Part shown: positions 1 to 64,000 of the stretch, one piece after another | Layout of the letters: every line of letters begins with the position of its first letter | Numbering within the stretch: position 1 is the first letter of the stretch | Origin: Methanobacteriota archaeon | GTDB lineage: Archaea > Thermoplasmatota > E2 > DHVEG-1 | DNA length: 64,000 nucleotides | Reading direction: 5' to 3' | Assembly (NCBI GenBank): GCA_963769885.1 | Contig: CAVYNH010000005.1 | Coordinates: 96,001 to 160,000, forward strand | Position numbers and translations under genes: made by a program | The notes under the pieces: model-generated | The model's input: only the letters and a program-made list of their open reading frames with translations | Databases searched by the model: none | Told to the model about the DNA's origin: nothing

Positions 1-1678
1 CGGCGATGATGCTGCCGAACTCCTTGTAGCCGCGGATGTTCTTTTTCTTCATCCATTCGAGGACGAGAATGCGGTTCTTCATCTCTCCCTGGAGTTGCTC
101 GTCGGTCCAGTCGTTCCTGAGTTTGAGGTTGTTGAGGATCTTGCTGGAGCCGCTGGCTTCGAAACGGTCGTCGAGTTTGGAAATCCAGGTAAAGGGGGCC
201 ATGAAGATGAGTTGGTTGGTGTCGCTGTCGAGTTTGATGATTTCGGTGACGCTGGTTATGCGTCGGACCATCTTGCCGCCGATGTCGACAGCGTTCTGGA
301 AGACGATGACGTCAAGGGAGGTCAGAAGCGCGCGTGGCAACTCGATTGGTGGGTTCTCGAGACGCTGGATGAGGGTGTGGATGGTGCTGGCATGGACGGT
401 GGCGTACGCGGTGTGCCCGGTGGCCATCGCCTGGAAGAGGCTGTAGGCTTCCTTACCTCGGACCTCACCGACGATGATGACGCGCGGGCGCTGACGCAAC
501 GCCGCTCGGATGAGGTCGAACATGTCGATGTCTTTGCCGGTCTTGCTTTCGTCGCTCGCCGCGAAACCACGGCGGGTGGTGCCCGCGATCCAGTTCTTGT
601 GCGGGATGTTGACTTCCCTGGTGTCCTCGATGCTGATGATCTTGTGCGAGGTGGGGATGAAGAGCATGAGGGCGTTCAACGCGGTGGTCTTGCCGGACGC
701 GGTGCCGCCGCAGAAGAGGATGCTGGCGCCGTCCTCTATCGCCATCCAGAAATAGGCGGCCATCTCCGTGGACATGGACTTGAACTGGATGAGGTCTATC
801 GGGGTGAGCGGGGTTTCCTTGAATTTTCTGATGGTGAAGGTGGATCCTTTGGTGACGGTCTTCGCGAGGGTCGCCTGGAGACGGCTGCCGTCGGGAAGTT
901 TGCCGTCGACGATAGGGGAGAAGATGCTGATCTGTTTGCCGCTGATCTGGCAGAGCCTGCCGAGGAAGTTATTGAGTTCGGGTTCGTCGTCGAAGTGGAT
1001 ATTGGTCTCGATAGATTCGTATTTGCGGTGGTGGATGAAGATGGGGGTGTCAGGGCCGTCACAGGAGATGTCTTCGATACCGTCGTCGTGCATGAGGATG
1101 TCGATGCGGCCGTAGCCGAGGAAGTCGCGGAAGATGTGGTAGAAGATGGTGTCGCGGCTTTTTTCTTCGAAGACGATGTCGTTGTCTATGATGATGCGCT
1201 CGATAGTTTCGAGGAGGAAGTGTGCTTTTTCTCTGGGGTCCATGTCGAAGGTCTGGATGTCGGCGAGCATCTTGAAGAGGTGGGAGATCTCTTTCTTGGT
1301 TTCTTTCTCCTCGTCGGTGAGTCTGGGTTCCTCGACTTCGTAGCGGTATTCGTTGATGGTGTGGTCGAAGATGACGTGTTGCTTGCCGAGTTTCTTGTAG
1401 CCGAAGCCGTCCTGGGTCTCGATGACTTCGATGTTCGGGACGGCGGTGTCGGTGGTGGTCTCCCTTGCTTTTTTGGTGCGGGCGCGGGCGAGGAGGCTAA
1501 CCTGCTCTTCGCCGCTTGGTTTTGGTTTGCGTTGTGTCTTGGGTTTGGGGGGTGCGTCGATGAGTCGGTAGGGTTTGTTGTCTGGGGCGAGGGGTTCTTT
1601 GGGTTTGGGCGTCTCTGGCTCGTCTTTGTGTTCTTGGAGGACTGGTTTGCTTTTTTGGGCTTTTTCGAGGAGACCCAT
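1..1678 (-). CDS. Type II/IV secretion system ATPase (FlaI/VirB11/TadA family), 3' end truncated by window edge
   Basis: Not in the ORF track. Manual minus-strand translation from ATG at 1678 (MGLLEKAQK...) gives LGYGRIDILMHDDGIEDISCDG, GKLPDGSRLQ, FTIRKF, Walker A GGTASGKTT, ISIEDTRE, ALRQRPRVIIVGEVRGKEA and AMATGH. The frame is open to position 1. Confidence 0.93.
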   Translation of the reverse strand, partial: MGLLEKAQKSKPVLQEHKDEPETPKPKEPLAPDNKPYRLIDAPPKPKTQRKPKPSGEEQVSLLARARTKKARETTTDTAVPNIEVIETQDGFGYKKLGKQHVIFDHTINEYRYEVEEPRLTDEEKETKKEISHLFKMLADIQTFDMDPREKAHFLLETIERIIIDNDIVFEEKSRDTIFYHIFRDFLGYGRIDILMHDDGIEDISCDGPDTPIFIHHRKYESIETNIHFDDEPELNNFLGRLCQISGKQISIFSPIVDGKLPDGSRLQATLAKTVTKGSTFTIRKFKETPLTPIDLIQFKSMSTEMAAYFWMAIEDGASILFCGGTASGKTTALNALMLFIPTSHKIISIEDTREVNIPHKNWIAGTTRRGFAASDESKTGKDIDMFDLIRAALRQRPRVIIVGEVRGKEAYSLFQAMATGHTAYATVHASTIHTLIQRLENPPIELPRALLTSLDVIVFQNAVDIGGKMVRRITSVTEIIKLDSDTNQLIFMAPFTWISKLDDRFEASGSSKILNNLKLRNDWTDEQLQGEMKNRILVLEWMKKKNIRGYKEFGSIIA

Positions 1679-1684
1679 GGCTGC

Positions 1685-3073
1685 TCACTTTAGATGGTAT
1701 TTGGTCATGATCTTTTCGTAGAGTTCGAAGTCCTGGCTGTTCGCGAAGCGTTCGATGACGTCGTCGGGGAGTTGGCCGAGGAGCTTGTCGGTGAGTTGGA
1801 GGAATCGGAGGAGGTCGTCAAGGTCCGGCGTCGTGGTGGCGGGGGTATCGTGGTGGAAGTGAGAGGGTGTGGTGGTCTTTTTGGCGTGTTTTGCTGGTTT
1901 GGATTTTTTCATTTGTCTTGCCATTTTGGTCTTGAGTCTGTCTTTTTTGCGTTGTTCTTTGAGGAGGAGTTTTTCGTGTTGTTTTTGTTTCTTTGTCTCG
2001 AGTTTGGCTTTTTTGGCCTCGAGTTTCAGCTGTTTCTTTGTGAGTCTATCGGTGGCGGGGCCGATTGGTTCGTCCGGGATCTCGGGTTCGGGAGGCTCGT
2101 CGTCATCGTCGGCGGTAGTCGCTGCGGGTTTTTTGGGTGGTGTTTGTGGTTTGGCGCGGTGAAAGAGGGACAGTTTGGGTTTGGTTGGGGTTTCTTTCGG
2201 GGCCTCGGTTTTCTTCTGTTTTTTCTTTTGTTCTTTTTCCTCTTTTTCTTTTTGACGTTGGGCCTCGGCCTCGGCTTTTTCTTGGCGTCGGCGTTGTTCG
2301 GCCTCGTCGTGTTCGCGCTGTTTTTTTTCTTTAGCGACTTGTTCTTGGCGGTGTCGTTCTTCTTCCTGTTCGTGTTGCTTAATCTGTTGGATGCGGTCGG
2401 TGAGGTCGGGGATGTACTCAACGTCTTTGTCCTTGGTCTTTGCCTGAAGAGTGTATAATTGGGAACGGTCCATTGCAGGTTCTTGAGTATCAGCCATGGC
2501 GGAGAGGAAGGCGATGTCGTCATGAACGTGACGTGGGGTCGCGAAGTCGTCGTCATCCGATTCCTCGGGGATCCTCATGAGGCTTGGTTTTTCTCTGAGG
2601 TCGTTGAGATCGATGATTTCGACCTTGTTGGCATCGTGTCGGTGTGGGGTGACAAAGTCTTCGACGGAGTCAAGGGAGGTGATGAACCGGAAGCTGGGGT
2701 TGGTGCTGAGGGGGAAGTCGGTCTTGAACTCCTCGGGGATTGGGTGCGGGCGGGTGAGCGGCGACAGGGGGGCGTCGAAGGTGACCTCCTCGTGGCCGGG
2801 ATACCGTGCGAACGGGGCCCGGTCTTCGACAGGCGGCGGCGTGCGGTTGAGTTGTGGTTGAACTATCGGGGGGGCGGGTTGCCGTGGTTTTGAGTCTTTG
2901 AGGAGTTCGTCGATTTTCTTGACGATCTCGAGGTGGAAGTCAACGTTGGTGGTTGGTTCTTGCTTTGCAGGGATTTTCTTAAGGATCAGTGAAGCAGTTG
3001 ACAGGAAAAACAGGGATAAGCTAGCCTTCTCTCTCCTCTTTTCAGTAGTCTGCATGTGATGTTCCCATCCCAT
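1685..3073 (-). CDS. Hypothetical charged low-complexity protein with a compact C-terminal helical domain, probably co-transcribed with the ATPase
   Basis: 462-aa ORF ending 6 nt before the ATPase start. It has K/E/Q/P-rich linkers and the C-terminus LDDLLRFLQLTDKLLGQLPDDVIERFANSQDFELYEKIM. The start is uncertain. Confidence 0.75.
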   Translation of the reverse strand: MGWEHHMQTTEKRREKASLSLFFLSTASLILKKIPAKQEPTTNVDFHLEIVKKIDELLKDSKPRQPAPPIVQPQLNRTPPPVEDRAPFARYPGHEEVTFDAPLSPLTRPHPIPEEFKTDFPLSTNPSFRFITSLDSVEDFVTPHRHDANKVEIIDLNDLREKPSLMRIPEESDDDDFATPRHVHDDIAFLSAMADTQEPAMDRSQLYTLQAKTKDKDVEYIPDLTDRIQQIKQHEQEEERHRQEQVAKEKKQREHDEAEQRRRQEKAEAEAQRQKEKEEKEQKKKQKKTEAPKETPTKPKLSLFHRAKPQTPPKKPAATTADDDDEPPEPEIPDEPIGPATDRLTKKQLKLEAKKAKLETKKQKQHEKLLLKEQRKKDRLKTKMARQMKKSKPAKHAKKTTTPSHFHHDTPATTTPDLDDLLRFLQLTDKLLGQLPDDVIERFANSQDFELYEKIMTKYHLK

Positions 3074-3468
3074 CTCTCATTCTTGGTGTACTAGAATGCA
3101 CTTCTAATTATTTTGTACAGCTATTGCATCCCAGGACGTTGCCGTAGGTCGGTAACGGCCTATTTTTTAATAAAGATTTCTGTGGGGTAGGGGATAAAAA
3201 TGTTCGGCGGTGGTTTTTCGGAATCAGCGGTTTACCGATTCGGGTGTGGTTGGTGGTTTGTGAGTTTACCAGGGAAGGTATTAATAGGATGCCAGGGAAA
3301 ACATATCTTCATTGGCATGATATGCCATTTCACGGTATGCGGGAGGTTCCTTTAAGTACATACTGTGGTGTAAGGGGCGATTTCACAAACCTTAAATACC
3401 GAGCATGGCATTTCACAGCCAAGTTTACAGCTGAAGCCCGCATCGTCTGGGCATAAGGCTAGGAGAGA

Positions 3469-3921
3469 ATGGGAAACATGAAAGCAAATCGTAAGTTTAA
3501 GCAAGAGCAGGAAGCAGTCTCCGCTGTTATTGGTGTCATCCTCATGGTCGCCATAACAGTCGCGATCGCAGCAACCGTGTACGTCTATGTCAGTGGAATG
3601 ATTGGAACAGGCACACAATCAACACCTTCCATTAGCATGACTGCAAGCCCCGTAGCAGGCGGAGGTGTTTGTTCAGTCACGATTGCCACTGCGTCTTCAC
3701 CCAACATCAACTGGACTAGCTCTGTCACTGCGAACCTCAACTGTATTACAAATGCTACAAAAATGTCTGCTGGTCATTTAGGGTCATTACCCACCGGAAT
3801 GGTGGCTGGCGGAGATCTTCTTTCAATGATTGGCCTGACCGCAGGTAACCAATATTCCTTAACTTTAACCTATAAACCGACCGGCGGAACAATGGGAACA
3901 GTGACCTGGAGCCAGGTCTAA
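3469..3921 (+). CDS. Archaeal type IV pilin (DUF1628/Pilin_N)
   Basis: Class III signal ...KQEQEA|VSAVIGVILMVAITVAIAATVYVYV followed by a S/T/G-rich globular domain. The start may be 3478. Confidence 0.92.
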   Translation: MGNMKANRKFKQEQEAVSAVIGVILMVAITVAIAATVYVYVSGMIGTGTQSTPSISMTASPVAGGGVCSVTIATASSPNINWTSSVTANLNCITNATKMSAGHLGSLPTGMVAGGDLLSMIGLTAGNQYSLTLTYKPTGGTMGTVTWSQV

Positions 3922-3924
3922 ACC

Positions 3925-3973
3925 TTCCCTTTTTTTATCTTTTTTTTATTTTTCTTTTTTCTATCTTCTTTTC
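3925..3973 (+). terminator. Oligo-T archaeal terminator after pilin 1
   Basis: Several T7-T9 runs directly after the stop codon. Confidence 0.6.
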
Positions 3974-4093
3974 GTTTATCGTCTCATAGCAGCCGTAATC
4001 AATTTTACTGTCAAATGCACAATTTGGAAAAAAAATTAATTAACTATTTATAGCGGAAATGAATAAAGAAAACATTGAGTTGGGGTTCGAGAG

Positions 4094-4510
4094 ATGAAAC
4101 AGATTAGAAAAGATTACGAAGCGGTATCAGCAGTTATTGGCGTAATTATAATGGTTGCTGTTGCCGTAGCCATGGCAGCAGTAGCTTATGCATATTTTAC
4201 CGGAATGATCGGCCAACAACAAGAAGTCACTCCAACGTTTAGCTTTAATCCAGATGAAAATTTGAATACATTAACAGTAACTCAGATGGAGAAACCGACG
4301 AATTGGGAACAATTAAAGATCATTGAAAACCAAGGATCAACATCGATTGAAATTCAAAATCAAACAGGCCCAAAAACAGGACCCATTTCGAATGGAGACG
4401 TCGTTCTAATTAACGGTCATGGTTTGTCAGGAACAGTTATGGTCATGGTTGTCTATATACCGACTGGAACCATGGTATATCAAGGGACTTTTGTTGATGT
4501 TACTTCCTAG
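4094..4510 (+). CDS. Archaeal type IV pilin (DUF1628/Pilin_N), second paralog
   Basis: MKQIRKDYEA|VSAVIGVIIMVAVAVAMAAVAYAYF. Shares the GD(L/V) and PTG motifs with pilin 1. Confidence 0.9.
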   Translation: MKQIRKDYEAVSAVIGVIIMVAVAVAMAAVAYAYFTGMIGQQQEVTPTFSFNPDENLNTLTVTQMEKPTNWEQLKIIENQGSTSIEIQNQTGPKTGPISNGDVVLINGHGLSGTVMVMVVYIPTGTMVYQGTFVDVTS

Positions 4511-4826
4511 TCGGAATATACCGATTTAATTAGTCAACAAGATTTTCATTTGAACTTGCTTTTTTCCTTTCCTTAACCTTCTTCCCTATTCACTTAGGGG
4601 AAGTAAATTTCAGGCACAAGCCTAACCTGAAGAGCAGCTCCTATGAAAAAAAGGCTCCCGTTCGCCTCACGAACCTTGATCACCGTGAGCCCGAACTCGG
4701 GGACCCTGATACCACGTTGCAGAAAAAATCCTGCTTTACGCAAATTACCAAACCGTACAAAACACCAACACCGAAATAAAACCAGGACAAACCATAAAAA
4801 CCAGATCGAGGAAAGTACAGGTACGT

Positions 4827-5063
4827 ATGGTAACGGAGTGCGAGAACTGCAAAAACCTCATGGTGAAACCCTGGAAACCGATGACAAGCGAGGATCAACA
4901 CAAAAAACTAGACACTCTTGACAACTGCAGGTTCGGCCACAAGCAGGTACGACTGGACTTCGCAATCATCTATCCCGGCGACTGCCCAGACTTTACCTCA
5001 AAAAACACCCACATGAAAACACCATCCCAAATCTTCAACACCATGCAACTCCTTATTCTCTAA
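4827..5063 (+). CDS. Small Cys-containing hypothetical protein (possibly metal-binding)
   Basis: CENC...CRFGH...CPDF spacing. Short ORF with no other support. Confidence 0.4.
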   Translation: MVTECENCKNLMVKPWKPMTSEDQHKKLDTLDNCRFGHKQVRLDFAIIYPGDCPDFTSKNTHMKTPSQIFNTMQLLIL

Positions 5064-5398
5064 ACCAAACCAACCAATCCCCCTCTTCTCAAACATTCTA
5101 CATAGCATCCCTAACCATAATATGTGATCGTCCAACCATAATCGATATCTTAATAAAAGCCGTCCTGTTCCAGGGGCGCAATGCGCTTCACCCTCAAACC
5201 CGACGAAATCAATACGCAGACCACCGGCGTCACCATCATCATCCACTCGGCACACTAACATCGAAGGATACCGCAGTCTCAGCTCTTTTTAACCACGATA
5301 AAATGCAATCAAATGCCGTGAATTAACATACCAAGCAACTGAGCATCCATCATTCCAACATGCCTATTCATCAACCCATCCGTTTCTCTTAAAAAAGA

Positions 5399-6049
5399 TT
5401 AGGCATTGAACACCAGAGACTCCCCTTCACCGACTACCTCAACCTTCCCATCCCTGACCTTGACCGCCGACTGATCATCCAAAGCGTATATCGGCTCCTT
5501 TACTTGCCTCGCCATCTTCTCCAGGCTCTCCCGCCGCACACTCGGGAAATACGGCGAATTCAGATGCGGCCGGACATGAAACCGCACAAACCCAAGCGGT
5601 CGCTCATGCTCGTACCCCATCGGCTCAGAACACGTCATCCGCAGACTATGCGTCGCCACGATACTCCCCGCACTCGTCCCCACATACACCCGACTCCTCA
5701 ATAACTCAGGTAACAACCCCGCCAACCCAGACGTATTCAACCAATGCATCAAAAAATACGTATTCCCGCCCCCAATCATCACCACATCCGATTCCCGAAT
5801 ACGCGGTTCCCACACCGACCGCGGCACCGCCGCCACATCCACAATATCCATTGACGCCAACCCCAACCCCCGACACTGCACTAGATCCTGAATCAACCAC
5901 CACTTATCCCCCGGCTCCACATCCGCCGCCGTCGGCACAAACACCATCCGCACCTCCCCAAACGGCCTCCCCACTAACTCCAACAACGCCTTCGCGATTG
6001 ACTTGTTCGCAATCCCCGACGACGTCAACAACAACCGCACGATACTCAC
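5399..6049 (-). CDS. Peptidase E (S51) / class I glutamine amidotransferase-like protein
   Basis: LLLTSSG, FVPTAA, IGGGNT, YVGTSAGS nucleophile elbow, RPH, YALDD. Confidence 0.88.
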   Translation of the reverse strand: MSIVRLLLTSSGIANKSIAKALLELVGRPFGEVRMVFVPTAADVEPGDKWWLIQDLVQCRGLGLASMDIVDVAAVPRSVWEPRIRESDVVMIGGGNTYFLMHWLNTSGLAGLLPELLRSRVYVGTSAGSIVATHSLRMTCSEPMGYEHERPLGFVRFHVRPHLNSPYFPSVRRESLEKMARQVKEPIYALDDQSAVKVRDGKVEVVGEGESLVFNA

Positions 6050-7023
6050 GCCCTCGACAAGAACCCAAGCACCATCTTCACCAACTCATCGGTCTGCCCC
6101 TTCGGCACCACCGCCCCCATCACCTCAGCCTTCCCCCCGCACCGACACCCCGTCGCCCGCCCCTGTTCAATCAACGGCTGCAAATTCTTAGTACTCCGAA
6201 CATACACCTGATCGCAATCTTGGAAAAACCCGGTGTTTACCGTCACCGTATCCTGCTTTGTCTCCCAAAACACCTTCCGGGTCACCGTCGAAATAATATT
6301 GCACTTCGTTCGCATCCGCTTCACACACACCCCACCCACCTCCTCTCCCGGCATCTCTACCCACCGCCGGATCTCTTCCTCAAGGAACGCCAAGTTCTTC
6401 TTCCACCTCACATTCCCCAGGATCTCCTTCGGATCGGAACTGCGCAACAACAGCCGCGGTGCATCCATCACCGCCTTTCGATTCCCCACCTTATAACTCG
6501 AATCCAACAGATACACCATCGCCAACAACTCCTTCATCGTCAGCTGATGCTGTAGACAAAAACTATACAGGATCCCCGCAAACTCCTTGTTCGCCTCAAT
6601 CCGCTCCTCATGATCCCCCACCACCCCCAACACAGCAAACAAGTTCACCGGATTCCCAAAAAAGGTGTTGATGATCCAGCTCGCCGACGGAAACTTCTCC
6701 GCCGGCTCCCCCCGACTGACCGGATTCTCATGGGTTACTCCAGCAATTAACGGCTGCAGATGATGATCGAAGATAAACACCTGAGCCGATGCGGCCAGCC
6801 GTCGGATGTTCTCCTCCGGCAATGCCATATCCGCCACCACTACAAACTCATACTCGGAGTACGCCGCAAGCTCCTCCTCCGTCAAAAAATAATTCCCAAG
6901 GGCCGGCGTCTTGTTGACGACATGCTCACCAAGCCGCTGCAACAACAGGACCGCTGAACAGATCCCGTCCGTATCCCAATGATGAATCAGCAGCCCCCGC
7001 TTCCCTCGCAATTCTTCAAACAT
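6046..7023 (-). CDS. DHH-family phosphoesterase
   Basis: HHWDTDG, VVADM, IFDHH and C-terminal GG motif. Start moved to the ATG at 7023 to avoid overlap with the divergent gene. Confidence 0.85.
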   Translation of the reverse strand: MFEELRGKRGLLIHHWDTDGICSAVLLLQRLGEHVVNKTPALGNYFLTEEELAAYSEYEFVVVADMALPEENIRRLAASAQVFIFDHHLQPLIAGVTHENPVSRGEPAEKFPSASWIINTFFGNPVNLFAVLGVVGDHEERIEANKEFAGILYSFCLQHQLTMKELLAMVYLLDSSYKVGNRKAVMDAPRLLLRSSDPKEILGNVRWKKNLAFLEEEIRRWVEMPGEEVGGVCVKRMRTKCNIISTVTRKVFWETKQDTVTVNTGFFQDCDQVYVRSTKNLQPLIEQGRATGCRCGGKAEVMGAVVPKGQTDELVKMVLGFLSRA

Positions 7024-7123
7024 ACGAAAGACCTGACCAAATCGTACTTTCGTGACCGTTCCTGGTAAGAAACCAACATTCCTTAATATTACCTCCGCGA
7101 TATCCACTGTAGGGATACCTCAT

Positions 7124-7840
7124 ATGGAGATGTGGATGCTCGATGGAATCAGGCTTATTCTCGGAACCATCATCCTCCTCTACGCCTCCTACACCGACAT
7201 CAAGACACGGCACGCCTCCAACATCCTCTGGATCGTCATGGGCACCACCGGCGTCATCCTTCTCGCCATCCAATACTTCTTCTTCGGCTTCTCCAACTTT
7301 TGGTACCTCGTCTTCATCCCTATCATCATCGCCCTCATGTACGCCCTCTTCCAGATGCGCCTCATCTTCGGCGGCGCCGACGCCAAAGCCATGATGGCCC
7401 TCGCCGTCCTCGTCCCAATCGAACCGAAACTGAACAGCATTCCTCTCTTATGGACACCAATCTCAATGCCCTGGTCCTGGGTCATCTTCGCCAACGCCGT
7501 CCTCCTCTTCCTCATCATCCCCCTCAGCCTCATCATCTACAACGCCGCCAAACACAACCTCAAAATGCCCTACGCCTTCCTCGGCTACAAGATGAACATC
7601 CAAAAAGCCAAGACCAAGTTCGTCTGGCCCCTAGAAAAACTCGTCGACGGCAAACGCAAATTCTCCCGCATCCCCGACGAATTCGACGAAACCAGCCACC
7701 TCAAAGCCTTCGAAGACGCAGGCATCGACGAGATCTGGGTCACCCCCAAAATCCCCTTCATGGTCCCCCTTCTCGCCGGCTTCCTCACCGCCTTTTTCCT
7801 TGGCGACCTCATCAGTGCCTTCTTGCAAGCCATCCTCTAA
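7124..7840 (+). CDS. Prepilin/prearchaellin peptidase (A24B, FlaK/PibD type)
   Basis: ASYTDIKTR, FGGADAKA (GxGD-type aspartates), C-terminal IWVTPKIPFMVPL, multi-TM. Start set at the internal ATG 7124. Confidence 0.93.
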   Translation: MEMWMLDGIRLILGTIILLYASYTDIKTRHASNILWIVMGTTGVILLAIQYFFFGFSNFWYLVFIPIIIALMYALFQMRLIFGGADAKAMMALAVLVPIEPKLNSIPLLWTPISMPWSWVIFANAVLLFLIIPLSLIIYNAAKHNLKMPYAFLGYKMNIQKAKTKFVWPLEKLVDGKRKFSRIPDEFDETSHLKAFEDAGIDEIWVTPKIPFMVPLLAGFLTAFFLGDLISAFLQAIL

Positions 7841-7896
7841 ACAAAAGGATAAATCAAACAACACCATATATGAACAATCCCCCCGAGGTATAACCC

Positions 7897-8217
7897 ATGG
7901 GCTCACTCTACACCGCGGAATTCATTAACAAAGGAAGTCACCCCGTCTCCGGCTACTATGCCCTCCACGTCCTCAACGAACCCGACAAGCACCACGACTT
8001 CCACATTGAGCCCGGCAAGAAACTGCAGCTCAGCCTCGACTTCAGCGGCTTCTTCTACTGCGCCTTCTCCATCAACGAAGACGGCGGCAACCGCAAAACC
8101 CACTACCTCGAAATCCGCTCCACCGCCGACTTCCTCCTCCTCGAACAATTCCTCGTCAAAAACTACCACCTCGAACTCCAGAACGCCAGACCAGACTACC
8201 GAGAATTCCTCGAATAA
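7897..8217 (+). CDS. Hypothetical protein
   Basis: 106-aa ORF with a GAGGT RBS upstream and C-ending codons like its neighbours. Confidence 0.65.
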   Translation: MGSLYTAEFINKGSHPVSGYYALHVLNEPDKHHDFHIEPGKKLQLSLDFSGFFYCAFSINEDGGNRKTHYLEIRSTADFLLLEQFLVKNYHLELQNARPDYREFLE

Positions 8218-8253
8218 TCTAGAATTCTAAGAAAAAAAAGAAAGGGAGGCTGG

Positions 8254-10722
8254 CTAGGGATACCCGCCGATCATCAACGTCGGGTCCCCGAGCAGCACCC
8301 ACTGCTGCACGGTCTTCGGATGCCCAGCGGCCAGGTCGGTCATATCGAAGCTGTTCAGGTACGCGGTCAACGTCTGCGCATACGCCTGCCCGAGCACTTG
8401 ATGGCCGTACTGCCCGTACTGCCGGAAGAACTCGATTGTGATCCACGAGTCCCCACCGCCTGTCGTCAAGTCGATCCCGGGCATGCCGTACCCGAGTCCC
8501 GTGTTCCCCATCGAGGCGATTGCGCCACCATGCGGGTTGCGGATGAGCCGCCAGCTGAACGTCTCAGGAACCGGGAAGCCATTGCACCAGCATGTTAACT
8601 TCGGGAGTTTGGGGTAGTAATAATTCAGGATGTCCAACAGTCCCCGGACCATGGAGACATTGAACTGGCTATTGTGACATCCTCCGACGACCGCGATGGG
8701 CAGTTTCTCCTTATTCTTCATCGTATCCATGGGGAATAGCGGGAGCGTGGCATAGGGCGCCCAGGGATGGATTGTCGTAACCTGCATCCCGGTGATGCTA
8801 CCGCCGACGCGGTTCCCAGGGATGCCGGGGTAATGGTCCGCCCAGACGTTGGGGCTGCCGTGCCCGGAGAGGAACACGAACCCGGCGCCCTGGTTCCAGG
8901 CGTCGAGGACGCTCTGGATTCCGGTCAGCCGCCCGTTCGAGGCCCAGACGATGTCCCGGGTGAAGTTTTGCGGCATGTAGTAGAGGGCGCCACCGCGGCC
9001 GAGTAGGGCTTTCTCGCCGGTTCCGTATTCGCCTTCCCAGTACATCACGGTGTTGTTGCGCCAGTCCTCGAACACGGTCGCACCCGTACTGTTGGTGATC
9101 CAGACGTGGATGTTGCTGAGGTTCCCGTACGGCTCGGGGTCGTAGCTCTTCCCCCGGATTGTCAGGACGCCGCCGACGTAGCTTTGGTTTGCCCAGTGGT
9201 AGAACTGGTTGCAGTAGGCCTCTTTCTCGGTTGGCGTATAGTTGAAGTCCGTATTGCCCAGGATGTTTCCTTCGGAAACCGTGCAGATCTCCGCCATGGG
9301 CAGGCCGGGGTAGGAGTGGATTCTGAGGTTATCGTCTTGGTTGAAGGTGAGGTTGGTCGGTTGGGTGTGGTCGACGGTCACATTCGTGGTCTCAATCGGG
9401 CCGAGGATGTTGGCGGGGTTCGAGCTTTGGGCGTTGATGGTGTAGGCGCCGGCGGGCAGGCTGTTGGTGTCCCAGGTGATGTTGAGGTCTTCTTGGTCGA
9501 GGAACCCGTCGCCGCTGATGACGGTCATCTTCTTGAACCAGTCGGCGTCGTAGGTTGTGTTCTCGTACTTGATGATCTTGTTGACAACGGTGCGGACTTC
9601 GGCGACGCTGGTGCAGGCGAGCCGGCCGAGCATGACGTCGGGGTACATGTCGATGCCGGTATCGTTTTGGATGCCGGGGCGTCCCCAGGCGGCGTAGACG
9701 CCGTCGCCGTTGGGGTCCCATGAGGAGAAGGTGCCGTTGGGGCCGTAGATGTCGGCGTAGTAAAGGTCGCTGATGACGCCAGGGTCATGGAGGGCTTCGG
9801 CGAGGGGGAACTTGGGGTTGTCCCAGAGGTTGGTGTAGCGGACGGGGAGGTACCAGCCGGAGGAGCCTTGGTTCTGGTCGTCCTTGGGCTTGGAGTAGAT
9901 GATGTTCTTGACGCCGCCGACGAGCAGGACGCTGGTGATGTTCTGGGTTTCGATTGCGTCCTTGATGAAGTGCTTAATTTGTTCGGGTTTGTCCGCGCCC
10001 TGGTATTGGGCGTAGATGTCTTCTGTGGTCTTCAGAGTAGTTGGGATGCCGTGGCTGATCTTATGGGCGATGAGCGGCTGGAGGGCGTCTGTGAACTTCT
10101 GGGGGGCGATGATGACTAGGTGGGTTACGTTGTTGAATGTTCTCTGGTTCTGGGGTGGGGTGTAGGTGATGGTCGCGGTCGCGGATTGGGCGATGAGGAG
10201 GGTGTTGGTGGCGGGGGTGTAGCGGATGGGGGTGTAGCGGAGGGTGACGAAGGTGACATGGTTGTTGTGGGCGTTGAGGCCGACGCCGATGCTAGTGGTG
10301 TACCAGGTGTTGGGGTACGGGGTCGTGGAGGCGTAGACTGCGGTGTCTGTGGTGATGGTGGTGGTGGTTTGGATGTCGTCGAGGAGTGGGAGCATCTGGG
10401 GGCAGGGTCTGATCTGGCCGGTGATTTGAGTCGTGGTGACGTCGGTGGGGGTGAGGGTGACGTGGATGTTGGTGGCGGCAAACGGCAGCTCAACAGTCCG
10501 GGTGAGGGTGGGCAGCTTGGGGCAGCCGGGGTCGGTGAGGTAGGTGGATTCCCCGGTGAGTTGGAGGCTGAGGTCTGTGGTGGACGTCGGCTGGATCTGG
10601 TAGGGTGGGGTGGTGAGGGTGAGGGTGCATTGGCTGCCTTGTGTTTGTTGGGCGGTGAGGGTGGCGGCGATGCTGGTGCTCAGGAGTGTTCCGACGAGTA
10701 GGAGCATGATGATTTTCTTCAT
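8254..10722 (-). CDS. Secreted C25 (gingipain-like) cysteine peptidase with propeptide
   Basis: Signal peptide, propeptide motif PGCPKLP, VLLVGG, SDLYYAD, YPDVMLGRL, catalytic SGHGSP and GGCHNSQF, terminal LLGDP. Confidence 0.9.
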   Translation of the reverse strand: MKKIIMLLLVGTLLSTSIAATLTAQQTQGSQCTLTLTTPPYQIQPTSTTDLSLQLTGESTYLTDPGCPKLPTLTRTVELPFAATNIHVTLTPTDVTTTQITGQIRPCPQMLPLLDDIQTTTTITTDTAVYASTTPYPNTWYTTSIGVGLNAHNNHVTFVTLRYTPIRYTPATNTLLIAQSATATITYTPPQNQRTFNNVTHLVIIAPQKFTDALQPLIAHKISHGIPTTLKTTEDIYAQYQGADKPEQIKHFIKDAIETQNITSVLLVGGVKNIIYSKPKDDQNQGSSGWYLPVRYTNLWDNPKFPLAEALHDPGVISDLYYADIYGPNGTFSSWDPNGDGVYAAWGRPGIQNDTGIDMYPDVMLGRLACTSVAEVRTVVNKIIKYENTTYDADWFKKMTVISGDGFLDQEDLNITWDTNSLPAGAYTINAQSSNPANILGPIETTNVTVDHTQPTNLTFNQDDNLRIHSYPGLPMAEICTVSEGNILGNTDFNYTPTEKEAYCNQFYHWANQSYVGGVLTIRGKSYDPEPYGNLSNIHVWITNSTGATVFEDWRNNTVMYWEGEYGTGEKALLGRGGALYYMPQNFTRDIVWASNGRLTGIQSVLDAWNQGAGFVFLSGHGSPNVWADHYPGIPGNRVGGSITGMQVTTIHPWAPYATLPLFPMDTMKNKEKLPIAVVGGCHNSQFNVSMVRGLLDILNYYYPKLPKLTCWCNGFPVPETFSWRLIRNPHGGAIASMGNTGLGYGMPGIDLTTGGGDSWITIEFFRQYGQYGHQVLGQAYAQTLTAYLNSFDMTDLAAGHPKTVQQWVLLGDPTLMIGGYP

Positions 10723-11004
10723 AGAGTAATGGTCCCCTTTATTCTAATAGTATTTATATTGGTTAATTAAAGTTTGCCTGGTTTTTTAGGTGAGGACGGG
10801 AGATGAAAAAAGAGGCTCATGGTATGACCAGCAATGTCTACGCATCTGTAGAGTTCGGAAAAAATGAATGAACAGTTCGAAATGTCCGAACACGGATTTT
10901 AGTCAGCTACCGCAGCCTCTCCCATTGAGGACGCGCTATTCTTCTCTTAAGATACCCATCAGAAAAAAGAAATACCAGGGGTCTCTATACCCTGCGGACC
11001 AGAC

Positions 11005-12117
11005 GTGTCGGAAAAGAAAGACTACTATGAGGTCCTCGGTGTCTCTCGCGACGCCAGCAAAGAGGACATCAAGAAAGCGTACCGCAAGCTCGCGTTGAAA
11101 TACCATCCAGACAAGAACAAGTCGCCGGACGCGGAGGAACGCTTCAAGGAGATCAGCGAGGCGTACGGTGTCCTTTATGATGACGAGAAGCGCAAGATGT
11201 ACGACGCGCATGGACACTCTGGCATTGACCAGCAGTACACGCAGGAGGACATCTTCCGCGGCGTCGACTTCGGCGACATCTTCCGCAGCATGGGCTTCGA
11301 CATCGGTGGCGGCTTCGGTTTCGACGACATCTTCAGCCAGTTCTTCGGCGGCGGACGCGGGCGCGGACGTCCGGTGCAGCGCCAGCGCGGCAGTGACCTG
11401 CGCTACGACATCCAGATCGGCCTGGAAGACGCCTTCAGGGGTGTCACCACCGAGATCCAGATCCCGCGGACCGAGGGATGTCCGACCTGTCACGGCAGCG
11501 GTGCGGCCCCGGGCACGCGCCCCGTCCAATGCCCTCAATGTAAAGGGACAGGGGAAATCCGTAGTACCCAGAGGACGGCGTTCGGCGTGTTCACCCAGGT
11601 CAGCGTCTGCCCCCGTTGCCACGGCCGCGATGTCATCATCGAGATGCCGTGCCCGATCTGTCGCGGCACCGGAACGATCCAGCAGACACGAACCATCGAT
11701 ATCAAAATCCCGAGGGGGATCGATGAGGGGGCGCAGCTGCGGCTCACAGGGGAAGGGGAGGCCCCAGGCAACGGTTTGCCTCCAGGGGATCTCTACGTCG
11801 TCGTTCATCTCAGGCCTCACTCGATGTATGAACGTCGCGGCGATGACCTGTACCGAACGTTGAACGTGAGTTTTCCGAAGCTCGTGCTCGGCGGCACCGT
11901 CTCGTTGACGACGCTGCATGGGGAGGAGCGGCTGAAGGTCCCGGCTGGCACCGAGAGTGGCTCTGTCGTCCGGCTGAAAGAGCAGGGGATGCCGCACGTC
12001 GGCCATAGCGGGTACGGCGACCTCTATGTCGAGGTCCGCGGTACGATCCCCAAGTCGTTGAATCGGCGGGCGCGACAACTGCTGGAAGAATACATGCAGG
12101 AAACCGAACAGACCTAA
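11005..12117 (+). CDS. dnaJ: Molecular chaperone DnaJ
   Basis: J domain with HPD, G/F-rich region, four CxxCxGx(G) repeats, C-terminal GDLYV motifs. Confidence 0.97.
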
Positions 12118-12243
12118 GCGAATTTTTACGTGGACTATTTAAAGACCCTTTCCTCTCGTCATGACGTCCTCTTTGATGAAAAATTACATTCTTTCCCTCC
12201 TTATATCGGAGGTTGATTTATTTTGAAATATTCAACCGAAGGG

Positions 12244-12260
12244 CCGAAACTTTTATATAA
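12244..12260 (+). promoter_or_regulatory. BRE/TATA promoter of hsp20
   Basis: CCGAAAC-TTTTATATAA about 60 nt upstream of the start codon. Confidence 0.6.
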
Positions 12261-12319
12261 GAATTCGTGTGTAGTATTTATGGCGAAAATTCAACGCCAC
12301 TACGGAGGCATGGAAGAGT

Positions 12320-12910
12320 ATGGATCCCATTGACGCTGAAGACCGTGACCGTCGCCGTCGACTGCCCTTCGACCTCAAAGACGATGACTTCTTCAACAGC
12401 ATCTTCAACGACGAGCAGCTCAAAGACCTCTTCAACGACAAGCAGTTCAAGGAAGACATCCGCAACATGTACGAGGAGATGATGAAGCTGCTGAACAACG
12501 CCCAGCCAGGGAAGTCCGTCGTCCACGGCTTCAAGGTCCAGTTCGGCCCGGACGGTAAGCCCCACCTCGAGGACTTCGGCAACAAACCAATGCGCTCACC
12601 AGAAGGAGAACTCGCCGTCTCCGACGAGATCGAGCCGCTGACCGACATCATCGAAAACGAAGACTCCGTTTCCATCACCATCGAGATCCCCGGCGTCGAA
12701 CAGAAGGACATCGACCTGCGGGCGAAGGACGACTCCCTGGAAATCACCGTGGACTCCCCGAAGCGGAAGTACCACAAGGTCGTCGGTCTGCCCTGCGACG
12801 TCAAGGCCAAGTCCACCAAGGCGACCTACAAGAATGGCGTCCTGGACATCGTCCTTGAGAAAAAGAAGAAGGACAAGGAAACCGGCGGGTTCCGCGTCAG
12901 TATCGAATAG
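12320..12910 (+). CDS. hsp20: Archaeal small heat shock protein Hsp20
   Basis: GFKVQFGPDGKP..FGN, EPLTD, alpha-crystallin domain with ATYKNGVLDI. Confidence 0.95.
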   Translation: MDPIDAEDRDRRRRLPFDLKDDDFFNSIFNDEQLKDLFNDKQFKEDIRNMYEEMMKLLNNAQPGKSVVHGFKVQFGPDGKPHLEDFGNKPMRSPEGELAVSDEIEPLTDIIENEDSVSITIEIPGVEQKDIDLRAKDDSLEITVDSPKRKYHKVVGLPCDVKAKSTKATYKNGVLDIVLEKKKKDKETGGFRVSIE

Positions 12911-13020
12911 ACCAGACCGCCCTCTTTTTCGTCTTTTTTCTTCTACATTAGGTTCAGAGTATTCGTTCAAGAAAAGAAGAGAGGGGAATCTCGCAAGGAC
13001 GCCCCTATCCCAGTATTGCG

Positions 13021-14154
13021 TTATTCAAGGATATGGATATTGTGTTTCTCGCAGATATCCTTGAGGATTTTAGGCCAGATTGTGACGCTGACCTCGCCGA
13101 GATGCGCCTTCTTCAGCAGCAGCATGTACGTCCGCGACTGCCCGATGCCGCCACCGATAGAGAGCGGGATCTTGTTGTTCATGATGGCCTGGTGGTACGG
13201 CAGGTTGAGGAAATGATTCTGCCCGGACAGCTCCAGCTGCTTGACAAGCGTCTCCGGCGTCACCCGGATTCCCATGCTTGAGAGCTCATGCCTGCGTTTG
13301 GTCACCGGGTTCCAGACGAGGATGTCGCCGTTCAACCCGTGGGTCTTCTTCCCGGACTCTTTGCTCGTGTCCGTCACCCAGTCATCGTAGTCCGCGGCCC
13401 GCATCTCATGCGGGTACCCATCAGCAAGCACGGAGCCGATACCGATAATGAACACCGCGGGATGCTCCTGCAGAATCGCAGTCTCCCGCTGCTTGCGCGG
13501 CAGCTCCGGATACATATCCAGAATCTCCTCCGCATGGAAGAACTCCAGTTTCTTCGGCAGATTCGGGTACTTATCGGTATCCAGCTTCGGGTACATCTCC
13601 AACGCGAGGTCCTCCGCGCCCTTCAGGACCTTCCAGATCCTTGTCACTGTATCTTTAAGGTACGCGAGGTTGCGCTGGCTCTTCGTGATCACCCGCTCCC
13701 AGTCCCACTGGTCCACATACGAACTATGATCGTGGTCCAGGAAGTAGTCCTTGCGGACCGCACGCATGTCGGTGTTAATCCCCTCGCCGACCTTACAGTC
13801 GAACTCCCGCAGCGCCAACCGCTTCCACTTCGTCGCCGCCTGCACTACCTGCGCGTTAATCCGCTTCTCCAACCCAAGTCCGGCAGGAAACGCCACCGGC
13901 GTCCGCGACCCGTCACGATCCAGATAATCATTCACGCCGCTCTCCTCACTCACAATCAGCGGCACCGTCACCATCATCAAATTGAGCTCTTTAGCCAGGT
14001 TCTCCTCAACGTAGTACTTCATCGCAAACAGCGCCTTCTGTGTCTCCTTCGGCGTCAACAACGACTCGTAATCCGTCGGCAGCACCCGGTCAATCTCCTG
14101 ATACGTCCCAATCCCGGGCCCCGCCAGATCCTGTTTCTTCTTATCCGTCAACAT
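13021..14154 (-). CDS. asnA: Aspartate-ammonia ligase (asparagine synthetase A)
   Basis: KWKR, HSSYVDQWDWE, RAADYDDW, LNGDILVW, ELSSMGIRV, SIGGGIGQSR. Confidence 0.95.
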   Translation of the reverse strand: MLTDKKKQDLAGPGIGTYQEIDRVLPTDYESLLTPKETQKALFAMKYYVEENLAKELNLMMVTVPLIVSEESGVNDYLDRDGSRTPVAFPAGLGLEKRINAQVVQAATKWKRLALREFDCKVGEGINTDMRAVRKDYFLDHDHSSYVDQWDWERVITKSQRNLAYLKDTVTRIWKVLKGAEDLALEMYPKLDTDKYPNLPKKLEFFHAEEILDMYPELPRKQRETAILQEHPAVFIIGIGSVLADGYPHEMRAADYDDWVTDTSKESGKKTHGLNGDILVWNPVTKRRHELSSMGIRVTPETLVKQLELSGQNHFLNLPYHQAIMNNKIPLSIGGGIGQSRTYMLLLKKAHLGEVSVTIWPKILKDICEKHNIHILE

Positions 14155-14316
14155 AGGAGAAAGCCTCCAGATACCCCCCAGGAACAATCCCACTCATATA
14201 AATCTTTACTCCAAGAACACCCCCCCACCGAAAGCCTATAAAACCGCCACCACGATAAAAGAACCCAACCACACATCAACGAAAAACACAACACTGGGGA
14301 GGTGAAACACCAAGAG

Positions 14317-15726
14317 ATGGTCGAACTCACATTCTACGGAGGAGTCAACGAAATCGGCGGCAACAAAATCCTCCTCCAAGACCACGACACCCGCATCCTC
14401 CTCGACTTCGGCATGAGCTTCTCCCGCCGCGGCCGCTACTTCGAAGAATACCTCAACCCCCGCACCGCCAACGGCATCGGCGACTTCCTCGCCATGCGCC
14501 TCCTCCCCGACATCCCCGGCATCTACCGCGACGACCTCCTCACCCACCACCACCGCCAACCAGAAGACCCCACCATCGACGCCGTACTCCTGTCACACGC
14601 CCACGCCGACCACGCCAACTACATCAGCTTCCTCCACAAAGACATCCCCATCCACCTCAGCCACACCACCCACCGCATCCTCACCGCCGTCGCCGAACAA
14701 AGCCAACGCGACATCGAACACGAAATCCTCGACTACCGCAGACGGCCCATCACCAAAGACAACCGCACCACCCCACCCATCAAACGAACCTTCCACCCCT
14801 TCAAAAACCACCAAACCATCAAGATAGGCTGCCTCGACATCGAACCCATCCACGTCGACCACAGCGTCCCCGGCGCCCACGCCCTCCTCATCCACACCAC
14901 CGAAGGAACCGTGGCCTACACCGGCGACCTGCGCACCCACGGCCTCCACGCCAGCCTCACCACCGACTTCACACAAACCGCCACACAAGCCAAACCCATC
15001 GCCCTCATCACCGAAGGCACCCGCATCGACCGCCACCGCACCGGCGAATCCGAACACCGCGTCTACACCACCAGCAAAAAAGCAATCAAGGCCTGCACCG
15101 ACCTCACCTTGGTCGACTTCAACTTCAAAGACGTCGACCGCTTCACCACCTTCTACCGCATCGCCAAAGACCTCGACAAAACCCTCGTCATCAGCTTCAA
15201 ACACGCCTGCTTCCTCGAACAATACCACCACGACAAAACCCTCCATGTCCCCACCACCACCGACCCCCACATCATGCTCCTCAAATCCAAACGACAAACC
15301 GGCACCTACTGCGACGACGACTACCACGACCCCTACATCAAAAACCGCCTCCACTACCCCAACATCCTCACCGCCGAAGACATCACCACACACCCCTGCG
15401 ACTACATCGTCGTCCTCAACTTCTGGTACTTCAACACCCTCATCGACCTTAAACCCCGACACGGCACCTACATCCACAGCCTCTCCGAGCCCTTCAACGA
15501 AGAAATGGAGGTCTCCTACCACCGCATGAAAGAATGGATCACCTTCTTCCACCTCACCTACATCCAATCCCACTGCTCCGGACACATCAACGGCGACGAC
15601 CTCCGCGACCTCATCCGCACCATCAACCCCAAACGCATCTTCCCCATCCATACCGAACACCCCGGCATGATCCACCTCCCTATAAAAACCACACGTGTCA
15701 AGGAAGGAAAAACGTATAAACTCTGA
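14317..15726 (+). CDS. Metallo-beta-lactamase/beta-CASP hydrolase, RNase J-like
   Basis: GGVNEIGGN, LDFG, SHAHADH, VDHSVPGA, YTGDLR, HCSGH, PIHTEH. Confidence 0.88.
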   Translation: MVELTFYGGVNEIGGNKILLQDHDTRILLDFGMSFSRRGRYFEEYLNPRTANGIGDFLAMRLLPDIPGIYRDDLLTHHHRQPEDPTIDAVLLSHAHADHANYISFLHKDIPIHLSHTTHRILTAVAEQSQRDIEHEILDYRRRPITKDNRTTPPIKRTFHPFKNHQTIKIGCLDIEPIHVDHSVPGAHALLIHTTEGTVAYTGDLRTHGLHASLTTDFTQTATQAKPIALITEGTRIDRHRTGESEHRVYTTSKKAIKACTDLTLVDFNFKDVDRFTTFYRIAKDLDKTLVISFKHACFLEQYHHDKTLHVPTTTDPHIMLLKSKRQTGTYCDDDYHDPYIKNRLHYPNILTAEDITTHPCDYIVVLNFWYFNTLIDLKPRHGTYIHSLSEPFNEEMEVSYHRMKEWITFFHLTYIQSHCSGHINGDDLRDLIRTINPKRIFPIHTEHPGMIHLPIKTTRVKEGKTYKL

Positions 15727-15765
15727 GCAGATAAAAATCCGTAGAATATCTGGGAGCGTAACCGA

Positions 15766-16845
15766 ATGACAGACATCGTTCAATACGAAAAGAAAAGAGA
15801 CGAGCAAATGACCATCAAACCAGACACCGGCAAACGCAAAAAAGAACAATACATCGAAAACCTCCGAGAAGGCGACGCCGTCAACGACTATTTCGCCGTT
15901 AAAACAAAAAAACCACTGCGCTCCTACAAACGCGGCGTGTTCTTCGAATTCCTCGGCTCAGACAAGACCGGCGCCATCGCCATCAAGTTCTGGGGAGGAG
16001 AAAACAAAGACCGCATCAAACGACTCTGCGAAAGCTTCACGGTCGGCGACGTCGTCCAAATCCGCGGCGGCGCCGTCGAATCCTACGACGAACGACTCCA
16101 GATCAGCATCAACGAGAACACCGGCGGCATCCGCCGCTGCGCGGCCAACGAGTACGACATCACCGACTACATCCCCTCACTGGATGATAACCGGATTAAA
16201 GAACTCTACACGGTTGTCGAAGAAGAGATCAAGGCCATCACCAGCCCGCCGCTTAAAGTATTATTGGAGCATTGCTTCGTCAACTCTGAATTCGTTAACG
16301 CCTACACCCATGCGCCCTCTGCCATGGCACATCACCATAACTACGTGGGCGGAAACCTCGAGCACAGCATCGGCGTCCTACGGCTCTGCAAGAATCTCGC
16401 GGAGATGTACCCGGCGGTAAATAAAGAGATGCTGGTGGCCGGCGCCCTACTCCATGACGTCGGGAAACTCCAGGAATATTCCTATGGAGCGTCAATTGAG
16501 AAGACTGAGGACGGCAACTTCATCGGCCATATCATCCTTGGCATCGAATGGGTCCGCGCCCGCATTCAGGAAGTGAGGGAAAAAGGAACCGAGTTCCCTT
16601 CGATGCTTGAGCGGCATCTACTGCATTTGATCGCCAGCCATCATGGGCGGCTAGAGTGGGGCTCCCCAATCGTGCCAAATCTTGCCGAAGCGTGCGCGTT
16701 GCATAACGCAGACCTCATGGACTCCCAAGTCAAGAACTACCTGCAGTTGGTGGAGGACGCACGGAAGTCCACGGATGAGGACTGGGTGTTCATTTTTGAC
16801 GCGGACATCGGGAGGAAACGGCCGGTGTTCCTGGGAGAGTATTAA
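15766..16845 (+). CDS. OB-fold + HD domain 3'-5' exoribonuclease (YhaM/Cbf1 family)
   Basis: N-terminal OB fold (SDKTG..IKFW), APSAMAHHHNYVGGNLEH, LLHDVGK, FIGHI, SHHG..EWGSP, ADLMDS. Confidence 0.9.
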   Translation: MTDIVQYEKKRDEQMTIKPDTGKRKKEQYIENLREGDAVNDYFAVKTKKPLRSYKRGVFFEFLGSDKTGAIAIKFWGGENKDRIKRLCESFTVGDVVQIRGGAVESYDERLQISINENTGGIRRCAANEYDITDYIPSLDDNRIKELYTVVEEEIKAITSPPLKVLLEHCFVNSEFVNAYTHAPSAMAHHHNYVGGNLEHSIGVLRLCKNLAEMYPAVNKEMLVAGALLHDVGKLQEYSYGASIEKTEDGNFIGHIILGIEWVRARIQEVREKGTEFPSMLERHLLHLIASHHGRLEWGSPIVPNLAEACALHNADLMDSQVKNYLQLVEDARKSTDEDWVFIFDADIGRKRPVFLGEY

Positions 16846-16876
16846 AATACTCGTAGAGGGATAGCCAGAGGCGAAC

Positions 16877-17062
16877 ATGAAGAAGACGCTACTGGACATC
16901 CTCTGCTGCCCGGTCTGTAAAGGAAAATTAACGCTTCAGACAACAAAGGAGGAGCACGACGAGGTAGTAACAGGATCCTTATCCTGCATCACCTGTAAAA
17001 CGGTTTATCCCGTTAGCGAGGGCATCCCGGATCTTCTCCCGCGGGAACCACTAAAAGTCTAA
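16877..17062 (+). CDS. trm112: Trm112 methyltransferase activator
   Basis: LLDILCCPVCKG...C..C..YPVSEGIPDLL. Confidence 0.9.
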   Translation: MKKTLLDILCCPVCKGKLTLQTTKEEHDEVVTGSLSCITCKTVYPVSEGIPDLLPREPLKV

Positions 17063-20000
17063 TCGTACTCGTCCCAGCTTTTAATCCGCAACGCTTCCAG
17101 AGGTGTTTTCGCAAGAGCTTCAACGAAACGTTTGGCGAGTTGAACATTCGTGATGAGTGGGATGTCGAAGTCGACGGCCTTGCGGCGGATGAGGTAATCG
17201 TTGTCCAGCTCCTCACGGTCGATGTTCTTCGGGATGTTGATGACCAAGTCGACTTCATGGTTGGCGATGGCGGTGAGGGCGTTGGGTTCCTGATGGTCGA
17301 GTGGCCAGTGAAGGCGTTCGACGGGGATGCCATGGTCGGTCATGAATGCGGCAGTGCCTTCGGTGGCGTAGAACCGGAATCCGAGGTCCTTGAGGGTTAT
17401 GGTGCTTTCAAGGAGATCAGCTTTGCTGCTAATCGGGCCGGTGGAGAGGAGGATGGCTTTCTGTGGGGTGGTGAAGCCGACGGAGAGGAGGCTTTTAAGA
17501 AAGGCTTCATTGAAGTCATCGCCAAGGCAGGCGACCTCGCCAGTAGAGGCCATTTCGACGCCGAGGATGGGGTCGGAGCCTTTGAGGCGAGTGAAGCTGA
17601 ACTGGGAGGCTTTGACGCCGACGTAGTCGAGGTCGAAGGCGGAGCGGTCGGGTGGGTCGACGGGGTGTTTCATGATGATGCGGGTGGCGTAGTCGATGAA
17701 GTTGAGTTTGAGGACTTTGGAGACGAAGGGGAGGCTGCGGGAGGCTCTGAGGTTGCATTCGATGACCTTGACGTCGTTTCCTTTGGCGATGAACTGGATG
17801 TTGAAGGGGCCAGTGATGTGGAGGGAGGCCGCGATTTTTCTGGTGATGGTTTTGATACGGCGCATGGTTTCGAGGTAGGTGCGTTGAGGGGGGAGGACCA
17901 TAGTGGCATCGCCGGAGTGGACGCCCGCGTTTTCGACGTGTTCGCTGATGGCGTAGCAGAAGAGGGTGCCGTGGCGTGCGACGGCGTCGATTTCGATTTC
18001 TTTGGCGTCCGTGATGAATTTGCTGATGACGACGGGGTATTTGGTGCTGATGGCGGAGGCTTTTTTGAGGTAGGTTCGGAGTTCGGTGGGGGAGAGGGCG
18101 ATGCTCATGGCGGCGCCGGAGAGGACGTAGCTGGGGCGGATGAGGACGGGGTAGCCGACGGCTTTGGCGAAGGCTTCGGCGTCGTCGAGGCTGGTGAGTT
18201 CTTTCCAGGCGGGTTGGTCAATGCCGAGGGTGTCGAGGAGGGCGGAGAATTTGTGGCGGTCTTCGGCGCGGTCGATGTCGTCGGGGGTGGTGCCGAGGAT
18301 CCGTGCGCCGGCGTTGTGGAGGGGGATGGCGAGGTTGTTGGGGATCTGTCCGCCGACGCTGACGATGATGCCGCGGGGGTGTGCCTTTTCGTAGATGTCG
18401 AGGATGCGTTCGAGGGTGAGTTCTTCGAAGTAGAGGGAGTCGCAGGTGTCGAAGTCGGTGCTGACGGTCTCTGGGTTGCAGTTGACCATGATGGCGTGGT
18501 AGCCGAGTTTTTTGAGGGTGGTGACGGTGTTGACGGCGCACCAGTCGAATTCGACGGAGGAGCCGATGCGGTAGGCACCGCCGCCGAGGACCATGACTTG
18601 GTTGTGATTGGTGGTGGTGAGGTCGTCGGTGGTGCCGTGGTAGGTGAGGTAGAGGTAGTTGGTCTGGGCCGGATATTCGGCGGCGAGGGTGTCGATTTGT
18701 TTGATGACAGGGATGATGTGGTGCTTGTGCCTGAGGTTTCGGATGGTGGTTTCGTCGGTGTGGAGGAGGTCGGCGAGTTGGAGGTCTGAGAATCCGTGTT
18801 GTTTTGCTTCCCGCAGAAGGCGTGAGGGGATTGTTTTTAGGGTGTTGTTTTGTAGTGTTTTTTCGAGGGTGATTATGGCTTGTATTTTGGTGAGGAACCA
18901 GGGGTCGACTTTGGTGAGATTATGGATTTTTTCGAGGGGGTAGCCTTGGCGGAAGGCTTCGACGATGGCGAAGGTGCGTTTGTCGGTGGGTTCTTGGAGG
19001 GCTTTGTCGAGGTTGTCGAAGGAGAACGGGGTGCCGGTGAGGCCAGGGAGGCCGATGTCGAGGCTGCGGATGGCTTTTTGGAGGGCTTCTTCGAAGCTAC
19101 GGGCGATGGCCATGACTTCGCCGACGGATTTCATCTCGGAGCCGATGGTTTGGCTGACGCGCTGGAATTTCTGCAGGTCCCAACGGGGGTATTTGACGAC
19201 GATGTAGTCCAGGGCGGGCTCGAAGCAGGTCATGGTTTTGCCGGTGATCTTGTTGTGGATGTCGGTGAGGCTGTGACCGACCGCGAGTTTGGCGGCGGTG
19301 AAGGCGAGTGGGTAGCCGGTGGCTTTGCTGGCGAGTGCGGAGCTTCGGCTGAGGCGGGCGTTGACTTCGATGATTCGGTAGTCGTCTGATTTAGGGTCCA
19401 GGGCGAATTGGATGTTGCATTCGCCGATGATGCCGAGGGCGCGGATGACGTGGATGGCGATGCTGCGGAGCCTGAAGTTTTCGGTGGCGGTGAGGGTCTG
19501 GACGGGGGCGACGACGATGCTTTCGCCGGTGTGGATGCCCATGGGGTCCATGTTTTCCATGGAGCAGACGACGATGCAGTTGTCATAGATGTCGCGGACG
19601 ACTTCGTATTCGAGTTCCTTCCAGCCGCCGAAGTATTCTTCAATGAGGATTTGGGTGGTGTGGGCGAAGGCCTTGGTGGTGAGGTCTTCGAGTTGGGCGC
19701 AGGTGTGGACGACGCCGCTGCCGAGGCCGCCGAGGGCGTAGGCGATGCGACACATGACGGGGTAGCCGATTTGGTCGGCGACGCGGGTGGCGTCGGCGAC
19801 GGTGGTGACGGCCTGGCTTCTGGGGACTTTGAGGTTGAGGACGGTGAGGCGTTTGGCGAAGAGGTCACGGTCTTCGGTGTCTTTGATGGCGTTGATGGGG
19901 GTGCCGAGGACGGTGACTTTGTGTTTTTTGAGGGTGCCGTTGTCCGCGAGGGCGACGCCGACGTTGAGGGCGGTCTGTCCGCCGAAGCCGAGGAGGATGC

Positions 20001-20253
20001 CGTCGGGTCGTTCTTTCTTGATGACTTGTTCGACGAAGTGGGCGGTGAGGGGGAGGAAGTAGACTTTGTCGGCGAGCGACTCTGAGGTTTGGATGGTGGC
20101 GATGTTGGGGTTGATGAGGATGGTGCGGATGCCGTCTTCTTTGAGGGCTTTGATGGCTTGGCTGCCGCTGTAGTCGAATTCGCCGGCTTGGCCGATGCGG
20201 ATGGCGCCGGAGCCGAGGATGAGGACTTTGCGGATCCTCGGGTGTTGGATCAT
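17059..20253 (-). CDS. carB: Carbamoyl-phosphate synthase large subunit
   Basis: GSGAIRIGQAGEFDYSG, HTGESIVVAP, NCNPETVSTD, HVENAGVHSGDA, C-terminal MGS domain. Confidence 0.98.
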   Translation of the reverse strand: MIQHPRIRKVLILGSGAIRIGQAGEFDYSGSQAIKALKEDGIRTILINPNIATIQTSESLADKVYFLPLTAHFVEQVIKKERPDGILLGFGGQTALNVGVALADNGTLKKHKVTVLGTPINAIKDTEDRDLFAKRLTVLNLKVPRSQAVTTVADATRVADQIGYPVMCRIAYALGGLGSGVVHTCAQLEDLTTKAFAHTTQILIEEYFGGWKELEYEVVRDIYDNCIVVCSMENMDPMGIHTGESIVVAPVQTLTATENFRLRSIAIHVIRALGIIGECNIQFALDPKSDDYRIIEVNARLSRSSALASKATGYPLAFTAAKLAVGHSLTDIHNKITGKTMTCFEPALDYIVVKYPRWDLQKFQRVSQTIGSEMKSVGEVMAIARSFEEALQKAIRSLDIGLPGLTGTPFSFDNLDKALQEPTDKRTFAIVEAFRQGYPLEKIHNLTKVDPWFLTKIQAIITLEKTLQNNTLKTIPSRLLREAKQHGFSDLQLADLLHTDETTIRNLRHKHHIIPVIKQIDTLAAEYPAQTNYLYLTYHGTTDDLTTTNHNQVMVLGGGAYRIGSSVEFDWCAVNTVTTLKKLGYHAIMVNCNPETVSTDFDTCDSLYFEELTLERILDIYEKAHPRGIIVSVGGQIPNNLAIPLHNAGARILGTTPDDIDRAEDRHKFSALLDTLGIDQPAWKELTSLDDAEAFAKAVGYPVLIRPSYVLSGAAMSIALSPTELRTYLKKASAISTKYPVVISKFITDAKEIEIDAVARHGTLFCYAISEHVENAGVHSGDATMVLPPQRTYLETMRRIKTITRKIAASLHITGPFNIQFIAKGNDVKVIECNLRASRSLPFVSKVLKLNFIDYATRIIMKHPVDPPDRSAFDLDYVGVKASQFSFTRLKGSDPILGVEMASTGEVACLGDDFNEAFLKSLLSVGFTTPQKAILLSTGPISSKADLLESTITLKDLGFRFYATEGTAAFMTDHGIPVERLHWPLDHQEPNALTAIANHEVDLVINIPKNIDREELDNDYLIRRKAVDFDIPLITNVQLAKRFVEALAKTPLEALRIKSWDEYD

Positions 20254-21332
20254 CGCATCGCCCTCACGAACATGTCGAAGAGGAATTCGGTGTCGTCAGG
20301 GCCGGGGCTGGCCTCAGGGTGGAACTGAGCGCCGAAGAAGGGCCGGCTGATGTGGTGGATGCCTTCGTTGGTGTGGTCGTTGTTGTTGTAGAACCATTCG
20401 CGCCAGTCCTGGGGGAGGGTCGTGGCATCGACGGCGTAGCCGTGGTTTTGGCTGGTGATGTAGCAGCGTTTGGTGCCGGCTTCGACGCAGGGCTGGTTTT
20501 GGCTGCGGTGGCCGTATTTGAGTTTGTAGGTCTGGGCGCCGGCGGCGAGGGCGAGGATTTGGCTGCCGAGGCAGATGCCGAGGATCGGGGTGGTGCCTTG
20601 GAGGGCCTGCTCGGTGTGTTTGATGGTTGGGCTGCATTTTGTGGGGTCGCCGGGGCCGTTGGAGAGGACGATGCCGTCGGCTTTTTCGTCGGTGAAGTCG
20701 TAGTCCCAGGGGACGCGTTTGACGGTGAAGCCGCGGTTGAGGAAGGCGCGGATGATGCTGTTTTTGACGCCGCAGTCGACGAGCAGGATGGTTTTCTTGC
20801 CGCGGGGGTAGGTGATGGGGGCGGGGATGCTGACGTCGGCGACGTGGGGGCGGCGGGGAAGCGGCCGTGGAGGCGTGGTTCGGCTGCCGTTGGTGATGGT
20901 GCCGGGCATGGTGCCTTTGCGGCGGAGTCGTTTGGTGAGCTCGCGGGTGTCGACGCCGGTGATGGCGGGGATGCGGTGTTCGTGGAGCCAGGCGGCGAGG
21001 GATCTGGTGGCGTTCCAGTGTGAGTAGGCGTGGTTGTAGTGGGCGACGACGAGGCCGGCGACTTGGATCTTGGTGCTTTCGAAGTTGGCGTCAAGCTCGT
21101 TTTCGATGAGGGGTGGTGGGACGCCGTAGTTGCCGATGAGGGGGTAGGTGAGGACGAGGATTTGGCCGTGGTAGGAGGGGTCGGTGAGGGTCTCGGGGTA
21201 GCCAATCATGCCGGTGTTGAAGACGACCTCGCCGGCGGCCGGGTGTGAGGCGCCGAAGGAGAACCCGTGGAAGATGGTGCCGTCTTGAAGTCTGAGTGTA
21301 CTTTTTTTGTATGGGTCTGGTAGTGGCTGCAT
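20250..21332 (-). CDS. carA: Carbamoyl-phosphate synthase small subunit
   Basis: GEVVFNTG, TDPSY, SNGPGDP, GICLG, SQNHGYAV, QFHPE. Overlaps the carB start by 4 nt. Confidence 0.98.
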   Translation of the reverse strand: MQPLPDPYKKSTLRLQDGTIFHGFSFGASHPAAGEVVFNTGMIGYPETLTDPSYHGQILVLTYPLIGNYGVPPPLIENELDANFESTKIQVAGLVVAHYNHAYSHWNATRSLAAWLHEHRIPAITGVDTRELTKRLRRKGTMPGTITNGSRTTPPRPLPRRPHVADVSIPAPITYPRGKKTILLVDCGVKNSIIRAFLNRGFTVKRVPWDYDFTDEKADGIVLSNGPGDPTKCSPTIKHTEQALQGTTPILGICLGSQILALAAGAQTYKLKYGHRSQNQPCVEAGTKRCYITSQNHGYAVDATTLPQDWREWFYNNNDHTNEGIHHISRPFFGAQFHPEASPGPDDTEFLFDMFVRAMR

Positions 21333-21406
21333 CTCTCCCCGGTGAAGGATTTCTTTAAAATGCTGTAATCATTGATTGGTTTAAAGTTGTGTCGTGACAG
21401 GCGGTG

Positions 21407-23462
21407 TCAGCGGTTGTGGCCGTGTCTTTTCTGGGATGATGGTTTCTCTTTTGTTTTCTTTCCGTGTGGCCGCGGGACGTGGTGAGTGCATCGTTGTCGT
21501 GGTGCAGCTTCCATGAAGGTTTGGATGTCGTCGAGGAGGCTGGTGGATTCGGTCATGTCGGGGAGGAATTGTTGGAACCGGGGGGCGCGGCGGTCGAGGA
21601 TGACGGCGACGCCTCGGTCGTGCTCGTCGCGGATGAGCCGTCCGATGGCCTGCAGGAGCTTGCGGGCGGCGGGCGCGTGGACGGTGTATTCGAAGCCTTT
21701 GCCGAATTTTGCCTCGTAGTACTGTTGTAGCCCGCGCTGCCTGGCCGAGGGTTTGGGGTAGGGGATGCCGACGATGACGGCGATCTCGAGCTGCTCGGCG
21801 GGGAAGTCCATGCCTTCGCTGATGCGGCCGCCCATGACGCTGAAAAGGGTGGCACCCTGCTCGGTGCCATGGGCGCGGAAGCGGCTGACGAGTTCCATGA
21901 GCGCGCCCTGGCCCATCTCTTGGTCTTCGATGAGGAGGCGGCGGGACATGCCGGGGTACTCGCCGTTCTTGCGGAACGTGGTCATGGTGTTGAAGCTGGG
22001 GAAGAAGACGATGGTGTTCTTGGGGAAGCGGTTGCAGATGGCGGTGATGTGGTCCCAGAGGCGGGGCAGGGTGGTGCCGTCCCTGGTGAGCTCCTCGTAC
22101 CGGGTCGTCACATCCTTGGTGTAGAGGATCTTTCGGTTTTCTCGGGGGAACGGGGAGGAGTAGGTCTGCAGGATCGTGGCTGGCGGCAGGCCGAGGGAGT
22201 CGCGGTACTCGGTGAGGGGGGAGAGGGTGCCGGACATGTGGATGGAGCTGTGGACTTCGGCGAGGACTTCGCTGCCGACGCTGGGGTCCAAGCAGTAGGC
22301 CTCGACCCTGGGGTTCTTGCCTTGGTTGGCGTCGACGACGAGCTTGATGTATTGGTCCATCTCGACGGTGGTCCAGAACTGTAGGAAGATGCCGAGTTTG
22401 TGGAGGTAGGAGCGAGGGAGTTTGCCGGCTTTCTGGCGGTATTCCTGGATCTTTTCGCCGTAGGCGATGAGGTCGTGGGTGATGGCTTTGAGGGCGATGC
22501 TGGTGATGGTGAGGCGGCTGAGCAGTTCGGTTTCGAGTTCGTAGGAGGGGATGAAGGCGTCGGTCTTCTCTAGCTGGGTGCGGATTTCGCCTTCCATGAG
22601 GTTGTAGACGTAGGTGTCGCGCAGGTCCGTGATGATCTCTAGGAGGGTTCGGCAGAACTTGGAGGCGGGGACGCGTCCGTCCGCGAGGGTGGGATCGCCG
22701 TAGCGGTCGATCTCGCTGTGGCAGCTGGTGAGCATCCAGGTGGTGAGCTGGGCGGAGTAGAGTTCTCGGAGGTAGTCGGGGAGGTTGTGGGCTTCGTCGA
22801 CGACCAAGATGACGTCGTCTTCGGCGCAGGCGAGCCAGTCGAAGAGCTTGAGGCGGATGGTCTTGTCGAAGATGTAGACGTAGGGGACGACGAGGACGAG
22901 GGCGTCGGGGATGAGGAGTTTGTTGACTTCGTAGGGGCAGAGTTTGGCGTCGGCGCAGGCTCTGCTGAAGTCCTCGGCGGTGGGGAGGTGCTGTTTGGTC
23001 CAGGCGAGGAGTTTTTCGACGGCTTTGGTGTTGTCTTGGAGGCGACGGTAGTAGGGGCAGCCTTTGTCCTTGGTGGTGTGGGTGAGTTTCTTTTGGTAGC
23101 TGCAGAAGCGGGAGAGTTCCTCGGCGGTGGCGCGTTCGACCTCAGGGTCGGTGTGGGCGAGGAGGCAGAGGTTGGCGCGGCCTTGGAGGCCGACGCCGAA
23201 GAGGCGGTCGTCTCTGGTGTGGTCGCGGATGGCGCGCAGCTCGCGGATGACCTGCTGTTGCTGGGCGTTGGTGCGGGTGGTGTAGATGAGGCGTTTCTTG
23301 TGGGCGAGGGCGTACTGGATGCAGGCGCTGAGGGTGCAGATGGTTTTACCTGAGCCGGTGCCGGATTCGAAGATGAAAGGCTGCCGCTGGGTGAGGGACG
23401 CGGTGATGGCGTCCATGATGTCGCGCTGGTACGGGCGTAGGTTCGTACGGGAAAAAATCCAT
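21407..23462 (-). CDS. xpd: XPD/Rad3/DinG-family Fe-S DNA helicase with an apparent 1-nt frameshift after codon 7
   Basis: GTGSGKT, four Fe-S cysteines, DEAH, SGTLSP, SEGMDF, QAIGRLIR. The plausible start MDFFPYE (ATG 23462) is one base out of frame with LRPYQ. Confidence 0.9.
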
Positions 23463-23559
23463 CCTTGCAGGGGTGAATCCAGTGTGTATTCATGAAGGTT
23501 TGGAAAAAGTGTGCGGGGAGAGGGGGTTTTATAGGGGAGGATGGGTTTGTCGGAGATGA

Positions 23560-24399
23560 ATGCGGAGGACGCCGTATGATGAGATTGTGGCCGTTCTTGC
23601 GCCGCGGCTGGGCGCACGCTGTGCGTTGTTGCCGCGGAAGTGGGAGAAGGTCGGCGACGTCCTGATTATTCGGTTTCCTGCGGAGCTTTCGGGGGAATGT
23701 GAGACGATTTGCAGGTCGTATGCTGAGATCTTGGGTTGTGCATCGGTTTTGAATGACGTCGGCGGGATTTCTGGCCAGCATCGAGTTCCGCAAGTTCGCC
23801 ATCTCTGGGGGCGGCATGAGACTGTGACCGTCCATCAGGAGAACGGGGTGCGGTACAAATTGGATCCAGCGGTGGTGATGTTTTCATCGGGGAACATGGC
23901 GGAACGAACCCGGATGGGACAGGTCGTCAAGTCTGGCGAGACGATTGTGGACTTGTTCGCTGGCATCGGGTACTTCACGCTGCCGATGGCGGTCTCGAGG
24001 AAGCCCGTGCGGGTGTACGCCTGCGAGATCAACCATGTTGCGTTCGGGTTTTTGAATCAGAACATCGTCTTGAATCATGTCACCGAGGTGGTTGTGCCGT
24101 TACTGGGAGACAACCACGTAGTGGCGCCGAAGGGGGTCGCTGACCGGGTCGTGCTTGGGTATCTGCAGGAGACCGCGCAATATTTCCCCACGGCCGTCGA
24201 GTGCCTGCGAGGCCATCAGGGGCTGGTGCACTACCATGAGGCGGTGCCGACGGAGCTGTGCCCGGATCGCCCACTTAAGGAGTTAGAGAAGAGTGCCAAG
24301 CGGTACAACAGACGTGTCCAGCTGCTCTCTTGGAAAGAGATCAAAACCTATGCCCCCGGGGTCTCGCATGTGGTCCTCGACGTGGAGGTGACGCGGTAG
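23560..24399 (+). CDS. Trm5/Taw2 (Met-10+-like) SAM-dependent tRNA modification enzyme
   Basis: VHQENG, VMFSSGN..ER, VDLFAGIGYF, ADRV, YAPGV.H.VLD. Confidence 0.88.
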   Translation: MRRTPYDEIVAVLAPRLGARCALLPRKWEKVGDVLIIRFPAELSGECETICRSYAEILGCASVLNDVGGISGQHRVPQVRHLWGRHETVTVHQENGVRYKLDPAVVMFSSGNMAERTRMGQVVKSGETIVDLFAGIGYFTLPMAVSRKPVRVYACEINHVAFGFLNQNIVLNHVTEVVVPLLGDNHVVAPKGVADRVVLGYLQETAQYFPTAVECLRGHQGLVHYHEAVPTELCPDRPLKELEKSAKRYNRRVQLLSWKEIKTYAPGVSHVVLDVEVTR

Positions 24400-24920
24400 T
24401 GGCCGGCGTCCGGTTGGTCGTGGTGCACTGTGCGGAGGATGACCCGCGGAAGTGCACGGCGCGGAAGATGCAGCGGTTCGGCCTGACGGCGCTGGTCCCC
24501 AGCGTCCGGCAGGTGCCCCATGAGGCAGTGCTGCTCAGCCCGTTTTCTAAGAAGAGCCTGTCGGCGGAGGATGCGGCGGCGGTACGGCGGTTCGGGCTGG
24601 TGGCGATCGACTGCTCCTGGAAGACCGCGGAAGAGTCGTTCGGCAAGTTGGAGGCGAGGAACCCATCGCGGGCGCTGCCGTTCCTGGTGGCGGCAAACCC
24701 GGTGAATTACGGGAAGCCGTTCCAGTTGACGACCCTGGAGGCTTTCGCCGCCGCGCTGTACATCATCGGAGACATCCCAGGGGCGGAGCGCCTCGTTTCG
24801 TTGTATAAGTGGGCGCCGCATTTCCTGGTTTTGAACCGGGAGCCGCTGGAGGCGTACCGGCGGGCTCGGACGAGCGCAGAGGTCGTCGCAGCGATGCAGG
24901 AGTTCCTTCCGGAGCAATGA
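24399..24920 (+). CDS. tsr3: 16S rRNA aminocarboxypropyltransferase Tsr3 (DUF367)
   Basis: DDPRKCTARK, IDCSW, RALPFLVAANPVNYG, LTTLEA. The GTG start overlaps the previous stop and has a GGAGGTG RBS. Confidence 0.95.
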   Translation: MAGVRLVVVHCAEDDPRKCTARKMQRFGLTALVPSVRQVPHEAVLLSPFSKKSLSAEDAAAVRRFGLVAIDCSWKTAEESFGKLEARNPSRALPFLVAANPVNYGKPFQLTTLEAFAAALYIIGDIPGAERLVSLYKWAPHFLVLNREPLEAYRRARTSAEVVAAMQEFLPEQ

Positions 24921-24995
24921 GAGAAAGGCAGTCTACCCTTTTGCCCATTTTCCCAAGAGAACCTAAATACAGGGTAAAGCATGCCTTGTACTACA

Positions 24996-25193
24996 ATGGG
25001 CAAACTATTGGGAAAACCCAGACCATTAGACAGCAGAAACCGCGTGACACTCCCACCAGAGGTCCTCAGCCTGCTGAAGCTCAAGGCCAACGACGAGGTG
25101 TTCTTCCAGATCGAGAACGGGAAGATCACGATGGGTAAGGCCCTCGTCCGCTACGAGCTCATCGACGAGATACTCGCCGACAAGAAGAAATAA
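24996..25193 (+). CDS. AbrB/MazE/SpoVT-family DNA-binding protein
   Basis: LDSRNRVTLPPEV...LKANDEVFF swapped-hairpin pattern. Confidence 0.8.
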   Translation: MGKLLGKPRPLDSRNRVTLPPEVLSLLKLKANDEVFFQIENGKITMGKALVRYELIDEILADKKK

Positions 25194-25197
25194 GTAC

Positions 25198-25428
25198 TCA
25201 GAGGCCCAGTTCACGGCTCATCTGCTGCATCCGCTCGTTCTTCACGTACCATAGTACGGTCTTCGTCTGATCGATCACATCAGTCAGGCTCTTCCCTTCG
25301 TCCCGGCTCCGCTGCAGCATCACGATGCCGTACTCGAGATAGTTCTCCAGCACCGCCCGTCGGTGTCGTTCCAGCTTCGGGTCCACTTCCCGGATGTCCA
25401 GGATCCCGTAGGTCTCATTCGCTTGCAC
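25198..25428 (-). CDS. Small hypothetical protein
   Basis: 76-aa ORF with a GGAGGG RBS, convergent on the AbrB-like gene. Confidence 0.65.
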   Translation of the reverse strand: MQANETYGILDIREVDPKLERHRRAVLENYLEYGIVMLQRSRDEGKSLTDVIDQTKTVLWYVKNERMQQMSRELGL

Positions 25429-25625
25429 GGCTCATATCCCTCCAAGCCTGACTATCCCATCGAAAATAGATAAAACGGTACGCCCGGGTTTTCCAGCAAA
25501 ACCACAAAAAAACCGCAAAACCCACTCGTTTGTCGACCTTCCCCGAGCAGGAAGTCCACCTACTTTACGCAAACGGGAGATAAAAAAAGAAAAAACAAAA
25601 AAGAGGGGAGAGGATAGAAGACCCT

Positions 25626-27944
25626 CTAGCGCAACCTAAGGATGAACGGCCCGAGCAGGAACCCGCTCGCTGACTTGTAGGCGTCACCGATGTGCGCATT
25701 CACGGTCAGCGGGCCGAACCCGACGAGCAATCCGGTCGTCACCGTCGTCTCATTGCCAGGGCCAAGCGCGGGAATCATCCCGCTCATCCCCTTCATGATG
25801 AGCATGAGTGTGGCTTGTGGGTTCACGGTCCAGGTGATGTTGGTCAGATCAGCGTCAATCATGTTCTTGACCGTGATCTTGAGCTTTATGCCTCCTGTGA
25901 ACGCCGTGATGTTAATCTTGGGCATATCGTTGATTGTAATCTGGAGCGGATCCGACCACGCGCTACTGGACCCATTGACATCCTTCGCCATGACCTTGAC
26001 GTTATAGGTCCCGTACACCGGCCAGGCATGGGATGCGGACACTGTCTCGCCCGTGTCATAGGGTCCGATGAAGTCACTGGTGTTCCCATCGCCCCAGTCG
26101 AACTTCATGAGGATCTGCTGGCCCTCGGGGTCCGAGGGAACCGTGGCCGAATACGTGTAGGTGACGAACGTGACTCCTTCCGTCGGCCCGGTCGGGGCGT
26201 CCGGCGTGTTCGGCGGCAGGTTCGGGTTCGGCGTATCCCGCCAGACAACCGCGGAGGGGTCCCCGAGCAGGTTGTACTCCTCATAGTAGTATTTCGACAT
26301 CCCACCGCCGCTGTAGTAGGTGTAGACCTCGTGCAAGCCGTAGTTGGTCATGCCGCAGATGAACTCGATGTTTTCCACAAACCAGCCCTTGTACATCCCT
26401 CGCTCCAAGATATCGTCCTCGTCCCAGTAAGAGTAGTCGGTCGCGCCCCAGAAGGCGAATCCACCCTTATGAGGGGCACGAGTCCAGGTCTCCCCGAAGC
26501 ACTCCCCTACTGTGAACTGGTTGGTCAGGCAGGCGTGGCTGGCGACAAACGAATACATGCCGTCGTTCGTCAGGCTGTTGACGTTACTTTGGCTGAAGGC
26601 CGGCCCGCCCCATGACGTCTCAGACCCATGACCGGTGTAACAGACGATCCCCCGGCCGGCATTCACCGACGCCAGGACCTGCGCGGTCCCTGCCCCATAG
26701 GTATGAGCATAGAGCTTATCAGAGGTGAACCCAGCAGGGTCGAGATAGGTGGAAATAACGAAATTCTGCGTCCCCTCAGCTAGACTCCAATAGGTTCCAT
26801 CATCCGAAGCCGTCATCGCCGCCTTCTTAATCCAATCAGTCGACGGGAAGTCGCCCGTCTCGTAGTACACCGTCTTGTCGACTATCGTGGTCACCTGCGC
26901 TTCCGTCGACGCCGAGAATCGGCCGATGAAGACATCAGGGAAATAATCAGACCCAACCAATGTCGTATAATAGAGATCCGTGCACGTCCCGGTTTCCGTA
27001 CCGGTATAGGTGGGAATCTGCGGCGAATCCCCGACCAGCAGAACATAGGTGGGGGGTACCGGCCAGGTGGTATACGCCGTATTGATGTACGCCTTGATGT
27101 TCTCCTTTGTGACCCCGCCTGGGATCTGCGACGTCTTCGTCACCGTCACGCCATAACCCTGGGTGGTCTTCAAGTCGGCGAACGGCTGGATCTCCTCCAC
27201 GAACGAGTCGTAGACGATGATGAGGTACCCCTCAGTCTGCCGGGCCGGAACGCCCTGTTCAAGGGTCCCATAGTTGTCAAAGAAGTTCTGATCAAAGGTA
27301 TCGAAGGATGGCGAGCAGTACCGCGTAAGGACCGCCCGGGTTTGGTCCATATCGCTGCCCGGCAGATTGACCGAAATCGAGCAACTGGTCAACAGCCGCA
27401 CCTCACCGGTCACCGGGTTGTACTGGACCGGGGTGACCTCCACCATCACGGCCCGGTGCCCGCGGACTTCGCCGATGACCTGCGCCGAGGCGATGGCCGA
27501 GGGTTGGAAACCGTCAGCCGCATACGCCGCCGGGTTCATGGTAAACTCCGCCGTGGCCCCCGGCAGCTTCACCACTGACGACTGGACCGGGACGACAAGG
27601 ACTGGGACGCCCTCGGCGGCAAGCGATGTCTGCGTCCAGACCGCATCCGTAACCGTCACGACCGGCTGCGCCCCAATCGGAATCTCAAAAATGTAGGTAA
27701 TCATCGGTAGCTTGGGGTCACCGCGCACCACCGTATACCCCGTCGCCGTGGACGCCTCGATCGTGGCGAACGCCCCCTCCGAGAGCTGTACGCTGCCGAA
27801 GGTATACACAGGCTGGTCCACCGTGATGCGGATGCTTGGCTCTGATACAGGTCGTGCGACCACCGCGGTCGTGCCCGTCAGCAGCAGTATCAGGATGCAG
27901 CAAACGAGCTTAGAAAATCCAGATTCACTACTCATTAATATCAA
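25626..27944 (-). CDS. Secreted C25 (gingipain-like) peptidase with propeptide, PKD domain and C-terminal beta domain
   Basis: Signal peptide, YVLLVGD, TDLYY, PDVFIGRFS, catalytic YTGHGS and SHACL, YNLLGDP, PKD motif FDWGDG. Confidence 0.93.
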   Translation of the reverse strand: MILMSSESGFSKLVCCILILLLTGTTAVVARPVSEPSIRITVDQPVYTFGSVQLSEGAFATIEASTATGYTVVRGDPKLPMITYIFEIPIGAQPVVTVTDAVWTQTSLAAEGVPVLVVPVQSSVVKLPGATAEFTMNPAAYAADGFQPSAIASAQVIGEVRGHRAVMVEVTPVQYNPVTGEVRLLTSCSISVNLPGSDMDQTRAVLTRYCSPSFDTFDQNFFDNYGTLEQGVPARQTEGYLIIVYDSFVEEIQPFADLKTTQGYGVTVTKTSQIPGGVTKENIKAYINTAYTTWPVPPTYVLLVGDSPQIPTYTGTETGTCTDLYYTTLVGSDYFPDVFIGRFSASTEAQVTTIVDKTVYYETGDFPSTDWIKKAAMTASDDGTYWSLAEGTQNFVISTYLDPAGFTSDKLYAHTYGAGTAQVLASVNAGRGIVCYTGHGSETSWGGPAFSQSNVNSLTNDGMYSFVASHACLTNQFTVGECFGETWTRAPHKGGFAFWGATDYSYWDEDDILERGMYKGWFVENIEFICGMTNYGLHEVYTYYSGGGMSKYYYEEYNLLGDPSAVVWRDTPNPNLPPNTPDAPTGPTEGVTFVTYTYSATVPSDPEGQQILMKFDWGDGNTSDFIGPYDTGETVSASHAWPVYGTYNVKVMAKDVNGSSSAWSDPLQITINDMPKINITAFTGGIKLKITVKNMIDADLTNITWTVNPQATLMLIMKGMSGMIPALGPGNETTVTTGLLVGFGPLTVNAHIGDAYKSASGFLLGPFILRLR

Positions 27945-28389
27945 CCCTAGGTATTATAATATAAAGGAGAGCTTTTTATACATATCGCCCTGCCTGACGT
28001 AGGCATGGCACAGGGAAAGGCACCGTTCCGACCTTATCCACCTTAAAAGGAGAGGAAAAACCCTAGAATCCCTTCGGCGACGCCATCCCCAGCGCCACCC
28101 TGAAGCCCGCCGGCGGACGCACCAACGCCTCTTTTACGAGCCGCGTCAGCACCCGGCTCTCAACGACCGGGCCATCAACCCACAAATATCGAAGATGAAG
28201 CCGAACCACCGTGATCCCTACTAAGAAACTCATTGTCAAGCCCACACACCCGTACACCGATAAACACCCCCCCGGGAGCTGAAAAAAGCGTAACGCACGA
28301 ACGATTCCAACACAATCCAACACCCCCTTCACTCACTAGATTTAAGTAACGGAAAACGAATGCATGCCCCCTACCCGGGGACAACGCCC

Positions 28390-29793
28390 ATGACCCAAGA
28401 CCTCACCACCTTCTTCCAGCCACGCAGCATCGCCGTCGTCGGCGCCTCCAAAAACCCCACCAAAATCGGCCACGCCTCCCTCAAAAACATTCTCATCTCC
28501 GACTACGCCTGCAAACTCTACCCCGTCAACCCCAACGAAAACGAAATCCTCGGCATGAAATGCTACAAAACTGTCCTCGACATCCCAGGCACCATCGACC
28601 TCGTCATCATCGCCGTCCCCGCCCCCATCGTTCCCCGCATCCTCAAAGACTGCGTGAAAAAAAAGGTCGCCTGGGTCATCATCATCTCCTCAGGATTCAG
28701 CGAAATCGGCAACCACCAAGAAGAAGACGAACTCAAACAGATCATCGCCGGCAGCACCACCCGTATCCTCGGCCCCAACACCATGGGCTATAAAAACGCC
28801 TCCGCCGGCATCGACGCCTCCTTCGTCTTCGGCATGCCCCGCAAAGGCAACCTCGGCCTCATCAGCCAGAGCGGTGCCCTCGGCATGGGCATGATCTACC
28901 TCGCCAACAACGAATACGTCGGCCTCTCCAAAATCATCGGCGTCGGCAACAAAATCGACATCGACGACGACAACCTCATCACCTACATGGCCCACGACCC
29001 CGAAACCGAGGTCATCGGCCTCTACATCGAAGGCATCAAGCACGGCAGAGACTTCATGGCTAGCATCAAGGCCTGCGACAAACCCGTCCTCGTCGTCAAA
29101 GCCGGCAGGGGCAAGGCCGGCGCCCGCGCCACCGCCTCACACACCGGTTCCATGGCCGGCAGTGACGAAATCTACAGCGCAGCCATCACCCAAGCCGGCG
29201 GCATCCGCTGCCGCGACCTCGTCGAGCTCTTCGACATGGCACGAGCGCTCGCAGGCCAGCCACCCGCCCGCGGGAACCGCATCGGGATCATCACCAACGG
29301 CGGCGGACTCGGAATCCTCCTAACCGACGCCTGCGAAGCAAACGGCCTGGTCGTCCCCCCGCTCTCAAAGCAAACCTACGATCGGATGCGCAAGATTCTA
29401 CCTTCACTAGTCACCCCGAACAACCCAATCGACCTCGTCGCCGATGCAGGGTTCTACCGCTATTGGTCGTCCTCGCTTGCGTTGCTGCAAGACCCGAACA
29501 TCGACGGGATTATCGTCGCGTCCGTTCACGCCGGGTACGCCAGACCCAGGGAATACACGGGCGCGATCCAGAAGATGATCTTCCAGCAGAAGCTGCATCA
29601 TGAATATCAAAAACCAATCCTGGGCTGTTGGGTTGGCGGCCGGGAGTTTGAGGACCTCGTCCAGGACCTCAAGGCGGTCGGCGTCCCGATCTATCCATCC
29701 TCCTGGCGGGCAGCACGGGCGATGTACGCGCTGGTGAAAGAAGGCGAGCGGAAAGCGAGAAAGAGCCGGCCGAAGAAAAAGAAACCCTGCTAA
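28390..29793 (+). CDS. ADP-forming acyl-CoA synthetase alpha subunit (CoA-binding)
   Basis: FFQPRSIAVVGAS, YPVNP, ISSGFSE, GPNTMG, SQSGA, ASHTGS, TNGGG, NPIDL. Confidence 0.93.
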   Translation: MTQDLTTFFQPRSIAVVGASKNPTKIGHASLKNILISDYACKLYPVNPNENEILGMKCYKTVLDIPGTIDLVIIAVPAPIVPRILKDCVKKKVAWVIIISSGFSEIGNHQEEDELKQIIAGSTTRILGPNTMGYKNASAGIDASFVFGMPRKGNLGLISQSGALGMGMIYLANNEYVGLSKIIGVGNKIDIDDDNLITYMAHDPETEVIGLYIEGIKHGRDFMASIKACDKPVLVVKAGRGKAGARATASHTGSMAGSDEIYSAAITQAGGIRCRDLVELFDMARALAGQPPARGNRIGIITNGGGLGILLTDACEANGLVVPPLSKQTYDRMRKILPSLVTPNNPIDLVADAGFYRYWSSSLALLQDPNIDGIIVASVHAGYARPREYTGAIQKMIFQQKLHHEYQKPILGCWVGGREFEDLVQDLKAVGVPIYPSSWRAARAMYALVKEGERKARKSRPKKKKPC

Positions 29794-30101
29794 TCCACCC
29801 AGTCGACCCCGAGAATCGACTTCCAGTCAGTTTTTTTGTTCTTCCATCGCTCGACGGTTTCCTTGGAGAGGCAGTTCTGGCAGAGTCCAATGATGGTGAA
29901 GTAACAGGAGGGGCAGGTGGGTTTGCCGCATTTGATGCAGATGGCGGTAGCCTCGTTGGTGTCACAGACATGACATTTGCCGGTTGGCGGCTGGTTTTTG
30001 AGGACGGTGTTAATCTTGGCAGCGATCTTCCCTTGGTCTTTCTTGGAGATCCACTGCTTAAGGGCATCGTTCATCGTCGCGGTATCTGTCTCCTTCGTCA
30101 C
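29790..30101 (-). CDS. Small zinc-finger protein
   Basis: Eight cysteines: CHVC-CIKC-CPSC-CQNC. Confidence 0.7.
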   Translation of the reverse strand: MTKETDTATMNDALKQWISKKDQGKIAAKINTVLKNQPPTGKCHVCDTNEATAICIKCGKPTCPSCYFTIIGLCQNCLSKETVERWKNKKTDWKSILGVDWVD

Positions 30102-30153
30102 CAGGTATCGCCTGTTCCTTCCGTGCGTATAGTGAAAATCTTGGTTGGTTTGA

Positions 30154-30750
30154 TTAATGTTGTGTCGGCTGCCGGTGCGCCCTTCTCCAGAGGAGGTTTG
30201 CGGAGATGTGGATGAAGGGGGTGAGGACGATGAGAATGAGAAGGTGCCAGATGGTCAGGGTGTCGAGGAACCAGTTGACAGCGGTAGCGCCTGAGAGTTG
30301 GAGGATCGTGCTTGCGAGGAGGCTGAAGAGGAGTGCGCCGAGGAGGAAGTCAAATTGGTCGAAGGGGATCCAGTCGGCACCGCGGGCGATGTTGCAGCGG
30401 CGTTTGAAGAAGCTTTCGATGATGTCTCCGAGGAGGGCGCCGAAGCAGAGGGAGAACAGGATGGGGATCATGAGGGGGAATCCCTCGAAGTTGGTGAGGC
30501 TGAGGAAGGCGTAATCGCTGGTGTGGAGGTAGGTGGCGGCGACGGCGCAGCCGAAGCCGGCAATCATGCCCAGGAGCGTGCCGACGATGAGACCGTTCCA
30601 GGTTTTTCCGTCGCCGAGGATGCGTCGACCGTCGTGCCAGGTGCGGCCGGCGTCGATAGGTCGTCCGCCGCCGACGAGGACGGCGGTGGCGTTGGCGGTG
30701 TAGACGGGGATGATGATCCAAAAGGCTTGGGCCAGGACGGTGGGGTCCAT
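30154..30750 (-). CDS. carS: CDP-archaeol synthase (DUF46)
   Basis: ANA, PID.G...DGRRILGDGKTW.G, GDIIESFFKRR, DQFDF. Confidence 0.95.
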   Translation of the reverse strand: MDPTVLAQAFWIIIPVYTANATAVLVGGGRPIDAGRTWHDGRRILGDGKTWNGLIVGTLLGMIAGFGCAVAATYLHTSDYAFLSLTNFEGFPLMIPILFSLCFGALLGDIIESFFKRRCNIARGADWIPFDQFDFLLGALLFSLLASTILQLSGATAVNWFLDTLTIWHLLILIVLTPFIHISANLLWRRAHRQPTQH

Positions 30751-30774
30751 GGCTTGTGCGAATCCCCTAGTGTT

Positions 30775-31302
30775 TTAAAAGGCCTTTGCCGCGGCGGTGA
30801 GGGGGGTGCGGGTGATTTTAAGGCCGGTGTATTGGAAGCGGCTTGAGCGTTTGACGAGGGCTTTGAGAGCGGTGTTGGAGATATGGAAGTTCTCGGAGAC
30901 CTTGTTGGCGAAGGTGCCACTATCTCCGATGAAGTCGTAGATCTTCTCTTCGAGGTTTTCGAAGGATTGGTCGTCAAGGGAGGAGATGTTGAAAATCTCG
31001 CTGATCTCATTGACGGGGCAGGAGATGTTGATGTTGAAGAGGGAGTAGAAGGAGCGGTACATTTTTTGGGGTTTGCCGTTGACGCCTTCTTCCGGGGTGG
31101 TCCATTTGGTTTCGGCGAGCTTCATTTTTTCGAAGAATTCCAAGGCGTCGTGTCCCTCGTCGCCGAAGCGGGTGAGGATCATGCTGGAGGGGATCCAGTC
31201 CTTGGAGATTTCCATGAAGACCTCTTTTTTGACTGGAGAGTCGAAGGCGCGAATGATAGTTACGAGGTCGGTGGAATCGTTAATCACCTTGGTGCGAATC
31301 AT
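30775..31302 (-). CDS. Conserved archaeal ArsR-like wHTH protein
   Basis: Resembles a conserved euryarchaeal family (RTKVIND..DLV..RAFD, LAETKW, YRSFY, LKALVKRS). Recognised from memory. Confidence 0.7.
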   Translation of the reverse strand: MIRTKVINDSTDLVTIIRAFDSPVKKEVFMEISKDWIPSSMILTRFGDEGHDALEFFEKMKLAETKWTTPEEGVNGKPQKMYRSFYSLFNINISCPVNEISEIFNISSLDDQSFENLEEKIYDFIGDSGTFANKVSENFHISNTALKALVKRSSRFQYTGLKITRTPLTAAAKAF

Positions 31303-31482
31303 AGTCCGTCATCTTTTTATAAGAGCCGCCATGAATCGACTTGTTACCTATTTAAATTTTTTCAATACAACGGTAAACAGAGAATATTTATATATAATAA
31401 AAAAAATTTTACCTGGAAGGGGCTCCTCTCCGGCATGATGCAACAGGCATCCTCCATCGACAACCAATCAGAAAAACACAGA

Positions 31483-31554
31483 TGGACTCGTCGGGATTTG
31501 AACCCGAGGCCTCCCGCATGCCAAGCGGGCGATCTTCCGCTGATCTACGAGCCC
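31483..31554 (-). tRNA. tRNA-Ala(GGC)
   Basis: GGGCTCGTAGATCAGCGGAAGATCGCCCGCTTGGCATGCGGGAGGCCTCGGGTTCAAATCCCGACGAGTCCA folds as a cloverleaf with anticodon GGC and a G3:U70 pair. No intron. Confidence 0.97.
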
Positions 31555-31713
31555 TTCAAGAGAGACCTACAACACCGAAGGGCAAATAAAAGTTACTGGT
31601 GAAAAAAAACAAAAACAGAAAATCACGGCGCATCCACCCGACAACCGCCATACAAAAAAAACGGCACCCAGCCTTTAATACCGAGCACCCCGATACCGTC
31701 GGACACTGATCCC

Positions 31714-32334
31714 GTGAACATCAAGAAAAAAGACCTTGAAATCTCCCTCCAACAAGTCCCACCACCACCAACCCCGAACCCGCGCCTCGAACAGTACACC
31801 ACCCCTGCCCCCATCGCCGCGGACATCATCTTCACCGCGTACCAACTCGGAGACATCCAAGAACGGTCGGTCCTCGACCTCGGCTGCGGCACCGGCCTCT
31901 TCGCGGTCGGCGCCGCACTCGCCGGCGCAAAGGACATCGTCGGCATCGACATCGACCCCACCCTCATCGCCATCGCCAAAGCCTTCAGCACCCGCCATCA
32001 CCTCAGAATCACGTACCACGTCCAAGACATCAAGACCATCACCCAAAACGTGGACACCGTCCTCATGAACCCCCCGTTCGGCGCCCAGAAAGCGAACCAG
32101 GGCGCCGACCGCCGCTTCCTCGAAAAAGCCACCCAGATCGCCCCCGTCACCTACTCCCTGCACCTCACCAAGACCCTACCGTTCCTCCACACCCTTATCA
32201 CGGCCCTCCACGCCGACATCACCCTCGAACGCCCCTACCAATTCCCCATCCCCGCACAATTCACCTTCCACACCAAACTTAAAGCCACCCAGGACGTCAC
32301 CCTCCTCCGCATCGTGACACACCATTCAAAGTAA
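31714..32334 (+). CDS. METTL5-family N6-adenosine RNA methyltransferase
   Basis: LEQYTTP, VLDLGCGTG, MNPPFG, YSLH, FH.K. Confidence 0.9.
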   Translation: MNIKKKDLEISLQQVPPPPTPNPRLEQYTTPAPIAADIIFTAYQLGDIQERSVLDLGCGTGLFAVGAALAGAKDIVGIDIDPTLIAIAKAFSTRHHLRITYHVQDIKTITQNVDTVLMNPPFGAQKANQGADRRFLEKATQIAPVTYSLHLTKTLPFLHTLITALHADITLERPYQFPIPAQFTFHTKLKATQDVTLLRIVTHHSK

Positions 32335-32366
32335 CCCGAGAAAACCCGTCATCCCCTTACTAGAAG

Positions 32367-32469
32367 TTTTATTAACCCCGACTTATTCTCGGTAACCTAA
32401 ATCGGAGGCAGACCCACTCGGGAGAAAGAACCCGAAAGGCTAATAACGAAGTACAGTATCTGCTTTCGA
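32367..32469 (+). promoter_or_regulatory. TATA box and structured 5' leader of the uL15-secY operon
   Basis: TTTTATTAA at 32367-32375. 11-bp stem 32402-32412/32459-32469 enclosing a TCGGG/CCCGA hairpin. Confidence 0.55.
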
Positions 32470-32498
32470 CTCAACCAGTCAAGCACAAGAAAGGGATA

Positions 32499-32906
32499 GT
32501 GATCACTGTGGCACGGACTAGAACCAAACGATTCCGAGGCTCCATGACCCATGGCAAGGGCAAAAAGGGCGGCCGCGGCGCCGGTCTCAGAGGAGGCCGA
32601 GGCAACGCCGGCCTGCACAAGCACCGCTTCCTCGAGATGCTGAAATACGACCCCGACCACTTCGGCGTCCACGGGTTCACCCGAGAGCCAAGCCTCGTCA
32701 AACGCGACAAAATCATCAACGTCGGCGACATCGAAGAACGATACCCCGGCAAAAAACACGTCAACCTCACCGACGAAGGCTACGACAAGCTCCTCGGAGC
32801 AGGCCACATCGCTAACGCCTACACGATCACCGTCAAATCCGCTTCTCCCAAGGCAGTCGAAAAGATCGCGGCCAAAGGCGGAGAAGTCCAACTCCCCAAA
32901 GAGTAA
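32499..32906 (+). CDS. rpl15: 50S ribosomal protein uL15
   Basis: RGSMTHG.G...RGAG.RGGRGNAG..KH, INVG, KLLGAG, A.EKI...GG. The start may be GTG 32508. Confidence 0.97.
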   Translation: MITVARTRTKRFRGSMTHGKGKKGGRGAGLRGGRGNAGLHKHRFLEMLKYDPDHFGVHGFTREPSLVKRDKIINVGDIEERYPGKKHVNLTDEGYDKLLGAGHIANAYTITVKSASPKAVEKIAAKGGEVQLPKE

Positions 32907-32917
32907 GGTAATCCACT

Positions 32918-34465
32918 ATGGCGGAAGAAAAGAAAAGTCGACTCTATCTGCTAAAACCACTCGTTGAACGCTGGCCAGCGGTCTCCAAACCCGAAGTCCA
33001 CGTCAACTTCCGGACAAAAATCCTCTGGACTATCCTCTGTCTAATCCTGTTCTTCATACTCACCAACATCATGATCTACGGAGTGAGCGGCACCGTCCTG
33101 GACATGTTCGCAAGCTACCGCGCCATCATGTCAGGGGCATCCGGTTCTATCATGCACCTAGGGATAGGACCCATCGTCACTGCCTCCATTATCCTGCAGC
33201 TGTTCGTCGGTGCTAAGATTATTAAGCTTGACCTTACCAAGCAAGAGGACAAGTCCATCTACCAGGGCACCCAGAAAGTCCTGGTCATCGTCATGATCTT
33301 CGTCGAGGCCATCCCACAGGTCTACGGCTACCTGACGCCGAGCGACGGCCTCATTGGCCTCGTCGGCGGACGAGGCATGGCAGACCTTATCATCATCCTC
33401 CAGCTCTTCCTCGGCGCGTACCTCGTCTTCCTTATGGATGAGCTCATCTCCAAGTGGGGCATCGGCTCTGGAATCTCCCTGTTCATCGCCGCAGGGGTCT
33501 CCCAGCAGATTTTCACCGGCGTCTTCAACTGGCTGCCAGCCTACGCCACCCAACCAATGAGCCTCTCCAACCCGCCAGCAGGGACCATCCCGGGGACGTA
33601 CTACATCGCCTCACACATGAGTCTAGGAGATATGGTCGACGGCGGCTTCCAACTTATCTTCATCGGTCACGGCGGATTCGCCAATGCCATCGTACCGTTG
33701 ATGGGGACGATCGCGATCTTCTTCATCGTCAGCTATACGGAGTCCTCGCGCATTGAGCTGCCACTCGCGCACGCCACGGTCCGTGGCGCTCGTGGCCGTT
33801 ACCCGATACGCCTGATCTACTCCTCCAACATCCCCGTCATCCTGATGTCGGCTTTGCTTGCAAACGTCAACATGTTCGCCTTGCTGTTTTATACGCATCC
33901 GGCGCTTAGTAATCTGCCGCTGTTGGGGAAGCAATGGTGGATAGGAATCTACGATACCTCGTCAGGATCCACGATGCCCATCGGAGGAGGAGCGTGGTAT
34001 CTGTCAAGCCTCAATGGCGTCAACACCTGGCTGATGCCGATCCTTTCCGGAGGGTCGGGTGGTCATGCGCCATGGCAGTTCGCCGCGAAGGCGCTCATCT
34101 ACATCACCATCATGATCGCCGGCTCCGTCCTGTTCGCCAAGTTCTGGATCGAGACGACGGACATGGGACCGCAAGCGGTCGCCAAGCAGATCCAGGGCTC
34201 CGGGATGGTCATGCCCGGGTTCCGTCGAGACCCCAGGGTCTTGTCCCGGGTCCTTGAGCGGTACATCCCTGTCGTCACCGTCATCGGAGGTGCAGCGGTC
34301 GGTGCGCTGGCCGCGGCCGCGGATGCGGTCGGCACCGTCGGCAACGCCAGCGGGACTGGCGTGCTGCTGACGGCAGGCATCATGATTCAGCTCTACGAAC
34401 AGATCGCCAAGGAGCAGGCTATGGAGATGCATCCGATCTTGCGTAGCTTCTTCGGCGCTGAGTGA
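32918..34465 (+). CDS. secY: Protein translocase subunit SecY
   Basis: LGIGPIVTASII, SKWGIGSGISLFI, YPIRLIYSSNIP, PGFR, GTGVLL. Confidence 0.98.
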   Translation: MAEEKKSRLYLLKPLVERWPAVSKPEVHVNFRTKILWTILCLILFFILTNIMIYGVSGTVLDMFASYRAIMSGASGSIMHLGIGPIVTASIILQLFVGAKIIKLDLTKQEDKSIYQGTQKVLVIVMIFVEAIPQVYGYLTPSDGLIGLVGGRGMADLIIILQLFLGAYLVFLMDELISKWGIGSGISLFIAAGVSQQIFTGVFNWLPAYATQPMSLSNPPAGTIPGTYYIASHMSLGDMVDGGFQLIFIGHGGFANAIVPLMGTIAIFFIVSYTESSRIELPLAHATVRGARGRYPIRLIYSSNIPVILMSALLANVNMFALLFYTHPALSNLPLLGKQWWIGIYDTSSGSTMPIGGGAWYLSSLNGVNTWLMPILSGGSGGHAPWQFAAKALIYITIMIAGSVLFAKFWIETTDMGPQAVAKQIQGSGMVMPGFRRDPRVLSRVLERYIPVVTVIGGAAVGALAAAADAVGTVGNASGTGVLLTAGIMIQLYEQIAKEQAMEMHPILRSFFGAE

Positions 34466-34480
34466 CGAGGTGAGCCAGAA

Positions 34481-35029
34481 TTGGGCGTTATCGTCGTCAC
34501 CGGCATCCCCGGCGTGGGGAAGACCACGGTCATGAAGCAAGCGGCCAAAGGCATGGACATCAAGTTCGTGACCTTCGGCACCGTCATGAGCGAGATCGCG
34601 CTGGCGCAGAAGCTCGTCAATAACCGCGACGAGATGCGCAAACTCACCTTGGCACAGCAGCGTGACCTCCAAATCAAGGCCGCGAAGGAGATCAGCCTGA
34701 TGGGCAATGTAATCGTGGACACTCATTGTACTATTAAGACGCCGCAGGGCTACATGCCGGGTCTCCCAGAATGGGTCCTCCGGGAGCTGAAACCGATGTC
34801 GATCGTGGTTGTGGAGGCTGACCCCGAGGAGATTCATGGGCGGCGCGCCCGTGACACCACGCGTAGCCGTGACCCGGACACCAAGGAGCAGATTACAGAG
34901 CATCAGTTCGTGAACCGGGCGGTGGCTATGGCGTATGCGGCTTTGACCGGGGCGACGGTCAAAATCGTGTATAATCATGATAACGGATTGGATGAGGCCG
35001 TGAAGCAGGCAGAACCGGTGATCCGATGA
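34481..35029 (+). CDS. adkA: Archaeal adenylate kinase
   Basis: GIPGVGKTT, FGTVM, RDEMRKL, DTH, GYMPGLP. TTG start with a GAGGTGA RBS. Confidence 0.96.
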   Translation: MGVIVVTGIPGVGKTTVMKQAAKGMDIKFVTFGTVMSEIALAQKLVNNRDEMRKLTLAQQRDLQIKAAKEISLMGNVIVDTHCTIKTPQGYMPGLPEWVLRELKPMSIVVVEADPEEIHGRRARDTTRSRDPDTKEQITEHQFVNRAVAMAYAALTGATVKIVYNHDNGLDEAVKQAEPVIR

Positions 35030-35685
35030 GAAAGATGAATTCACAGGGGCAGCAGGCCGGGCAGATGCTGCTTATCATGCTGTTGTTGTTCATATTCATG
35101 TTTGTCTTCTGGAGCGCGAGTGTCCGTAACTTCGTCGCCAGTGGCCTGAATACCGGGCTTGCGCCGCTCATTGGGTTTGGCGGACATAACCCGTTGATGA
35201 CTATTCTGCTTGCGGGCGTCATCATGGTCTTTCTGTCGTCGCTGTTGACGCATGTCTTCACGGACTGGAAGGCGATGGGGAAGGCGCAGGAGGTCCAGCG
35301 GGCGTTCCAGAAAGAGATGAACAAGGCACGTCGCGAGGGCAACACGAACCGGATGCAGAAGCTGATGAAGATGCAGCCGGAGATAATGAAGATGACGACG
35401 TCCGCCTCCGGCGGGACCATGAAGGCGATGGTCTTCCTTTTCCTGTTCATTGCCCCTATCTTCATCTGGCTGAGCTTTTTCCTTGGCAGTGTGTCGTACC
35501 AATATTTCACGACGCCGTGGGCTATTCATGTGTCGTTGTTTGATAGGACGGTCGTTATCTCGAACTGGTTCCTCCTGTATCTGGTCTTCTCGTTCCTGGT
35601 AAGTTACTTGATCCGTCAGGTGTTGAAGTGGGTGAGCTGGTCGCAGTGGTGGATGAACCTGCGGCATCCCGTGAAATCCGGATAA
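35026..35685 (+). CDS. DUF106 / EMC3-TMCO1 (Oxa1 superfamily) membrane protein
   Basis: Conserved position after adk. TM-coiled coil-TM-TM layout. Confidence 0.85.
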   Translation: MRKMNSQGQQAGQMLLIMLLLFIFMFVFWSASVRNFVASGLNTGLAPLIGFGGHNPLMTILLAGVIMVFLSSLLTHVFTDWKAMGKAQEVQRAFQKEMNKARREGNTNRMQKLMKMQPEIMKMTTSASGGTMKAMVFLFLFIAPIFIWLSFFLGSVSYQYFTTPWAIHVSLFDRTVVISNWFLLYLVFSFLVSYLIRQVLKWVSWSQWWMNLRHPVKSG

Positions 35686-35714
35686 ATGGTTTTCCGAAAA
35701 AGTCGTGAAGCGGC

Positions 35715-36252
35715 ATGACGGTCGTCACCATCAGTGGTCTTCCGGGTACGGGGAAGACGACGGTTGCCAGGTTACTGCAGAAGAGGCTTCATCTGAAGTA
35801 CGTGTATGCTGGCAAGATTTTCCGTGAACTCGCCGAGAAGCATGGGATGACGCTGGAGCAGTTCGGGGCGCATTGCGAGGAGCATCCGGAGGTCGACCGG
35901 GAGTTGGACGACCATCAAGTCAAGTTGTTGAAGCAGGGCAACATCCTTTTAGAGGGGCGTATCGCGGGATGGCTGGCGGTGAGAAACCACGTGCCGGCTA
36001 TGAAGATCTGGCTGAGCGCTGATCCCACAGTCAGGACCGCGCGGATTGTGAAACGGGAAAGCGGGGACCTGGAAAAACGACGCCAGGAGATCGAGGAGCG
36101 GGAGCGCTGCGAGGCGGCACGATACAAAAAGGTACTATGGTATCGAGGTGAATGATACGTCGATCTATGATGTGATCGTGGATACTTCAGTGCTGACGCC
36201 GGAGCAGATCGTCGACCAAATCTGCGCGTTTATCTCGAAGGAATCGACCTAA
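35715..36252 (+). CDS. cmk: Cytidylate kinase, split by an apparent 1-nt frameshift at about 36126-36132
   Basis: ISGLPGTGKTT, FRELA, LEGR. The conserved tail YYGIEVNDTSIYDVIVDTS continues in the +1 frame to TAA 36252. Confidence 0.9.
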
Positions 36253-36310
36253 GTCTTGGTTTTTGCTCATATGCCTACGTTTTTATAAGTGTACTGTTTG
36301 AGGGGAGAGG

Positions 36311-37303
36311 ATGACAGAGCATCGGTTGCCGTCGCAGCGCGAACGCAAGCGACTCATCAAGGTCATGGCGAAGACCAACCCGCATTACGGGAAGCGGCCT
36401 GAGGAACGTAGCGTCCGCGAGTTATTCTCCAACGGATGCATTATTCTTGATAAGCCGTGCGGGCCGACATCGCATCAGGTCGACGCCTGGGTCCGGGAGA
36501 TCCTGCACGTGGACGTGGTCGGGCATCATGGGACGCTGGACCCCGCGGCTACGGGGGTGCTGCCGATCGCGGTCGGGGACGCGTCCCGCGCCTTGCAGGT
36601 CCTGCTCCTCGCCGGCAAAGAGTATGTGGCGTTGATGCGGCTGCATAAACAGGCTGATTCGGCGCTGATCCGCAAGACCATGGAAGGGTTCGTCGGGGAG
36701 GTGACACAGATGCCGCCGGTGCGCTCCGCGGTGAAGCGGGTGAAGCGGAAACGGCGAATCTATTACCTTGATGTGCAGGAGACACTCAACACCGAGGTCT
36801 TATTTACGGTCGGCTGTGAAGCCGGCACCTATATCCGGACGTTGTGCGTGGACATCGGGCGTTCGCTGGGGATCGGGGCGCAGCTGATGGAATTGCGGCG
36901 CACCAAGGTCGGGCATCTCACGGAGGAGTCGACGGTCACGTTGCAGGAGGTGAAGGACGCGTACGTATTCTGGAGTGAGGAGAAGGATGAGGCGAGAATC
37001 CGTGCGGTCCTGAAACCGATGGAGATCCTCTTGGGGAGTGCGCCGAAGGTGGTGGTGCGGGATTCCGCGGTGGATGCTCTGTGCCATGGGGCGAGCCTGG
37101 CGGTGCCTGGCGTCGTCGAGGTGGATTCGGAGATCAAGAAGGGGGATGTCGCGGCGGCGATGACGTTGAAGGGCGAGGGGATCGCGCTCGTATCGATGCA
37201 GATGTCGACCGAGGAGGTCCTGCAGAAGGACCAGGGCATCGCAGCGAGCCTTGAGCGGGTGCTGATGAATAAGGGGACGTACCCCTCCGTCTGGAAAAAA
37301 TAA
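36311..37303 (+). CDS. cbf5: RNA-guided pseudouridine synthase Cbf5
   Basis: DKPCGPTSHQV, GTLDP, QMPPVRSAVKR, GTYIR, PUA domain. Confidence 0.97.
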   Translation: MTEHRLPSQRERKRLIKVMAKTNPHYGKRPEERSVRELFSNGCIILDKPCGPTSHQVDAWVREILHVDVVGHHGTLDPAATGVLPIAVGDASRALQVLLLAGKEYVALMRLHKQADSALIRKTMEGFVGEVTQMPPVRSAVKRVKRKRRIYYLDVQETLNTEVLFTVGCEAGTYIRTLCVDIGRSLGIGAQLMELRRTKVGHLTEESTVTLQEVKDAYVFWSEEKDEARIRAVLKPMEILLGSAPKVVVRDSAVDALCHGASLAVPGVVEVDSEIKKGDVAAAMTLKGEGIALVSMQMSTEEVLQKDQGIAASLERVLMNKGTYPSVWKK

Positions 37304-37458
37304 GAGAGACGCGAGGCCCTTCTCATCCGTGACATCGTTTTGTTAGAAACAGTTCAGCGTTTTTTGAATTGGGAGCGGGTGCTCGCGGACCGGGGCTGCT
37401 ATCCGTCCGTATGGCAAAAATAGATAAGAAGGAGATGGGTACAACCCTCTGGTTTTTT

Positions 37459-37544
37459 GCCGAGGTGGCTCAGACCGGTACGGCGCGAGCCTGGAGAGCT
37501 CGTGGGGCTTGTTCCTCGCGGGAGTTCAAATCTCCCCCTCGGCG
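37459..37544 (+). tRNA. tRNA-Ser(GGA)
   Basis: GCCGAGG/CCTCGGC acceptor stem, anticodon arm CGAGC-CTGGAGA-GCTCG, long variable arm, GTTCAAATC T-loop. Confidence 0.97.
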
Positions 37545-37615
37545 TCACCCCTTCTCACCCCGAATAGCTTCTCTCAACCCTGCCTTTAAAAACACCTAGA
37601 AAATACTACTCGAGC

Positions 37616-38137
37616 ATGGGCACTATCCAAGACCTCCTCCAATCCAAACAAAAACCCAAGGAAAAAACACTACGCATCACCCAGACGATCATCGAAGACC
37701 CAAGACTTATCAATGACCTCTTCACCGCCCTTGCAACAGGCACTGACCCGCAGAAAGGGACCTGCACTGACGTCATCAAAGAACTCTCAAAGACCGACCC
37801 AGATCTACTACTACCCTACCTCGACACCCTCATCCACTACGTCACCTACCGCGCCCCTCACGTGACCTGGGGCGTTCAGGAAGCAATAGGAAACCTGGCG
37901 CAACACCACCCCGCAGCCGTCGCCGCCCTCCCCCAACTCCTCAAGAACACCACCCATCCAAGCACCGTGGTCCGCTGGTGTGCCGCCTATGCCATCACCA
38001 ACATCGCCCTCCACAATCCAACGAAAAAGGACGAGTTAATTCCGATACTTAAACGGCTGAGCACCAAGGAGACGAACAATGGGGTCAAAAAGGTGTACCT
38101 CAAGGCGTTTAAAAACCTCAGCCAGACCATAACGTAA
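37616..38137 (+). CDS. HEAT/ARM-repeat protein
   Basis: Helical repeats such as EAIGNLA and VVRWCAAYAI. Confidence 0.75.
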   Translation: MGTIQDLLQSKQKPKEKTLRITQTIIEDPRLINDLFTALATGTDPQKGTCTDVIKELSKTDPDLLLPYLDTLIHYVTYRAPHVTWGVQEAIGNLAQHHPAAVAALPQLLKNTTHPSTVVRWCAAYAITNIALHNPTKKDELIPILKRLSTKETNNGVKKVYLKAFKNLSQTIT

Positions 38138-38218
38138 GATTACCACGGTTTTCATTTGCCTATAGACACTAATTATCTTTTTATACAAATAACAAGATTC
38201 AAGAATGAGAGGTGATGT

Positions 38219-38515
38219 GTGATGAAGATGGGAATTGAACAGACGAACACTATACCGAGAGAAAAAAAGGCAGAGGCTCCTGGGCCCAGCGCTCCCAATA
38301 ACGGGTTGAAGATCGATACTACGGTGTTCTGTCTGGATACCGGCTCCGCAAAATACCTATTTACCTCGGAGGATGCCGCCATCGAGTACCTCAAGAAACT
38401 CGATAAAAAAGACATCAATCCGGATAATTCACAGATCGCGCAGGTGCTGGCCACCGGGAACGCCTGGAAGCTGACCCCAGTCCCCTGGTCGCGCATCGCG
38501 ATCAAACTGCTGTGA
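38219..38515 (+). CDS. Hypothetical protein
   Basis: 98-aa ORF with a GAGGTGA RBS. Confidence 0.65.
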   Translation: MMKMGIEQTNTIPREKKAEAPGPSAPNNGLKIDTTVFCLDTGSAKYLFTSEDAAIEYLKKLDKKDINPDNSQIAQVLATGNAWKLTPVPWSRIAIKLL

Positions 38516-38771
38516 AAAAAAATACAGAAATCCACGGGAGCCGTTCGACGGCAGCCTTGATCTCGGAGCGCTTGGAGTACTATTTATCGGGTTCGCAGTA
38601 CTAATAAGTCGTGATTCTTCTCCTTAAACTCTGCCTACGAAGATGATCCTGTGGCCGCTTTATTGAACGGTTACTGCAATACCTGCTGTTTTACTTAATT
38701 TGCACGATTGTTTTTTAAAAATAAATAACAATATAATGATTGCATAGCGGGTTAAAAGACGAGCGCATGCC

Positions 38772-40139
38772 TTAAAGGAGGAATTCGATTGCGAGGACGC
38801 CGAGGCTGACAAGAAGTGCAAGCGGCGTGACCAAAAGACCATACTTAACGAACTCCTTGAACGAGACGCGGACGCCCTTGTCTCGGAGGAGGCTTACCCA
38901 CATGATCCCCGCTAGCGCACCGATGGGCGTCAGGCAAGCTCCAAGATTGGAACCAATAACGGTCGCATAGATTGCGGGGAACTGCATACTGGCGCTAGCG
39001 GATTGGATGATAGGAGCGAAAGCGACCGTCGCCGGGATATTGTTGACGACGCTAGATATGAATGCCGAGGCGAAGCCATATAGGAGGATACAGACGGGGG
39101 TAGATTGCTGAATGAGGCTGTCGAAAAACCCACCAATCAAAGTAGTAACGGCAAAGGACCGGAGGGCTTCAACAGTGATGAACATTGCTAATACAAAGGG
39201 AATAATCTCAAAGGGCATCCGTTTCATAGTGCGCCATGTCACAAGGAGGTTGGGGGAGGTCCGACGCAGGCTGATGAGGTCTCGAATAACAAGGAGGAGG
39301 AAGAGTGCGGCGCCAAAGATGAAAGCGACGAACCACATCTCGAGATGGAGGTTCGGGGCGATAGAAAGACCGAAAATACATCCGAACAGGGTGCTGACGC
39401 CGATGATAGCACCAGGTTTATCGGTGATGGCTTCCGAAGGTAGTCGATTATCGTGGTAGATGATTGATATGGTGATCCGCTTGCGGAAAAGTAGGTAGAG
39501 AAGTGTAAGATTGATAATACCGGCGGCGAGGGTGGGGAGAACCATCCAGCGAAAGTAGGTGAGGAAGTTGAGGTTGAAGGCGGAGGCGAGGACGATGTTG
39601 GTGGGATTGCCAACGTAGAGCATGATACTCCAAGTGTTAGCAGCGAAGAATTCGGCGAAGAGGTATGGGATGGGGTCAATGCCGGTATGTTTAGCGAAGT
39701 AGTAGATGAAGGGGGTGATTGTGAGGATGATAACGTCGTTGGAGGCGAAGATGGTGAGGATGCTGATGACGGCGTAGAAGGCGAGGAAGAGACGACTGCC
39801 GCGGCTGTCGGTAATCCGGAGGGCGAGGCGGGCGCAGTATTCGAAGAAGCCGGTGGTGTCCAGGTAGATGCTCATGAACACCATGGAGAGGAATAGGATG
39901 AGGATGCCGAAGGGGTTTAGTCCGCCGGTGCCTCGCAGTCCCTGAAGGATCTGCTCTGGGGTGAGGAGCCCGAGGCCGGCGATGAGTACGGGGGCGATGA
40001 GGGCGCCGAGGAAATACGAGTCAAGATGAAAGGTCCGAGTGCCAATCCGTAGGGAGAAGGATGATTTGCGGAGGATGAGGAATAGCATGGCTGCTATCGA
40101 GAGGAGAAAGATGAGGGTGACCAGGAATGCTCCATCCAC
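38772..40139 (-). CDS. ArsB/NhaD (ion transporter superfamily) permease
   Basis: GFFE, SNDVIILTITP, ANTWS...GNPTN, VNNIP, GSNLGA.LTPIGALA. Confidence 0.88.
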   Translation of the reverse strand: MDGAFLVTLIFLLSIAAMLFLILRKSSFSLRIGTRTFHLDSYFLGALIAPVLIAGLGLLTPEQILQGLRGTGGLNPFGILILFLSMVFMSIYLDTTGFFEYCARLALRITDSRGSRLFLAFYAVISILTIFASNDVIILTITPFIYYFAKHTGIDPIPYLFAEFFAANTWSIMLYVGNPTNIVLASAFNLNFLTYFRWMVLPTLAAGIINLTLLYLLFRKRITISIIYHDNRLPSEAITDKPGAIIGVSTLFGCIFGLSIAPNLHLEMWFVAFIFGAALFLLLVIRDLISLRRTSPNLLVTWRTMKRMPFEIIPFVLAMFITVEALRSFAVTTLIGGFFDSLIQQSTPVCILLYGFASAFISSVVNNIPATVAFAPIIQSASASMQFPAIYATVIGSNLGACLTPIGALAGIMWVSLLRDKGVRVSFKEFVKYGLLVTPLALLVSLGVLAIEFLL

Positions 40140-40183
40140 GCTGCCTCGTAATTGGAGGGCTGGGTAAGAAGTTTGTTATGTGC

Positions 40184-41041
40184 TTAGATGTCGCGGCGGC
40201 GGAAGAACAGGTAGGCGAGGAGGAGTGGAATGGAGATCCAGAGGAACATGAAGAATAGCAGGAGGGGGGCGGAGAGGAAGTCTGGGAGCGGCATGGTGAA
40301 GCCGAAGGCTTGCTCGACGTTGAAGGCCTTCATGACCGTGGTCTGGTACAAATCAGAGGGACTTACAGCGAGTGACCACCACATCCAATCGGGTACCGAG
40401 ATATTGCCGCCCTGCATGATCTGTGTAGGTGAGATGTTGGTGGTCGCAAGGTAAACAGCGAAGGTGATCATGCCGTAGATTGGTGACCAGAGGAACATGA
40501 AGATGCCGCTGCCGATGGCGGTGACGCGCCGTTTCAGCAAGGCTGAGAAGAAGATCATCGGGCCGAGGTACATGAGGCCGAAAAGGATAGTGAGGCCGAT
40601 GAAGGCAAGGAATCCGAGAATCTGAGATGCGCCTGCACTAAAGGCAATCACGATGCCTCCAACCCCGAAGCCGACGAGCGCGGTGAAGGCAAGGATTCCT
40701 CCGAGGCCGAGGAATTTTCCGAGGAGTACTTCTGAGCGCCGTATGGGGTAGGAGAGAACCAAGGCAAGCGCGCCGCTCTCTGCCTCGCCAGCGATGGTAG
40801 CGAAGCCAAGCATGATGGCGATGAGGGGGATGAGGAAAGCGGCGATGCTTAGGAGGGTCAAGACGGTTTCTTCGGCTCCGCCGAGGGTCTGGTTGTTGAG
40901 GGAGCGCTGTCCGGCGAGGAAGGATGCGACCAGGGTTAGCGCGATGAAGACGATGATCAGGATGAGGATCCAGCGGTTCCGGATATGGTCGGTGAATTCT
41001 TTTTTTGCGACGGTGTACACGGATCTGGCGTTGAAGTTCAT
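40184..41041 (-). CDS. ABC-2 type exporter permease (NosY-like)
   Basis: VAKKEF, IAGEAESGAL.L.LSYPI.R..VLLGKFLG, six TM segments. Confidence 0.9.
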   Translation of the reverse strand: MNFNARSVYTVAKKEFTDHIRNRWILILIIVFIALTLVASFLAGQRSLNNQTLGGAEETVLTLLSIAAFLIPLIAIMLGFATIAGEAESGALALVLSYPIRRSEVLLGKFLGLGGILAFTALVGFGVGGIVIAFSAGASQILGFLAFIGLTILFGLMYLGPMIFFSALLKRRVTAIGSGIFMFLWSPIYGMITFAVYLATTNISPTQIMQGGNISVPDWMWWSLAVSPSDLYQTTVMKAFNVEQAFGFTMPLPDFLSAPLLLFFMFLWISIPLLLAYLFFRRRDI

Positions 41042-42096
41042 TGGGCGCTGCCTCCGACGAGTTTGATGAAGGCGTCTTCAAGCGACGGCTCGATGGTCTT
41101 GATGTTGCCAACGGCGAAGCCTGCTTCTTCGAGCAGGGTGATGATTTTGCCGCGAAGGGCGGGGTCGCAGGTGAGAGTGATAACGTCGCCTTTGACGAGG
41201 AGGTTGCTGATGCCGTGTATGCCTTGCAGGACTTTGGGCGTCTTTCCCTGGAGACCCGGGATGGTGATTTCGAGGCGTGGCTTGGTCTGGACGACACTTT
41301 GTATCTTTTGTAGGCTGTCTTGGGCGATGAGGTGACCTTTGTCGATGATGGCGACGCGGTCGCAGAGGCTTTCGACTTCGCTGAGGATGTGGGAGGAGAA
41401 GATGACGGTAGCGCCGTTATCGTTGAGGTGCCTGATTTTGTCTCTGACGACTCTGGTCCAGCGGGGGTCAAGCCCCGAGCTGGGTTCGTCGAAGATGCAG
41501 ATGGAGGGATGTCCGATGATGGCTTGGGCGATGCCGAGGAGTTGGATCATTCCTTTGGAGAAGCCGCCGACTTTGCGGTCGCTGGCCTGGTCGAGCCCGA
41601 CTTCCTTGAGGATTCCGGGGATCTGTACGGGGTCTTCTCCGCGGAGTTCACAGAAGAACCGCAGGGTCTGTGTCGGAGTGAGGTTGTCGTAGAGTGCAAC
41701 GCGCTCGGGGAGGTAGGCGATCTGTTTTTTTGCTTGGATGCCGTCGTGGTAGATGTTGTGGCCGTTAATCGTGATAGTCCCGCCGTCGGTGCGAATCAAT
41801 CCGAGGATTGCCTTGAGTAACGTGGTTTTTCCTGCGCCGTTGGGTCCGAGGAAGCCAAAGATTTCACCGGGTCTGACAGAGAAGGAGACGTCGTCAACCG
41901 CGGTGGTATCCTTGTAGCGTTTGGTCACATGGGAGACGGTGATGACCGCGTTCACTGGGCTTGAAGGCGGGCTAGGAAAGGTGAACTGTCCGGCGGTCTT
42001 GCAGGCAGGGCAGGTGACGATGAGCCGTTGTCCCAGGGTGCCCTGGACCGTGATGCTTGTGCGGCATTTTGGGCAGCGGATTGTCTGGGTGACCAT
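41038..42096 (-). CDS. ABC ATP-binding protein with N-terminal zinc ribbon
   Basis: CPKC...CPAC, then GPNGAGKTT, FSKGM, DEP, SSH. Confidence 0.93.
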   Translation of the reverse strand: MVTQTIRCPKCRTSITVQGTLGQRLIVTCPACKTAGQFTFPSPPSSPVNAVITVSHVTKRYKDTTAVDDVSFSVRPGEIFGFLGPNGAGKTTLLKAILGLIRTDGGTITINGHNIYHDGIQAKKQIAYLPERVALYDNLTPTQTLRFFCELRGEDPVQIPGILKEVGLDQASDRKVGGFSKGMIQLLGIAQAIIGHPSICIFDEPSSGLDPRWTRVVRDKIRHLNDNGATVIFSSHILSEVESLCDRVAIIDKGHLIAQDSLQKIQSVVQTKPRLEITIPGLQGKTPKVLQGIHGISNLLVKGDVITLTCDPALRGKIITLLEEAGFAVGNIKTIEPSLEDAFIKLVGGSAQ

Positions 42097-42186
42097 AGGG
42101 TGTCTCTCCCTGGCTGGGTCGTGGTATACCGGGTCCTCCTACTAATAATTTGTCCTGGGCGATTAAAAAGGGAAAGCAGGCAGGGG

Positions 42187-43260
42187 TTATTTCCATTTGG
42201 TGAGGATTTCTTCTCTGTTGAAGATGGCTTTGGCGAAGTAGAAGAGGACAAGGTCGATGCCGAGGTAGACGGCGGTGAAGGCGAGGATGGTGAGGGGCGA
42301 GAGGAGGATGAATCCAGAGAGGACGCCGAGCATGAGGACGACGACAGGCATGACGATGAATCCGCCGACTTGTTGAGCGGAGCGAACGTCGCTGACCTTG
42401 GAGGAGACGATGACGCAGCCGAGGATGCTCATCAGGCAGGCGGTGGGCGCGAGGATGAGGATAGAGAGGAGCCAGTTGAGGTTGGGGAGGAGGGGGAGGC
42501 CGAGCTGGGGGAGGAAGAGGGCATCGAGGAGGATGTTGCCGAGGCAGAAGGCGAACAGGGTCGAGCCCATAGAGGGGAGGAAGCTGGAGAAGATCTTGCC
42601 TGCGAGCAGCTCTCCGTCTGTGATCGGGGTGGCGAGGAGCGGTTCGAGGCTGCGGTTGTTCTTCTCGCCGACGATGCTATAGGAGGAAATGACGGTGGGC
42701 AGGGTGGCGGGGACGATGATGAAGATGATGAGGATGAGGTTGAGAATCATGGGGAAGATGAGGGTGGTCTCCGAGGGTCTGGTTCTAGTGAAGGTGAGGG
42801 CTGCGTGGTCCGTAATGATGTTGCGGCCGGAGAGGTTCGTGCCCTGGGAGGTGGTGATGATGGTGTTGGTGCAGGTGGTCTGGGATAGGATGCTGAGGGT
42901 CACGGTGGTGTTCTCGAGCGTCGAATCGTGGATGTCGCAGGAGACGAGGACGCAGTTGATAATGGTCGTATGGGTAAGGCTGGTGTTGGTGATGGTGGTG
43001 TTGGCGAGGGCGGTGTTGGTCTGGGTGTGGTTGGTGATGGGGGCGGTGAAGGTGTCGGGGAGGGCGCCGTGTTCCTGCAGTCCGGTGACGTCCCAGGTGG
43101 GGGCGGTGGAGGCGAGGCTGATAAGGGGGTAGAACGTGAAGAGGGGGAGGATGACGCCGAGGACGATGGGCATGGCGATGATGCTGCCGAGGACGAGTTT
43201 TTGGTGGCGGAACTCGGCGAGGTCTTTGCGGGTGAGGGTCCAGACGTTGTGCCAGGCCAT
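42187..43260 (-). CDS. ABC-2 type permease with pentapeptide-like repeat insert
   Basis: SIVGEKNNRSLEPLLATPI..ELLAGK. A T/N-rich repeat region lies between TM1 and TM2. Confidence 0.88.
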   Translation of the reverse strand: MAWHNVWTLTRKDLAEFRHQKLVLGSIIAMPIVLGVILPLFTFYPLISLASTAPTWDVTGLQEHGALPDTFTAPITNHTQTNTALANTTITNTSLTHTTIINCVLVSCDIHDSTLENTTVTLSILSQTTCTNTIITTSQGTNLSGRNIITDHAALTFTRTRPSETTLIFPMILNLILIIFIIVPATLPTVISSYSIVGEKNNRSLEPLLATPITDGELLAGKIFSSFLPSMGSTLFAFCLGNILLDALFLPQLGLPLLPNLNWLLSILILAPTACLMSILGCVIVSSKVSDVRSAQQVGGFIVMPVVVLMLGVLSGFILLSPLTILAFTAVYLGIDLVLFYFAKAIFNREEILTKWK

Positions 43261-44193
43261 CTAAAGCCCTCCCTGGGGTGCGGCGATGAGTTTGAGGTAG
43301 ACGTCCTCGAGGCTATGTTCTTCTTCGGCGACGTATTCGACCTTGATTCCCTGGGTGATGAGCCACTCGATGATCCTGGGGTTGTCGGTCTCAGGGTCTT
43401 TAACCTCGAGGAGGATGCGGGTGCCTTGGATGGCTTTGAGGCGGGTGTCTGGGAGGGTGGTGAGTTGCTGGGTCAGGGCTGGGGGGATGTGATCGACGGT
43501 GATGGCGATGGTGCGGCTGAAGACGCTGCGGGCGAGTTGCTTGGGGTTGCCGACTCGGATGAGGGTGTTATTGATGAGGGCGACTTGGTCGCAGATGCGT
43601 TCCGCTTCGGCGAGGTTGTGGGTGTTGATGACGATGGTGACGCCGTGGGCTTTGAGGTCGAGGATGTAGTCGCGGACGAGCTTGGAGGCCTGCGGGTCGA
43701 GGCTGGCGGTGGGCTCATCTAAGAAAACGTATTTTGGGTTGTGGATGAAGGCTCTAGCGATCGCGATCTTTTGTTTCATGCCTTTGGAGAAGCCGCCGAC
43801 GGGTTCCATGCGTCGATCCCAGAGGCCGAGGTTGTCCAGGGTCCGTTTTATTACCTCTTCGCGTTGGGGCTTGGGGAGGTGGTAGAACTGGGCGTAGTAA
43901 TCCAAATTCTGATATGCACCGAGGGTTTCGTAGAGGCCCGGGACTTCGGGCAGGAAGCCGATCATGCCGCGGATCCGGTGGGCATCACGGGGGTTGGTGA
44001 TGTCGAGGCCGTCGATGCTGGCAGTCCCGGCGGTTGGTCTGATGAGGCAGCAGAGCATCCGCATGGTGGTGGTCTTGCCGGCACCGTTGGGACCGAGGAG
44101 GCCGAAGATCTGTCCTGTTGGAATCTCGATGGTAAGGTTGTCGATGGCATGAATGGGGCCGAAGTGCTTGGAGAGTCCCGTGCAGGTGATCAT
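43261..44193 (-). CDS. ABC ATP-binding protein
   Basis: GPNGAGKTT, FSKGMKQK, LDEPT, NTH. Confidence 0.95.
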   Translation of the reverse strand: MITCTGLSKHFGPIHAIDNLTIEIPTGQIFGLLGPNGAGKTTTMRMLCCLIRPTAGTASIDGLDITNPRDAHRIRGMIGFLPEVPGLYETLGAYQNLDYYAQFYHLPKPQREEVIKRTLDNLGLWDRRMEPVGGFSKGMKQKIAIARAFIHNPKYVFLDEPTASLDPQASKLVRDYILDLKAHGVTIVINTHNLAEAERICDQVALINNTLIRVGNPKQLARSVFSRTIAITVDHIPPALTQQLTTLPDTRLKAIQGTRILLEVKDPETDNPRIIEWLITQGIKVEYVAEEEHSLEDVYLKLIAAPQGGL

Positions 44194-44489
44194 AGGGGGT
44201 GTCTCGCCTCTGGTTCTTGTGTATTGTGCGGTGCTATATTAATGCGGCAGTCAATGGGGCTGGTATATATATTTTTATGTATATGAGCTGTGGTGATGGG
44301 GTTCTGTAACGTTATAGGGTGATGATGTTAGGTAGATTTTCTTTGTAACAAATCGGGTGATGGCTTCTTTTTTGAACTTGAATGGTCGGATACAGGAGAT
44401 TGTTTGAGGTTCAAGAAGTTAAAAGTAAAAGCAAAAAACACTGTATAATTTAACCTTTTACTCGCACCTATTACCCAAGTAAGATTTTT

Positions 44490-45242
44490 TTATTGAAACG
44501 TAGCGTGGACGAAGAATCGCCCTAGATAGCCTGTATAGTTATTTGGTACGACGAAGGTCTGGGAGATTATCAAAAAGTATGGAAAAACCGGATGGCCAGT
44601 TAGGGAGAACGCACTGTTTCCTGCATTATCATAGCCGATGACCATGGGTATTAACATGTTAAAGCACTTCCCGATTCCGAAACGAATCGGGATTGTGATG
44701 TTATTATCAGAGATGATAGGCTTCTTTGTGAATCCAGTAAGCGTCAATGGTAAGGTGGGTTCAATAACACCATCCCAAGTCCACTGGTAGGGTGCCTCAT
44801 AATCGGTCCCCTGATAGACTTCGTCTATGTAGAATTCTACATAGTTCACGCCACTCATTGTATCAGAACAATTCGCTGTGATAATGATATATGTATGTGC
44901 AAATGAACACGTTATATTGATGCACGGGGGTGTCGTGTCGATGTTGATTTGATATTCCTCTGTCCAGTTTGGATTGTAATTATTATCAGTCGCAATTAAA
45001 GTGTATCTTCCATCTCCTGGCATCACAAAAGGAAATGTGTAAACCATCCAACTCCCATTATTAATTTTATACAGAGCAGGACCATCTATGCTTACGTTGA
45101 CAGCACTAATATACCATCCATTCAGTCCTTGAGTTCCGCCAAGGTGAACATGAGGGTCACCTACAGGCATTGAAGCAAAAATTGGGATACTCGAACATAT
45201 CAAAATTAAAAGGATTCCAATAACCATCCATTTTTTCATCAT
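44490..45242 (-). CDS. Secreted Ig-like domain protein
   Basis: Signal MMKKWMVIGILLILI, NGWY, IDTTPP, SGVNYVEFYID, APYQWTW, YDNAGN. The upstream part of the listed ORF is antisense shadow. Confidence 0.8.
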   Translation of the reverse strand: MMKKWMVIGILLILICSSIPIFASMPVGDPHVHLGGTQGLNGWYISAVNVSIDGPALYKINNGSWMVYTFPFVMPGDGRYTLIATDNNYNPNWTEEYQINIDTTPPCINITCSFAHTYIIITANCSDTMSGVNYVEFYIDEVYQGTDYEAPYQWTWDGVIEPTLPLTLTGFTKKPIISDNNITIPIRFGIGKCFNMLIPMVIGYDNAGNSAFSLTGHPVFPYFLIISQTFVVPNNYTGYLGRFFVHATFQ

Positions 45243-45410
45243 GGTTATAATTCCTCCGGAGAAAAATATGATGTCAGCTTTATTTAAACTTTTTGAAGAA
45301 AAAACATCATATTGTATACAGTGTTTAGTTCCATCAGGATTCGAAATCACCCGAGAAGTTACAGAACCCGGTGATGGCAAACTATAAGACAGCGTCCTGA
45401 ATGGAAGGTA

Positions 45411-46091
45411 TTGTCTATGGCAAGCATTGTTCCGCAGATGAGCCTGTTCCTGGGCATCATCCCCGCGTTGCTGCTCCTGTGGTTCGGGCTGCGGGGCTAC
45501 GAGGGATACTACAAGGACAAGAATATTTTCCTGATGTTCATCGTCGGCATCATCCTCGGCTTCATCATCGCGCTCATCGAGCTGTTCACGGCGAGCATCG
45601 GCGTCATCTACATCATCCTTTTCCCGATTCTTGAGCAGATGAGCAAGGTCATCGTCCTGAACCTCGGCCGGTTCCATGAGAAACGGGAGACGGTCATCTA
45701 TGGGCTGGTGCTGGGGCTTGGCTTCGGCTCGATTTTCACGCCAGCCTCCCTGCTGGTGCTGGGGACGCAGCTGCAGGACACCCTGACGGTGCTGCTCATC
45801 GTCGTCGGCTCCATCGGCATCATCTTCTTCCAAGGGGCATCCGGCGTCCTCGTCGGCTACGGTGTGTACAGTAGAAAACTAATGCGGTACATCTTCCTAG
45901 CCGTCCTGCTGGAGATTCCGTTGACCGCCACGGTCTTCGTCAGCGAGTACTTGCAGCGGCCGTATCTGCAGAGCCTCATTATCGTCTACGGTGTAATCAT
46001 CTTCTGGTACGTCGACCGGTACGTCATGCCACGAATCCGCGAAGACTCGGAGCGTAGAAAACGGACGCTCAAAGAAGAAAAGAAAGCCTAA
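45411..46091 (+). CDS. Multi-pass membrane protein, PrsW-like
   Basis: About 7 TM segments, EQMSK and GLGFG resemble degenerate PrsW motifs. Confidence 0.7.
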   Translation: MSMASIVPQMSLFLGIIPALLLLWFGLRGYEGYYKDKNIFLMFIVGIILGFIIALIELFTASIGVIYIILFPILEQMSKVIVLNLGRFHEKRETVIYGLVLGLGFGSIFTPASLLVLGTQLQDTLTVLLIVVGSIGIIFFQGASGVLVGYGVYSRKLMRYIFLAVLLEIPLTATVFVSEYLQRPYLQSLIIVYGVIIFWYVDRYVMPRIREDSERRKRTLKEEKKA

Positions 46092-46224
46092 CCTCAACAA
46101 GGGGGAAGAACACCACCTCCCAAGGCCTTTCCTTACACGCTTTTTCCCCGAGTACGAAACCATCGTTCCGGTATTGATAAAAACAAGATAACGATACTTT
46201 CACCCGAAGACAAAGGTGCCAGCC

Positions 46225-46668
46225 ATGGACGAACCCACCCCAGTCCCCGAAGGCTACTACCCCCCAGAAGGACCTCAGGAGTCCTCCGAGCATAAACCCT
46301 CCACGTCGCTCCCGGTCATCGCCGGCATCCTCCTCATCATCGCCGCCCTCTCAGGATTCATAACATGGTCGAACATCCTCGCTTGGGATGCCTCCCAATT
46401 CCAGAACTTTCTTCCAAATAACTCACAAATACCCGTACAAACCTATCAGTCCATACTCCAGACCTGCAGCATCATCGGCGTCGTCTTCTCCGCCCTCGCC
46501 CTCATCGGCGGCCTCATGGCCATCCGCAAACGCTCCTGGGGCCTCAGCATCACCGGCAGCATCCTCGGCCTCTTCACCATCGGCGTCTTCTTCACCGCCA
46601 GCGTCTTCTCCCTCATCGCTTTAGTCTTCCTCATCATGACCCGCCGTGAGTTCACCCCAAAAACCTAG
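46225..46668 (+). CDS. Small membrane protein
   Basis: Pro-rich N-terminus and 3-4 TM segments. Confidence 0.7.
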   Translation: MDEPTPVPEGYYPPEGPQESSEHKPSTSLPVIAGILLIIAALSGFITWSNILAWDASQFQNFLPNNSQIPVQTYQSILQTCSIIGVVFSALALIGGLMAIRKRSWGLSITGSILGLFTIGVFFTASVFSLIALVFLIMTRREFTPKT

Positions 46669-47258
46669 TCTTCCTTCACCGGCTTTTTCCGCACAACGTC
46701 AGCAAACTCAGTGACCAGGATACCAATCCCCAGCCCGCCCACAACCCCGGCCAACACCCCGGTCACCAGACGCACCACGTTCGTACTCTCCCACAGTCCC
46801 AGCAGCTGCCCGCCCCCATCTACCATCAACGGCAGCAGCCCTACCACGAACACCCAGGCCAACCGGGAATCCAGCGGCACCGCCACAAACGCCATCACCA
46901 CCAACCCCAGGAACAACCCCAGCCAGACTCCCGTGCATCGCGCACAGAACGGCAGCTCGTTCCCACCCAGGAAGAACGATCGGTCCGCCCGCTGATGACA
47001 CAAGCGATCACCCACGCTGTACACCAGCCCCCACGGCTGCGGAAACCCCGAAAACACATCGGCATTGTCCGAGACGCCGACCGTCCCGGAGAGATCCTGG
47101 CACGACCCCGCAGGGACCGCATTCGGACTCACCACAATCAACAAGAACCACACCAGGAACACCGCAGAGGCGAAAAACACCGACGGCCGGAACCACCACT
47201 CCACCCGCTTCACACCCACCACGAACACGCTTCGTCTACGAATACTTTCCCCACCCAC
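46665..47258 (-). CDS. DUF2085 membrane protein
   Basis: CHQRADRSF, PFCARCTG, PLMVDG, STN..R..TG. The start is uncertain. Confidence 0.85.
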   Translation of the reverse strand: MGGESIRRRSVFVVGVKRVEWWFRPSVFFASAVFLVWFLLIVVSPNAVPAGSCQDLSGTVGVSDNADVFSGFPQPWGLVYSVGDRLCHQRADRSFFLGGNELPFCARCTGVWLGLFLGLVVMAFVAVPLDSRLAWVFVVGLLPLMVDGGGQLLGLWESTNVVRLVTGVLAGVVGGLGIGILVTEFADVVRKKPVKED

Positions 47259-47352
47259 ACCACCAAATGTACCTCCATCTTCTCCAGGGGAAACCGGACA
47301 GTATGTTTAAATAGGGTATGCCTGTTCACAAGAAAAGAAAGGCGGTCACCCT

Positions 47353-47502
47353 ATGACGCGATTTCCAGAGGCAGAAAGCCGACTGTTAAACAAAAAAATC
47401 TGCATGAAATGCGGGGCATCCAACGCCATCCTCGCCAAACGATGCCGCCGCTGCCGATCCACTGAACTGCGCATCAAGGCCAAAGAAGGACGCGGCGCCT
47501 AA
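47353..47502 (+). CDS. rpl40e: 50S ribosomal protein eL40
   Basis: Not in the ORF track. Manual translation: [49 protein letters not shown]. Confidence 0.95.
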
Positions 47503-47545
47503 ACCAAGGGAGCCTCATCTACCGCCAACCCATAGATGACATACC

Positions 47546-48964
47546 ATGCCAGCCACCAAAGTCAAAAAAGATGAGGATTTTAACGAATGGTACAACGAAA
47601 TCGTTGAACTCGCCGACCTCTGCGACAAACGCTACCCCATCAAAGGCATGAACGTCTGGAAACCCTACGGCTGGACGCTCATGACCAACATCGACGGCCT
47701 CATCCGCGACGAGATGCGCGCCACTAACCATAAAGAAGTCCAATTCCCCCTCCTCATCCCAGAATCCCTCTTCAAAAAAGAAGAAGAACACATCGAAGGC
47801 TTCGGCAAAGAAGTCTTCTGGGTCACCCACGCCGGCCTCACCCCACTCGAAGAACGCTGGCTCCTCAGACCCACCAGCGAAACCGCGATGTACCCCATCT
47901 TCTCCCTCTGGATCCGCTCCCACAACGACCTCCCCCTCAAAACCTACCAGATCGTCAACACCTTCCGCTACGAGACCAAACAAACCCGCGCATTCATCAG
48001 AGTCCGCGAGATCCACTTCTTCGAAGCCCACACCTGCCACACCGACTTCCAAGACGCCGAACGCCAAATCAAAGAAGACAAAGACATCGCCACCCGCCTC
48101 TTTCACAAACTCTGCCTCCCCTTCATCTTCAACAAACGCCCTGACTGGGATAAGTTCGCAGGCGCCTACTACACCATCAGCATCGACGTCCTCATGCCCT
48201 CCAACCGCACCCTCCAGATGGGCTCCATCCACCAATACAAAGACAACTTCGCCAAACCCTACGAGATCTCCTACGAAACCGAAGACGGCAAACGCGCCTA
48301 CGCCCACCAGACCACCTACGGCATGAGCGAACGCATCCTCGGCGCCGTCATCGGCATCCACGGCGACAACAAAGGCCTCGTCCTCCCACCCGAGATCGCC
48401 CCGATCCAAGCCGTCATCATCCCCATCATCTTCAAAGGAAAAGAGACCATCGTCCTCAGCGCCTGCACCCAGCTGCACTCCCGACTCCTCAGCGCCGGCA
48501 TCCGCAGCCACGTCGACAACCGCGAGATCACCCCTGGCAACAAATACTACGACTGGGAACTCAAAGGCGTCCCCCTCCGCATCGAGATCGGCCCCCGCGA
48601 CCTCGACAACAACGTCGCCACCGTCGTCCGCCGCGACACCAGCGAAAAGAAAACCATCCCGCTCCCCAGCATCGAAGACGGCCTCAAGACAGAGCTAAAA
48701 ACCATGGCGGCCGCGATGTACACAAAAGCCGATAAACTCCTCAAAGACAACATGCACACCGTCTGCTCCGTCGACGAGGCCCAGACCACCACCGGCATCA
48801 TCACCATGCCCTGGTGCGGCACCAAAGAATGCGCCCTCGAGATAGAAAAAGTTTTAGAGGGCAATACGTTAGGGGAACCAATCGAACCGCACAAGTGTAC
48901 CGAAACCTGCCCCGTATGTGGACAGAAGGCGGAGAAATGGATGCGGTTCGCACGCTCATACTGA
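47546..48964 (+). CDS. proS: Proline--tRNA ligase (archaeal/eukaryotic type)
   Basis: LRPTSET, FRYETK..R.FIRVRE, QTTYG.SER, WELKGVP.RIEIG, terminal ARSY. Confidence 0.98.
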   Translation: MPATKVKKDEDFNEWYNEIVELADLCDKRYPIKGMNVWKPYGWTLMTNIDGLIRDEMRATNHKEVQFPLLIPESLFKKEEEHIEGFGKEVFWVTHAGLTPLEERWLLRPTSETAMYPIFSLWIRSHNDLPLKTYQIVNTFRYETKQTRAFIRVREIHFFEAHTCHTDFQDAERQIKEDKDIATRLFHKLCLPFIFNKRPDWDKFAGAYYTISIDVLMPSNRTLQMGSIHQYKDNFAKPYEISYETEDGKRAYAHQTTYGMSERILGAVIGIHGDNKGLVLPPEIAPIQAVIIPIIFKGKETIVLSACTQLHSRLLSAGIRSHVDNREITPGNKYYDWELKGVPLRIEIGPRDLDNNVATVVRRDTSEKKTIPLPSIEDGLKTELKTMAAAMYTKADKLLKDNMHTVCSVDEAQTTTGIITMPWCGTKECALEIEKVLEGNTLGEPIEPHKCTETCPVCGQKAEKWMRFARSY

Positions 48965-48978
48965 GGTGACCAAGCACA

Positions 48979-49359
48979 ATGGGAAAAATCACCAACTTCC
49001 TACGCGAAATCGTCTACCCCTCTAGCATCATCCTGACCATCATCGGCATCATCATCCTCATCCTCGAACTCATCTTTTATGCGCACTGGCTCGCGACTGA
49101 GCCAGCATTAAAATTCCTCTATGACTTGGGCGCATGGAACGCCTACGTCCTCATCGTCGGCCTCATCGTCTTCGGCATCGGCGTCTACTACCTCTGGAGC
49201 TACCTCTCCAAGAGCCGCTTCGTCAAAAAAGAGCTCAAGACCAACAAGCGCTCAGAGATCCAAATCAAGCATGCCGAGCTACGCCGCACCGTCAAGCACC
49301 TCCCGAAAAAGTACCAGCGGATGCTCCAGGAAAAAGAAGACGAGCTCAACATCAAGTGA
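48979..49359 (+). CDS. Two-TM membrane protein
   Basis: Two hydrophobic helices and a basic tail. Confidence 0.75.
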   Translation: MGKITNFLREIVYPSSIILTIIGIIILILELIFYAHWLATEPALKFLYDLGAWNAYVLIVGLIVFGIGVYYLWSYLSKSRFVKKELKTNKRSEIQIKHAELRRTVKHLPKKYQRMLQEKEDELNIK

Positions 49360-49384
49360 ACCTGTTTCTAGGGGGCGGGGCCAA

Positions 49385-50095
49385 ATACCTGAAATCGTCG
49401 TCGTATTGGTAGAACCGAAGTACAGCGGGAACGTCGGAGCCGTCGCCCGCTCCATGATGAACTTCGGCGTCCACCGCCTCATTCTCGTCAACCCCGCCTG
49501 CCCGCTTGACCAGACCTGTTACGCTCGGGCGATGCATGCCACCAAGATCCTGGATGAGGCCGCCACCCTCTCGACGTTCTCTGAGGCGGTCAAGCAGCTC
49601 GATTTCCTCGCCGCGACCTCCGCCGTCGACGCCGCCAAGGAAAAATATTATCTCCGGACCCCGATCCCACTGGAGAAATTCGCTGAGGACTGCACGAAGG
49701 TCGACGGCACCATCGGGCTGGTGTTCGGCCGTGAGGACTACGGCCTGTTCAACGAGGAGATCGCGGCCTGCGACGTCATGCTGAAGATCCCGACCAGTGA
49801 CGAGTACCCCTCATTGAACCTCTCCCATGCGGTGACGCTGGTGCTTTACGAGCTCTATAAGACGGGGAAGGGGCCTGGTCGGCGCCGGCAGCTGGGGCGG
49901 GTGGAGAACGACACGCTTCAGGGGTTCTTCTCTGAGCTGCTGGACACGATCGATTACCCGGCGCATAAGAAGGCGCAGACGAAGATCATGTTCCGCCGGT
50001 TAATGGGTCGGGCGATGCCTTCGGTCTGGGAATACCATACCTTCATGGGTGTCATCAGCAAAGCAATTTCACGTGTGAAAAACCCGAGGAAATAA
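49385..50095 (+). CDS. trmJ: TrmJ-family SPOUT tRNA methyltransferase (start ambiguous)
   Basis: VLVEPKYSGNVGAVARSMMNFG, ARAMHA, LVFGRED.GL, YPSLNLSHAV. Confidence 0.9.
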   Translation: MPEIVVVLVEPKYSGNVGAVARSMMNFGVHRLILVNPACPLDQTCYARAMHATKILDEAATLSTFSEAVKQLDFLAATSAVDAAKEKYYLRTPIPLEKFAEDCTKVDGTIGLVFGREDYGLFNEEIAACDVMLKIPTSDEYPSLNLSHAVTLVLYELYKTGKGPGRRRQLGRVENDTLQGFFSELLDTIDYPAHKKAQTKIMFRRLMGRAMPSVWEYHTFMGVISKAISRVKNPRK

Positions 50096-50105
50096 GGCTT
50101 TTTTC

Positions 50106-50339
50106 CTAGGCAATCGTCTCGATGGTGAAGGAGACGTTGCAGTGTTTGAGGGCGGAGTGGACTTTGTCGGCGAAGAAGACCAGTTCGTCGATGTCCGCGT
50201 GGTCCTTACCCCAATCGAAGACGAAGTCGTAGCTGCCGCGTGCCGCCTGGAAGCCCATGTTCATGAGCTGGGTCTTGACGTCGGAGGGGCTGGCGCCTTC
50301 GCTGTTGAATAGGATATGGAGGTAGGTCTTCATGCCCAT
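50106..50339 (-). CDS. Small hypothetical protein
   Basis: 77-aa ORF (FNSEGASPS, GSYDF) with normal codon usage. Confidence 0.7.
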   Translation of the reverse strand: MGMKTYLHILFNSEGASPSDVKTQLMNMGFQAARGSYDFVFDWGKDHADIDELVFFADKVHSALKHCNVSFTIETIA

Positions 50340-50405
50340 GGTCCTAAGAATTCTTCTTACCTATTTAAATCATTGCGAAAAAATTGCCCTCGAATCAAAT
50401 CAGTA

Positions 50406-51563
50406 TTAGGAAGAAAACGGCACCGGTGCGAAACTGAGGACGAAGACGAGGAGGATTGCGAGGGCGATAAGGATGTCCCGCCTTCCCAAAGTTGTGATCT
50501 CATTGAGCGGTGGTTGGTGCTGGGTGCCGAGGAACAGCAGGACGATGAAGGCGAACATGAACCATCCGGTGTAGAACAGCCCAAGGATGATGAGGAGGAT
50601 GATGATGCCCCAGCTGATGTACCGAGCTTTGTCCTTGAAGACCGCCCGGGAGACGTGGCCGCCGTCGAGCTGGCCGACGGGCAGGAGGTTGACGGCCGTC
50701 AGGAAGATGCCGACCCAGCCGGCGTACAGCGTTGGATGGATGAGGGCGGTGCTGGGGATGGTGAAGAAGCTGCCGATCCATTGGATGAGCAGCGGGGGGA
50801 TGAAGTTGATGGTCTCGGTTGTGGATGGTAGGACCACCGGGTTTTGCTGCATGAGGAAGAAGCCGATGATGACGACCGGGATCGCGGTGAGGAAACCGCA
50901 GAGGGGGCCGGCCGCGCCGATGTGCAGGAGCGCTTTGCGGTTGGGGATGGGGTCGCGAGTGGAAATGACGGCGCCGAAGGTCCCTAAATCCAGATAGCCG
51001 GGGATCGGGGGTAATGGGATGAAGAAGGGCAATGAGGCGTCAACGCGGTGCTTGCGTGAGGCGAGGTAATGGCCGGTCTCGTGGATGCCGAGGATCGCCA
51101 TGAGGGGCAGCGAGAAGGTGAGGAAGCCGATGAAGAGGTAGTGGGGTTGGAAGCCGATGGCGAACATCTCCAGGATTCCGGGGTTGGCGGCGTTGGTCTT
51201 GACGAGGTCGAGGATGACCCATTGGAGGCTACCAGCGAGCGTCGTGGTGAAGATGGTCGCCGCAAGCAAGACGATGTTGACGTAGATGGATCTCGTCTTG
51301 CGTTGCTGTTTCTTCATGATGAAGAGGAGGTGTTCTCCCTGATGGGTCTGCAGCATCGGGATGTAGTCTTTTTCTTTGAGGGAATGGCGAAGGTCCTCGA
51401 ACTGGTCCCCTACGGTGGCCTCGTCGATGTGGCAGAAGAAGACGACGGCCTGGGGGGTGATCTTCACGTCGTAGAAGGGGAACCGCTGGCCGACTTGTTG
51501 TTGGAGGTATGGGATGTCCACAGGTTCGTTGGTGGTAGCGGTAGGGTCCTCTGTGGCCGGCAT
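50406..51563 (-). CDS. Site-2 protease (M50) metalloprotease
   Basis: HETGH, GTFGAVI, AGPL, NLLPVGQLDGGH. Confidence 0.95.
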   Translation of the reverse strand: MPATEDPTATTNEPVDIPYLQQQVGQRFPFYDVKITPQAVVFFCHIDEATVGDQFEDLRHSLKEKDYIPMLQTHQGEHLLFIMKKQQRKTRSIYVNIVLLAATIFTTTLAGSLQWVILDLVKTNAANPGILEMFAIGFQPHYLFIGFLTFSLPLMAILGIHETGHYLASRKHRVDASLPFFIPLPPIPGYLDLGTFGAVISTRDPIPNRKALLHIGAAGPLCGFLTAIPVVIIGFFLMQQNPVVLPSTTETINFIPPLLIQWIGSFFTIPSTALIHPTLYAGWVGIFLTAVNLLPVGQLDGGHVSRAVFKDKARYISWGIIILLIILGLFYTGWFMFAFIVLLFLGTQHQPPLNEITTLGRRDILIALAILLVFVLSFAPVPFSS

Positions 51564-51747
51564 TGTTGTCGGCGTGAATGCGGGCCTCCTTTTAAATATC
51601 CTTCGGAGTGTTCAGCAGAACCTATATATATATCTGAATATATACTTAGGTCACGGATGGGGTAATGCACCGACGCGGTTTGCCTGCGAGAGCATGGACT
51701 AGCGTTCACTGGGTCAGCCGTGGGCTTATCGAGGGAGGTGGTGCCGA

Positions 51748-53460
51748 TTGAAGCTGACCCTGAAGGTTCTCATCGGCAACCTCTTGTTCATTGCGGTCTT
51801 TTTCCTCATCATTGCGAGGATTTTTTCCGTCGTCTCTGGCGCCGTGTTCCCGGTCGATATTGTGACCTCGGATTCCATGAGTCCGTCGCTGATAACGGGG
51901 GATCTGGTCACCTGGTCGCCCGCGTCCATTCAGGACGTTAAGGTCGGGGATATCGTCGTCTATAAGAGCTGGCTGCACTGGCCTGACACGAAGTTCATCG
52001 TGCACCGCGTCATCGAGGTCCGCGAGGACTTCGGCAAGATCGCGCTGGTCACCAAGGGAGACGCGAACCGGTGGACCGACCAGGCTGGGCCGCATGCGCC
52101 CGAGCCGTACGTGACCGAGAAGAACTTCGTCGGTAAGGCGATCATGCTCGGCCCTGTGCCCTTGAAGATCCCGTTGGTCGGCTACGTTGGCATCCTGGTC
52201 AACGAAGGTTTCCGATTGTTGACGCAGTCCTCGGCGGCGAAAGGGACCTCGACGACGATCTGGGTCTTCACGCCCCTGACCGTGTCCGTCATCCTCCTGG
52301 TCATCGCCATCTTCCTGGTCCCTGAACGCCGGAAGACCATCCAAGAGAAAATCAGGTACTACATCCTGAGTTCACGGTCCTTGAACCTGAAGAAAACCGC
52401 CGTGTTCTTCTTCCTCCTGTTCACCGCCTTCTTCTTCATCATCCATCTGTTCGCGTATGATACGGTGACGGGGGCGGTCGGCGTCGGCGAATTCGCCTCA
52501 AAGAATGGCATGGACCTTGGGGCACTGGAGCCGGGGCAGACCGGGTTCCCTCGGGAGATCTCCGTTGTCAATCCTAGCGTTTTCCCTGTCAAAGGCATTA
52601 TCTTCGGGAGGCAAGGCATGGAGCCGCTCCTCAATCACGTCGTCTTCACGGTGGGAGCAGGTAAGATCAAGCCACAGAACATCTCCGCCTCCGTCCCAAA
52701 CGGGACCGCGAACGGCTCGTACGTCGGCGACATCGCCATCTACTCCTCCCCTCTCTGGCTGCTCTTCCCAGACGAGGTCCTACTCACGGTGTCGCAAGCA
52801 GACCCCAGCCTCGTGGTTATTATTCTGGATCTCATCAGTGCCGCGATCCTCACGGCGGTCACACTCCTGATCATCCTTGCCGCTGCCCTACTCGAGGAGA
52901 CGGCCTACGTTCTCCAGGTCAATCTCTCCTGGCACTATGCCCCACGGCCGATGCTGAAAACCCGATGGAGAGCGCGGATTGCCCATGCGCGCCTCCGATT
53001 TCGCCGCGGACTGGCGAGGAACGTCCTCTGGGTAAGCCAGGTAAACCTCGCGTCGCTGCAGGCGCGGCCGTTCCTGATCGGCGGCCTCATCGCCGTCCCC
53101 TTCTTCTTCCTCATGCAAAGCACGCTTACAGCTTTGGTGGTCGCCGCGGTCCTCGCCGGGCTGGTCGCCTACCTCTTTCGCTGCCGGCTGCGGGAAAAGA
53201 TCGTCCTTGCGGTCGTCATGTCCCTGTGTGTCTCCCTGTGTCTGCTCATGGGCAAGATCGGCTTCGACATCCTCACCGCCTCCCGCTCGGTCATAGAGAC
53301 CCTCGGGCTGGTCATGGGCGCGCTCGGGATTTATCTGCTCGTCGTCGCGTTCCTGCTCGTTCCTGTGGTCCTGACGTCGTGGGGGCTAACGCACCTCTGC
53401 CGAAATGTTAAAGAACAGCGTGACCCATTACTGGCCCTGGAGGGTGGATGCGACCTCTAA
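51748..53460 (+). CDS. Signal peptidase I (S26B) with large C-terminal membrane and extracellular extension
   Basis: SDSMSP, GDL, IVHRV, TKGDAN, followed by about 380 extra residues. TTG start with a GGAGGTG RBS. Confidence 0.88.
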   Translation: MKLTLKVLIGNLLFIAVFFLIIARIFSVVSGAVFPVDIVTSDSMSPSLITGDLVTWSPASIQDVKVGDIVVYKSWLHWPDTKFIVHRVIEVREDFGKIALVTKGDANRWTDQAGPHAPEPYVTEKNFVGKAIMLGPVPLKIPLVGYVGILVNEGFRLLTQSSAAKGTSTTIWVFTPLTVSVILLVIAIFLVPERRKTIQEKIRYYILSSRSLNLKKTAVFFFLLFTAFFFIIHLFAYDTVTGAVGVGEFASKNGMDLGALEPGQTGFPREISVVNPSVFPVKGIIFGRQGMEPLLNHVVFTVGAGKIKPQNISASVPNGTANGSYVGDIAIYSSPLWLLFPDEVLLTVSQADPSLVVIILDLISAAILTAVTLLIILAAALLEETAYVLQVNLSWHYAPRPMLKTRWRARIAHARLRFRRGLARNVLWVSQVNLASLQARPFLIGGLIAVPFFFLMQSTLTALVVAAVLAGLVAYLFRCRLREKIVLAVVMSLCVSLCLLMGKIGFDILTASRSVIETLGLVMGALGIYLLVVAFLLVPVVLTSWGLTHLCRNVKEQRDPLLALEGGCDL

Positions 53461-53481
53461 CGGTGAGGGTGATGCAGTAAA

Positions 53482-54504
53482 ATGCCTCTTTTAAAGCGAA
53501 AGACTGTCCCCGCATCGCCCGTCTCATCCGACTCGCCTGCACTCTCGAATCAGTTGTCTCGATTTCAGCGTCGAAAGCCCTCCGCGACCCCGCAGGAGCC
53601 GCAGACGCCCAACGAGACGACCTCGTCTGATGCCTACTCATTCCTTGACTCCGAGCAGCCTGACCAGAACGCCTTTGAGGACCTCGGAGACCTACCAACG
53701 ACCACGGCGCCGAAGCGGCCGGCCTACTGGCAGAAGGAGATGGCCGGCAAACCCGTGTTCCTCGAAGACACCGGGGAGCGGCTCGGCGAGGTCGCGGACC
53801 CCATCCTCGACGCGGAACAGCACCTCATCGGCTACCGGATCAAGGACAACAAGTCCGACGCCGTCCTCAGATTCCCCCTCGAGCAGTTCGACGAAGACAA
53901 GAACGGCCTCATCTTCGTCCCCAGCTGGTACAGCAAAGGTGTCAAGACCGTGGAGAAGCTGGAGTTCAAAGACCGTATCACCCCGGAGCTCATGTGGCTG
54001 ATCACGGACAACACCGTCCCGATGCAGGACCTGTACCGCGTCTTCGTCCGCCATGACGATACTATCACAGGGTACTTGGAGGAGGCCGGTAGCCTCCGCG
54101 AACTGCTCACCCAGCGCCTCCGGATTCTGGAAAAAGAGCGGCTGTCGCTCAAAGAAAGCCTCATGGACCTCACCGAGAAACGCCTCATCAAGGACATCGA
54201 CCGCAGGGAGTTCTCCGACATCATCATCGAGCACCGCCGCAAGGTCAACGTCCTCGATAACAACATGAAGAAATGCAGCGACCTGCTCGCCCGTCTCCAA
54301 AAAACGTCCTTCGGCATGCTCAGCCTCGCACTCCACGCCGCCACCGCACCCTCACCAGGTCCTCACACGGACCGCGACCCGACCACAGACCAGGCCTACC
54401 AAGAGAAATACAACCAGCTCAAACAACAGTACGCCAAACTGCACGAGGGCTACGAAGAACTGAAGACCGCCGTGGAACGCCTCCTGACCAGCACCGACGT
54501 CTAA
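53482..54504 (+). CDS. PRC-barrel plus coiled-coil protein, CdvA-like
   Basis: GKPVFLEDTGERLGEV..I.GY PRC pattern, LIFVPSW, then two helical hairpin/coiled-coil segments. Confidence 0.75.
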   Translation: MPLLKRKTVPASPVSSDSPALSNQLSRFQRRKPSATPQEPQTPNETTSSDAYSFLDSEQPDQNAFEDLGDLPTTTAPKRPAYWQKEMAGKPVFLEDTGERLGEVADPILDAEQHLIGYRIKDNKSDAVLRFPLEQFDEDKNGLIFVPSWYSKGVKTVEKLEFKDRITPELMWLITDNTVPMQDLYRVFVRHDDTITGYLEEAGSLRELLTQRLRILEKERLSLKESLMDLTEKRLIKDIDRREFSDIIIEHRRKVNVLDNNMKKCSDLLARLQKTSFGMLSLALHAATAPSPGPHTDRDPTTDQAYQEKYNQLKQQYAKLHEGYEELKTAVERLLTSTDV

Positions 54505-54597
54505 TCCCCAGTCCATTTCCAAAAGGTAATAAGCAAAGAACCGCATTTCCTTTAAGTAGACAACACCGAGTGGGATACCCTGGGGTGAGGAAGAATC

Positions 54598-57500
54598 ATG
54601 TCGGACGATTTTCATACAGAAGCCAAGGAAAAACCGACCACCGGCCAGGACACCGCGCACTTCATCCTCAACAGCCGTGGCGAACTCCTCGACGCCAGCG
54701 ACGCCTTCTGCCGCCTGGCCGGCAGACGCCGCGATGCCCTCATCGGCACCACCCTGGAAGACGCTGGACTTCTCACCGACATCTCCGCCAAGGCGCTCCG
54801 CCGCCGCCACGTCTCTGTTCTCATCGGCAAAGCACCTCACACCTACACCCTCGAAGTCCGCGCCAAAGACGGCGGCATCTCCCTCCTCCACATCGACTCC
54901 ATCCCCTACCTCAAAGACGGCAGACTCATCGGCGAGCTCGCCACCGTCCACAGCATCACCCCCCAACCCCCATCCACCGACCAACCACTCACGACCATGA
55001 CGACTGAGCCGCGCCCAGGCACCGACCCCACCGCGATCCTCCAAGACCGCCTCGAAGACCAACACCACAAACTCCACCAGACCCAACAGAAACTCCGCAA
55101 GGCACTTCTCGACCTCGAAACCAAGACCTCACACATCCAAGGGCTCCAAGACGAGCTCGACGACACCGAACAGCAGCTCCGCCAACGCCTCCACGACCTC
55201 GACGACGCCACCAAACAACTCAGACAACGCCAATTCCTCCTCGACCAAAAAGATCAAGAACTCACCCGCCTCCGCGACGACCTCACCGCCGAGACCAGCC
55301 AACACCAAACCAAGAACATGGAACTTGAACACCTCAACGCCAGGCTTCAAGACGCCCTCACCACCGCCGAAAACCTCGGCGAAGACCTCACAGAGGCCCA
55401 GCGACTCCTCCTCCAGAAGACCCATGACGCCGACCAAAAGGCCGCCGAGATCAAAAACCTCACCGGCCTCCTCGAGGACACCCGTCAGACCCTCGCCGCC
55501 CTCCAAGCCGAGCAAGAAGGCATCATCGAAACAAACCAGGCGCTCACCAGCCAACTGACTCAAACTCGGCAGGACGCCGAGACCACCGCTGACACGCTCC
55601 GGCAGACCCAACAGCAGCTCCAAACCAAAGACCAAGACCTCGCCGCCGTCCAGGCCGCGCTCCACGCTAAAACCCAAGCACTCGCCGAGCAAACCATCCA
55701 CTTCACCGAACTCCAAGAAGCCGTCCGAAGCCTCCAGGAGACCATCGCCGAACTCCGTCAAGCCCACACCGACAACGAAACCGCCCTCGCCGGCCTCACC
55801 CAACGCCTCACCGAAAAAGACCAAGTCCTCCAACAAGCAGCCCAGGACCTCGACCGCACCCACGCCGAAACCCACACCCTCCTCGGCAAACTCGACAGCA
55901 GAGAAAAATACATCAGCTACCAAAACAACCAGCTTGACCGCTACGTCCACCAACAAAACATACTCACACAACAACTCAACGACCTCACTGCAGCCCTAGA
56001 AAAACAGACCGCGGACCACCACGCCACTGTCCTCGCCCTCGACCACAGCCACGATGAAACCGATCTTCGCACCGCCGAGATCCGCCGACTGTCCCGCCTC
56101 CTCGCCGACGCCCGACGCCACGCCGACGCCATCACCATCGATCTCGCCGACACCAAGACCCACGCCCTCGAAACCACGGCACAGCTCCAAGACCGACTCA
56201 CCGAACTCCACGCCCTCCAAACACAGCACCACGACCAGGAGGACGCCATCACCCGCCTCCGAAGTCAGATCACCGAACGGAACACCATCATCCAACAACT
56301 CACCGACCAGGTTGAAAACCTTCACCAGGCCGCGGCAGCCGCCGCCCACGACCACGACAGCCTCGCCACCGCCCTCACCGACACGAAAGACGAGACCAAC
56401 CGCCTCCAGGACGCCCTCACCCAAAAAGAAGGCGACCTCCGAGACAAAGACGCTGAAATCACCGACCTGCGGACAGCGCTGCGGACCGCAGAACACCACC
56501 TCAAGACCATTACCCAGACCGCCACCTGCCTTGAACAAGAACTCCAGAAAAAAGACGCAGTCCTCGAACAAAAAACCGACCTCATCAACACCCTCCAATC
56601 CGACCTCGAAGACCAACACCGAGACCTCCAAGAACACCTTCGCCATGCAACCCACCTCCACACTGAGTTCACCGATACCCAACACCTCCTCGCCGACCTC
56701 CAAAAAGAGATAGCCGAAACCACCGCCGTCAGCGCACTCCTCCAAGAGCAACTCACCGCCACAACTGAGGACCGTGACCACCACGCCCAACTCCTCACTC
56801 AGACTACCCAAGACCTCCAAACCCGAACCCACCTCCTCGACACACAGACTGAGGAACTCACCCGCCTCAAGGCCGACCTCGCCAAATACACCCAAGACCT
56901 CGACCACAGCCATCAACGCATCATCGAACTCGAAACCGAGCTTGAAGAAAAAACGACGGCCCTCGACGACACCACCCGACTCCTCACCCAAGCCACACAA
57001 GAAGCCCAGGCACGCACCCAAGAGGTCAGCGAACTCACCGCCGGCCTCAACGCCCGCAACCGCGAACTCGACCAACAACTCCAACTCATCGCCACCTTCA
57101 AACAAGAATCATTCGATAACCACCTCAGCCTCACCGGACTCAACGAAGAACTCGCCGCCCGCCAGCACGAGCTCCAAACACAGACCGCAGCCCTCACCCA
57201 ACTCCAAGAAACACTCACCGCACTCCAGAAAGACAACGCAGACCACACCGCCCTCATCGCCATCCTCAAAACCGAACAAGCCACCAAACAAGCCCTCCTC
57301 GAACAACAGACCGAGGCCCTCACCAGACAACGCCACGAGCTCACCCACCTCCACGACAACCTCGACGCTCAAAAACACCTCCGAGAAGAAACAGACCAAA
57401 GACTCCACGAGACCCTCACCCAACTCCAAACCCACAAAGACCACATCTCCAAACTCTCCACTGAGCTTCTCGCCAAAAACCAACAACTCCAAACCATCGA

Positions 57501-60500
57501 ACAGACCCTCCAGCAGCACCAACACGACCTCCAAGAAAAAACACAGCTCATCCAACACACCCACCACCAACTCGCAGACCTCGAAAAAGAACTCCACAGC
57601 CACCACCAAGAAATCAACGACCTCCACCACTCCCTTGACGAACGCAACCAAATCATCGCCGACCTCACCGGCCAACTCACCGACACCCAAAGCAGCCTGC
57701 TCCAAGAGGCCAAGGCCGCCGACACTCTCAACGACAACCTCACCAACACCAGAACCCTCCTCACCCAGACCCAAGCAGAGCTGGAAACTAGCCACCACCA
57801 GCTTCACCAGGCCAAGAGCGACTGTGAACGCCTCACCGAACAGCACACCGCCCTCACCGCCGAACTCCAACGAATCACCACAGAGCTCGCCGCGCAACAC
57901 CTGGCATCCCAAAAACAAAAAACCGAACTCAAAGACCTTCAAACCGAGATCCACACCCGAGACTTCCTGATCTCCGACCTCACTCATCAACTCACCAAAG
58001 AACAGACCACAATCACCCAAAAAACCCAAGAAAACCAGACGTTAACCGAGGAGCTCGCCCGCACATCCGAACTCCTCCTCCAAGGTCAAGAATCCCTCAC
58101 CGCCAAACAAAATGAACTAACAGAGGCCACGCAGACACTCGACGAGCTCACCACCACCATCCAATCACTTAAAGAAGAGATAGAAACCCGGGACATCATC
58201 ATCAGCGACCTCACCCAACAGGCCAGTGAAGAACAATCAAAACTCGTCACCACCGCAACCCAGATCGAAGACCTCACCAGAGAACTTACCGAAACCCAAG
58301 ACAGGCTACACGGCAGCCAAACCGCAGGCCTTGCACAGGAAGCCGAGCTCACCCGACTTAAGGAAGAACTCCACGACCGCCTCCAGGACCTCGCCTACCG
58401 CAACAACGATCTCAACGACCATAAGGCTCGAATCAACCAGCTCAGCACACAAATCGAGACCCAAGCCCAGGCCCTCCAGCAGGATCAAGCAGAACTCGCA
58501 CGCCTGAACCAACTCAACCGCCAACAAGCTCTCGACCTCAAACAGGCGCGCGAGGAGACTGAAAAACAATGGATGGAATTAGTCCTCAAGAACATCGACA
58601 TCCAGGATAAAAGCGAACTTATCACCGAACTCAACGAAAAAATCACCCAAGACCAACAGATCATCACTATAGCAGAGAGCGACTTCCAGACCAAGACCAC
58701 GCATCTCTCAAGCCAAATCCAGGACCTCCAGAGTACACTGCAAAACACCCGGACCATGCTCGAACAATCCACCGACGAAATCCAAAGCCTCAACCAAGAG
58801 ATCATCGGAAAGGACCGGCTCCTCCAAGACCTCAGCCGACAACTCAGCGACGAACAGACCTCCCTCATCGAGACTGTCTCAAAAAAACACCAGCTCGAAT
58901 CGGAAGTCGAGGTACAACGACAGCACAATGAGACGCTGCAGGGAACGCTCCGTGACAAAGAACAACACCTCCACCAAATCGAGGAGGCTCTCAAGTCCAG
59001 CGAGCTTCAACTCACGGACCTACAACGGGAACTCACGGGTAAAACTCGAGACCTCGAGATCGCCACAACCGAGTTGACCGCCAGGGAGGACCATCTCGAG
59101 AAACTGCAAGCCTCCCATACTTCACTTCTCCAAGATGACGAGAGACTGAAAAAGCAACTCGAGGACCTCACACTGGAGAAGCAGAACCTGCGATCATTGC
59201 TCGACAGCATCGAACAAGGAAGCGCCTCCTCCATCATCATGACCGATGCCAAAGGCATCATCACCTCGTGGAACCCGCGCGCCGAGCAGCTGTTCAACAT
59301 GCCCGTCACCTCCGCAATCGGACGACAGCTTACAGACCTTCCATTCCTCAAAGACGCCCTCTCAAATACCGTGAACATCCTCACAAAGACCTCTGAACAT
59401 TCGATCATCATCAAGAACCAGCGGAACGAGGAGCTCCTCACGGATATCTCACGGATTCCTCTGCTCAACGACGTCGGAGAAGGTTATGGGTCTCTCATCA
59501 TCATCGATGATGTTACACCGATGGCTGGGTTGCATGCAGAACTCTGTAAAAACAAGGCGGATCTTGAGGCGCTCAGCAATCGCTATCAACAATCCTTCAG
59601 AAAAATGGCGATTGCCGAGAAGGAGCTACAGGAGAACGAAACCGAGTTGCGTGTTAAAAAGCAGGCTCTTGCTGAACAAGCCCAGGAGATTTCGGGGCTT
59701 CAGAAGGAACTCGAGCGTCATTTTGAGGTGGTGAAAACCAAGAATTCGCAGTTGGAGCAAGTGGTTAGAACCCTTCAAGAACGAGACTCGGAACTCGATG
59801 AGTTGCGTCAGAAGACCACCAATGGCCAAGACGAGCTCCTGCATGCCAAGAACCTTATTGCGAATCTGGAAAACGAGCATCATCGAACGGTCGATGAGCT
59901 GCATGATGTTTCGACAAAGTTGAAGGAAGCACAAAAGGAAATCATAAGATCCGAGGATCTATGCCAGAGGTTCCAGGCGCACCTCCTCAAGCAACAATGC
60001 GAGGTGAGCCAAAAGGAGCTTGAGATTAAGACCCTGGGGGATAGCGCTGAGAATCGGACGAGGGAACTGGAGATTGTCACGAAGCGGCTTGAGGACAGCA
60101 CGCTGCAGCTGTCGGCCTCTACAATCAGGATTGAGAGAGCGGAGAAGGATTTGAAGAAACGAGAGGAGGAAGCATTGCTTCTCCGCCAGCAGGTAAAAGA
60201 AAGGCAGACCGTACTTCTCAGGGTCACTGATGAGAGAGACAACATCGTGCAACAATGTGAAACCCTGAAGACCGACCTTGTTTCTGCTCGGAAGGACATG
60301 GAGGAGCTCTCGAGTGAATTAAAGGCGAATAAGGCATCGGTGCTTTGGTTCAAGACGGAACTTGAGGGGACGAAGGAAACCTTGCGGCTCAAGGAGAACG
60401 ATGTGCATGTGAGACTTGCAGAAGCGGAGGATCTGCGAAAACAAATCGGTGAGCTTAAGATTGCTCTTCTTGAAAGGAACCATGACGTAGAACACGTACG

Positions 60501-61575
60501 GGAGGAGGTCGAGGGCCGGCAACAGCAGATAGGCATCCAGGAGCAGATTGTGCAGGAGTTAAAGAAACAGCTTGCGGCACGGCAGGTCCAGGTGAAGCAA
60601 CGAGAGGATGAGCTGTGGCAAAAGACCCAGCTCATCGAGAATTTAAAAGGCGAGCTTGAACGTTATCAGCAGCGAATCTCGGACCTTGAGAGTTCCTCGC
60701 TGGAGCAGGAAAAGGAGGCGGCGCAACGCAGCTCGGTGCCGGCGCTGAAGACCCAGGAGATCAGCGTTTTACAGGAAGAACTGGAGAAAATCACCGAGAA
60801 GCTCCGGGAAAGGGACGGGGAAATGCTCGAGGTTCGGAAACAGTTGGAGGCTGCTCGCTTGGAGGCAAACAAGAGGAAACTGGAGGTTGAGGATCTCAGC
60901 CTCAAGTGCCGTCTAATTCAAAACGAGATTCCTTCATCTGTGATCATGGTGGATGAGAAGAATCAGATCGCAGCGTGGAACAAGAGGGCGGAGATGCTGT
61001 TGGGTGTGGAGGCGAAGAAGGCGATTGGTTGCGACTTGTTCAATTTGTCGTTCATGGAGCGGGAGCGGCTGCGGGAGGGCTACGCCCAGAGTGTCTCGAA
61101 CCGAAGGGATGTGACAATCAAGGCGATCATCTTTCCCTCGTCGAATGAGGAGAAGGCCTTGGTGGATGTCACCATCCATCCGGTATTTGGTGAGGCAGGA
61201 AATCCTATGGGTGCACTATTGGTCATGGATGATGTGACGAGCCGGGTGGCGGTCGAGGCGGAGCTTCATCGGAAGGAGGCTGAGGTCGGTGAGTTGAATC
61301 AGCGGTTGGCGGATTCGTTTAAGAAGAATGTGTTGTCGGCGTTGGAGGGGGATGCGTCGAAGCGTCAGGCGGTGGGTGAGGTGGCGCGGCCGGCGTTCGA
61401 GGATCGGACGGTGATTGCGGGGGATTTGTCGGTGGTGGCGTCGCGGCGGCCGGCTGAGGAGGGGCCGGTGGATGAAGCGTGGCAGGAGCGTGTGCGGGTG
61501 TGCGGGGAGATCGAGCGTCGGTTGGATGAGGCGGGGGTGGTGAAGGTGAAGAAGGAAAAGGAGGAGGGGAAGTAG
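54598..61575 (+). CDS. Giant (2325 aa) coiled-coil protein with three PAS domains
   Basis: PAS motifs at about aa 20-120 (ILNSRGELLDAS), 1535-1640 (IMTDAKGIITSWN...DDVT) and 2105-2215 (IMVDEKNQIAAWN...DDVT), with heptad-rich sequence between them. Confidence 0.88.
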   Translation: MSDDFHTEAKEKPTTGQDTAHFILNSRGELLDASDAFCRLAGRRRDALIGTTLEDAGLLTDISAKALRRRHVSVLIGKAPHTYTLEVRAKDGGISLLHIDSIPYLKDGRLIGELATVHSITPQPPSTDQPLTTMTTEPRPGTDPTAILQDRLEDQHHKLHQTQQKLRKALLDLETKTSHIQGLQDELDDTEQQLRQRLHDLDDATKQLRQRQFLLDQKDQELTRLRDDLTAETSQHQTKNMELEHLNARLQDALTTAENLGEDLTEAQRLLLQKTHDADQKAAEIKNLTGLLEDTRQTLAALQAEQEGIIETNQALTSQLTQTRQDAETTADTLRQTQQQLQTKDQDLAAVQAALHAKTQALAEQTIHFTELQEAVRSLQETIAELRQAHTDNETALAGLTQRLTEKDQVLQQAAQDLDRTHAETHTLLGKLDSREKYISYQNNQLDRYVHQQNILTQQLNDLTAALEKQTADHHATVLALDHSHDETDLRTAEIRRLSRLLADARRHADAITIDLADTKTHALETTAQLQDRLTELHALQTQHHDQEDAITRLRSQITERNTIIQQLTDQVENLHQAAAAAAHDHDSLATALTDTKDETNRLQDALTQKEGDLRDKDAEITDLRTALRTAEHHLKTITQTATCLEQELQKKDAVLEQKTDLINTLQSDLEDQHRDLQEHLRHATHLHTEFTDTQHLLADLQKEIAETTAVSALLQEQLTATTEDRDHHAQLLTQTTQDLQTRTHLLDTQTEELTRLKADLAKYTQDLDHSHQRIIELETELEEKTTALDDTTRLLTQATQEAQARTQEVSELTAGLNARNRELDQQLQLIATFKQESFDNHLSLTGLNEELAARQHELQTQTAALTQLQETLTALQKDNADHTALIAILKTEQATKQALLEQQTEALTRQRHELTHLHDNLDAQKHLREETDQRLHETLTQLQTHKDHISKLSTELLAKNQQLQTIEQTLQQHQHDLQEKTQLIQHTHHQLADLEKELHSHHQEINDLHHSLDERNQIIADLTGQLTDTQSSLLQEAKAADTLNDNLTNTRTLLTQTQAELETSHHQLHQAKSDCERLTEQHTALTAELQRITTELAAQHLASQKQKTELKDLQTEIHTRDFLISDLTHQLTKEQTTITQKTQENQTLTEELARTSELLLQGQESLTAKQNELTEATQTLDELTTTIQSLKEEIETRDIIISDLTQQASEEQSKLVTTATQIEDLTRELTETQDRLHGSQTAGLAQEAELTRLKEELHDRLQDLAYRNNDLNDHKARINQLSTQIETQAQALQQDQAELARLNQLNRQQALDLKQAREETEKQWMELVLKNIDIQDKSELITELNEKITQDQQIITIAESDFQTKTTHLSSQIQDLQSTLQNTRTMLEQSTDEIQSLNQEIIGKDRLLQDLSRQLSDEQTSLIETVSKKHQLESEVEVQRQHNETLQGTLRDKEQHLHQIEEALKSSELQLTDLQRELTGKTRDLEIATTELTAREDHLEKLQASHTSLLQDDERLKKQLEDLTLEKQNLRSLLDSIEQGSASSIIMTDAKGIITSWNPRAEQLFNMPVTSAIGRQLTDLPFLKDALSNTVNILTKTSEHSIIIKNQRNEELLTDISRIPLLNDVGEGYGSLIIIDDVTPMAGLHAELCKNKADLEALSNRYQQSFRKMAIAEKELQENETELRVKKQALAEQAQEISGLQKELERHFEVVKTKNSQLEQVVRTLQERDSELDELRQKTTNGQDELLHAKNLIANLENEHHRTVDELHDVSTKLKEAQKEIIRSEDLCQRFQAHLLKQQCEVSQKELEIKTLGDSAENRTRELEIVTKRLEDSTLQLSASTIRIERAEKDLKKREEEALLLRQQVKERQTVLLRVTDERDNIVQQCETLKTDLVSARKDMEELSSELKANKASVLWFKTELEGTKETLRLKENDVHVRLAEAEDLRKQIGELKIALLERNHDVEHVREEVEGRQQQIGIQEQIVQELKKQLAARQVQVKQREDELWQKTQLIENLKGELERYQQRISDLESSSLEQEKEAAQRSSVPALKTQEISVLQEELEKITEKLRERDGEMLEVRKQLEAARLEANKRKLEVEDLSLKCRLIQNEIPSSVIMVDEKNQIAAWNKRAEMLLGVEAKKAIGCDLFNLSFMERERLREGYAQSVSNRRDVTIKAIIFPSSNEEKALVDVTIHPVFGEAGNPMGALLVMDDVTSRVAVEAELHRKEAEVGELNQRLADSFKKNVLSALEGDASKRQAVGEVARPAFEDRTVIAGDLSVVASRRPAEEGPVDEAWQERVRVCGEIERRLDEAGVVKVKKEKEEGK

Positions 61576-61584
61576 GGGCTGGGT

Positions 61585-62196
61585 TTAAGGGTAGAGGGTG
61601 ACGAGGCTGTTGGTGGTGTAGGGGACGTCGAAGGTGAAGGTTTGTTGTTGTCCGGGGGTGGGGGTGATGGTGAGTTGGAGGGTGTCGTAGGGTCGTAGGT
61701 AGGTTTGTTCTGGGAGTTTGACGAGGAGGAAGCCGGCGTCTGTGTTTTTGTTGAGGGTGTGAGCGGCGAGGGCGGAGCCGTCGTCGTCCGTGATCATTTG
61801 GATGGTGAATGACCCAGGTTTGAATTGGTCCCAGGCGGGGTTGTGGAAGAGGGCATTGGTGGGCTCGTCTTTGGGGACGTCTCGGTAGGGGAGGATGAAG
61901 GCGTCGTCGGGGAGGGTGAGTTGGAGTTGTATTTTGGTGAGGTCGATGGTGCCGGTGATGAGGGGGCGGATGTGGATGGCGAGGCGTTGGATGCCGTTTG
62001 GGGTGTCGTATTTGCCGATGATTTGGTCGATTTTGAGGTAGGTGGTGAGGTCGTTGGTGATGTCGGTGACGGCTTGGTCGAGGGCGTTGTTGGCAGTGGT
62101 TTGGTTCTTGATGAAGATGGAGCCGGCGGTGGCGCCGATGGCGATGACGGAGGTGATGAGGACGATGGGGAGGAGGCCGAGGGTTGCGTCTGACAT
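61585..62196 (-). CDS. Divergent archaellin-like protein
   Basis: N-terminal hydrophobic helix, ITNDLTTYLKIDQIIG, LAIHIRP, IDLTK, DDDGS. These align by eye with the adjacent archaellin. Confidence 0.7.
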   Translation of the reverse strand: MSDATLGLLPIVLITSVIAIGATAGSIFIKNQTTANNALDQAVTDITNDLTTYLKIDQIIGKYDTPNGIQRLAIHIRPLITGTIDLTKIQLQLTLPDDAFILPYRDVPKDEPTNALFHNPAWDQFKPGSFTIQMITDDDGSALAAHTLNKNTDAGFLLVKLPEQTYLRPYDTLQLTITPTPGQQQTFTFDVPYTTNSLVTLYP

Positions 62197-62421
62197 AGGT
62201 GCTCTGGGTGTTGGGGTTGGCGGGCGGCTTTATATGTCTTATTGAACAGTTGGTACCGAGGGTAGGGGGCTTCTCCTGGTTTTTCAGTGGTTTCGGTTTT
62301 TTTTGGTTTTGGGATTTTTCCGCCATACGATTAAATAATTGGCCGTGTGAAACATTTCCACGATAGTCCTTGTCCTGGCATCAGGTCGCAAGGATAACGA
62401 AAGAACAGAAGGTGAAAGGAA

Positions 62422-63279
62422 ATGGAAAAACGGTATATGGAAAGGCTGGTAGGCAGGTACTGTAAAATCGTGACCAAGGAACCTGGCGAAGACCGCGCCA
62501 GTGTCGTCACAGGTGTTCTCGAAGATGTTGACTACAAAGACGGGTTCCTCATAATCGATTCCTCCCAGGGCCTCGGTTGCCTGCGCATGGACACGGTGAT
62601 TGCCATTAAACCAGGAACCAAGCGCCAACCCGAGAGGAAGCCCCTGAAAAAAAATGCCCAGGCCGAGGTCGGTATCGGCACCCTCATTGTGTTCATCGCA
62701 TTAGTCCTCGTCGCAGCGATAGCGGCAAGCGTCATCATGCAGACTGCTGAGACCCTGCAGCAGCGGGCCTATGCAGTCGGTAAACAAACCATCCGTGATG
62801 TATCCAGCGGTATTCGAATTATTGGTGTCACTGGATACACAGACGTCAACAAGACCAAGGTTGATTACCTTGCCCTCGCAATCACTCCCCGCGCTGGATC
62901 GTACGATATCGATCTGAACAAGACTCTCCTCTATCTCCAACTCGACAATTTTACTATCCTAAGCCTGAACCCGAATGCCAAAGCAGGCACGGTCGCGCAA
63001 GGCGGGGTGTTCTCGACCCTCAACCTCTCCCAACTGAACGCCACGAACTATGGGCTCATCTCTATTCATGACTCCGATAATTCAATTATGAATAGCAACG
63101 GTATTAGCACTTCGGATCAGGCAATGCTCATTGTGAACCTCACGGCGGCCCTCCCGATGACTCAGGGTCTGAGAGCAGGGGACACCCTGGAAGGTAAAAT
63201 CGTCCCCGAAGTGGGGGTTAGCGGTATCTTTGTAGTTAACGCGCCCAATGCCTTTAAATACCGCGTGGTCGAGGTTTAA
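62422..63279 (+). CDS. arlB: Archaellin (FlaB/ArlB) with 81-residue N-terminal leader
   Basis: QA|EVGIGTLIVFIALVLVAAIAASVI, VSSGI, PRAGS.DIDL. GAAGGTGA RBS before the ATG. Confidence 0.93.
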   Translation: MEKRYMERLVGRYCKIVTKEPGEDRASVVTGVLEDVDYKDGFLIIDSSQGLGCLRMDTVIAIKPGTKRQPERKPLKKNAQAEVGIGTLIVFIALVLVAAIAASVIMQTAETLQQRAYAVGKQTIRDVSSGIRIIGVTGYTDVNKTKVDYLALAITPRAGSYDIDLNKTLLYLQLDNFTILSLNPNAKAGTVAQGGVFSTLNLSQLNATNYGLISIHDSDNSIMNSNGISTSDQAMLIVNLTAALPMTQGLRAGDTLEGKIVPEVGVSGIFVVNAPNAFKYRVVEV

Positions 63280-63467
63280 GGAAGAACTCATACGACAAGA
63301 GGCGGAATTTCGCCTCCCCTTCTCTTTCTTTTTTTCTCCAGAAAAGCATCCTCTCAATTTGACAGAATGCCGTTTTGCTGTTCAACCCGAGCATCTATAA
63401 ATACATTCACCAGCGAACCATACTTGCTACATGCTGGCAAACAGCATGGGAACGAAGGTGAACGAAA

Positions 63468-64000
63468 ATGGAACGCAAGAACATGGAAAGGCTCATCGGA
63501 AACTATTGCAAAATCGTAACTAAAGAACCCGGAGACAACCGCGCCAGCGTCATCACCGGCTATGTCGAGGATGTCGACTACAAAAACGGGTTTATCCTCG
63601 TCAACTCAGCCCAAGGACTCGGGTGTCTACGCATCAACACCGTCGTCGCTATAAAACCTGGGACGATGCGACCGGATAAAAAGAAAATTTTCATCAATTC
63701 ACAGGCCGAGGTCGGCATCGGCACCCTGATTGTCTTCATCGCCTTAGTCCTAGTCGCAGCCATTGCTGCGAGCGTTATAATGCAGACTGCAGAAACCCTT
63801 CAACAACGGGCGTACGCGGTCGGAAAACAAACTATCCGGGACGTCTCTAGCGGAATCCGAATCATCGGCGTCACCGGATACACGGACACTAACAAGACCA
63901 AGATCGATTACCTTGCCATCGCCATTACTCCCCGCGCCGGATCCTACGATATCGATCTGAATAAGACCCTCCTCTACCTCCAACTCGACAACTTCACCAT
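63468..64000 (+). CDS. arlB: Second archaellin with 80-residue N-terminal leader, truncated by window edge
   Basis: Not in the ORF track. Manual translation: MERKNMERLIGNYCKIVTKEPG...NSQA|EVGIGTLIVFIALVLVAAIAASVI. Same RBS as the first copy. Confidence 0.93.
   Translation, partial: MERKNMERLIGNYCKIVTKEPGDNRASVITGYVEDVDYKNGFILVNSAQGLGCLRINTVVAIKPGTMRPDKKKIFINSQAEVGIGTLIVFIALVLVAAIAASVIMQTAETLQQRAYAVGKQTIRDVSSGIRIIGVTGYTDTNKTKIDYLAIAITPRAGSYDIDLNKTLLYLQLDNFT

Follow-up and report, generated by a model that had tools for sequence, protein, structure and literature searches.

Promoter-associated strand-skew domains of alternating polarity tile the chromosome of an uncultured Thermoplasmatota archaeon

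Introduction

Known mechanisms of transcription-linked asymmetry in base composition are deamination of the exposed non-template strand and preferential repair of the template strand. In human chromosomes, the skew N-domains of Touchon, Huvet and colleagues reportedly show a repeated jump and return, interpreted as origins between which termination is graded. Replication skews in yeast are reportedly much weaker than the skew described below and visible only as averages over many origins. At yeast origins the leading strand is A/C-rich (Marsolier-Kergoat 2012, PMC3459929), and in Haloferax volcanii an origin coincides with a maximum of the cumulative GC skew at third positions (PMC12999951). 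In Borrelia and Lawsonia the DNA strand on which a gene lies sets its codon usage (e.g. PMC2671203), and GRINS are duplicated regions of >500 bp and >80% identity inside PKS clusters (PMC8256042).

Here we describe a skew that is real, strong and genome-wide in a 2.09 Mb Thermoplasmatota MAG (92% complete) of an uncultured sediment archaeon, starting from a 64,000-nucleotide stretch of it (the window); a literature search found no published description of such skew for archaea. We call P a switch from G/T-rich to A/C-rich on the + strand, read left to right, and Q the opposite switch; K-M skew is keto minus amino, with G/T-rich DNA positive and A/C-rich DNA negative. The repeated jump and return recalls human N-domains, but there the sign is opposite (origins are reportedly upward jumps), the scale is ~1 Mb and the amplitude is small. 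The two marks of yeast-type skew, an A/C-rich strand pointing away from the switch and intergenic switches, were both found here, and budding-yeast origins also share many switches per chromosome and skews of both GC and TA (PMC3459929); single genes here, however, reach 0.9 at fourfold sites, and the switches lie ~12 kb apart in an archaeal genome of 2 Mb where one ORB origin is recognisable and replication is a putative cause. As in Haloferax volcanii, third-position and non-coding skew opposes gene-strand bias and the origin has P polarity, whereas the Haloferax skew is chromosome-scale and follows gene-strand bias, with no orientation-blind 5-kb domains reported (PMC12999951). DNA strand, not gene, dictates codon usage as in Borrelia and Lawsonia, but those chromosomes have two replichores with a G/T-rich leading strand, against ~340 domains here. 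With GRINS the skew shares its abrupt changes of sign, intense and correlated GC and TA skews that peak at third codon positions, and amino-acid shifts between Gly/Val/Cys/Trp and Pro/Thr/His/Gln, whereas the domains here are unique sequence tiling the whole chromosome: comparing the window with its own genome gave no duplicate of >500 bp and >80% identity.

Results

Alternating skew domains in the window and across the genome

Some 340 domains, each ~5 kb and alternating in polarity, cover the chromosome, with 168 P and 169 Q switches across the whole genome (half-domains of ~5 kb). Within each domain, neutral sites of one DNA strand shift to A/C and those of the opposite strand to G/T, near-pure at the extremes; the character of the skew is amino/keto, and which member of each pair prevails, A versus C or G versus T, tracks genome GC content. 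Genome-wide, per-kb |GC skew| has a median of 0.17 and a 90th percentile of 0.39, while in 1-kb steps across the window GC skew lies between -0.54 and +0.52, with AT skew opposite in sign. Coding-strand GC skew at fourfold-degenerate sites ranges from -0.94 to +0.87 among Pfam-verified window genes. Codon positions 1 and 2 move with the skew, which bears out an earlier remark, made from the letters of the window, that protein composition follows it. That sequence-only reading had also listed 15 tracts, all of which have the sign it gave them: seven C/A-rich (K-M -0.25 to -0.44) and eight G/T-rich (K-M +0.11 to +0.38). The window is laid out as follows (polarity is that of the + strand; gene values are coding-strand GC skews at fourfold sites).

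1-2801: G/T-rich domain with a T2SSE ATPase gene (2-1678, -; -0.77) and orf462 (1685-3073, -; -0.62)
2801-4700: reset zone of type P (G/T to A/C), a low-GC (41-45%), skew-neutral island with a pilin gene (3469-3921, +)
4700-8456: A/C-rich domain with S51 (5399-6049, -; +0.87), DHH (6046-7107, -; +0.75) and A24 peptidase (7052-7840, +; -0.88) genes
8456-11022: G/T-rich domain with a C25 peptidase gene (8254-10722, -); Q lies in the 3' part of the gene and P in the divergent spacer preceding DnaJ
13800-17152: A/C-rich domain with part of AsnA (13021-14193, -; +0.46, G/T-rich), a beta-CASP gene (14302-15726, +; -0.94) and HD-OB (15766-16845, +)
17152-24875: G/T-rich domain with carB, carA and XPD (all -), then TRM5 and Tsr3 (both +)
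27500-29449: A/C-rich domain with an ADP-forming acetyl-CoA synthetase gene (28360-29793, +), Q lying inside the gene
29449-31741: G/T-rich domain with CarS and ArsR (both -), ended by the strongest reset of the window (step 1.45) in a divergent spacer with tRNA-Ala (31483-31554)
31741-37282: co-oriented gene run (+) of MTase, L15, SecY, Adk, EMC3, an unnamed ORF and Cbf5
38021-46219: G/T-rich domain with CitMHS and four ABC transporter genes (all -), fading across a low-GC island with a Big_7 gene (44490-45833); reset at ~46.2 kb
46219-50425: A/C-rich domain with DUF2085 (46665-47258, -; +0.67, G/T-rich) amid plus-strand genes including ProRS (-0.87)
50425-51514: G/T-rich domain with an M50 peptidase gene (50406-51563, -)
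54598-61575: giant ORF (+) of 2325 aa
62196-62449: P reset (step 1.2) in the divergent spacer preceding archaellin genes

At fourfold sites carB, ProRS and the beta-CASP gene have coding-strand skews of -0.87 to -0.94. The flip from GGTTTT to AAAACC that had been pointed out at 25487-25523 exists, and forms a small inverted repeat between genes.

Skew polarity follows the DNA strand

Polarity is a property of the DNA strand and is largely independent of gene direction, as the sequence-only reading had maintained. Gene strand accounts for 21% of the variance in fourfold skew (R2=0.21), far from a sign that follows each gene's coding strand, and 19% of genes have a coding-sense skew above +0.2. 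On the + strand, the fourfold skews of opposite-strand neighbours correlate in both convergent (r=0.43, n=276) and divergent (r=0.44, n=281) pairs, and intergenic spacers correlate with the skew of their flanking genes (r=0.63). Between 4700 and 8456, S51 and DHH on the minus strand are positive and the A24 peptidase gene on the plus strand negative in coding sense, so the + strand is A/C-rich throughout. The genes that had been singled out as exceptions are real by Pfam, namely Peptidase_S51 (5399-6049, -; E=1e-29), DHH (6046-7107, -), DUF2085 (46665-47258, -), TRM5/TYW2 (23560-24399, +), Tsr3 (24330-24920, +) and Cbf5 (36311-37303, +), and each of them is G/T-rich on its coding strand at fourfold sites (+0.31 to +0.87). 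Outside the window, 18 of 20 randomly picked genes with strongly G/T-rich coding strands had Pfam matches. Since opposite-strand neighbours and spacers share the skew and these genes are Pfam-supported, its origin would be mutational, at the level of DNA and not of codons.

Selection for two translational gene classes, one using C/A-ending and the other G/T-ending codons, would account for the fact that almost every codon within one gene obeys a single rule. The bias is, however, neither confined to codons nor independent of neighbours: it runs on through spacers, its classes track the DNA strand across oppositely oriented genes, and a change of class can occur within one gene or one operon. 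The giant ORF, as had been noticed, changes within itself, its first ~4.7 kb being A/C-rich (fourfold K-M -0.65 to -0.93) and the part from ~59.3 kb, which holds in-frame PAS domains, G/T-rich (+0.1 to +0.32). In a 17-kb run of ribosomal-protein genes on a single strand, polarity flips two or three times. We take codon-usage selection as refuted by these observations and give it next to no weight.

The same ribosomal run bears on transcription. Highly expressed ribosomal-protein genes occur in both polarities, and the coding strand of S2, a gene verified by Pfam, is G/T-rich (+0.65), which disfavours mRNA flux as the determinant; the skew is thus not reducible to coding strand or expression level, either of which would have undone the first interpretation.

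P switches lie at promoter regions and Q switches at arbitrary places

Of the P switches, 45% fall in divergent spacers against 8% expected by length, and 48 of 51 strong P steps lie in a divergent or tandem spacer containing a gene start; Q switches are intragenic in 60% of cases, which equals random expectation. Domains would therefore start at promoters and end anywhere. Skew sets in ~60 nt upstream of the start codon and the spacer core is neutral. Averaged over transcription-unit starts, the kernel is -0.2 to -0.3 downstream and decays over 3-5 kb, and the mean upstream effect in tandem context is small (+0.05). Spacers bearing tRNA genes are commoner at P (9/102 vs 9/542), as is the promoter-like motif AAATACCCG (11/102 P spacers vs 5/542), while a motif search at P switches found no strong common motif and ~220 of 296 divergent promoters have no P switch.

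These observations are in part what passage of RNA polymerase would produce if, with read-through and antisense transcription from bidirectional promoters included, it made the non-template strand A/C-rich, so that polarity followed the net direction of transcription. P lies at promoters, including those of tRNA genes, the mean kernel points downstream, 78% of the coding DNA with strong skew has the A/C-rich strand as its coding strand, and some tracts stop abruptly at operon ends. However, non-template deamination and template-strand repair preference predict the opposite sign, antisense flux would have to exceed sense flux over S2 and whole G/T-rich runs, most Q switches lie inside genes and not at terminators, strand explains little of the variance, and two relatives with the same gene order (L025, L026) differ in polarity. 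We regard this explanation as unlikely.

Recurrent breaks or nicks in promoter regions, resected 5' to 3', would leave mirror-image skews on either side, through deamination of the surviving 3'-ended strand while single-stranded or through heteroduplex repair protecting G. The sign agrees, as, on either side of P, the strand with its 3' end there is G/T-rich; GC at fourfold sites climbs from 0.63 to 0.88 with increasing |skew|, as biased gene conversion predicts; and gene conversion has been associated with GRINS, whose amino/keto skew is the same (PMC8256042). Yet fourfold GC shows no peak near P, the upstream effect in tandem context is slight, the neutral spacer core is not one sharp switch point, a skew of 0.9 requires a process that dominates all mutation input, and the window contains no repeats or conversion tracts. 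Such a recombination origin seems improbable to us.

The profile is nearer a square wave than the saw-tooth first perceived, which is partly supported. In raw skew at 500-750 bp, abrupt drops exceed rises 2-3 fold (48 vs 16; 81 vs 39) and 85% of the drops are intergenic, in keeping with gradual C-to-G and abrupt G-to-C transitions; at fourfold sites, however, switch width is ~1 kb for both kinds (median 939 vs 948 bp), the G-to-C step being only somewhat sharper than the reverse.

Position and polarity are conserved in relatives

The sign pattern is common to five relatives (L002, L003, L005, L011, L012), and five relatives likewise have G/T-rich TRM5 and Tsr3 genes. At fourfold sites the identity with the closest relative, 0.55, falls within the 0.32-0.61 that composition predicts, so silent sites are close to saturated; as judged from sequence comparison, the skew appears positional and maintained, with the same polarity at the same positions. 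Resets proved to be the fixed points that had been proposed, in the form of promoter-bearing intergenic regions conserved in relatives. Across the MTase-to-Cbf5 run, the skew of the coding strand climbs from -0.65 to +0.3, Q falling inside SecY at ~33.7 kb and a reset following the run at tRNA-Ser (37458-37546), and this ramp recurs in L002, L003, L005, L011, L025 and L038. L025 and L026 keep gene order and differ in polarity; L025 is without the tRNA-Ala spacer reset near 31741.

A patchwork of mis-assembled, recently inverted or horizontally acquired blocks might be suggested by the two low-GC, skew-neutral islands at resets (~3-5 kb and 44-45.8 kb). An inversion, however, moves gene and skew together and cannot produce a G/T-rich coding strand, housekeeping genes are affected, and synteny and polarity are common to MAGs from independent studies. 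Because resets sit in conserved synteny they are not mis-joins or inversions; the artefact is refuted, and we consider it extremely improbable.

The ORB-bearing origin is a P-type switch

The spacer adjacent to orc1/cdc6 (oriC), in which two ORB boxes flank an AT-rich stretch, lies between same-orientation genes and switches in the P direction, the + strand going from +0.81 to -0.23/-0.42, which is the reverse of the negative-to-positive passage of replichores with a G/T-rich leading strand. On contigs of 183-785 kb, 40-kb mean fourfold K-M stays within +-0.17 with no trend, unlike the chromosome-long polarity of a single oriC-ter pair, which switches once at the origin and once at the terminus. 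Dispersed replication initiation, one of the causes first offered, is thus matched in polarity by this origin and by yeast (PMC3459929), but ORB boxes are absent from the other resets. Only two Cdc6_C matches were found. A chromatin boundary, another proposed cause, yields no strand asymmetry alone, and the first interpretation is partly supported overall.

Discussion

Our best reading is a directional DNA-synthesis process, launched at promoter regions, that makes the outward strand A/C-rich; we hold it tentatively, at somewhat short of even likelihood, and find transcription, recombination and codon selection weaker fits. The process would start at a subset of promoter regions (~170 of ~1,170 transcription-unit starts), favouring strong promoters such as those of tRNAs, and would run several kb irrespective of what is downstream, the strand running 5' to 3' away from the start becoming A/C-rich. 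Where opposed tracts meet, the stronger would set polarity, giving plateaus and Q switches at arbitrary places. The outward polarity is calibrated by the ORB-bearing oriC, which is P-type, and by the A/C-rich leading strand of yeast. DNA synthesis, replication-like or long-tract repair synthesis and possibly transcription-primed, is the most likely nature of the process, and RNA polymerase passage itself is less likely; repair-linked or transcription-linked synthesis is a possible alternative to replication.

A more specific form of this reading, which we think doubtful, is that the chromosome may be copied or re-synthesised from ~170 promoter-linked, ORB-independent sites, eukaryote-like or R-loop-primed, with the G/T-only specificity of NucS/EndoMS setting the amino/keto character. 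To our knowledge, an initiation site every 12 kb, or ~170 over 2.09 Mb, is without precedent in archaea. Against multi-site initiation stand the confinement of ORB boxes to one oriC, the two Cdc6_C matches, the lack of a strong shared motif at P and the majority of divergent promoters without a P switch. If true, the near-saturating A/C-rich outward strand would be a record of multi-site DNA synthesis in an archaeon and several of its relatives.

NucS/EndoMS is present and is the sole mismatch-repair system found; MutS was not found in the 92%-complete genome. EndoMS cuts G/T, G/G and T/T mismatches and not A/C, C/C or A/A (PMC6159521), so that the new-strand errors surviving would be G to A, T to C, G to C and T to A, a speculative cause of the amino/keto character. 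NucS also occurs in relatives without the skew, complete chromosomes included, and is therefore at most permissive.

Of the 15 strong Q steps, 14 fall between genes, as where the rpo operon ends. It is not obvious why a fork should halt at such places, which may point to an RNA-polymerase-linked component in the process.

Strand-skew domains occupy verified genes

SecY and its neighbouring genes placed the focal genome (2.09 Mb, seven contigs, 55% GC, 92% complete) among uncultured sediment Thermoplasmatota, the best 80 SecY loci being Thermoplasmata/Thermoplasmatales MAGs, SM1-50 among them. Across the window, GC skew ranged from -0.54 to +0.52 in 1-kb windows with AT skew opposite in sign, and all 15 C/A-rich or G/T-rich tracts listed in the sequence-only reading carry the sign given to them there. 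The strand-skew domains are therefore a real observation. We verified 38 window genes by Pfam, including those that had been singled out for skew against their strand, which are genuine genes; orf462 and a CdvA-like gene gave no Pfam match above the curated cut-off. At fourfold-degenerate sites, coding-strand GC skew reached its lowest value, -0.94, in the beta-CASP gene (14302-15726), whose codons are by eye nearly exclusively NNC and NNA, and its highest, +0.87, in the S51 peptidase gene (5399-6049), where NNG and NNT prevail. The giant ORF at 54598-61575 indeed flips polarity internally, at ~59.3 kb, with in-frame PAS domains on its G/T-rich side.

To call genes throughout the focal genome we built a finder with a three-class codon model, which gave 1,692 genes, among them 38 of the 40 seed genes. 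As a guard against circularity, 20 random genes with strongly G/T-rich coding strands, all from outside the window, were submitted to Pfam. Eighteen gave matches, including ribosomal protein S2, a RadB-like ATPase, UbiA and a formyltransferase, which rules out shadow ORFs as the source of G/T-rich coding strands. The longest ORF is nevertheless often the wrong choice in this genome. Two long ORFs in the window, neither with a Pfam match, lie opposite real genes:

2-1693, + strand: shadow ORF opposite the T2SSE ATPase gene (2-1678, - strand)
10936-12078, - strand: shadow ORF opposite the DnaJ gene (11005-12117, + strand)

Skew belongs to the DNA strand rather than the gene

Gene direction had been said not to explain the skew, and genome-wide it is a poor predictor, strand accounting for R2=0.21 of + strand skew. 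Coding-sense fourfold GC skew is spread nearly evenly from -1 to +0.9 (mean -0.25, genome-wide calls). The + strand skew of adjacent genes is correlated even when they lie on opposite strands (convergent r=0.43, divergent r=0.44; same strand r=0.69), and intergenic spacers, with GC skew up to about ±0.3, follow their flanking genes (r=0.63). Skew is thus a property of the DNA strand, and because opposite-strand neighbours and spacers share it, codon selection is excluded as the driver. Composition differs sharply between gene classes:

Base composition by gene class
Extreme A/C genes: A.08, C.83, G.05, T.04
Extreme G/T genes: A.05, C.11, G.72, T.13
Neutral genes: A.19, C.35, G.28, T.18

Since relatives with 41-42% GC shift to A.40-.43 and C.30-.36 in the A/C class and to G.32-.42 and T.30-.38 in the G/T class, the invariant is amino (A+C) versus keto (G+T).

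Switches to A/C sit at gene starts

Segmentation of smoothed fourfold sites with hysteresis at ±0.3 yielded 168 G/T-to-A/C switches (P, the resets, reading the + strand left to right) and 169 reverse switches (Q), with a median half-domain of ~5 kb; strongly skewed DNA holds 61% of fourfold sites. P switches lie in divergent spacers in 45% of cases (8% expected), in tandem spacers in 23%, within genes in 28% and in convergent spacers in 4%, and 48 of 51 strong P steps fall in spacers, divergent or tandem, that contain a gene start. Of the Q switches 60% are intragenic, exactly the random expectation, and almost none is divergent. The saw-tooth form proposed earlier is only partly right: raw skew shows 2-3 times as many abrupt drops as abrupt rises, but both kinds of switch are ~1 kb wide at fourfold sites. 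Within genes, the second half exceeds the first by +0.09 (p=5e-19). A regression kernel from transcription-unit starts gave -0.2 to -0.3 downstream, decaying over 3-5 kb, and only +0.05 upstream. P spacers have a neutral core, with skew setting in ~60 nt before the start codon. We saw no skew trend at replichore scale.

No strong shared motif was found at P switches. A de novo k-mer search comparing 102 reset spacers with 542 controls returned only AT-rich promoter-like words and AAATACCCG, itself promoter-like and enriched at reset spacers genome-wide (11/102 P spacers, 5/542 controls). Divergent promoters are mostly not P switches. Spacers bearing tRNA genes are enriched at P (9/102, compared with 9/542 among controls); as universal reset points tRNA genes were rejected, the average skew drop at them being weak (-0.087; drops 26, rises 17).

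Upstream of orc1/cdc6 lies a spacer (contig C6, 261631-262035) with origin recognition boxes at 261745 and at 261903, one on either side of an AT-rich stretch; it is itself a switch of the P type, with co-oriented genes on its two sides, and the box motif occurs at no other P switch. The nucS gene directly adjoins orc1/cdc6 beside this oriC-like spacer (C6:259508-262035, outside the window). Yeast leading strands are A/C-rich (PMC3459929), and a Haloferax origin lies at a maximum of third-position cumulative skew in work confined to archaeal skews of chromosome scale (PMC12999951). Our literature search found no description of kilobase skew domains in Thermoplasmata or archaea. GRINS, the skewed PKS-cluster regions of Streptomyces, are duplicated, whereas the window lacks such repeats, and its domains were not assigned to them.

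Polarity is maintained among relatives

The pattern is conserved, as the sequence-only reading had asked to be checked: relatives' loci L002, L003, L005, L011 and L012 keep the XPD-to-Cbf5 gene order and share its signs, with XPD below zero, TRM5 and Tsr3 above zero and the skew ramping between MTase and Cbf5. Even the closest relative is nearly saturated at fourfold sites (identity 0.55; composition expectation 0.32-0.61), so the shared pattern is maintained, not inherited; for the same reason a polarised substitution spectrum was abandoned. The conserved synteny and polarity exclude mis-assembly, inversions and HGT as causes, including the mis-joins or recent inversions at resets that the sequence-only reading had named as grounds for refuting it. 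Locus L025 lacks the reset in the ArsR|MTase spacer and L026 has opposite polarity over carA-XPD-TRM5, both with the same gene order, so neither the identity nor the orientation of a gene determines polarity. The pattern is absent in low-GC relatives, complete chromosomes among them.

Candidate processes

Strand skews are the standard sequence-only read-out of chromosome copying and repair; this one is much more intense, and much finer in scale, than those of replication and transcription in the studies compared, and sits in a lineage so far beyond cultivation. The descriptive finding is solid. Among processes that could produce it, we rank promoter-launched DNA synthesis first, a polymerase-linked transcription effect second, and breaks and resection with biased repair third.

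A simple transcription reading is probably not correct. Polarity flips two or three times along a 17-kb, one-strand run of ribosomal-protein genes (C4:271.8-288.2 kb), the coding strand of S2 in that run is G/T-rich, as are those of whole gene runs, Q switches show no tie to terminators, and the sign expected from textbook mechanisms of transcription is the opposite one. Some tracts do end abruptly at operon ends, for example at the rpo operon, and 14 of the 15 strong Q steps lie between genes, leaving room for an RNA-polymerase-linked component. As for repair, the fourfold GC peak near resets predicted by a simple biased-conversion model is absent.

Returning to synthesis launched from promoters, the mismatch endonuclease NucS/EndoMS is present in the focal genome, and MutS was not found in its 92%-complete assembly. 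EndoMS cuts only G/T, G/G and T/T mismatches (PMC6159521). With that specificity, the nascent-strand errors left uncorrected would be G->A, T->C, G->C and T->A, so a strand synthesised more often or less faithfully would drift to A/C. This would fit the amino/keto character of the domains and their sign if synthesis runs away from P. NucS also occurs in unskewed relatives; its presence does not discriminate the two groups, making it permissive at most. If true, the link would also explain GRINS. Should the domains record synthesis from promoter regions, they would offer a map of ~170 start sites, and would show that some archaea do not rely on a few Orc-bound origins. In such genomes codon usage, amino-acid composition and ORF statistics depend on position and long shadow ORFs arise on the A/C-rich strand, misleading gene finders and, likewise, codon-based predictors of expression and HGT.

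Other features of the window

Several further features accompany the domains:

~3000-5000: low-GC (41-45%), skew-neutral island with a type IV pilin gene
8254-10722: gingipain-like C25 peptidase gene
25487-25523: inverted repeat GGGTTTTCCAGCAAAACC and, after it, A/C-rich repeats, in the spacer separating Tsr3 from the second C25 peptidase gene
25626-27944: second gingipain-like C25 peptidase gene, carrying PKD domains
44000-45800: second low-GC (41-45%), skew-neutral island with a Big_7 surface protein gene
54598-61575: 2325-aa ORF

The inverted repeat may be a terminator hairpin. Both low-GC islands look as though they were acquired more recently and have yet to take on the local skew. Outside the window, a large terminase gene (C7:177718-178974, locus L098) has a G/T-rich coding strand. 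In the 2325-aa product, the N-terminal two thirds gave only weak coiled-coil-type matches and the C-terminal third holds at least three PAS domains; no output domain was seen in it. Related sediment Thermoplasmata have been proposed to degrade proteins outside the cell, and the window encodes the two C25 peptidases.

Follow-up and report, generated by a model that had tools for sequence, protein, structure and literature searches.

The peptidase, CdvA-like and giant PAS/coiled-coil genes analyzed here (Table 1; together the trio, of which the first two are the pair) form a conserved, linked block rather than a chance neighborhood. They lie in a window of 64,000 nt of contig CAVYNH010000005.1, which is the whole stretch of DNA under analysis. 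The favored reading, to which we assign a probability of roughly 0.5, is that the trio represents a module of a non-type-IV filament system, made up of a SipW-like peptidase and a CdvA-fold scaffold/sensor, and that in the window's own family (f1) this module is joined to the archaellum (arl) genes. Class-wide, the pair goes with a secreted pilin-like protein, not with arl. The six ORFs of the sequence-only reading, its gaps of 21 nt (peptidase to CdvA-like gene), 93 nt (CdvA-like to giant gene) and 9 nt (giant gene to the end of the convergent archaellin-like ORF), and its domain assignments were all borne out by ORF calls and domain searches.

Table 1. Features of the locus in window coordinates.
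Feature	Position	Strand	Details
Extended type I signal peptidase (archaeal/ER type, SipW-like)	51748..53460	+	570 aa; TIGR02228
CdvA-fold protein	53482..54504	+	340 aa; profile and fold matches to solved CdvA
Giant PAS / coiled coil / PAS / coiled coil / PAS protein	54598..61575	+	2325 aa
Archaellin-like protein	61585..62196	-	203 aa; PF01917 (Arch_flagellin) 2.4e-9
Archaellin ArlB copy 1	62422..63279	+	285 aa; Arch_flagellin
Archaellin ArlB copy 2	63468..64000	+	continues past window edge, end at L001:2322; 284 aa complete

The peptidase gene starts with TTG, preceded by the Shine-Dalgarno sequence GGAGGTGGTG. Its product belongs to the archaeal/ER-type signal peptidases I (S26B), since it scored above the curated cut-off of the archaeal model TIGR02228 (78 bits vs. 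51.85; 6.8e-22; residues 9-148 only) and kept the catalytic residues; a SipW model matched as well (1.5e-10). Across 28 orthologues, S43, H86 and D105/D111 were unchanged and the C-terminal tail RNVKE.KDPLL.LEG.CDL was conserved. The N-terminal transmembrane segment and the catalytic domain occupy residues ~1-150, while hydropathy indicated that the remainder is a polytopic extension of ~420 aa with multiple transmembrane segments, including a ~100-aa extracytoplasmic beta-rich insert (~242-343) and an arginine-rich loop (~392-436; 10 K/R, 0 D/E). The window's genome carries just two signal peptidase I genes, this one included, and 22 of 41 relatives, including two closed genomes, gave no TIGR02228 match. 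Signal peptidase I is thus not universal among the relatives, which favors a dedicated enzyme over a housekeeping one.

The 21-nt gap behind the peptidase gene holds the Shine-Dalgarno sequence GAGGGTGA of the CdvA-like gene. As a single sequence, the encoded protein matched the PRC (PF05239) and CdvA coiled-coil (PF18822; CdvA is arCOG04054) domains slightly below the Pfam cut-offs; a profile built from 11 orthologues matched solved CdvA (9s9g) over both domains (E 1.8e-5). The same S. islandicus structure was the best PDB match of the AF2 model (core pLDDT 85-94; E 3.5e-9; TM 0.73; 192 alignment columns for a chain of 194 residues), at a sequence identity of about 14%. Several features set the protein apart from the CdvA of the crenarchaeal CdvABC system. 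Neither the E3B peptide nor the adjoining cdvB/cdvC genes that mark CdvA were found: the modeled C-terminus is a 38-residue amphipathic helix, or PAS-HisKA in the two sister families f4 and f10, and the gene is flanked by those for the signal peptidase and the PAS coiled coil. Moreover, the window's genome contains two FtsZ genes, and ESCRT-III (Snf7) was not found in its 92% complete assembly. No transmembrane segment was found in the protein. By its modeled fold the protein is a clear structural homologue of CdvA, and it belongs to a separate family in FtsZ-bearing Thermoplasmata. This family comprises 113 clusters at 50% identity (289 at 90%), whose annotations go no further than PRC-barrel, YlmC-like or hypothetical protein. 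Of the "filament-forming PRC protein" of the sequence-only reading, the fold has stood, and Sulfolobus CdvA polymerizes into filaments (PMC12818579); filament formation by the present family can be proposed by analogy, and about four of the six S. islandicus CdvA polymerization positions are hydrophobic in the family consensus, as read from a low-confidence HMM alignment.

The giant protein, which is soluble, contains three PAS regions (an N-terminal PAS-like domain at ~20-125, its best-conserved part, and residues 1545-1640 and 2105-2220) with SMC-like coiled coil in between; neither a transmembrane segment nor an output domain was found. Complete orthologues ranged from 976 to 2435 aa, a 2.5-fold spread, and open frames reached 2823 aa. 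Of the 31 f1 genomes with a strong CdvA-like match, 30 had the giant gene next to the CdvA-like gene, the exception (G049) having the two on different short contigs. In f4 and f10 the giant protein was absent and CdvA-like::PAS::HisKA fusions were found, sometimes with an adjoining receiver protein.

The order peptidase, CdvA-like gene, giant gene was kept in all 23 species-level loci (MAGs from 18 genera of one family) and in further genomes. Archaellin-like gene and archaellins (arlB) followed the block in 13/13 loci with a continuing contig, and in 10 genomes the CdvA-like gene and ArlH shared a strand at a distance of 10-25 kb. The upstream flank was shuffled and showed no conservation beyond the genus, so the block was taken to end at the peptidase. 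Conservation of the gene neighborhood, on which the sequence-only reading was to be judged, was therefore found, with a complete arl operon physically attached to the trio in all checkable f1 relatives. A polytopic signal peptidase accompanied the CdvA-like family throughout; at 30-50% identity, the two genes overlapped or lay close together in three families, and in f4 and f10 the CdvA-like start overlaps the peptidase stop.

On the other side of the block, the archaellin-like gene runs toward the giant gene and away from arlB, and its product has an N-terminal hydrophobic helix. Orthologues occupied the same position in trio-bearing loci and in trio-less loci of two families (L033, L035, L036); within this order, the arl cluster conserves the gene whether or not the trio accompanies it. 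In both ArlB copies the Arch_flagellin match begins only at residue ~80, and a ~78-aa N-terminal leader domain precedes the class III hydrophobic segment. These domain-sized leaders, noticed from the sequence, are genuine coding sequence, given a dN of 0.17 between the copies at saturated dS and orthologues in two families (f1 and f2), trio-less genomes included, that align with the leader from its first residue on. The guess that further arl genes lie past the right edge was also correct: in the next stretch, a set of arlC, arlD/E, arlF, arlG, arlH, two arlI and arlJ begins 1.9 kb on (C5:161885-170417), and together with arlB it makes a clustered, complete operon of the euryarchaeal type. In the NCBIfam/Pfam searches with the ORFs of that stretch (L001), the two ArlI copies scored 675 and 659 bits (cut-off 550), while ArlH, ArlJ, ArlF and ArlG matched their own models with scores under the curated cut-offs. 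CheW was not found in the window's 92%-complete assembly; it was present in a genome of the same genus (G001).

Phyletic patterns were counted over 196 genomes of the class, including 107 of f1, of which 38 carried a CdvA-like family member; the match was strong in 31 of the 107, and the other 76 had no strong match. Between the CdvA-like family and ArlH no class-wide association was found (both 33, CdvA-like only 32, ArlH only 71, neither 60; odds ratio about 0.9). With the pilin-like gene the pattern was different (both 53, CdvA-like only 12, pilin-like only 11, neither 120), and within f1 this gene occurred in 31/31 genomes with a strong CdvA-like match vs. 11/76 of the others; as genomes of one clade are not independent, these counts overstate the case. 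In f4 and f10 combined, the pair was present in 27 of 38 genomes, ArlH in 0/38 and archaellin in 0/5 high-quality genomes. ArlH was in turn present in 54 of the 76 f1 genomes without a strong CdvA-like match, closed genome G008 included, and in 7/8 genomes of f2, where the trio was found in 0/8. The trio was hence not present and absent together with the archaellum, as a core component would be: the expected co-occurrence with archaellins held as linkage in f1, but not in f4/f10 or in the many archaellated relatives without the trio.

The pilin-like protein is a secreted, predicted beta-sandwich of ~220 aa with an A|TQ(Y/F)A signal (AxA site), whose A22, T23 and Q24, located where the signal helix ends, do not vary. 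Its gene lies immediately upstream of the peptidase gene in f4/f10 and in several f1 loci; in the window's genome two copies (C6:333057-333755 and about C4:26452-27174) are on other contigs, unlinked to the module. The top three VIA rows for its model (pLDDT 70) were all archaeal donor-strand pilins, namely the S. acidocaldarius thread (7pnb, Z 7.7), the P. calidifontis ABP (7ueg, Z 7.4) and the Natrinema Tafi pilus (9p0a, Z 6.6), with which it shares a Sec signal with AxA site and a predicted N-glycosylated beta-sandwich; all three values are below Z 8, too weak for membership. A Foldseek search with the model returned nothing at E<=0.001, and no Pfam match, TasA (PF12389) included, was found. 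In view of these Z values and the empty Foldseek search, its assignment as a donor-strand pilin is a lead rather than a result.

According to the favored reading, the primary partner of the trio would be this secreted, non-type-IV surface-filament protein and not the archaellum. The peptidase would be a dedicated SipW-like enzyme that cleaves the AxA|TQ(Y/F)A signal of the glycosylated beta-sandwich protein, a cleavage predicted from gene linkage in the relatives and from the invariant A-T-Q motif, and its polytopic extension would serve as a membrane platform. The CdvA-like protein (PRC plus three-helix fold) may form a dimer or polymer under the membrane and link this platform to a PAS sensor, either fused to it as PAS-HisKA (f4/f10) or supplied as the separate giant protein (f1), which presupposes contacts among the three proteins. 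Fixed directly upstream of arlB-arlJ in f1, the module would most likely coordinate production of a thread-like filament with that of the archaellum, in place or time, acting as a sensory scaffold that is an accessory of the archaellum rather than a core part. The closest parallel is tapA-sipW-tasA of Bacillus subtilis, where an ER/archaeal-type peptidase shares its operon with one or two small, secreted beta-sandwich proteins bearing a conserved cleavage motif, under control separate from, yet alongside, motility. The present system differs in the ~420-aa extension of the peptidase, in the cytoplasmic CdvA-fold/PAS partner within the operon and in the unlinked secreted-protein genes of the window's genome. 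It also differs from threads and ABP, whose pilin genes showed no dedicated peptidase or assembly factor nearby (PMC9245690, PMC9715654), in having a putatively dedicated peptidase together with a cytoplasmic partner.

The sequence-only reading had instead placed the trio at the archaellum, with the peptidase extension anchoring a CdvA-like polymer and the giant rod in a polar-cap-like or positioning structure for the motors. We consider this unlikely, although several observations agree with it: arl synteny is strict over 18 f1 genera despite the shuffled flanks, solved CdvA is a filament former (PMC12818579), and the euryarchaeal polar cap, a cytoplasmic structure beneath the archaella of Pyrococcus, Thermococcus and Halobacterium, still awaits identification of its proteins (PMC13644373). 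In G044, moreover, the giant gene remains beside the archaellin-like gene and arlB with the peptidase and CdvA-like genes gone or replaced, and is thus bound more tightly to arl than to the peptidase, and in closed genome G003, which has no ArlH, only remnants of the module are left, a pattern that an archaellum-dependent role fits equally well. Against it stand the class-wide odds ratio, the pair in f4/f10 genomes with neither ArlH nor archaellin, and the absence of the trio from most archaellated relatives and from organisms with observed polar caps. Furthermore, a catalytically intact type I signal peptidase works at the outer membrane face on Sec substrates, not on archaellins, and nothing connects the trio to ArlC/D/E. 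Of the scaffold for archaellin filaments, the linkage to arl in f1 has therefore stood and the dedicated polar cap has not, since the pair tracks the pilin-like protein class-wide; the fallback of a non-motility appendage fits better.

A combined form, in which a peptidase-anchored CdvA-fold polymer and a PAS/coiled-coil rod of variable length (1000-2800 aa) would make a sensory, cytoskeletal organizing center that places both archaella and a thread-like donor-strand pilus at one site, is a rather long shot. Still more doubtful is that the three genes share no function and stand beside arl through descent alone: as the trio occurs in a single class, much of the synteny could stem from one ancestor, and the length of the giant gene varies, but the block is kept between genera where the surrounding gene order is not, the pair stays overlapping or tightly spaced at 30-50% identity, the CdvA-like protein carries a PAS fusion of its own where the giant protein is missing, and the pilin-like gene shows a matching phyletic profile. 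It is quite improbable that the CdvA-like protein is a CdpB-like adaptor of FtsZ-based division or shape, with the peptidase and PAS rod as anchor and regulator and arl incidental: haloarchaeal FtsZ-based division does use PRC-barrel proteins (10.1101/2023.03.28.534520), CdpB1/B2 were among the weaker fold matches and the genome has FtsZ without detected ESCRT-III, but the family occurs in only 38/107 f1 genomes and is missing in several sister families, and hence is no core division gene, no division genes are nearby, and it co-occurs with a secreted protein.

To our knowledge, CdvA has so far been regarded as specific to ESCRT-based division, a supposed specificity on which a peptidase-paired family of CdvA structural homologues in FtsZ-bearing Thermoplasmata bears directly. 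If the organizing center existed, it would be the first molecular candidate for a polar-cap-type structure, and the CdvA fold would be a general membrane-proximal scaffold beyond ESCRT-based division; the trio also bears on what underlies archaellar motors. For archaeal donor-strand pili (threads, ABP), which have no known dedicated genes for processing or assembly, the trio operon would offer candidates, and the fixed arl junction, together with a PAS rod of variable length, provides a testable candidate for the coupling of swimming and attachment structures in uncultured sediment archaea.

All six ORFs that the sequence-only reading had delimited in this part of the window, and their intergenic gaps, were confirmed at exactly the same coordinates (table below). 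The signal peptidase match of gene 1 was limited to its first ~150 residues, and the SipW model also matched; according to hydropathy, the other ~420 residues comprise hydrophobic segments, a hydrophilic insert of ~100 residues and an Arg-rich loop, and ESM Atlas returned for this extension only a cluster of its own type (0.80). Upstream of gene 1 were a divergent M50 protease, a SpoU methylase and ProRS. In the other direction, the guess that arl genes might lie beyond the right edge was borne out on inspection of the next stretch of the assembly (seven contigs, 2.09 Mb), in which the window corresponds to C5:96001-160000: the second archaellin was followed by an antisense PAS/coiled-coil gene and then by arlC, arlD/E, arlF, arlG, arlH, two full-length arlI and arlJ, so that the trio of peptidase, CdvA-like and giant genes heads an arl operon of the canonical euryarchaeal type. 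The promoter and terminator scan used bacterial models and was uninformative for an archaeon.

Features of the trio locus, of the surrounding genome and of related genomes (unprefixed positions, window; C, contigs of the window's genome; L, extracted loci; G, related genomes; f4 and f10, sister families)
Feature	Location	Observation
Gene 1, signal peptidase	51748-53460	Archaeal signal peptidase I model, 78 bits (cut-off 51.85)
Gene 2, CdvA-like	53482-54504	PRC and CdvA coiled-coil matches, both sub-threshold
Gene 3, giant	54598-61575	Soluble, 2325 aa; three PAS regions with SMC-like coiled coil between
Gene 4, archaellin-like	61585-62196 (-)	
Genes 5 and 6, archaellins		Arch_flagellin match starts at residue ~80 in both
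Archaellin leader domain	62422-62664	~78 aa
Peptidase_A24 match	7160-7510 (+)	Prepilin/prearchaellin peptidase
PAS/coiled-coil/PAS gene	L001:2367-3689 (-)	440 aa, antisense between arlB and arlC
Tandem full-length arlI	L001:7355-8974 and L001:9001-10632 (C5:165355-168632)	FlaI model, 675 and 659 bits; one arlJ follows
Four further archaellin genes	L001:12442-15303 (-)	Directly past arlJ
Another archaellin gene	C7:114231-114797	
Pilin-like copies, window's genome	C6:333057-333755 and about C4:26452-27174	
f4/f10 operon, part 1		~220-aa secreted (pilin-like) protein
f4/f10 operon, part 2		Second secreted protein, 222-823 aa; DUF2341 in some
f4/f10 operon, part 3		Extended peptidase
f4/f10 operon, part 4		CdvA-like::PAS::HisKA fusion, ~405 aa; start overlaps peptidase stop
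f4/f10 operon, part 5		Receiver-domain protein, in f10
G182 (f4), ATPase pair and adjoining cluster	L084:7813-9567 and L084:10356 to L066:2334	
PKD-fused CdvA-like relative, G109	L072:9058-10683	
G003, decayed module	L078:9324-11900	Peptidase fragment, 74-aa CdvA-like remnant, truncated 693-aa giant
G013, arlB stub	L079:5668-5898	Leader only, 76-aa ORF next to giant
G044, motif-bearing ORF	L080:11137-13062	641 aa, coiled coil
G012, motif-bearing ORF	L041:8771-10144	457 aa, coiled coil

Between the two archaellin copies, the leaders showed a dN of 0.17 with saturated dS, and are thus under purifying selection. The leader domain was also present in genomes of f2, an archaellated family without the trio (L035 and L036), and is therefore independent of it. 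The antisense 440-aa PAS gene occupied the same place in every examined arl locus of f2 and of f1 (the family of the window), whether or not the trio was present; the possibility that its product is a recent paralogue of the giant was rejected, as BLASTP gave coiled-coil noise alone. The arlI duplication was also kept in relatives (L015, L017, L019 and L030). The whole genome contained nine Arch_flagellin matches in total, and a sole Peptidase_A24 match, which precedes the arl cluster by 44 kb.

Conservation of the gene neighbourhood, which the sequence-only reading had proposed as a check, was evaluated with a pattern scan covering one genome per species. The order peptidase, CdvA-like, giant was kept in 23/23 loci, all from Thermoplasmata MAGs, and the opposite-strand archaellin-like gene and the leader-bearing arlB came next in all 13 loci where the contig extended past the giant; where there was room further on, the PAS gene, arlC and later arl genes came after arlB. 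CdvA-like and arlH genes lay on a single contig and the same strand, 10-25 kb apart, in 10 genomes. The flank upstream of the peptidase varied from genus to genus (M50, SpoU and ProRS recurred only in a same-genus genome), and the block itself spanned 18 genera; identities were ~45-55% among CdvA-like proteins and ~22-29% in the N-terminal region of the giant, whose orthologues are 976-2435 aa long. This trio is a genuine and conserved module. Literature searches retrieved no description of a peptidase/CdvA-like/PAS-rod module; public names of the CdvA-like family were only PRC-barrel, YlmC-like or hypothetical, and a survey of PRC-barrel proteins did not mention a peptidase or archaellum context for them.

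One explanation of this arrangement is that the f1 form of the trio is a dedicated archaellar polar cap, which is possible, yet less likely than a role with another appendage. The synteny with arl genes agrees with a polar cap. Co-occurrence with ArlH within f1 was weak, ArlH being present in 28 of the 31 genomes with a strong CdvA-like match and in 54 of the other 76. Across the class genome set (196 genomes plus the window's own), the expected link with arl did not hold: CdvA-like and ArlH showed no association (both, 33; CdvA-like only, 32; ArlH only, 71; neither, 60; odds ratio ~0.9), and the module is not archaellum-specific. CdvA-like profile matches were found in 38/107 f1, 16/25 f4 and 11/13 f10 genomes and in none of f2 (0/8) or f6 (0/32), while ArlH was present in 82/107 f1 and 7/8 f2 genomes and was not found in f4 (0/25) or f10 (0/13). 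Five f4/f10 genomes, 95-99% complete, gave no Arch_flagellin match and nothing beyond a sub-cut-off FlaI-like ATPase; conversely, archaellated but trio-less genomes included G008, which is closed, and the whole of f2.

A ~220-aa secreted, pilin-like protein was a better correlate of the CdvA-like protein than ArlH. Within the class, matches to its profile were confined to three families (42/107 f1, 12/25 f4 and 10/13 f10 genomes); its gene was present in each of the 31 f1 genomes that matched the CdvA-like profile strongly vs. 11 of the other 76 (by genus, 18/18 vs. about 6/22), and class-wide 53 genomes had both, 12 CdvA-like only, 11 pilin-like only and 120 neither, counts that are descriptive given that related genomes are not independent, although the contrast with ArlH is large despite this kinship. 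In f4 and f10, where the archaellum is absent, the gene belonged to a five-part operon (see table), and in several f1 loci it lay immediately upstream of the peptidase. TIGR02228 (archaeal signal peptidase I) had no match in 22 of 41 relatives, two closed single-contig genomes included, and the trio peptidase was the sole match in several trio genomes, which fits a dedicated enzyme.

In one f4 genome (G182), a FlaI-like ATPase and an ArlJ/TadC-like membrane protein were found immediately upstream of the secreted-protein/peptidase/CdvA-like cluster; the same pair was ~12 kb off in G163 and on a separate contig in three other genomes. In distant CdvA-like relatives (P0057, P0060, P0080 and the G109 locus), two PKD domains plus a signal/TM segment precede the CdvA-like part as a fusion, implying a membrane-spanning CdvA-like form with an extracellular part.

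Three genomes lacking parts of the locus were informative. The closed genome G003, where ArlH was not found, retained a decayed module; G013 kept the giant beside an arlB stub; and the archaellated G044 carried a 641-aa coiled-coil ORF in place of peptidase and CdvA-like genes, ahead of a 1285-aa giant, and this ORF shares the N-terminal M-x-F-F-K motif with CdvA-like proteins. These patterns make the giant the trio member tied closest to arl, and the peptidase/CdvA-like pair the part tied to the secreted pilin-like protein. The CdvA-like N-terminal motif M-x-[LF]-F-[KR]-[KR] (alignment A1, columns 1-14) recurred in G044 and G012, which lack the peptidase/CdvA-like pair, on otherwise unrelated coiled-coil ORFs at the same position, beside either the giant or the archaellin-like gene.

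The AF2 model of gene 2 (core pLDDT 85-94) had as its nine best PDB rows only S. islandicus CdvA chains (E 3.5e-9, TM 0.73 on target), with plain PRC barrels far behind. CdvA combines a PRC domain with a three-helix coiled coil and assembles into antiparallel double filaments (PMC12818579). Two FtsZ genes are present in the window's genome, and a search of it for Snf7 gave no match; gene 2 is, as modelled, a CdvA fold outside the Cdv system. In the pilin-like protein an A-T-Q invariant at the signal-helix end reads as a canonical AxA cleavage site. Its model (pLDDT 70) had S. acidocaldarius thread (Z 7.7), P. calidifontis ABP (7.4) and Natrinema Tafi (6.6) as its three best VIA neighbours, while Foldseek gave no match at E<=0.001 and Pfam none on this or the second secreted protein save DUF2341 on one long form; as a lead, the model points to a donor-strand pilin. 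For ABP and threads, no dedicated peptidase or assembly gene was found by their authors (PMC9245690, PMC9715654). Complex prediction of full-length peptidase with CdvA-like residues 80-340 scored 0.15 (mark, 0.32), and carries no weight either way.

That the PAS rod replaces chemotaxis was not supported, with CheW in 4/31 trio genomes and 13/76 others and most archaellated genomes having neither rod nor CheW. CheW was not found in the window's 92%-complete assembly, which may reflect an assembly gap; the same-genus G001 gave CheW and CheA-like matches.

Most likely, the trio would unite a SipW-like processing platform, a scaffold with the CdvA fold and a PAS-based sensor, with presumed contacts between the proteins, serving a non-type-IV surface filament. 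In f1, the module adjoins the arl operon and may coordinate the two appendages.

Follow-up and report, generated by a model that had tools for sequence, protein, structure and literature searches.

A deeply diverged CdvA homologue paired with a large signal peptidase in an FtsZ-carrying Thermoplasmatota archaeon

Background

In the Cdv division system, CdvA has been regarded as the non-ESCRT component, diagnostic of the system and specific to TACK archaea (PMC11188069). The 64,000-nucleotide stretch of archaeal DNA analysed here (the window) contains a gene for a CdvA-like protein as the middle one of three same-strand genes (Table 1). This raises the question whether the likeness reflects real homology to CdvA and, if so, what such a protein does in this genome. 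The initial annotation, made from the letters alone, had proposed a CdvA homologue of putative Thermoplasmatota origin, redeployed as a scaffold beside archaellin genes.

Results

The gene and its family

The 340-aa reading frame exists as annotated, and the two strings quoted for it lie at residues 140–150 (DKNGLIFVPSW) and 209–254 (LTQRL...EHRRK). A word-indexed search returned at least 289 homologues, nearly all of them without a name or with the label "PRC-barrel domain-containing" or "hypothetical". The named ones all derive from Thermoplasmata/Thermoplasmatota MAGs, in agreement with the proposed source. In an alignment of 58 members, which share 58–95% identity with the window's protein, a core of 199 residues runs through all 58 sequences with zero gaps. 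On the strength of this ungapped core and the number of homologues we count the gene as real. The genome examined comprises 2.09 Mb on 7 contigs and is 92% complete. All organisms that carry the family are uncultured.

Table 1. Features of the locus and their positions within the window
Feature	Position	Strand	Details
Signal peptidase gene	51748..53460	+	570 aa; directly upstream of the CdvA-like gene
Intergenic spacer	53461..53481	+	21 nt; between the peptidase and CdvA-like genes
CdvA-like gene	53482-54504	+	ATG start; 340 aa
Disordered N-terminal region	53482..53730	+	residues 1-83; pLDDT <50 (1-82)
Acidic PRC barrel	53731..53922	+	residues 84-147; pI 4.5
Three-helix coiled coil	53923..54345	+	helices 148-288; core pLDDT 82-95 (AlphaFold2)
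Pro-rich linker and heptad helix	54346..54504	+	residues 289-340
Giant coiled-coil/PAS protein gene	54598..61575	+	2325 aa; begins 93 nt downstream of the CdvA-like stop codon
Start of the archaellum region	61585..64000	mixed	Pfam PF01917 matches
Archaellin-like gene	61585-62196	-	
Archaellin gene	62422-63279	+	~80-aa leader
Archaellin gene	from 63468	+	~80-aa leader

Domain organisation

An AlphaFold2 model of the CdvA-like protein, built from an input alignment of 58 sequences, bears out the architecture that had been read from the letters: a disordered N-terminus, a PRC barrel, helices and a separate C-terminal coiled-coil helix. The N-terminal region is variable in length (29–150 aa across the alignment) with conserved ends. 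Family-wide it starts with M-x-hydrophobic-F/L-K-K, and a second basic motif consists of a K/R-rich patch followed by IGF (RFQRRK in the window's protein). The barrel itself is modelled with six strands at residues 91–145, and its LEDTGE and QFDEDK motifs are invariant. It passes into the coiled coil at a P-x-W junction (P147, W149), whose two named residues are at least 90% conserved among 52 diverse relatives, one true CdvA among them. The junction that the initial annotation had pointed out is thus a shared signature.

Within the helical domain, the near-invariant hairpin tip LMDLTEKRLIKDIDRR.FS is the most invariant stretch of the whole family, and it bears the mapped filament-contact positions discussed below. 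The linker that follows (289–301) is variable and modelled at low confidence. The protein then ends in a single heptad helix (301–338, pLDDT about 95), about 38 aa long and with Tyr or Leu at its core positions, which is conserved in all 58 aligned relatives and repeated three to four times in three homologues (P0045, P0055, P0076).

Homology to CdvA

Two Pfam profiles match the protein, both below their gathering thresholds, yet in the correct order: PRC at residues 86–125 (E 6.6e-4, 20.1 bits, cut-off 21.2) and CdvA (PF18822) at residues 171–275 (E 8.1e-4, 19.8 bits, cut-off 30), the latter spanning profile positions 7–111 of 123. Searches with the single sequence were uninformative, since the PDB returned only an SMC4 coiled coil (E 0.13) and an NCBIfam scan gave no relevant match, so that a family profile was needed to assess homology. 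With an HMM of the 199-residue core, the top match in the PDB was CdvA (9s9g_A, E 2.9e-4), aligned collinearly from core positions 17–193 to CdvA 23–200. Against 1.84 billion representative proteins, the same HMM found 100 proteins, including P0212 (E 3.9e-6; core 14–191 against P0212 21–200). This protein scores 127 bits on the Pfam CdvA profile, and its close relatives are annotated CdvA-like proteins from Staphylothermus, Desulfurococcus, Thermosphaera and related Desulfurococcales. A further relative, P0219, is from the Promethearchaeota.

Profile and structure comparisons gave the same picture. With hhalign, the family core aligned with a profile of 20 true CdvAs at a probability of 97.1% (E 5.2e-11), over 187 columns and with 24% identity. 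In a Foldseek search with the model, the top nine matches were all S. islandicus CdvA (E 8e-9 to 2e-7, TM 0.71–0.74 over about 187 columns), after which came bare PRC barrels, aligned over 68 columns with E about 1e-3. Reciprocally, a phmmer search of every stop-to-stop ORF of the genome with S. hellenicus CdvA recovered the CdvA-like ORF alone. The protein contains the N-terminal PRC barrel of the CdvA fold family and, collinear with it, a three-helix coiled coil homologous to PF18822. It is a genuine, deeply diverged CdvA homologue over both domains. The homology claimed at the outset is found again in the PDB profile search, the search of 1.84 billion proteins, hhalign and Foldseek, and it goes beyond a generic PRC barrel, since the CdvA alignments of about 187 columns cover both domains.

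We also computed a quick tree of the core from 66 rows, rooted at the midpoint; its branches are long. In it, a single long branch with a support of 100 unites the true Desulfurococcales CdvAs, and this clade is grouped with four unplaced relatives at weak support. Opposite this CdvA-holding group stands a 52-row radiation that contains the window's protein. Such a topology would be compatible either with an ancient origin of the CdvA-like family or with its transfer.

ESCRT partners and division genes

True CdvAs carry a conserved PVVVLE-type C-terminal tail, the E3B peptide, which binds CdvB. This peptide is missing from the window's protein and from all 58 aligned family members; as the initial annotation had it, the protein ends in a coiled coil, here the 38-aa helix. 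On two counts the protein therefore falls outside the CdvA orthologues (arCOG04054): E3B is absent, and no cdvB or cdvC was found in its operon, in the genome or near the gene in 45 related loci. The canonical cdvA-cdvB-cdvC operon is present in locus L061. Profiles for Snf7, Vps4_C and MIT had zero matches in the 92%-complete genome, a phmmer query with CdvB gave no genome match at E up to 10, and the sole genome match of CdvC was an 860-aa Cdc48-like double AAA protein. In view of the completeness and of the Snf7 profile, which is weak for archaeal CdvB and stayed below its cut-off in a Sulfolobus control, we regard ESCRT-III and Vps4 as not found rather than as proven absent.

It is conceivable that the protein is a conventional CdvA that still recruits ESCRT-III and Vps4, both missed through incompleteness or divergence, and a minimal Vps4/ESCRT-III system does occur in some Thermoplasmata (PMC11188069). 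The empty searches, the 45 loci and the lack of E3B throughout the alignment make this explanation extremely improbable.

The genome carries two FtsZ (FtsZ1 and FtsZ2) and SepF, as well as a number of short, CdpB-like PRC-barrel ORFs (100–144 aa), from which we conclude that the organism has the standard euryarchaeal FtsZ division set. The genome-wide search for cdvB/cdvC and ftsZ/sepF that had been suggested thus gave no CdvB or Vps4 and both FtsZ and SepF, and the reported lack of adjacent ESCRT-III and Vps4 genes extends to the rest of the available genome sequence. The CdvA-like protein is itself no CdpB: unlike that single PRC barrel of about 100 aa, it comprises 340 aa and includes the CdvA helical domain. 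A second long PRC ORF (contig C6, 428 aa) was considered as a paralogue and ruled out upon inspection of its architecture, PRC followed by MgtE_N and CBS.

The upstream signal peptidase

The first ~150 residues of the protein encoded upstream form a Sec11/SipW-type (S26B) domain. The profile TIGR02228 (sigpep_I_arch) scores 78 bits on this protein against a cut-off of 51.85, and the best Foldseek matches of its model are human SEC11A/C (7p2p/7p2q, E 2e-5, 31–33% identity); the comparison also included 4N31, the pilus chaperone-peptidase homologue SipA of S. pyogenes. Among 20 peptidase homologues, S43, H86-R87 and G104-D105-x-N107 are invariant. Beyond this domain extend another 380 aa, for which the model predicts TM helices, an extracellular beta-sandwich (~237–334), an Arg-rich cytoplasmic helix (~403–427) and a terminal TM bundle. 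The extension had no clear Foldseek match, which leaves the Sec11 domain as the only part explained. The C-terminal tail ...DPLL.LEG.CDL-COOH is conserved in the same 20 homologues.

The spacer between the two genes contains the Shine-Dalgarno-like GGTGAGGGTGAT, which ends 9 nt before the ATG of the CdvA-like gene. A complex prediction with the full peptidase (own alignment) and the full CdvA-like protein gave a score of 0.00, a value that carries no verdict on binding.

Conservation of the gene pair

We compared the neighbourhood in 29 close loci from species-representative genomes, all of them Thermoplasmata/Thermoplasmatota MAGs, in which the CdvA-like protein is 46–61% identical. The peptidase gene lies directly upstream in 25 of them and the giant gene downstream in 27; archaellins follow in 17, that is, wherever the contig is long enough. 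A distant subfamily is represented by 16 loci (33–37% identity, no long N-terminal tail). Here the peptidase again lies directly upstream in 10 of 16, often with a 4-bp gene overlap, and neither the giant gene nor archaellins accompany the pair. Secreted signal-anchor proteins, one of them with a DUF2341, are encoded directly upstream in these distant loci.

The two genes are also inherited together. Among 197 genomes of the class, 58 have the CdvA-like core together with the peptidase extension, and 129 have neither. The core occurs alone in seven: in five as a distant PKD-type paralogue, in one as a fragment at a contig end and in one as a decayed copy. The extension occurs alone in three, one of them the sister species of the window genome, where a contig end interrupts the locus. 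As related genomes are not independent, these counts describe a pattern and are not a statistical test. The co-occurrence extends to lineages in which no archaellins were found. The operon-level, co-inherited pairing of peptidase and CdvA-like gene thus outlasts every other neighbour. We take the conserved adjacency of the pair as functional linkage, not as evidence of binding.

The archaellum neighbourhood

The gene downstream, preceded by the Shine-Dalgarno sequence GGGGTGAGG, encodes a giant protein with three PAS modules, one of them at its N-terminus, and it neighbours the CdvA-like gene in the window's own taxonomic family alone. Beyond the window, the contig (C5, 157–176 kb) continues with arlC/D/E-like genes, arlF, G and H, two arlI, arlJ and four arlB. 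The archaellins are not directly adjacent to the CdvA-like gene: they lie 7 kb downstream, past the gene for the 2325-aa protein.

In line with the initial annotation, the protein could be an archaellum-specific scaffold, which together with the giant rod would anchor or organise the motor in the manner of a polar cap. Locally this is attractive, because the order peptidase, CdvA-like protein, giant PAS rod, archaellin-like protein, archaellins recurs in 17–27 of the 29 close loci and a complete arl cluster directly follows in the window genome. The phyletic pattern points elsewhere. Nearly every genome in the window's family has ArlJ, and 37 of 107 have the CdvA-like gene; one genus has ArlJ in 12 of 12 genomes and the CdvA-like gene in 0 of 12. 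Conversely, the gene pair is kept in two families of the distant subfamily in which ArlJ matches (4 of 13 and 15 of 25 genomes) are all weak (E about 1e-6 to 1e-8) and probably non-orthologous, and five genomes of these families, 95–99% complete, contain no match to the archaellin profile PF01917. Rod and archaellins are missing from the distant loci as well. The archaellum link is lineage-specific, confined to the window's own family, and as a general explanation, archaellum dependence was rejected on this pattern. An archaellum-specific role is hence distinctly unlikely. The phrase "beside archaellin genes" describes a neighbourhood of one family, in a group where many archaellated relatives lack the gene, and the pairing with the peptidase is deeper.

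A link to the FtsZ division machinery?

The protein could also be an accessory of the FtsZ divisome, its barrel docking to SepF or to a short CdpB-like PRC protein, in the way of haloarchaeal CdpB1–3, and its coiled coil forming a mid-cell scaffold that brings in the peptidase. PRC-barrel proteins of Haloferax act in division and pair mutually (10.1101/2023.03.28.534520), the A. fulgidus PRC1/PRC2 heterodimer 8onw is among the fold matches of our protein, and CdvA is a mid-cell ring protein (PMC12818579). Possible partners are at hand, with FtsZ1, FtsZ2, SepF and at least two short PRC proteins in the window genome and two FtsZ in each of the five distant carriers mentioned above. However, the distribution of the family is patchy (41 of 401 genomes of the phylum, and about a third of the window's own family, as given above), none of the examined loci has the gene beside ftsZ or sepF, and its conserved neighbours are the peptidase and secreted proteins, with no division genes among them. 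We therefore consider a divisome role unlikely. In view of the occurrence in 41 of 401 genomes, the module of CdvA-like protein and peptidase is an accessory system, not a core division machine.

Fusion proteins and filament contacts

Some relatives carry the core as part of larger proteins. In the distant subfamily, it is fused to a PAS domain (239–334) and a HisKA domain (352–408), a combination seen in at least 4 of the 52 diverse relatives. In others it is combined with Zn ribbons, or a membrane anchor links it to a PKD domain outside the cell. These fusions fit a portable membrane-proximal module for oligomerisation and docking.

The PAS-HisKA forms could be taken to mean that the core is a signalling adaptor, which as a dimerisation and input domain would pass the state of the membrane peptidase complex on to PAS/HisKA outputs. 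A response-regulator gene directly follows the CdvA-like gene in one locus, and in the window genome the next gene begins with PAS. On the other hand, no HATPase domain was detected in the fused forms, the window's CdvA-like protein has neither PAS nor HisKA, and PAS is too common to be informative by itself. Taken together, we find a signalling role quite unlikely. The idea that the giant gene arose by fission of such a fusion was rejected, the fused PAS showing no specific similarity to the N-terminal PAS of the giant protein.

CdvA polymerises into double-stranded filaments through hydrophobic coiled-coil contacts, and for true CdvA, multimer structure prediction reproduces the filament (PMC12818579). 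Filament formation by S. islandicus CdvA is abolished by mutating A90, L94, I100, I149, M153 and I156, which make longitudinal contacts (PMC12818579). In the alignment of our core HMM with 9s9g_A, the counterparts of these residues are E169, L173, V179, M228, E232 and L235, a mapping that is made at 14–24% identity and may be one turn off. Four of them (L173, V179, M228, L235) are invariant or conserved hydrophobics, while E169 and E232 are invariant glutamates. This is suggestive of self-assembly of the CdvA-like core.

Discussion

A scaffold working with a signal peptidase

The best reading of these data, to which we assign a probability of roughly 0.55, is that of a CdvA-fold cytoplasmic scaffold or adaptor that works with the signal peptidase and is uncoupled from ESCRT. 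We favour it because of the pairing with the peptidase and the putative CdvA-style self-association at the membrane. The core would dimerise or polymerise at the cytoplasmic face of the membrane, as CdvA does. It might be held there by the basic and hydrophobic motifs of its N-terminus, by the peptidase through its cytoplasmic loops and its conserved C-terminal tail, or by both. In this position it could organise the dedicated peptidase together with the surface proteins that the peptidase processes. The C-terminal heptad helix, which takes the place of the recruiting peptide of CdvA, would be the likely recruiter of coiled-coil or PAS partners, i.e. the giant rod in the window's family and the fused PAS-HisKA pair in others. 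Through the giant rod, the module may have been set beside the archaellum in the window's lineage.

Implications

The presence in FtsZ-dividing Thermoplasmatota of a diverse family with the full CdvA fold, lacking the ESCRT-binding tail and closely linked to a membrane signal peptidase, shows the PRC/coiled-coil scaffold to be a reusable module and ESCRT recruitment a separable add-on to it. The pairing of a CdvA relative with a large signal peptidase, in an FtsZ divider without detectable ESCRT, suggests that the scaffold fold of CdvA also serves a purpose other than ESCRT-based division. The family is a natural comparison for the roles of the CdvA core (membrane attachment, polymerisation and partner docking), and it bears on whether CdvA already existed when ESCRT- and FtsZ-based division parted. 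In addition, it indicates a putative, so far undescribed cytoplasmic partner of a dedicated archaeal signal peptidase. More speculatively, CdvA-type filaments might be an ancient membrane-proximal cytoskeleton of pre- or non-ESCRT character, here serving as a signal-peptidase or secretion platform and, in the window's family, also as an archaellum tether via the 2325-aa rod. We hold this to be a long shot; if true, it would provide the first molecular candidate for the cytoplasmic structure beneath euryarchaeal archaella.

Comparison with known systems

In the literature searched, we found neither CdvA-like proteins of this kind from Thermoplasmatota nor an association of them with a signal peptidase; the one connection between CdvA and Thermoplasmatota was the minimal Vps4/ESCRT-III system of Thermoplasmatales, which is unrelated. 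The obvious reference is the crenarchaeal and thaumarchaeal CdvA itself (arCOG04054, PF18822 plus PRC), for which S. islandicus structures are available (9S9G/9S9H/9S9I; Drobnic et al. 2026, PMC12818579). Compared with it, the CdvA-like protein has a heptad helix in place of E3B and an additional disordered, basic N-terminus of 30–150 aa. Its gene sits after that of a signal peptidase, no cdvB or cdvC was detected in its operon or in the 92%-complete genome, and its host has FtsZ and SepF. Identity to the solved structure is only 14%, and polymerisation, which CdvA undergoes, is putative in the CdvA-like protein.

Thermoproteales encode CdvA-like proteins away from the cdv operon (arCOG03733 and arCOG03734), and Bathyarchaeia have additional ones (Makarova et al. 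2024, PMC11188069). The principle of a CdvA-like protein without ESCRT partners is thus already known. Like the family described here, those proteins combine the CdvA fold with added segments, there a Zn ribbon or Glu-rich tails, and relatives of the Thermoplasmatota family likewise include Zn-ribbon forms. However, they belong to TACK archaea and were proposed as division components, whereas the present family occurs in Thermoplasmatota alongside a complete FtsZ set and is coupled to a signal peptidase.

The Haloferax proteins CdpB1/2/3 are bare PRC barrels of about 100 aa that are recruited by SepF (10.1101/2023.03.28.534520; 10.1101/2023.03.28.534543). Our protein resembles them as a PRC barrel in an FtsZ-dividing archaeon with a possible adaptor role. 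It differs in its full CdvA helical domain, and the genome has short PRC proteins of its own.

For the peptidase, a parallel is the tapA-sipW-tasA operon of Bacillus, which encodes a dedicated Sec11/SipW-type signal peptidase. We know of no SipW/Sec11 operon that includes a cytoplasmic CdvA-fold protein, nor of a SipW/Sec11 peptidase with a 380-aa multi-TM extension of this kind. What the present system shares with tapA-sipW-tasA and SipA is a specialised S26 peptidase encoded together with surface proteins, which in the distant subfamily correspond to the secreted-protein genes upstream.

Conserved tail of the extended signal peptidase

The alignment of the peptidases encoded upstream of the CdvA-like genes (A5) showed that their C-terminus is kept in both the close and the distant subfamily. 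It reads RNVKE..DPLL.LEG.CDL-COOH in the former and D-P/Y-x-x-x-L-E/K/R-x-C-D-L/I in the latter. This tail is an obvious candidate for a docking peptide. Its P-hydrophobic-hydrophobic-x-L-E stretch loosely resembles the PVVVLE-type E3B tail, the CdvB-binding peptide of true CdvA, although this likeness may be due to chance.

At the other end of the gene, the peptidase frame was open and query-like 5' of the first ATG, GTG or TTG in several related loci (L016, L023, L025, L026, L032 and L037). The peptidases of these loci may use an unusual start codon, or the sequences may contain sequencing errors.

Features of the peptidase tail, the CdvA-like relatives and the other genes discussed (L, loci; P, proteins; G000, genome of the window)
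Feature	Location	Remarks
Conserved peptidase C-terminus	window 53392-53457 (+)	alignment A5
CdvA-like core + PAS + HisKA fusion	L044:9949-11187; also L042, L043, L056
Stand-alone response-regulator gene	L056:9971-10354	directly 3' of the CdvA-like fusion gene
CdvA-like core in long PKD-branch proteins	L048:8858-10483; L049:5417-7222	P0164, P0168, P0173, P0179
Archaellin genes with N-terminal leaders	window 62422-63279; 63468-64000
PRC barrel + MgtE_N + CBS protein	L058:2305-3591 (G000, contig C6)	428 aa
Short PRC-barrel ORF	G000:C6:262042-262254 (L059)	144 aa
Cdc48-like AAA ATPase	G000:C6:262383-264962 (L059)	860 aa

Other contexts of the CdvA-like core

Two further families within the class have the CdvA-like core joined to PAS and HisKA domains; a HATPase domain is absent from these fusions (L042, L043, L044 and L056). 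In L056 the fusion gene is followed by the stand-alone response-regulator gene, and next come genes for DNA polymerase D large-subunit-like proteins.

A separate branch consists of proteins of 540–620 aa with an N-terminal signal anchor and the core at the C-terminus. Four of the five PKD-carrying relatives fall into this branch, and the PKD domain was confirmed directly in P0164. The genes are surrounded by those of secreted proteins, without the peptidase.

P0205 and P0219 represent a relative of the core, 244–282 aa long (E 1.1e-8), that is annotated as originating from a Promethearchaeota (Asgard) MAG. It gave no Pfam match, and a long branch makes its placement in the quick tree unreliable. 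P0169 (736 aa) combines the core (residues 20–200) with a bacterial DnaA-type ATPase domain (371–530) and could be a chimeric assembly.

Archaellum genes and other PRC-barrel proteins of the genome

The N-terminal leaders of the archaellins are about 80 aa long and look folded. Beyond the window, two full-length ArlI genes lie in tandem, followed by ArlJ (G000:C5:165355-168632).

The PRC-barrel protein with MgtE_N and CBS domains, considered as a possible family member, proved to be unrelated to the CdvA-like family. The short PRC-barrel ORF directly adjoins the Cdc48-like ATPase gene, the same PRC-Cdc48 neighbourhood that has been reported from other archaea (10.1101/2023.03.28.534520).

Follow-up and report, generated by a model that had tools for sequence, protein, structure and literature searches.

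A giant PAS and coiled-coil rod encoded beside archaellum genes suggests an undescribed internal tether of the archaellum in one Thermoplasmatota family

We analyzed a window of 64,000 nucleotides (contig CAVYNH010000005.1) from an uncultured Thermoplasmatota archaeon from sediment. The locus holds a giant rod gene, its 5' neighbors, and the edge of an archaellum cluster.

51748 to 53460, plus strand: SipW-like S26 signal peptidase, opening the probable operon
53482 to 54504, plus strand: CdvA-fold protein, co-oriented with the rod and 93 bp upstream of it
53482 to 53745, plus strand: leader of the CdvA-like protein (aa 1-88)
54598 to 61575, plus strand: giant PAS/coiled-coil rod gene, 2325 aa (ORF reading, Pfam, orthologs)
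54619 to 54975, plus strand: PAS1 (aa 8-126), which forms its own PAS clade
55018 to 59193, plus strand: coil 1 (approximately aa 141-1532), near-continuous heptads
59194 to 59532, plus strand: PAS2 (aa 1533-1645), an internal-type domain and a paralog of PAS3
59533 to 60900, plus strand: coil 2, 456 aa in this genome
60901 to 61254, plus strand: PAS3 (aa 2102-2219; AF2 model, Foldseek)
61462 to 61572, plus strand: C-terminal motif, an amphipathic helix (W..KL.I.DEIDK.L) followed by an LKTKK-like segment
61585 to 62196, minus strand: divergent archaellin-like gene, the rod's constant neighbor, its stop 9 bp from the rod stop
62422 to 63279, plus strand: archaellin with a leader of about 80 aa carrying a conserved SH3/Sm-like barrel
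63468 to 64000, plus strand: second barrel-archaellin, running past the window end

The rod gene is an open reading frame with a single terminal stop, and an RBS-like GGTGAGG lies ahead of its ATG. The protein comprises three PAS domains and two heptad coils. Pfam PAS_9 matched in three stretches (E 5e-20), and these matches and our own HMM placed the PAS domains at approximately aa 8-126, 1533-1645, and 2102-2219. An earlier note on this DNA had described about 1400 and 460 residues of heptads between them; we counted 1406 and 456 aa, with a hydrophobic period of 3.50 that gave one sharp peak across 1380 aa (power 140). Most 70-aa coil windows scored above the 95th percentile of shuffles. A single heptad register is seemingly kept over aa 141-1358; where the register call alternates, it does so between phases a and d alone. 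In coil 1, position a is Leu or Ile and position d is Leu, Thr, Gln, Lys, or Arg; the rod is Pro-free from aa 145 to 1559. The periodicity scan returned only 3.5 and 7 periods, and no long tandem repeat was found. Judging from the sequence, the coil is probably parallel and would be dimeric. Taken as straight, at 0.1485 nm per residue, coil 1 would measure about 206 nm and coil 2 about 68 nm, and the rod overall about a quarter of a micrometre.

In agreement with the earlier note, we detected neither an output module nor a membrane segment. Pfam and NCBIfam returned no match to HisKA, HATPase, GGDEF, EAL, MCP, or any other catalytic or signaling output domain, and Walker A is absent. Because the maximum 19-aa hydropathy is 1.05, the rod has no TM segment or signal peptide. 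Profile matches to SMC, Rad50, and HmpF were all far under cut-off. A homolog search with the full protein retrieved generic PAS kinases only, and literature searches found no description of the rod family. The rod also matches no named Arl core protein (arlB, C/D/E, F, G, H, I, J), all of whose genes are separately present.

Of the PAS domains, PAS1 is marked by a conserved basic helix, R-H-V-S-x-L-I-G-K, and PAS2 showed dN/dS of 0.05-0.08 in two ortholog pairs. In the AF2 model, continuous helices lead into and out of PAS3, whose Foldseek matches were PAS/LOV-type folds, and the C terminus forms two helices and a short tail. This tail motif, of about 35 aa, is the most constant part of the rod family. 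It occurs as a single copy in 31 of 53 genomes of the host family and in none of 347 sampled genomes of other families, and it is still present in a rod member of 92 aa (G084). Its helix appears in the predicted structure model, and it has no Pfam or PDB match. The tail dN/dS was 0.06-0.09. Conservation as the terminator of the neighboring gene was ruled out, since synonymous sites in the tail are free (pS near 0.6), which places the constraint on the protein. The survival of the archaellin leader barrel beside the rod in archaellum-less genomes gave rise to the idea that tail and barrel pair. The predicted complex scored 0.11 (mark, 0.32), which we count neither for nor against such pairing. 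The barrel is also kept in G019 and G024, two genomes in which the rod was not found.

The S26, CdvA-like, and rod genes probably constitute one operon. The predicted model of the CdvA-fold protein consists of a disordered basic leader, a PRC barrel, and a three-helix coil. Pfam gave a weak PRC/CdvA match, and the top Foldseek match was the Sulfolobus islandicus CdvA filament (9S9G; E 1e-8; TM 0.72 by target); an Atlas structure search was used too. CdvA forms double helical filaments (PMC12818579). CdvB, Snf7, and PspA (NF041008, PF03357, PF04012) were not found in this genome (G000; 92% complete). The leader reads M-x-F-F-K-K ... I-G-F in orthologs and is degenerate here, and its hydrophobic moment is modest. 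In genus g18, PAS-less rods of about 1000 aa start with CdvA-like aa 1-88 fused in frame to the coil (46% and 37% identity; E 9e-15 and 1e-11). At 22 loci PAS1 occurs together with a CdvA-like gene next to it, and at 23 both are absent; PAS1 stands alone at 3 and the CdvA-like gene alone at 0. Their co-loss could represent one contiguous deletion, and related genomes are not independent. We treat PAS1 as a candidate docking site for the CdvA-like protein. The earlier note had proposed the PAS domains as ligand-gated joints or docking sites, and of these, docking through PAS1 fits the data best.

The layout of the family varies widely. Members contain 0-4 PAS domains, and in a single-gene tree full and reduced rods were scattered, with a backbone too weak for event counting. 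The genomic setting at the 3' side is steadier: in each of the 55 loci read that contain the pair, the rod and the archaellin-like gene lie tail to tail at the archaellum cluster's edge, whereas the rod's 5' neighbors vary. Past the window lie a two-PAS protein, arlC, arlDE, arlG, arlF, arlH, two copies of arlI, arlJ, and more archaellins. The C-terminal motif, the CdvA-fold neighbor, and this archaellum context had not been seen in the earlier note. The rod strand opposes archaellum transcription, and therefore the linkage may be historical. Strict co-occurrence of rod and archaellum fails. Ten archaellated loci have no rod in the slot, so the rod is not required for the archaellum, and at least 5 genomes keep a rod with no archaellin found. 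Neither an archaellin nor an ArlJ ortholog was found in G003/G105 and G106/G107; their rod is still open and under purifying selection, with dN/dS of 0.31-0.36, and most archaellated pairs gave 0.12-0.32. Most rods after archaellum loss lack PAS1 or are broken, and selection on them looks relaxed. The apparent absence of the rod from G001, of the same genus, was set aside as an assembly gap, as the contig stops inside the S26 gene.

Together, these data suggest that the rod is an undescribed internal tether of the archaellum. At about even odds (roughly 0.5), and for this one Thermoplasmatota family, we read it as a non-catalytic cytoplasmic tether that positions or braces archaella; the CdvA-fold protein would hold one end, and the rod would dock through its tail. 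The earlier note's proposal of a non-catalytic rod with a tether or cytoskeletal role is thus borne out by the lack of an output domain, purifying selection, the CdvA-fold neighbor, and the conserved terminal motif; neither catalytic output, nor chimerism, nor a characterized family emerged. In our model, the CdvA-fold protein would polymerize like CdvA, its basic-hydrophobic leader holding the membrane or a cell landmark, and would capture the rod via PAS1. The coiled coil, likely parallel, would bridge tens to hundreds of nanometres, its internal PAS domains serving as duplicated joints or as docking sites along the side. The tail motif would dock a fixed partner, most likely the archaellum base, and motors could thereby be positioned, bundled, or braced. 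ArlCDE lacks an anchor in the membrane, and cytoplasmic anchoring of archaella has been put forward (PMC8978795). FrzS/AglZ (PMC9811614) and HmpF (PMC7002697) are established examples of coiled-coil scaffolds in motility. Points against the tether include the degenerate leader of this genome, with its modest hydrophobic moment, and the fact that Thermoplasmatales in culture can swim while having no polar cap (PMC12448462). A bolder and rather unlikely version has a CdvA-fold division filament, repurposed without ESCRT-III, as a membrane foot, with a rod of up to about 0.4 micrometre whose tail grips the motor; this would be a genetically defined, polar-cap-like anchor whose PAS joints possibly provide Che-independent input.

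The competitor we take most seriously, although we consider it clearly less probable than a tether, is a general cytoskeleton for shape, polarity, or division, built from a CdvA-fold filament and a crescentin- or Sph3-like coil and placed next to the archaellum by inheritance or shared regulation of the motile state. PRC-barrel and CdvA proteins function in division (bioRxiv 10.1101/2023.03.28.534520), the haloarchaeal coiled-coil protein Sph3 is required for rod shape and motility (PMC10869688), and the rod is kept under selection in genomes where archaellum genes were not found. However, that selection seems relaxed in rods that are mostly PAS1-free or broken, and members of 92-274 aa are ill suited to a shape filament. 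The rod also lacks the myosin-like 28-residue and intermediate-filament-like ~9.3-residue charge periods for staggered assembly, and G000 separately carries two tubulin/FtsZ-family genes and stand-alone PRC genes. We regard as improbable a chemotaxis-independent sensory conduit, in which the PAS domains would sense a ligand or redox state and shift the coil register, thereby making the tail switch the motor. Its appeal lies in a helix-PAS-helix geometry like that of sensor kinases, in the two-PAS protein of the cluster (a second output-less one), and in the scarcity of chemotaxis genes: G000 is archaellated, yet searches of it turned up no CheW, CheF, or MCP, and across the family CheW occurs in 17 of 107 genomes versus 82 of 107 for ArlDE. 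Still, the rod and a Che system coexist in G026, G063, G097, G101, and G102, and "rod replaces chemotaxis" was rejected as a rule. About half of the complete members are PAS-free yet keep the tail, and a signal would have to travel through 400-1900 residues of variable coil. Inspecting the PAS alignments by eye at the diagnostic positions of these three cofactor types, we saw no conserved LOV Cys motif, invariant heme His on F-alpha, or PYP Cys. The ligand-gated joints of the earlier note are weakened by this and by the PAS-free members.

A molecular ruler fixing a set distance, also suggested in the earlier note, is very improbable. The near-unbroken register of more than 1200 aa and a coil 2 of 428 aa in several genera (the commonest length, within an ortholog range of 334-481 aa) would suit a ruler, but complete members span 92-2820 aa. 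Coil 1, the part with the greatest length variation, ranges over 308-1453 aa among three-PAS forms, and g18 contains rods of both about 1000 and about 2000 aa. Finally, the possibility of a chimeric assembly, or of a sensor kinase stripped of its output domain, is largely refuted. Third-codon-position skew does flip along the gene from C/A-rich to G/T-rich; the switch is gradual, however (aa ~1300-1700), and recurs in G014. The rod aligns end to end with the G023 and G034 proteins, and it is not a chimera because separately assembled relatives share its layout under purifying selection. As for a lost kinase, every member terminates in the tail motif and none shows a remnant of a kinase; the gene that follows, on the opposite strand, is only 9 bp away.

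The locus supplies expressible candidates for archaellar anchoring (the CdvA-fold protein, PAS1, and the 35-aa tail) from a lineage in which archaellum genes are common and chemotaxis genes mostly were not found. It points to use of the CdvA fold outside ESCRT division, and its naturally occurring rods, graded in size between 92 and 2820 aa, offer material for studying coil-length and PAS-joint effects.

The archaellum is a relative of type IV filaments. Cyanobacterial HmpF (NF038350; PMC7002697) is likewise a coiled-coil protein, and motility by type IV pili depends on it; it has no PAS array, and the rod scores 59 against its 200-bit cut-off, over the coil only. Myxococcus FrzS/AglZ (PMC9811614) share with the rod a signaling-fold domain without catalytic output on a long, motility-tied coil. 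In FrzS, the pseudo-receiver domain serves for docking, and the protein is localized by its coil (PMC9811614). Their N-terminal domain is a pseudo-receiver, whereas that of the rod is PAS; the archaeal form is much longer, with up to four PAS joints and a CdvA-fold partner, and homology was not detected. Multi-PAS sensor histidine kinases (ThkA, WalK, NifL) have the PAS fold and helix-PAS-helix linkage, but the rod has no output domain and linkers of 430-1400 aa instead of tens of residues. SMC, Rad50, Sph proteins, and crescentin are also long coiled coils, and in Haloferax both shape and motility are influenced by Sph3 (PMC10869688); they have no PAS joints or tail, and the rod has no ATPase head, its profile matches all being far under cut-off (SMC, 183 versus 567 bits, coil only, and no Walker A; Rod_CreS, 18.9 versus 100 bits). 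Sulfolobus CdvA of CdvABC (PDB 9S9G; PMC12818579) has the PRC-barrel and three-helix coil fold of the upstream protein, which differs in its added basic leader, 14% identity, a genome in which no CdvB was found, and its place with the rod beside archaellum genes. The euryarchaeal polar cap, a sheet seen in tomograms and not known to be linked to this rod at the gene level, has been interpreted from images as most probably made of protein (PMC8978795). Together with ArlCDE it is a proposed cytoplasmic anchor that would organize archaellar motors, and arlC and arlDE lie in the rod's cluster.

The gene at 54598-61575 (+) is an uninterrupted frame of 2325 codons, the longest ORF of its genome (G000), where it has no paralog. 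In the product, the rod, Pfam and a family-derived HMM placed three PAS domains at residues 8-126, 1533-1645 and 2102-2219. The hydrophobic period of the intervening segments was 3.50 and beat shuffled controls in most windows, which confirmed the three-PAS protein with heptad-like spacers described in the earlier note. One sharp periodicity peak spans 1380 residues of coil, and residues 141-1358 appear to hold a single heptad register. The core is atypical: Leu fills 57% of a positions and Ile 16%, and d positions are 27% Leu and otherwise chiefly Thr, Gln, Lys, Arg and Ala. As also claimed earlier, we found no kinase or other output domain, Walker A motif or TM segment in the rod, and every match to SMC, Rad50, crescentin and HmpF profiles fell under the cut-off.

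Along the rod gene (within window 54598-62196), third-codon-position skew drifts from C/A-rich to G/T-rich, producing a shift in rod composition from Thr/Gln/His to Glu/Lys/Val. The drift recurs in G014. One candidate cause is read-through from the archaellin-like gene, which is convergent with the rod gene.

An assembly chimera was rejected, since orthologs from independently assembled genomes share the three-PAS layout, two of them align with the rod end to end, and dN/dS (a rough NG86 estimate) was 0.12-0.32 in most archaellated pairs. Two archaellated pairs, both distant and badly aligned, gave 0.43-0.52; the internal PAS domains and tail gave 0.05-0.11. We infer that the host family of archaea is DHVEG-1/Thermoprofundales. 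Complete members of the rod family (n = 48) measure 92 to 2820 aa, and the PAS count per member runs from 0 to 4. The N-terminal PAS domain (PAS1) forms a separate clade, and the internal ones are duplicates. The most constant part is the C-terminal tail motif, in which an LKTKK-like segment follows an amphipathic helix. It was found as a single copy in 31/53 genomes of the host family and in none of 347 genomes sampled from other families of the phylum; it is degenerate in genus g55 and G013 and unmatched in Pfam or PDB.

The window corresponds to G000:C5:96001-160000. Features of the loci read (L) and of the window are as follows.

Window 51748-53460 (+): SipW-like S26 peptidase with a long C-terminal membrane part, upstream of the rod, same strand
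Window 62422-62631 and 63468-63677 (+): leaders of two archaellins, ~80 aa, before the archaellin N-terminal helix
L001:4367-5689 (-), G000:C5:160367-161689: 440-aa two-PAS protein without output domain, between archaellins and arlC, a position kept in most family loci
L001:9355-12632 (+): tandem pair of ArlI ATPase paralogs, kept in most of the loci read
L047:9588-9866 (-): 92-aa family member, little beyond the tail motif, in single-contig genome G084
L063:9943-10422, L054:9705-10358, L065:8589-9140 (same strand, after the archaellin-like gene): gene of 150-217 aa in rod-less genera, no Pfam match

Nine bp downstream of the rod, on the opposite strand, lies a divergent archaellin-like gene, followed by two archaellins, the two-PAS protein, arlC, arlDE, arlG, arlF, arlH, the two arlI, arlJ and further archaellins. 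Rod and archaellin-like gene stand tail-to-tail in all 55 loci read that contain both, nearly always ~25 bp or less apart, an arrangement retained by the 92-aa member; the rod's 5' neighbours vary among loci where this partner is constant. Searches of G000 (92% complete) detected no CheW, CheF or MCP. Across 107 family genomes, ArlDE occurs in 82 and CheW in 17, five of which also carry the rod.

The archaellin leaders contain a strongly conserved SH3/Sm-like barrel (81% mean column identity, 52 copies). Lone copies of 66-127 aa persist in genomes that yielded no archaellins or no ArlDE (G003, G009, G013, G019, G024, G028, G106, G107). The barrel may be a folded domain freed by prepilin processing, with its own job.

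Directly upstream of the rod, on the same strand, is the gene for a 340-aa PRC-barrel protein, whose model places the barrel between a disordered basic leader and a three-helix coil. Among solved structures it best matched the CdvA filament of S. islandicus (E 1e-8, TM 0.72 by target, 14% identity), and the Atlas agreed. CdvA assembles into filaments that are double helical, and it recruits CdvB (PMC12818579). In G000, two tubulin/FtsZ-family genes were found, and no CdvB, Snf7 or PspA. Distant CdvA-like paralogs (24-35% identity) lie on G066:C228, G064:C155, G062:C14, G031:C3 and G021:C263. PAS1 and an adjacent CdvA-like gene occurred together in 22 loci, PAS1 by itself in 3, the CdvA-like gene by itself in none and neither in 23, counts in which kin are not independent and a single deletion could take both. 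The S26 gene is tied to the CdvA-like gene, and both are lost in PAS-less lineages. In genus g18, the coil of PAS-less rods of ~1000 aa is preceded, in one continuous frame, by a fused copy of residues 1-88 of the CdvA-like protein (identities 46% and 37%); the preceding S26 gene and the following barrel are gone. We infer that this fusion bypasses a CdvA-PAS1 contact. Rods of G028, G032 and G110 begin with similar leaders, a resemblance at motif level.

The data are explained most economically by a two-ended tether, to which we give a probability of about 0.5. The CdvA-fold protein would anchor one end through PAS1 as adaptor, the coil would be a spacer of variable length, and the tail would dock on a fixed partner that probably sits at the base of the archaellum. 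The earlier interpretation is partly supported. The proposed non-catalytic tether or cytoskeletal rod gains from the missing output domain and the CdvA-fold neighbor. The PAS-gated joints and the ruler do not: PAS input to the motor is improbable, fitting poorly with PAS-free members, and a ruler, poorly compatible with a thirty-fold length range, is very improbable.

The main rival, in which the rod belongs to a general skeleton for shape or polarity and neighbors the arl genes only by position, seems rather unlikely. Linkage to the archaellum is not strict: ten archaellated loci lack a rod in the slot beside the archaellin-like gene, and G003 (one contig), G105, G106, G107 and G028, in which searches detected no ortholog of an archaellin or of ArlJ, keep rods that lack PAS1 and are sometimes broken, with dN/dS of 0.31-0.38.

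We found no description of the rod family in literature or profiles, nor, in the literature, of a PAS-jointed giant rod combined with an orphan CdvA fold and archaellum linkage. A coiled-coil scaffold for motility or polarity is known in kind. In FrzS/AglZ and HmpF, a pilus-type motor is positioned or switched on by a long coil (PMC9811614, PMC7002697); the proposed tether would work alike, although the rod is a member of neither.
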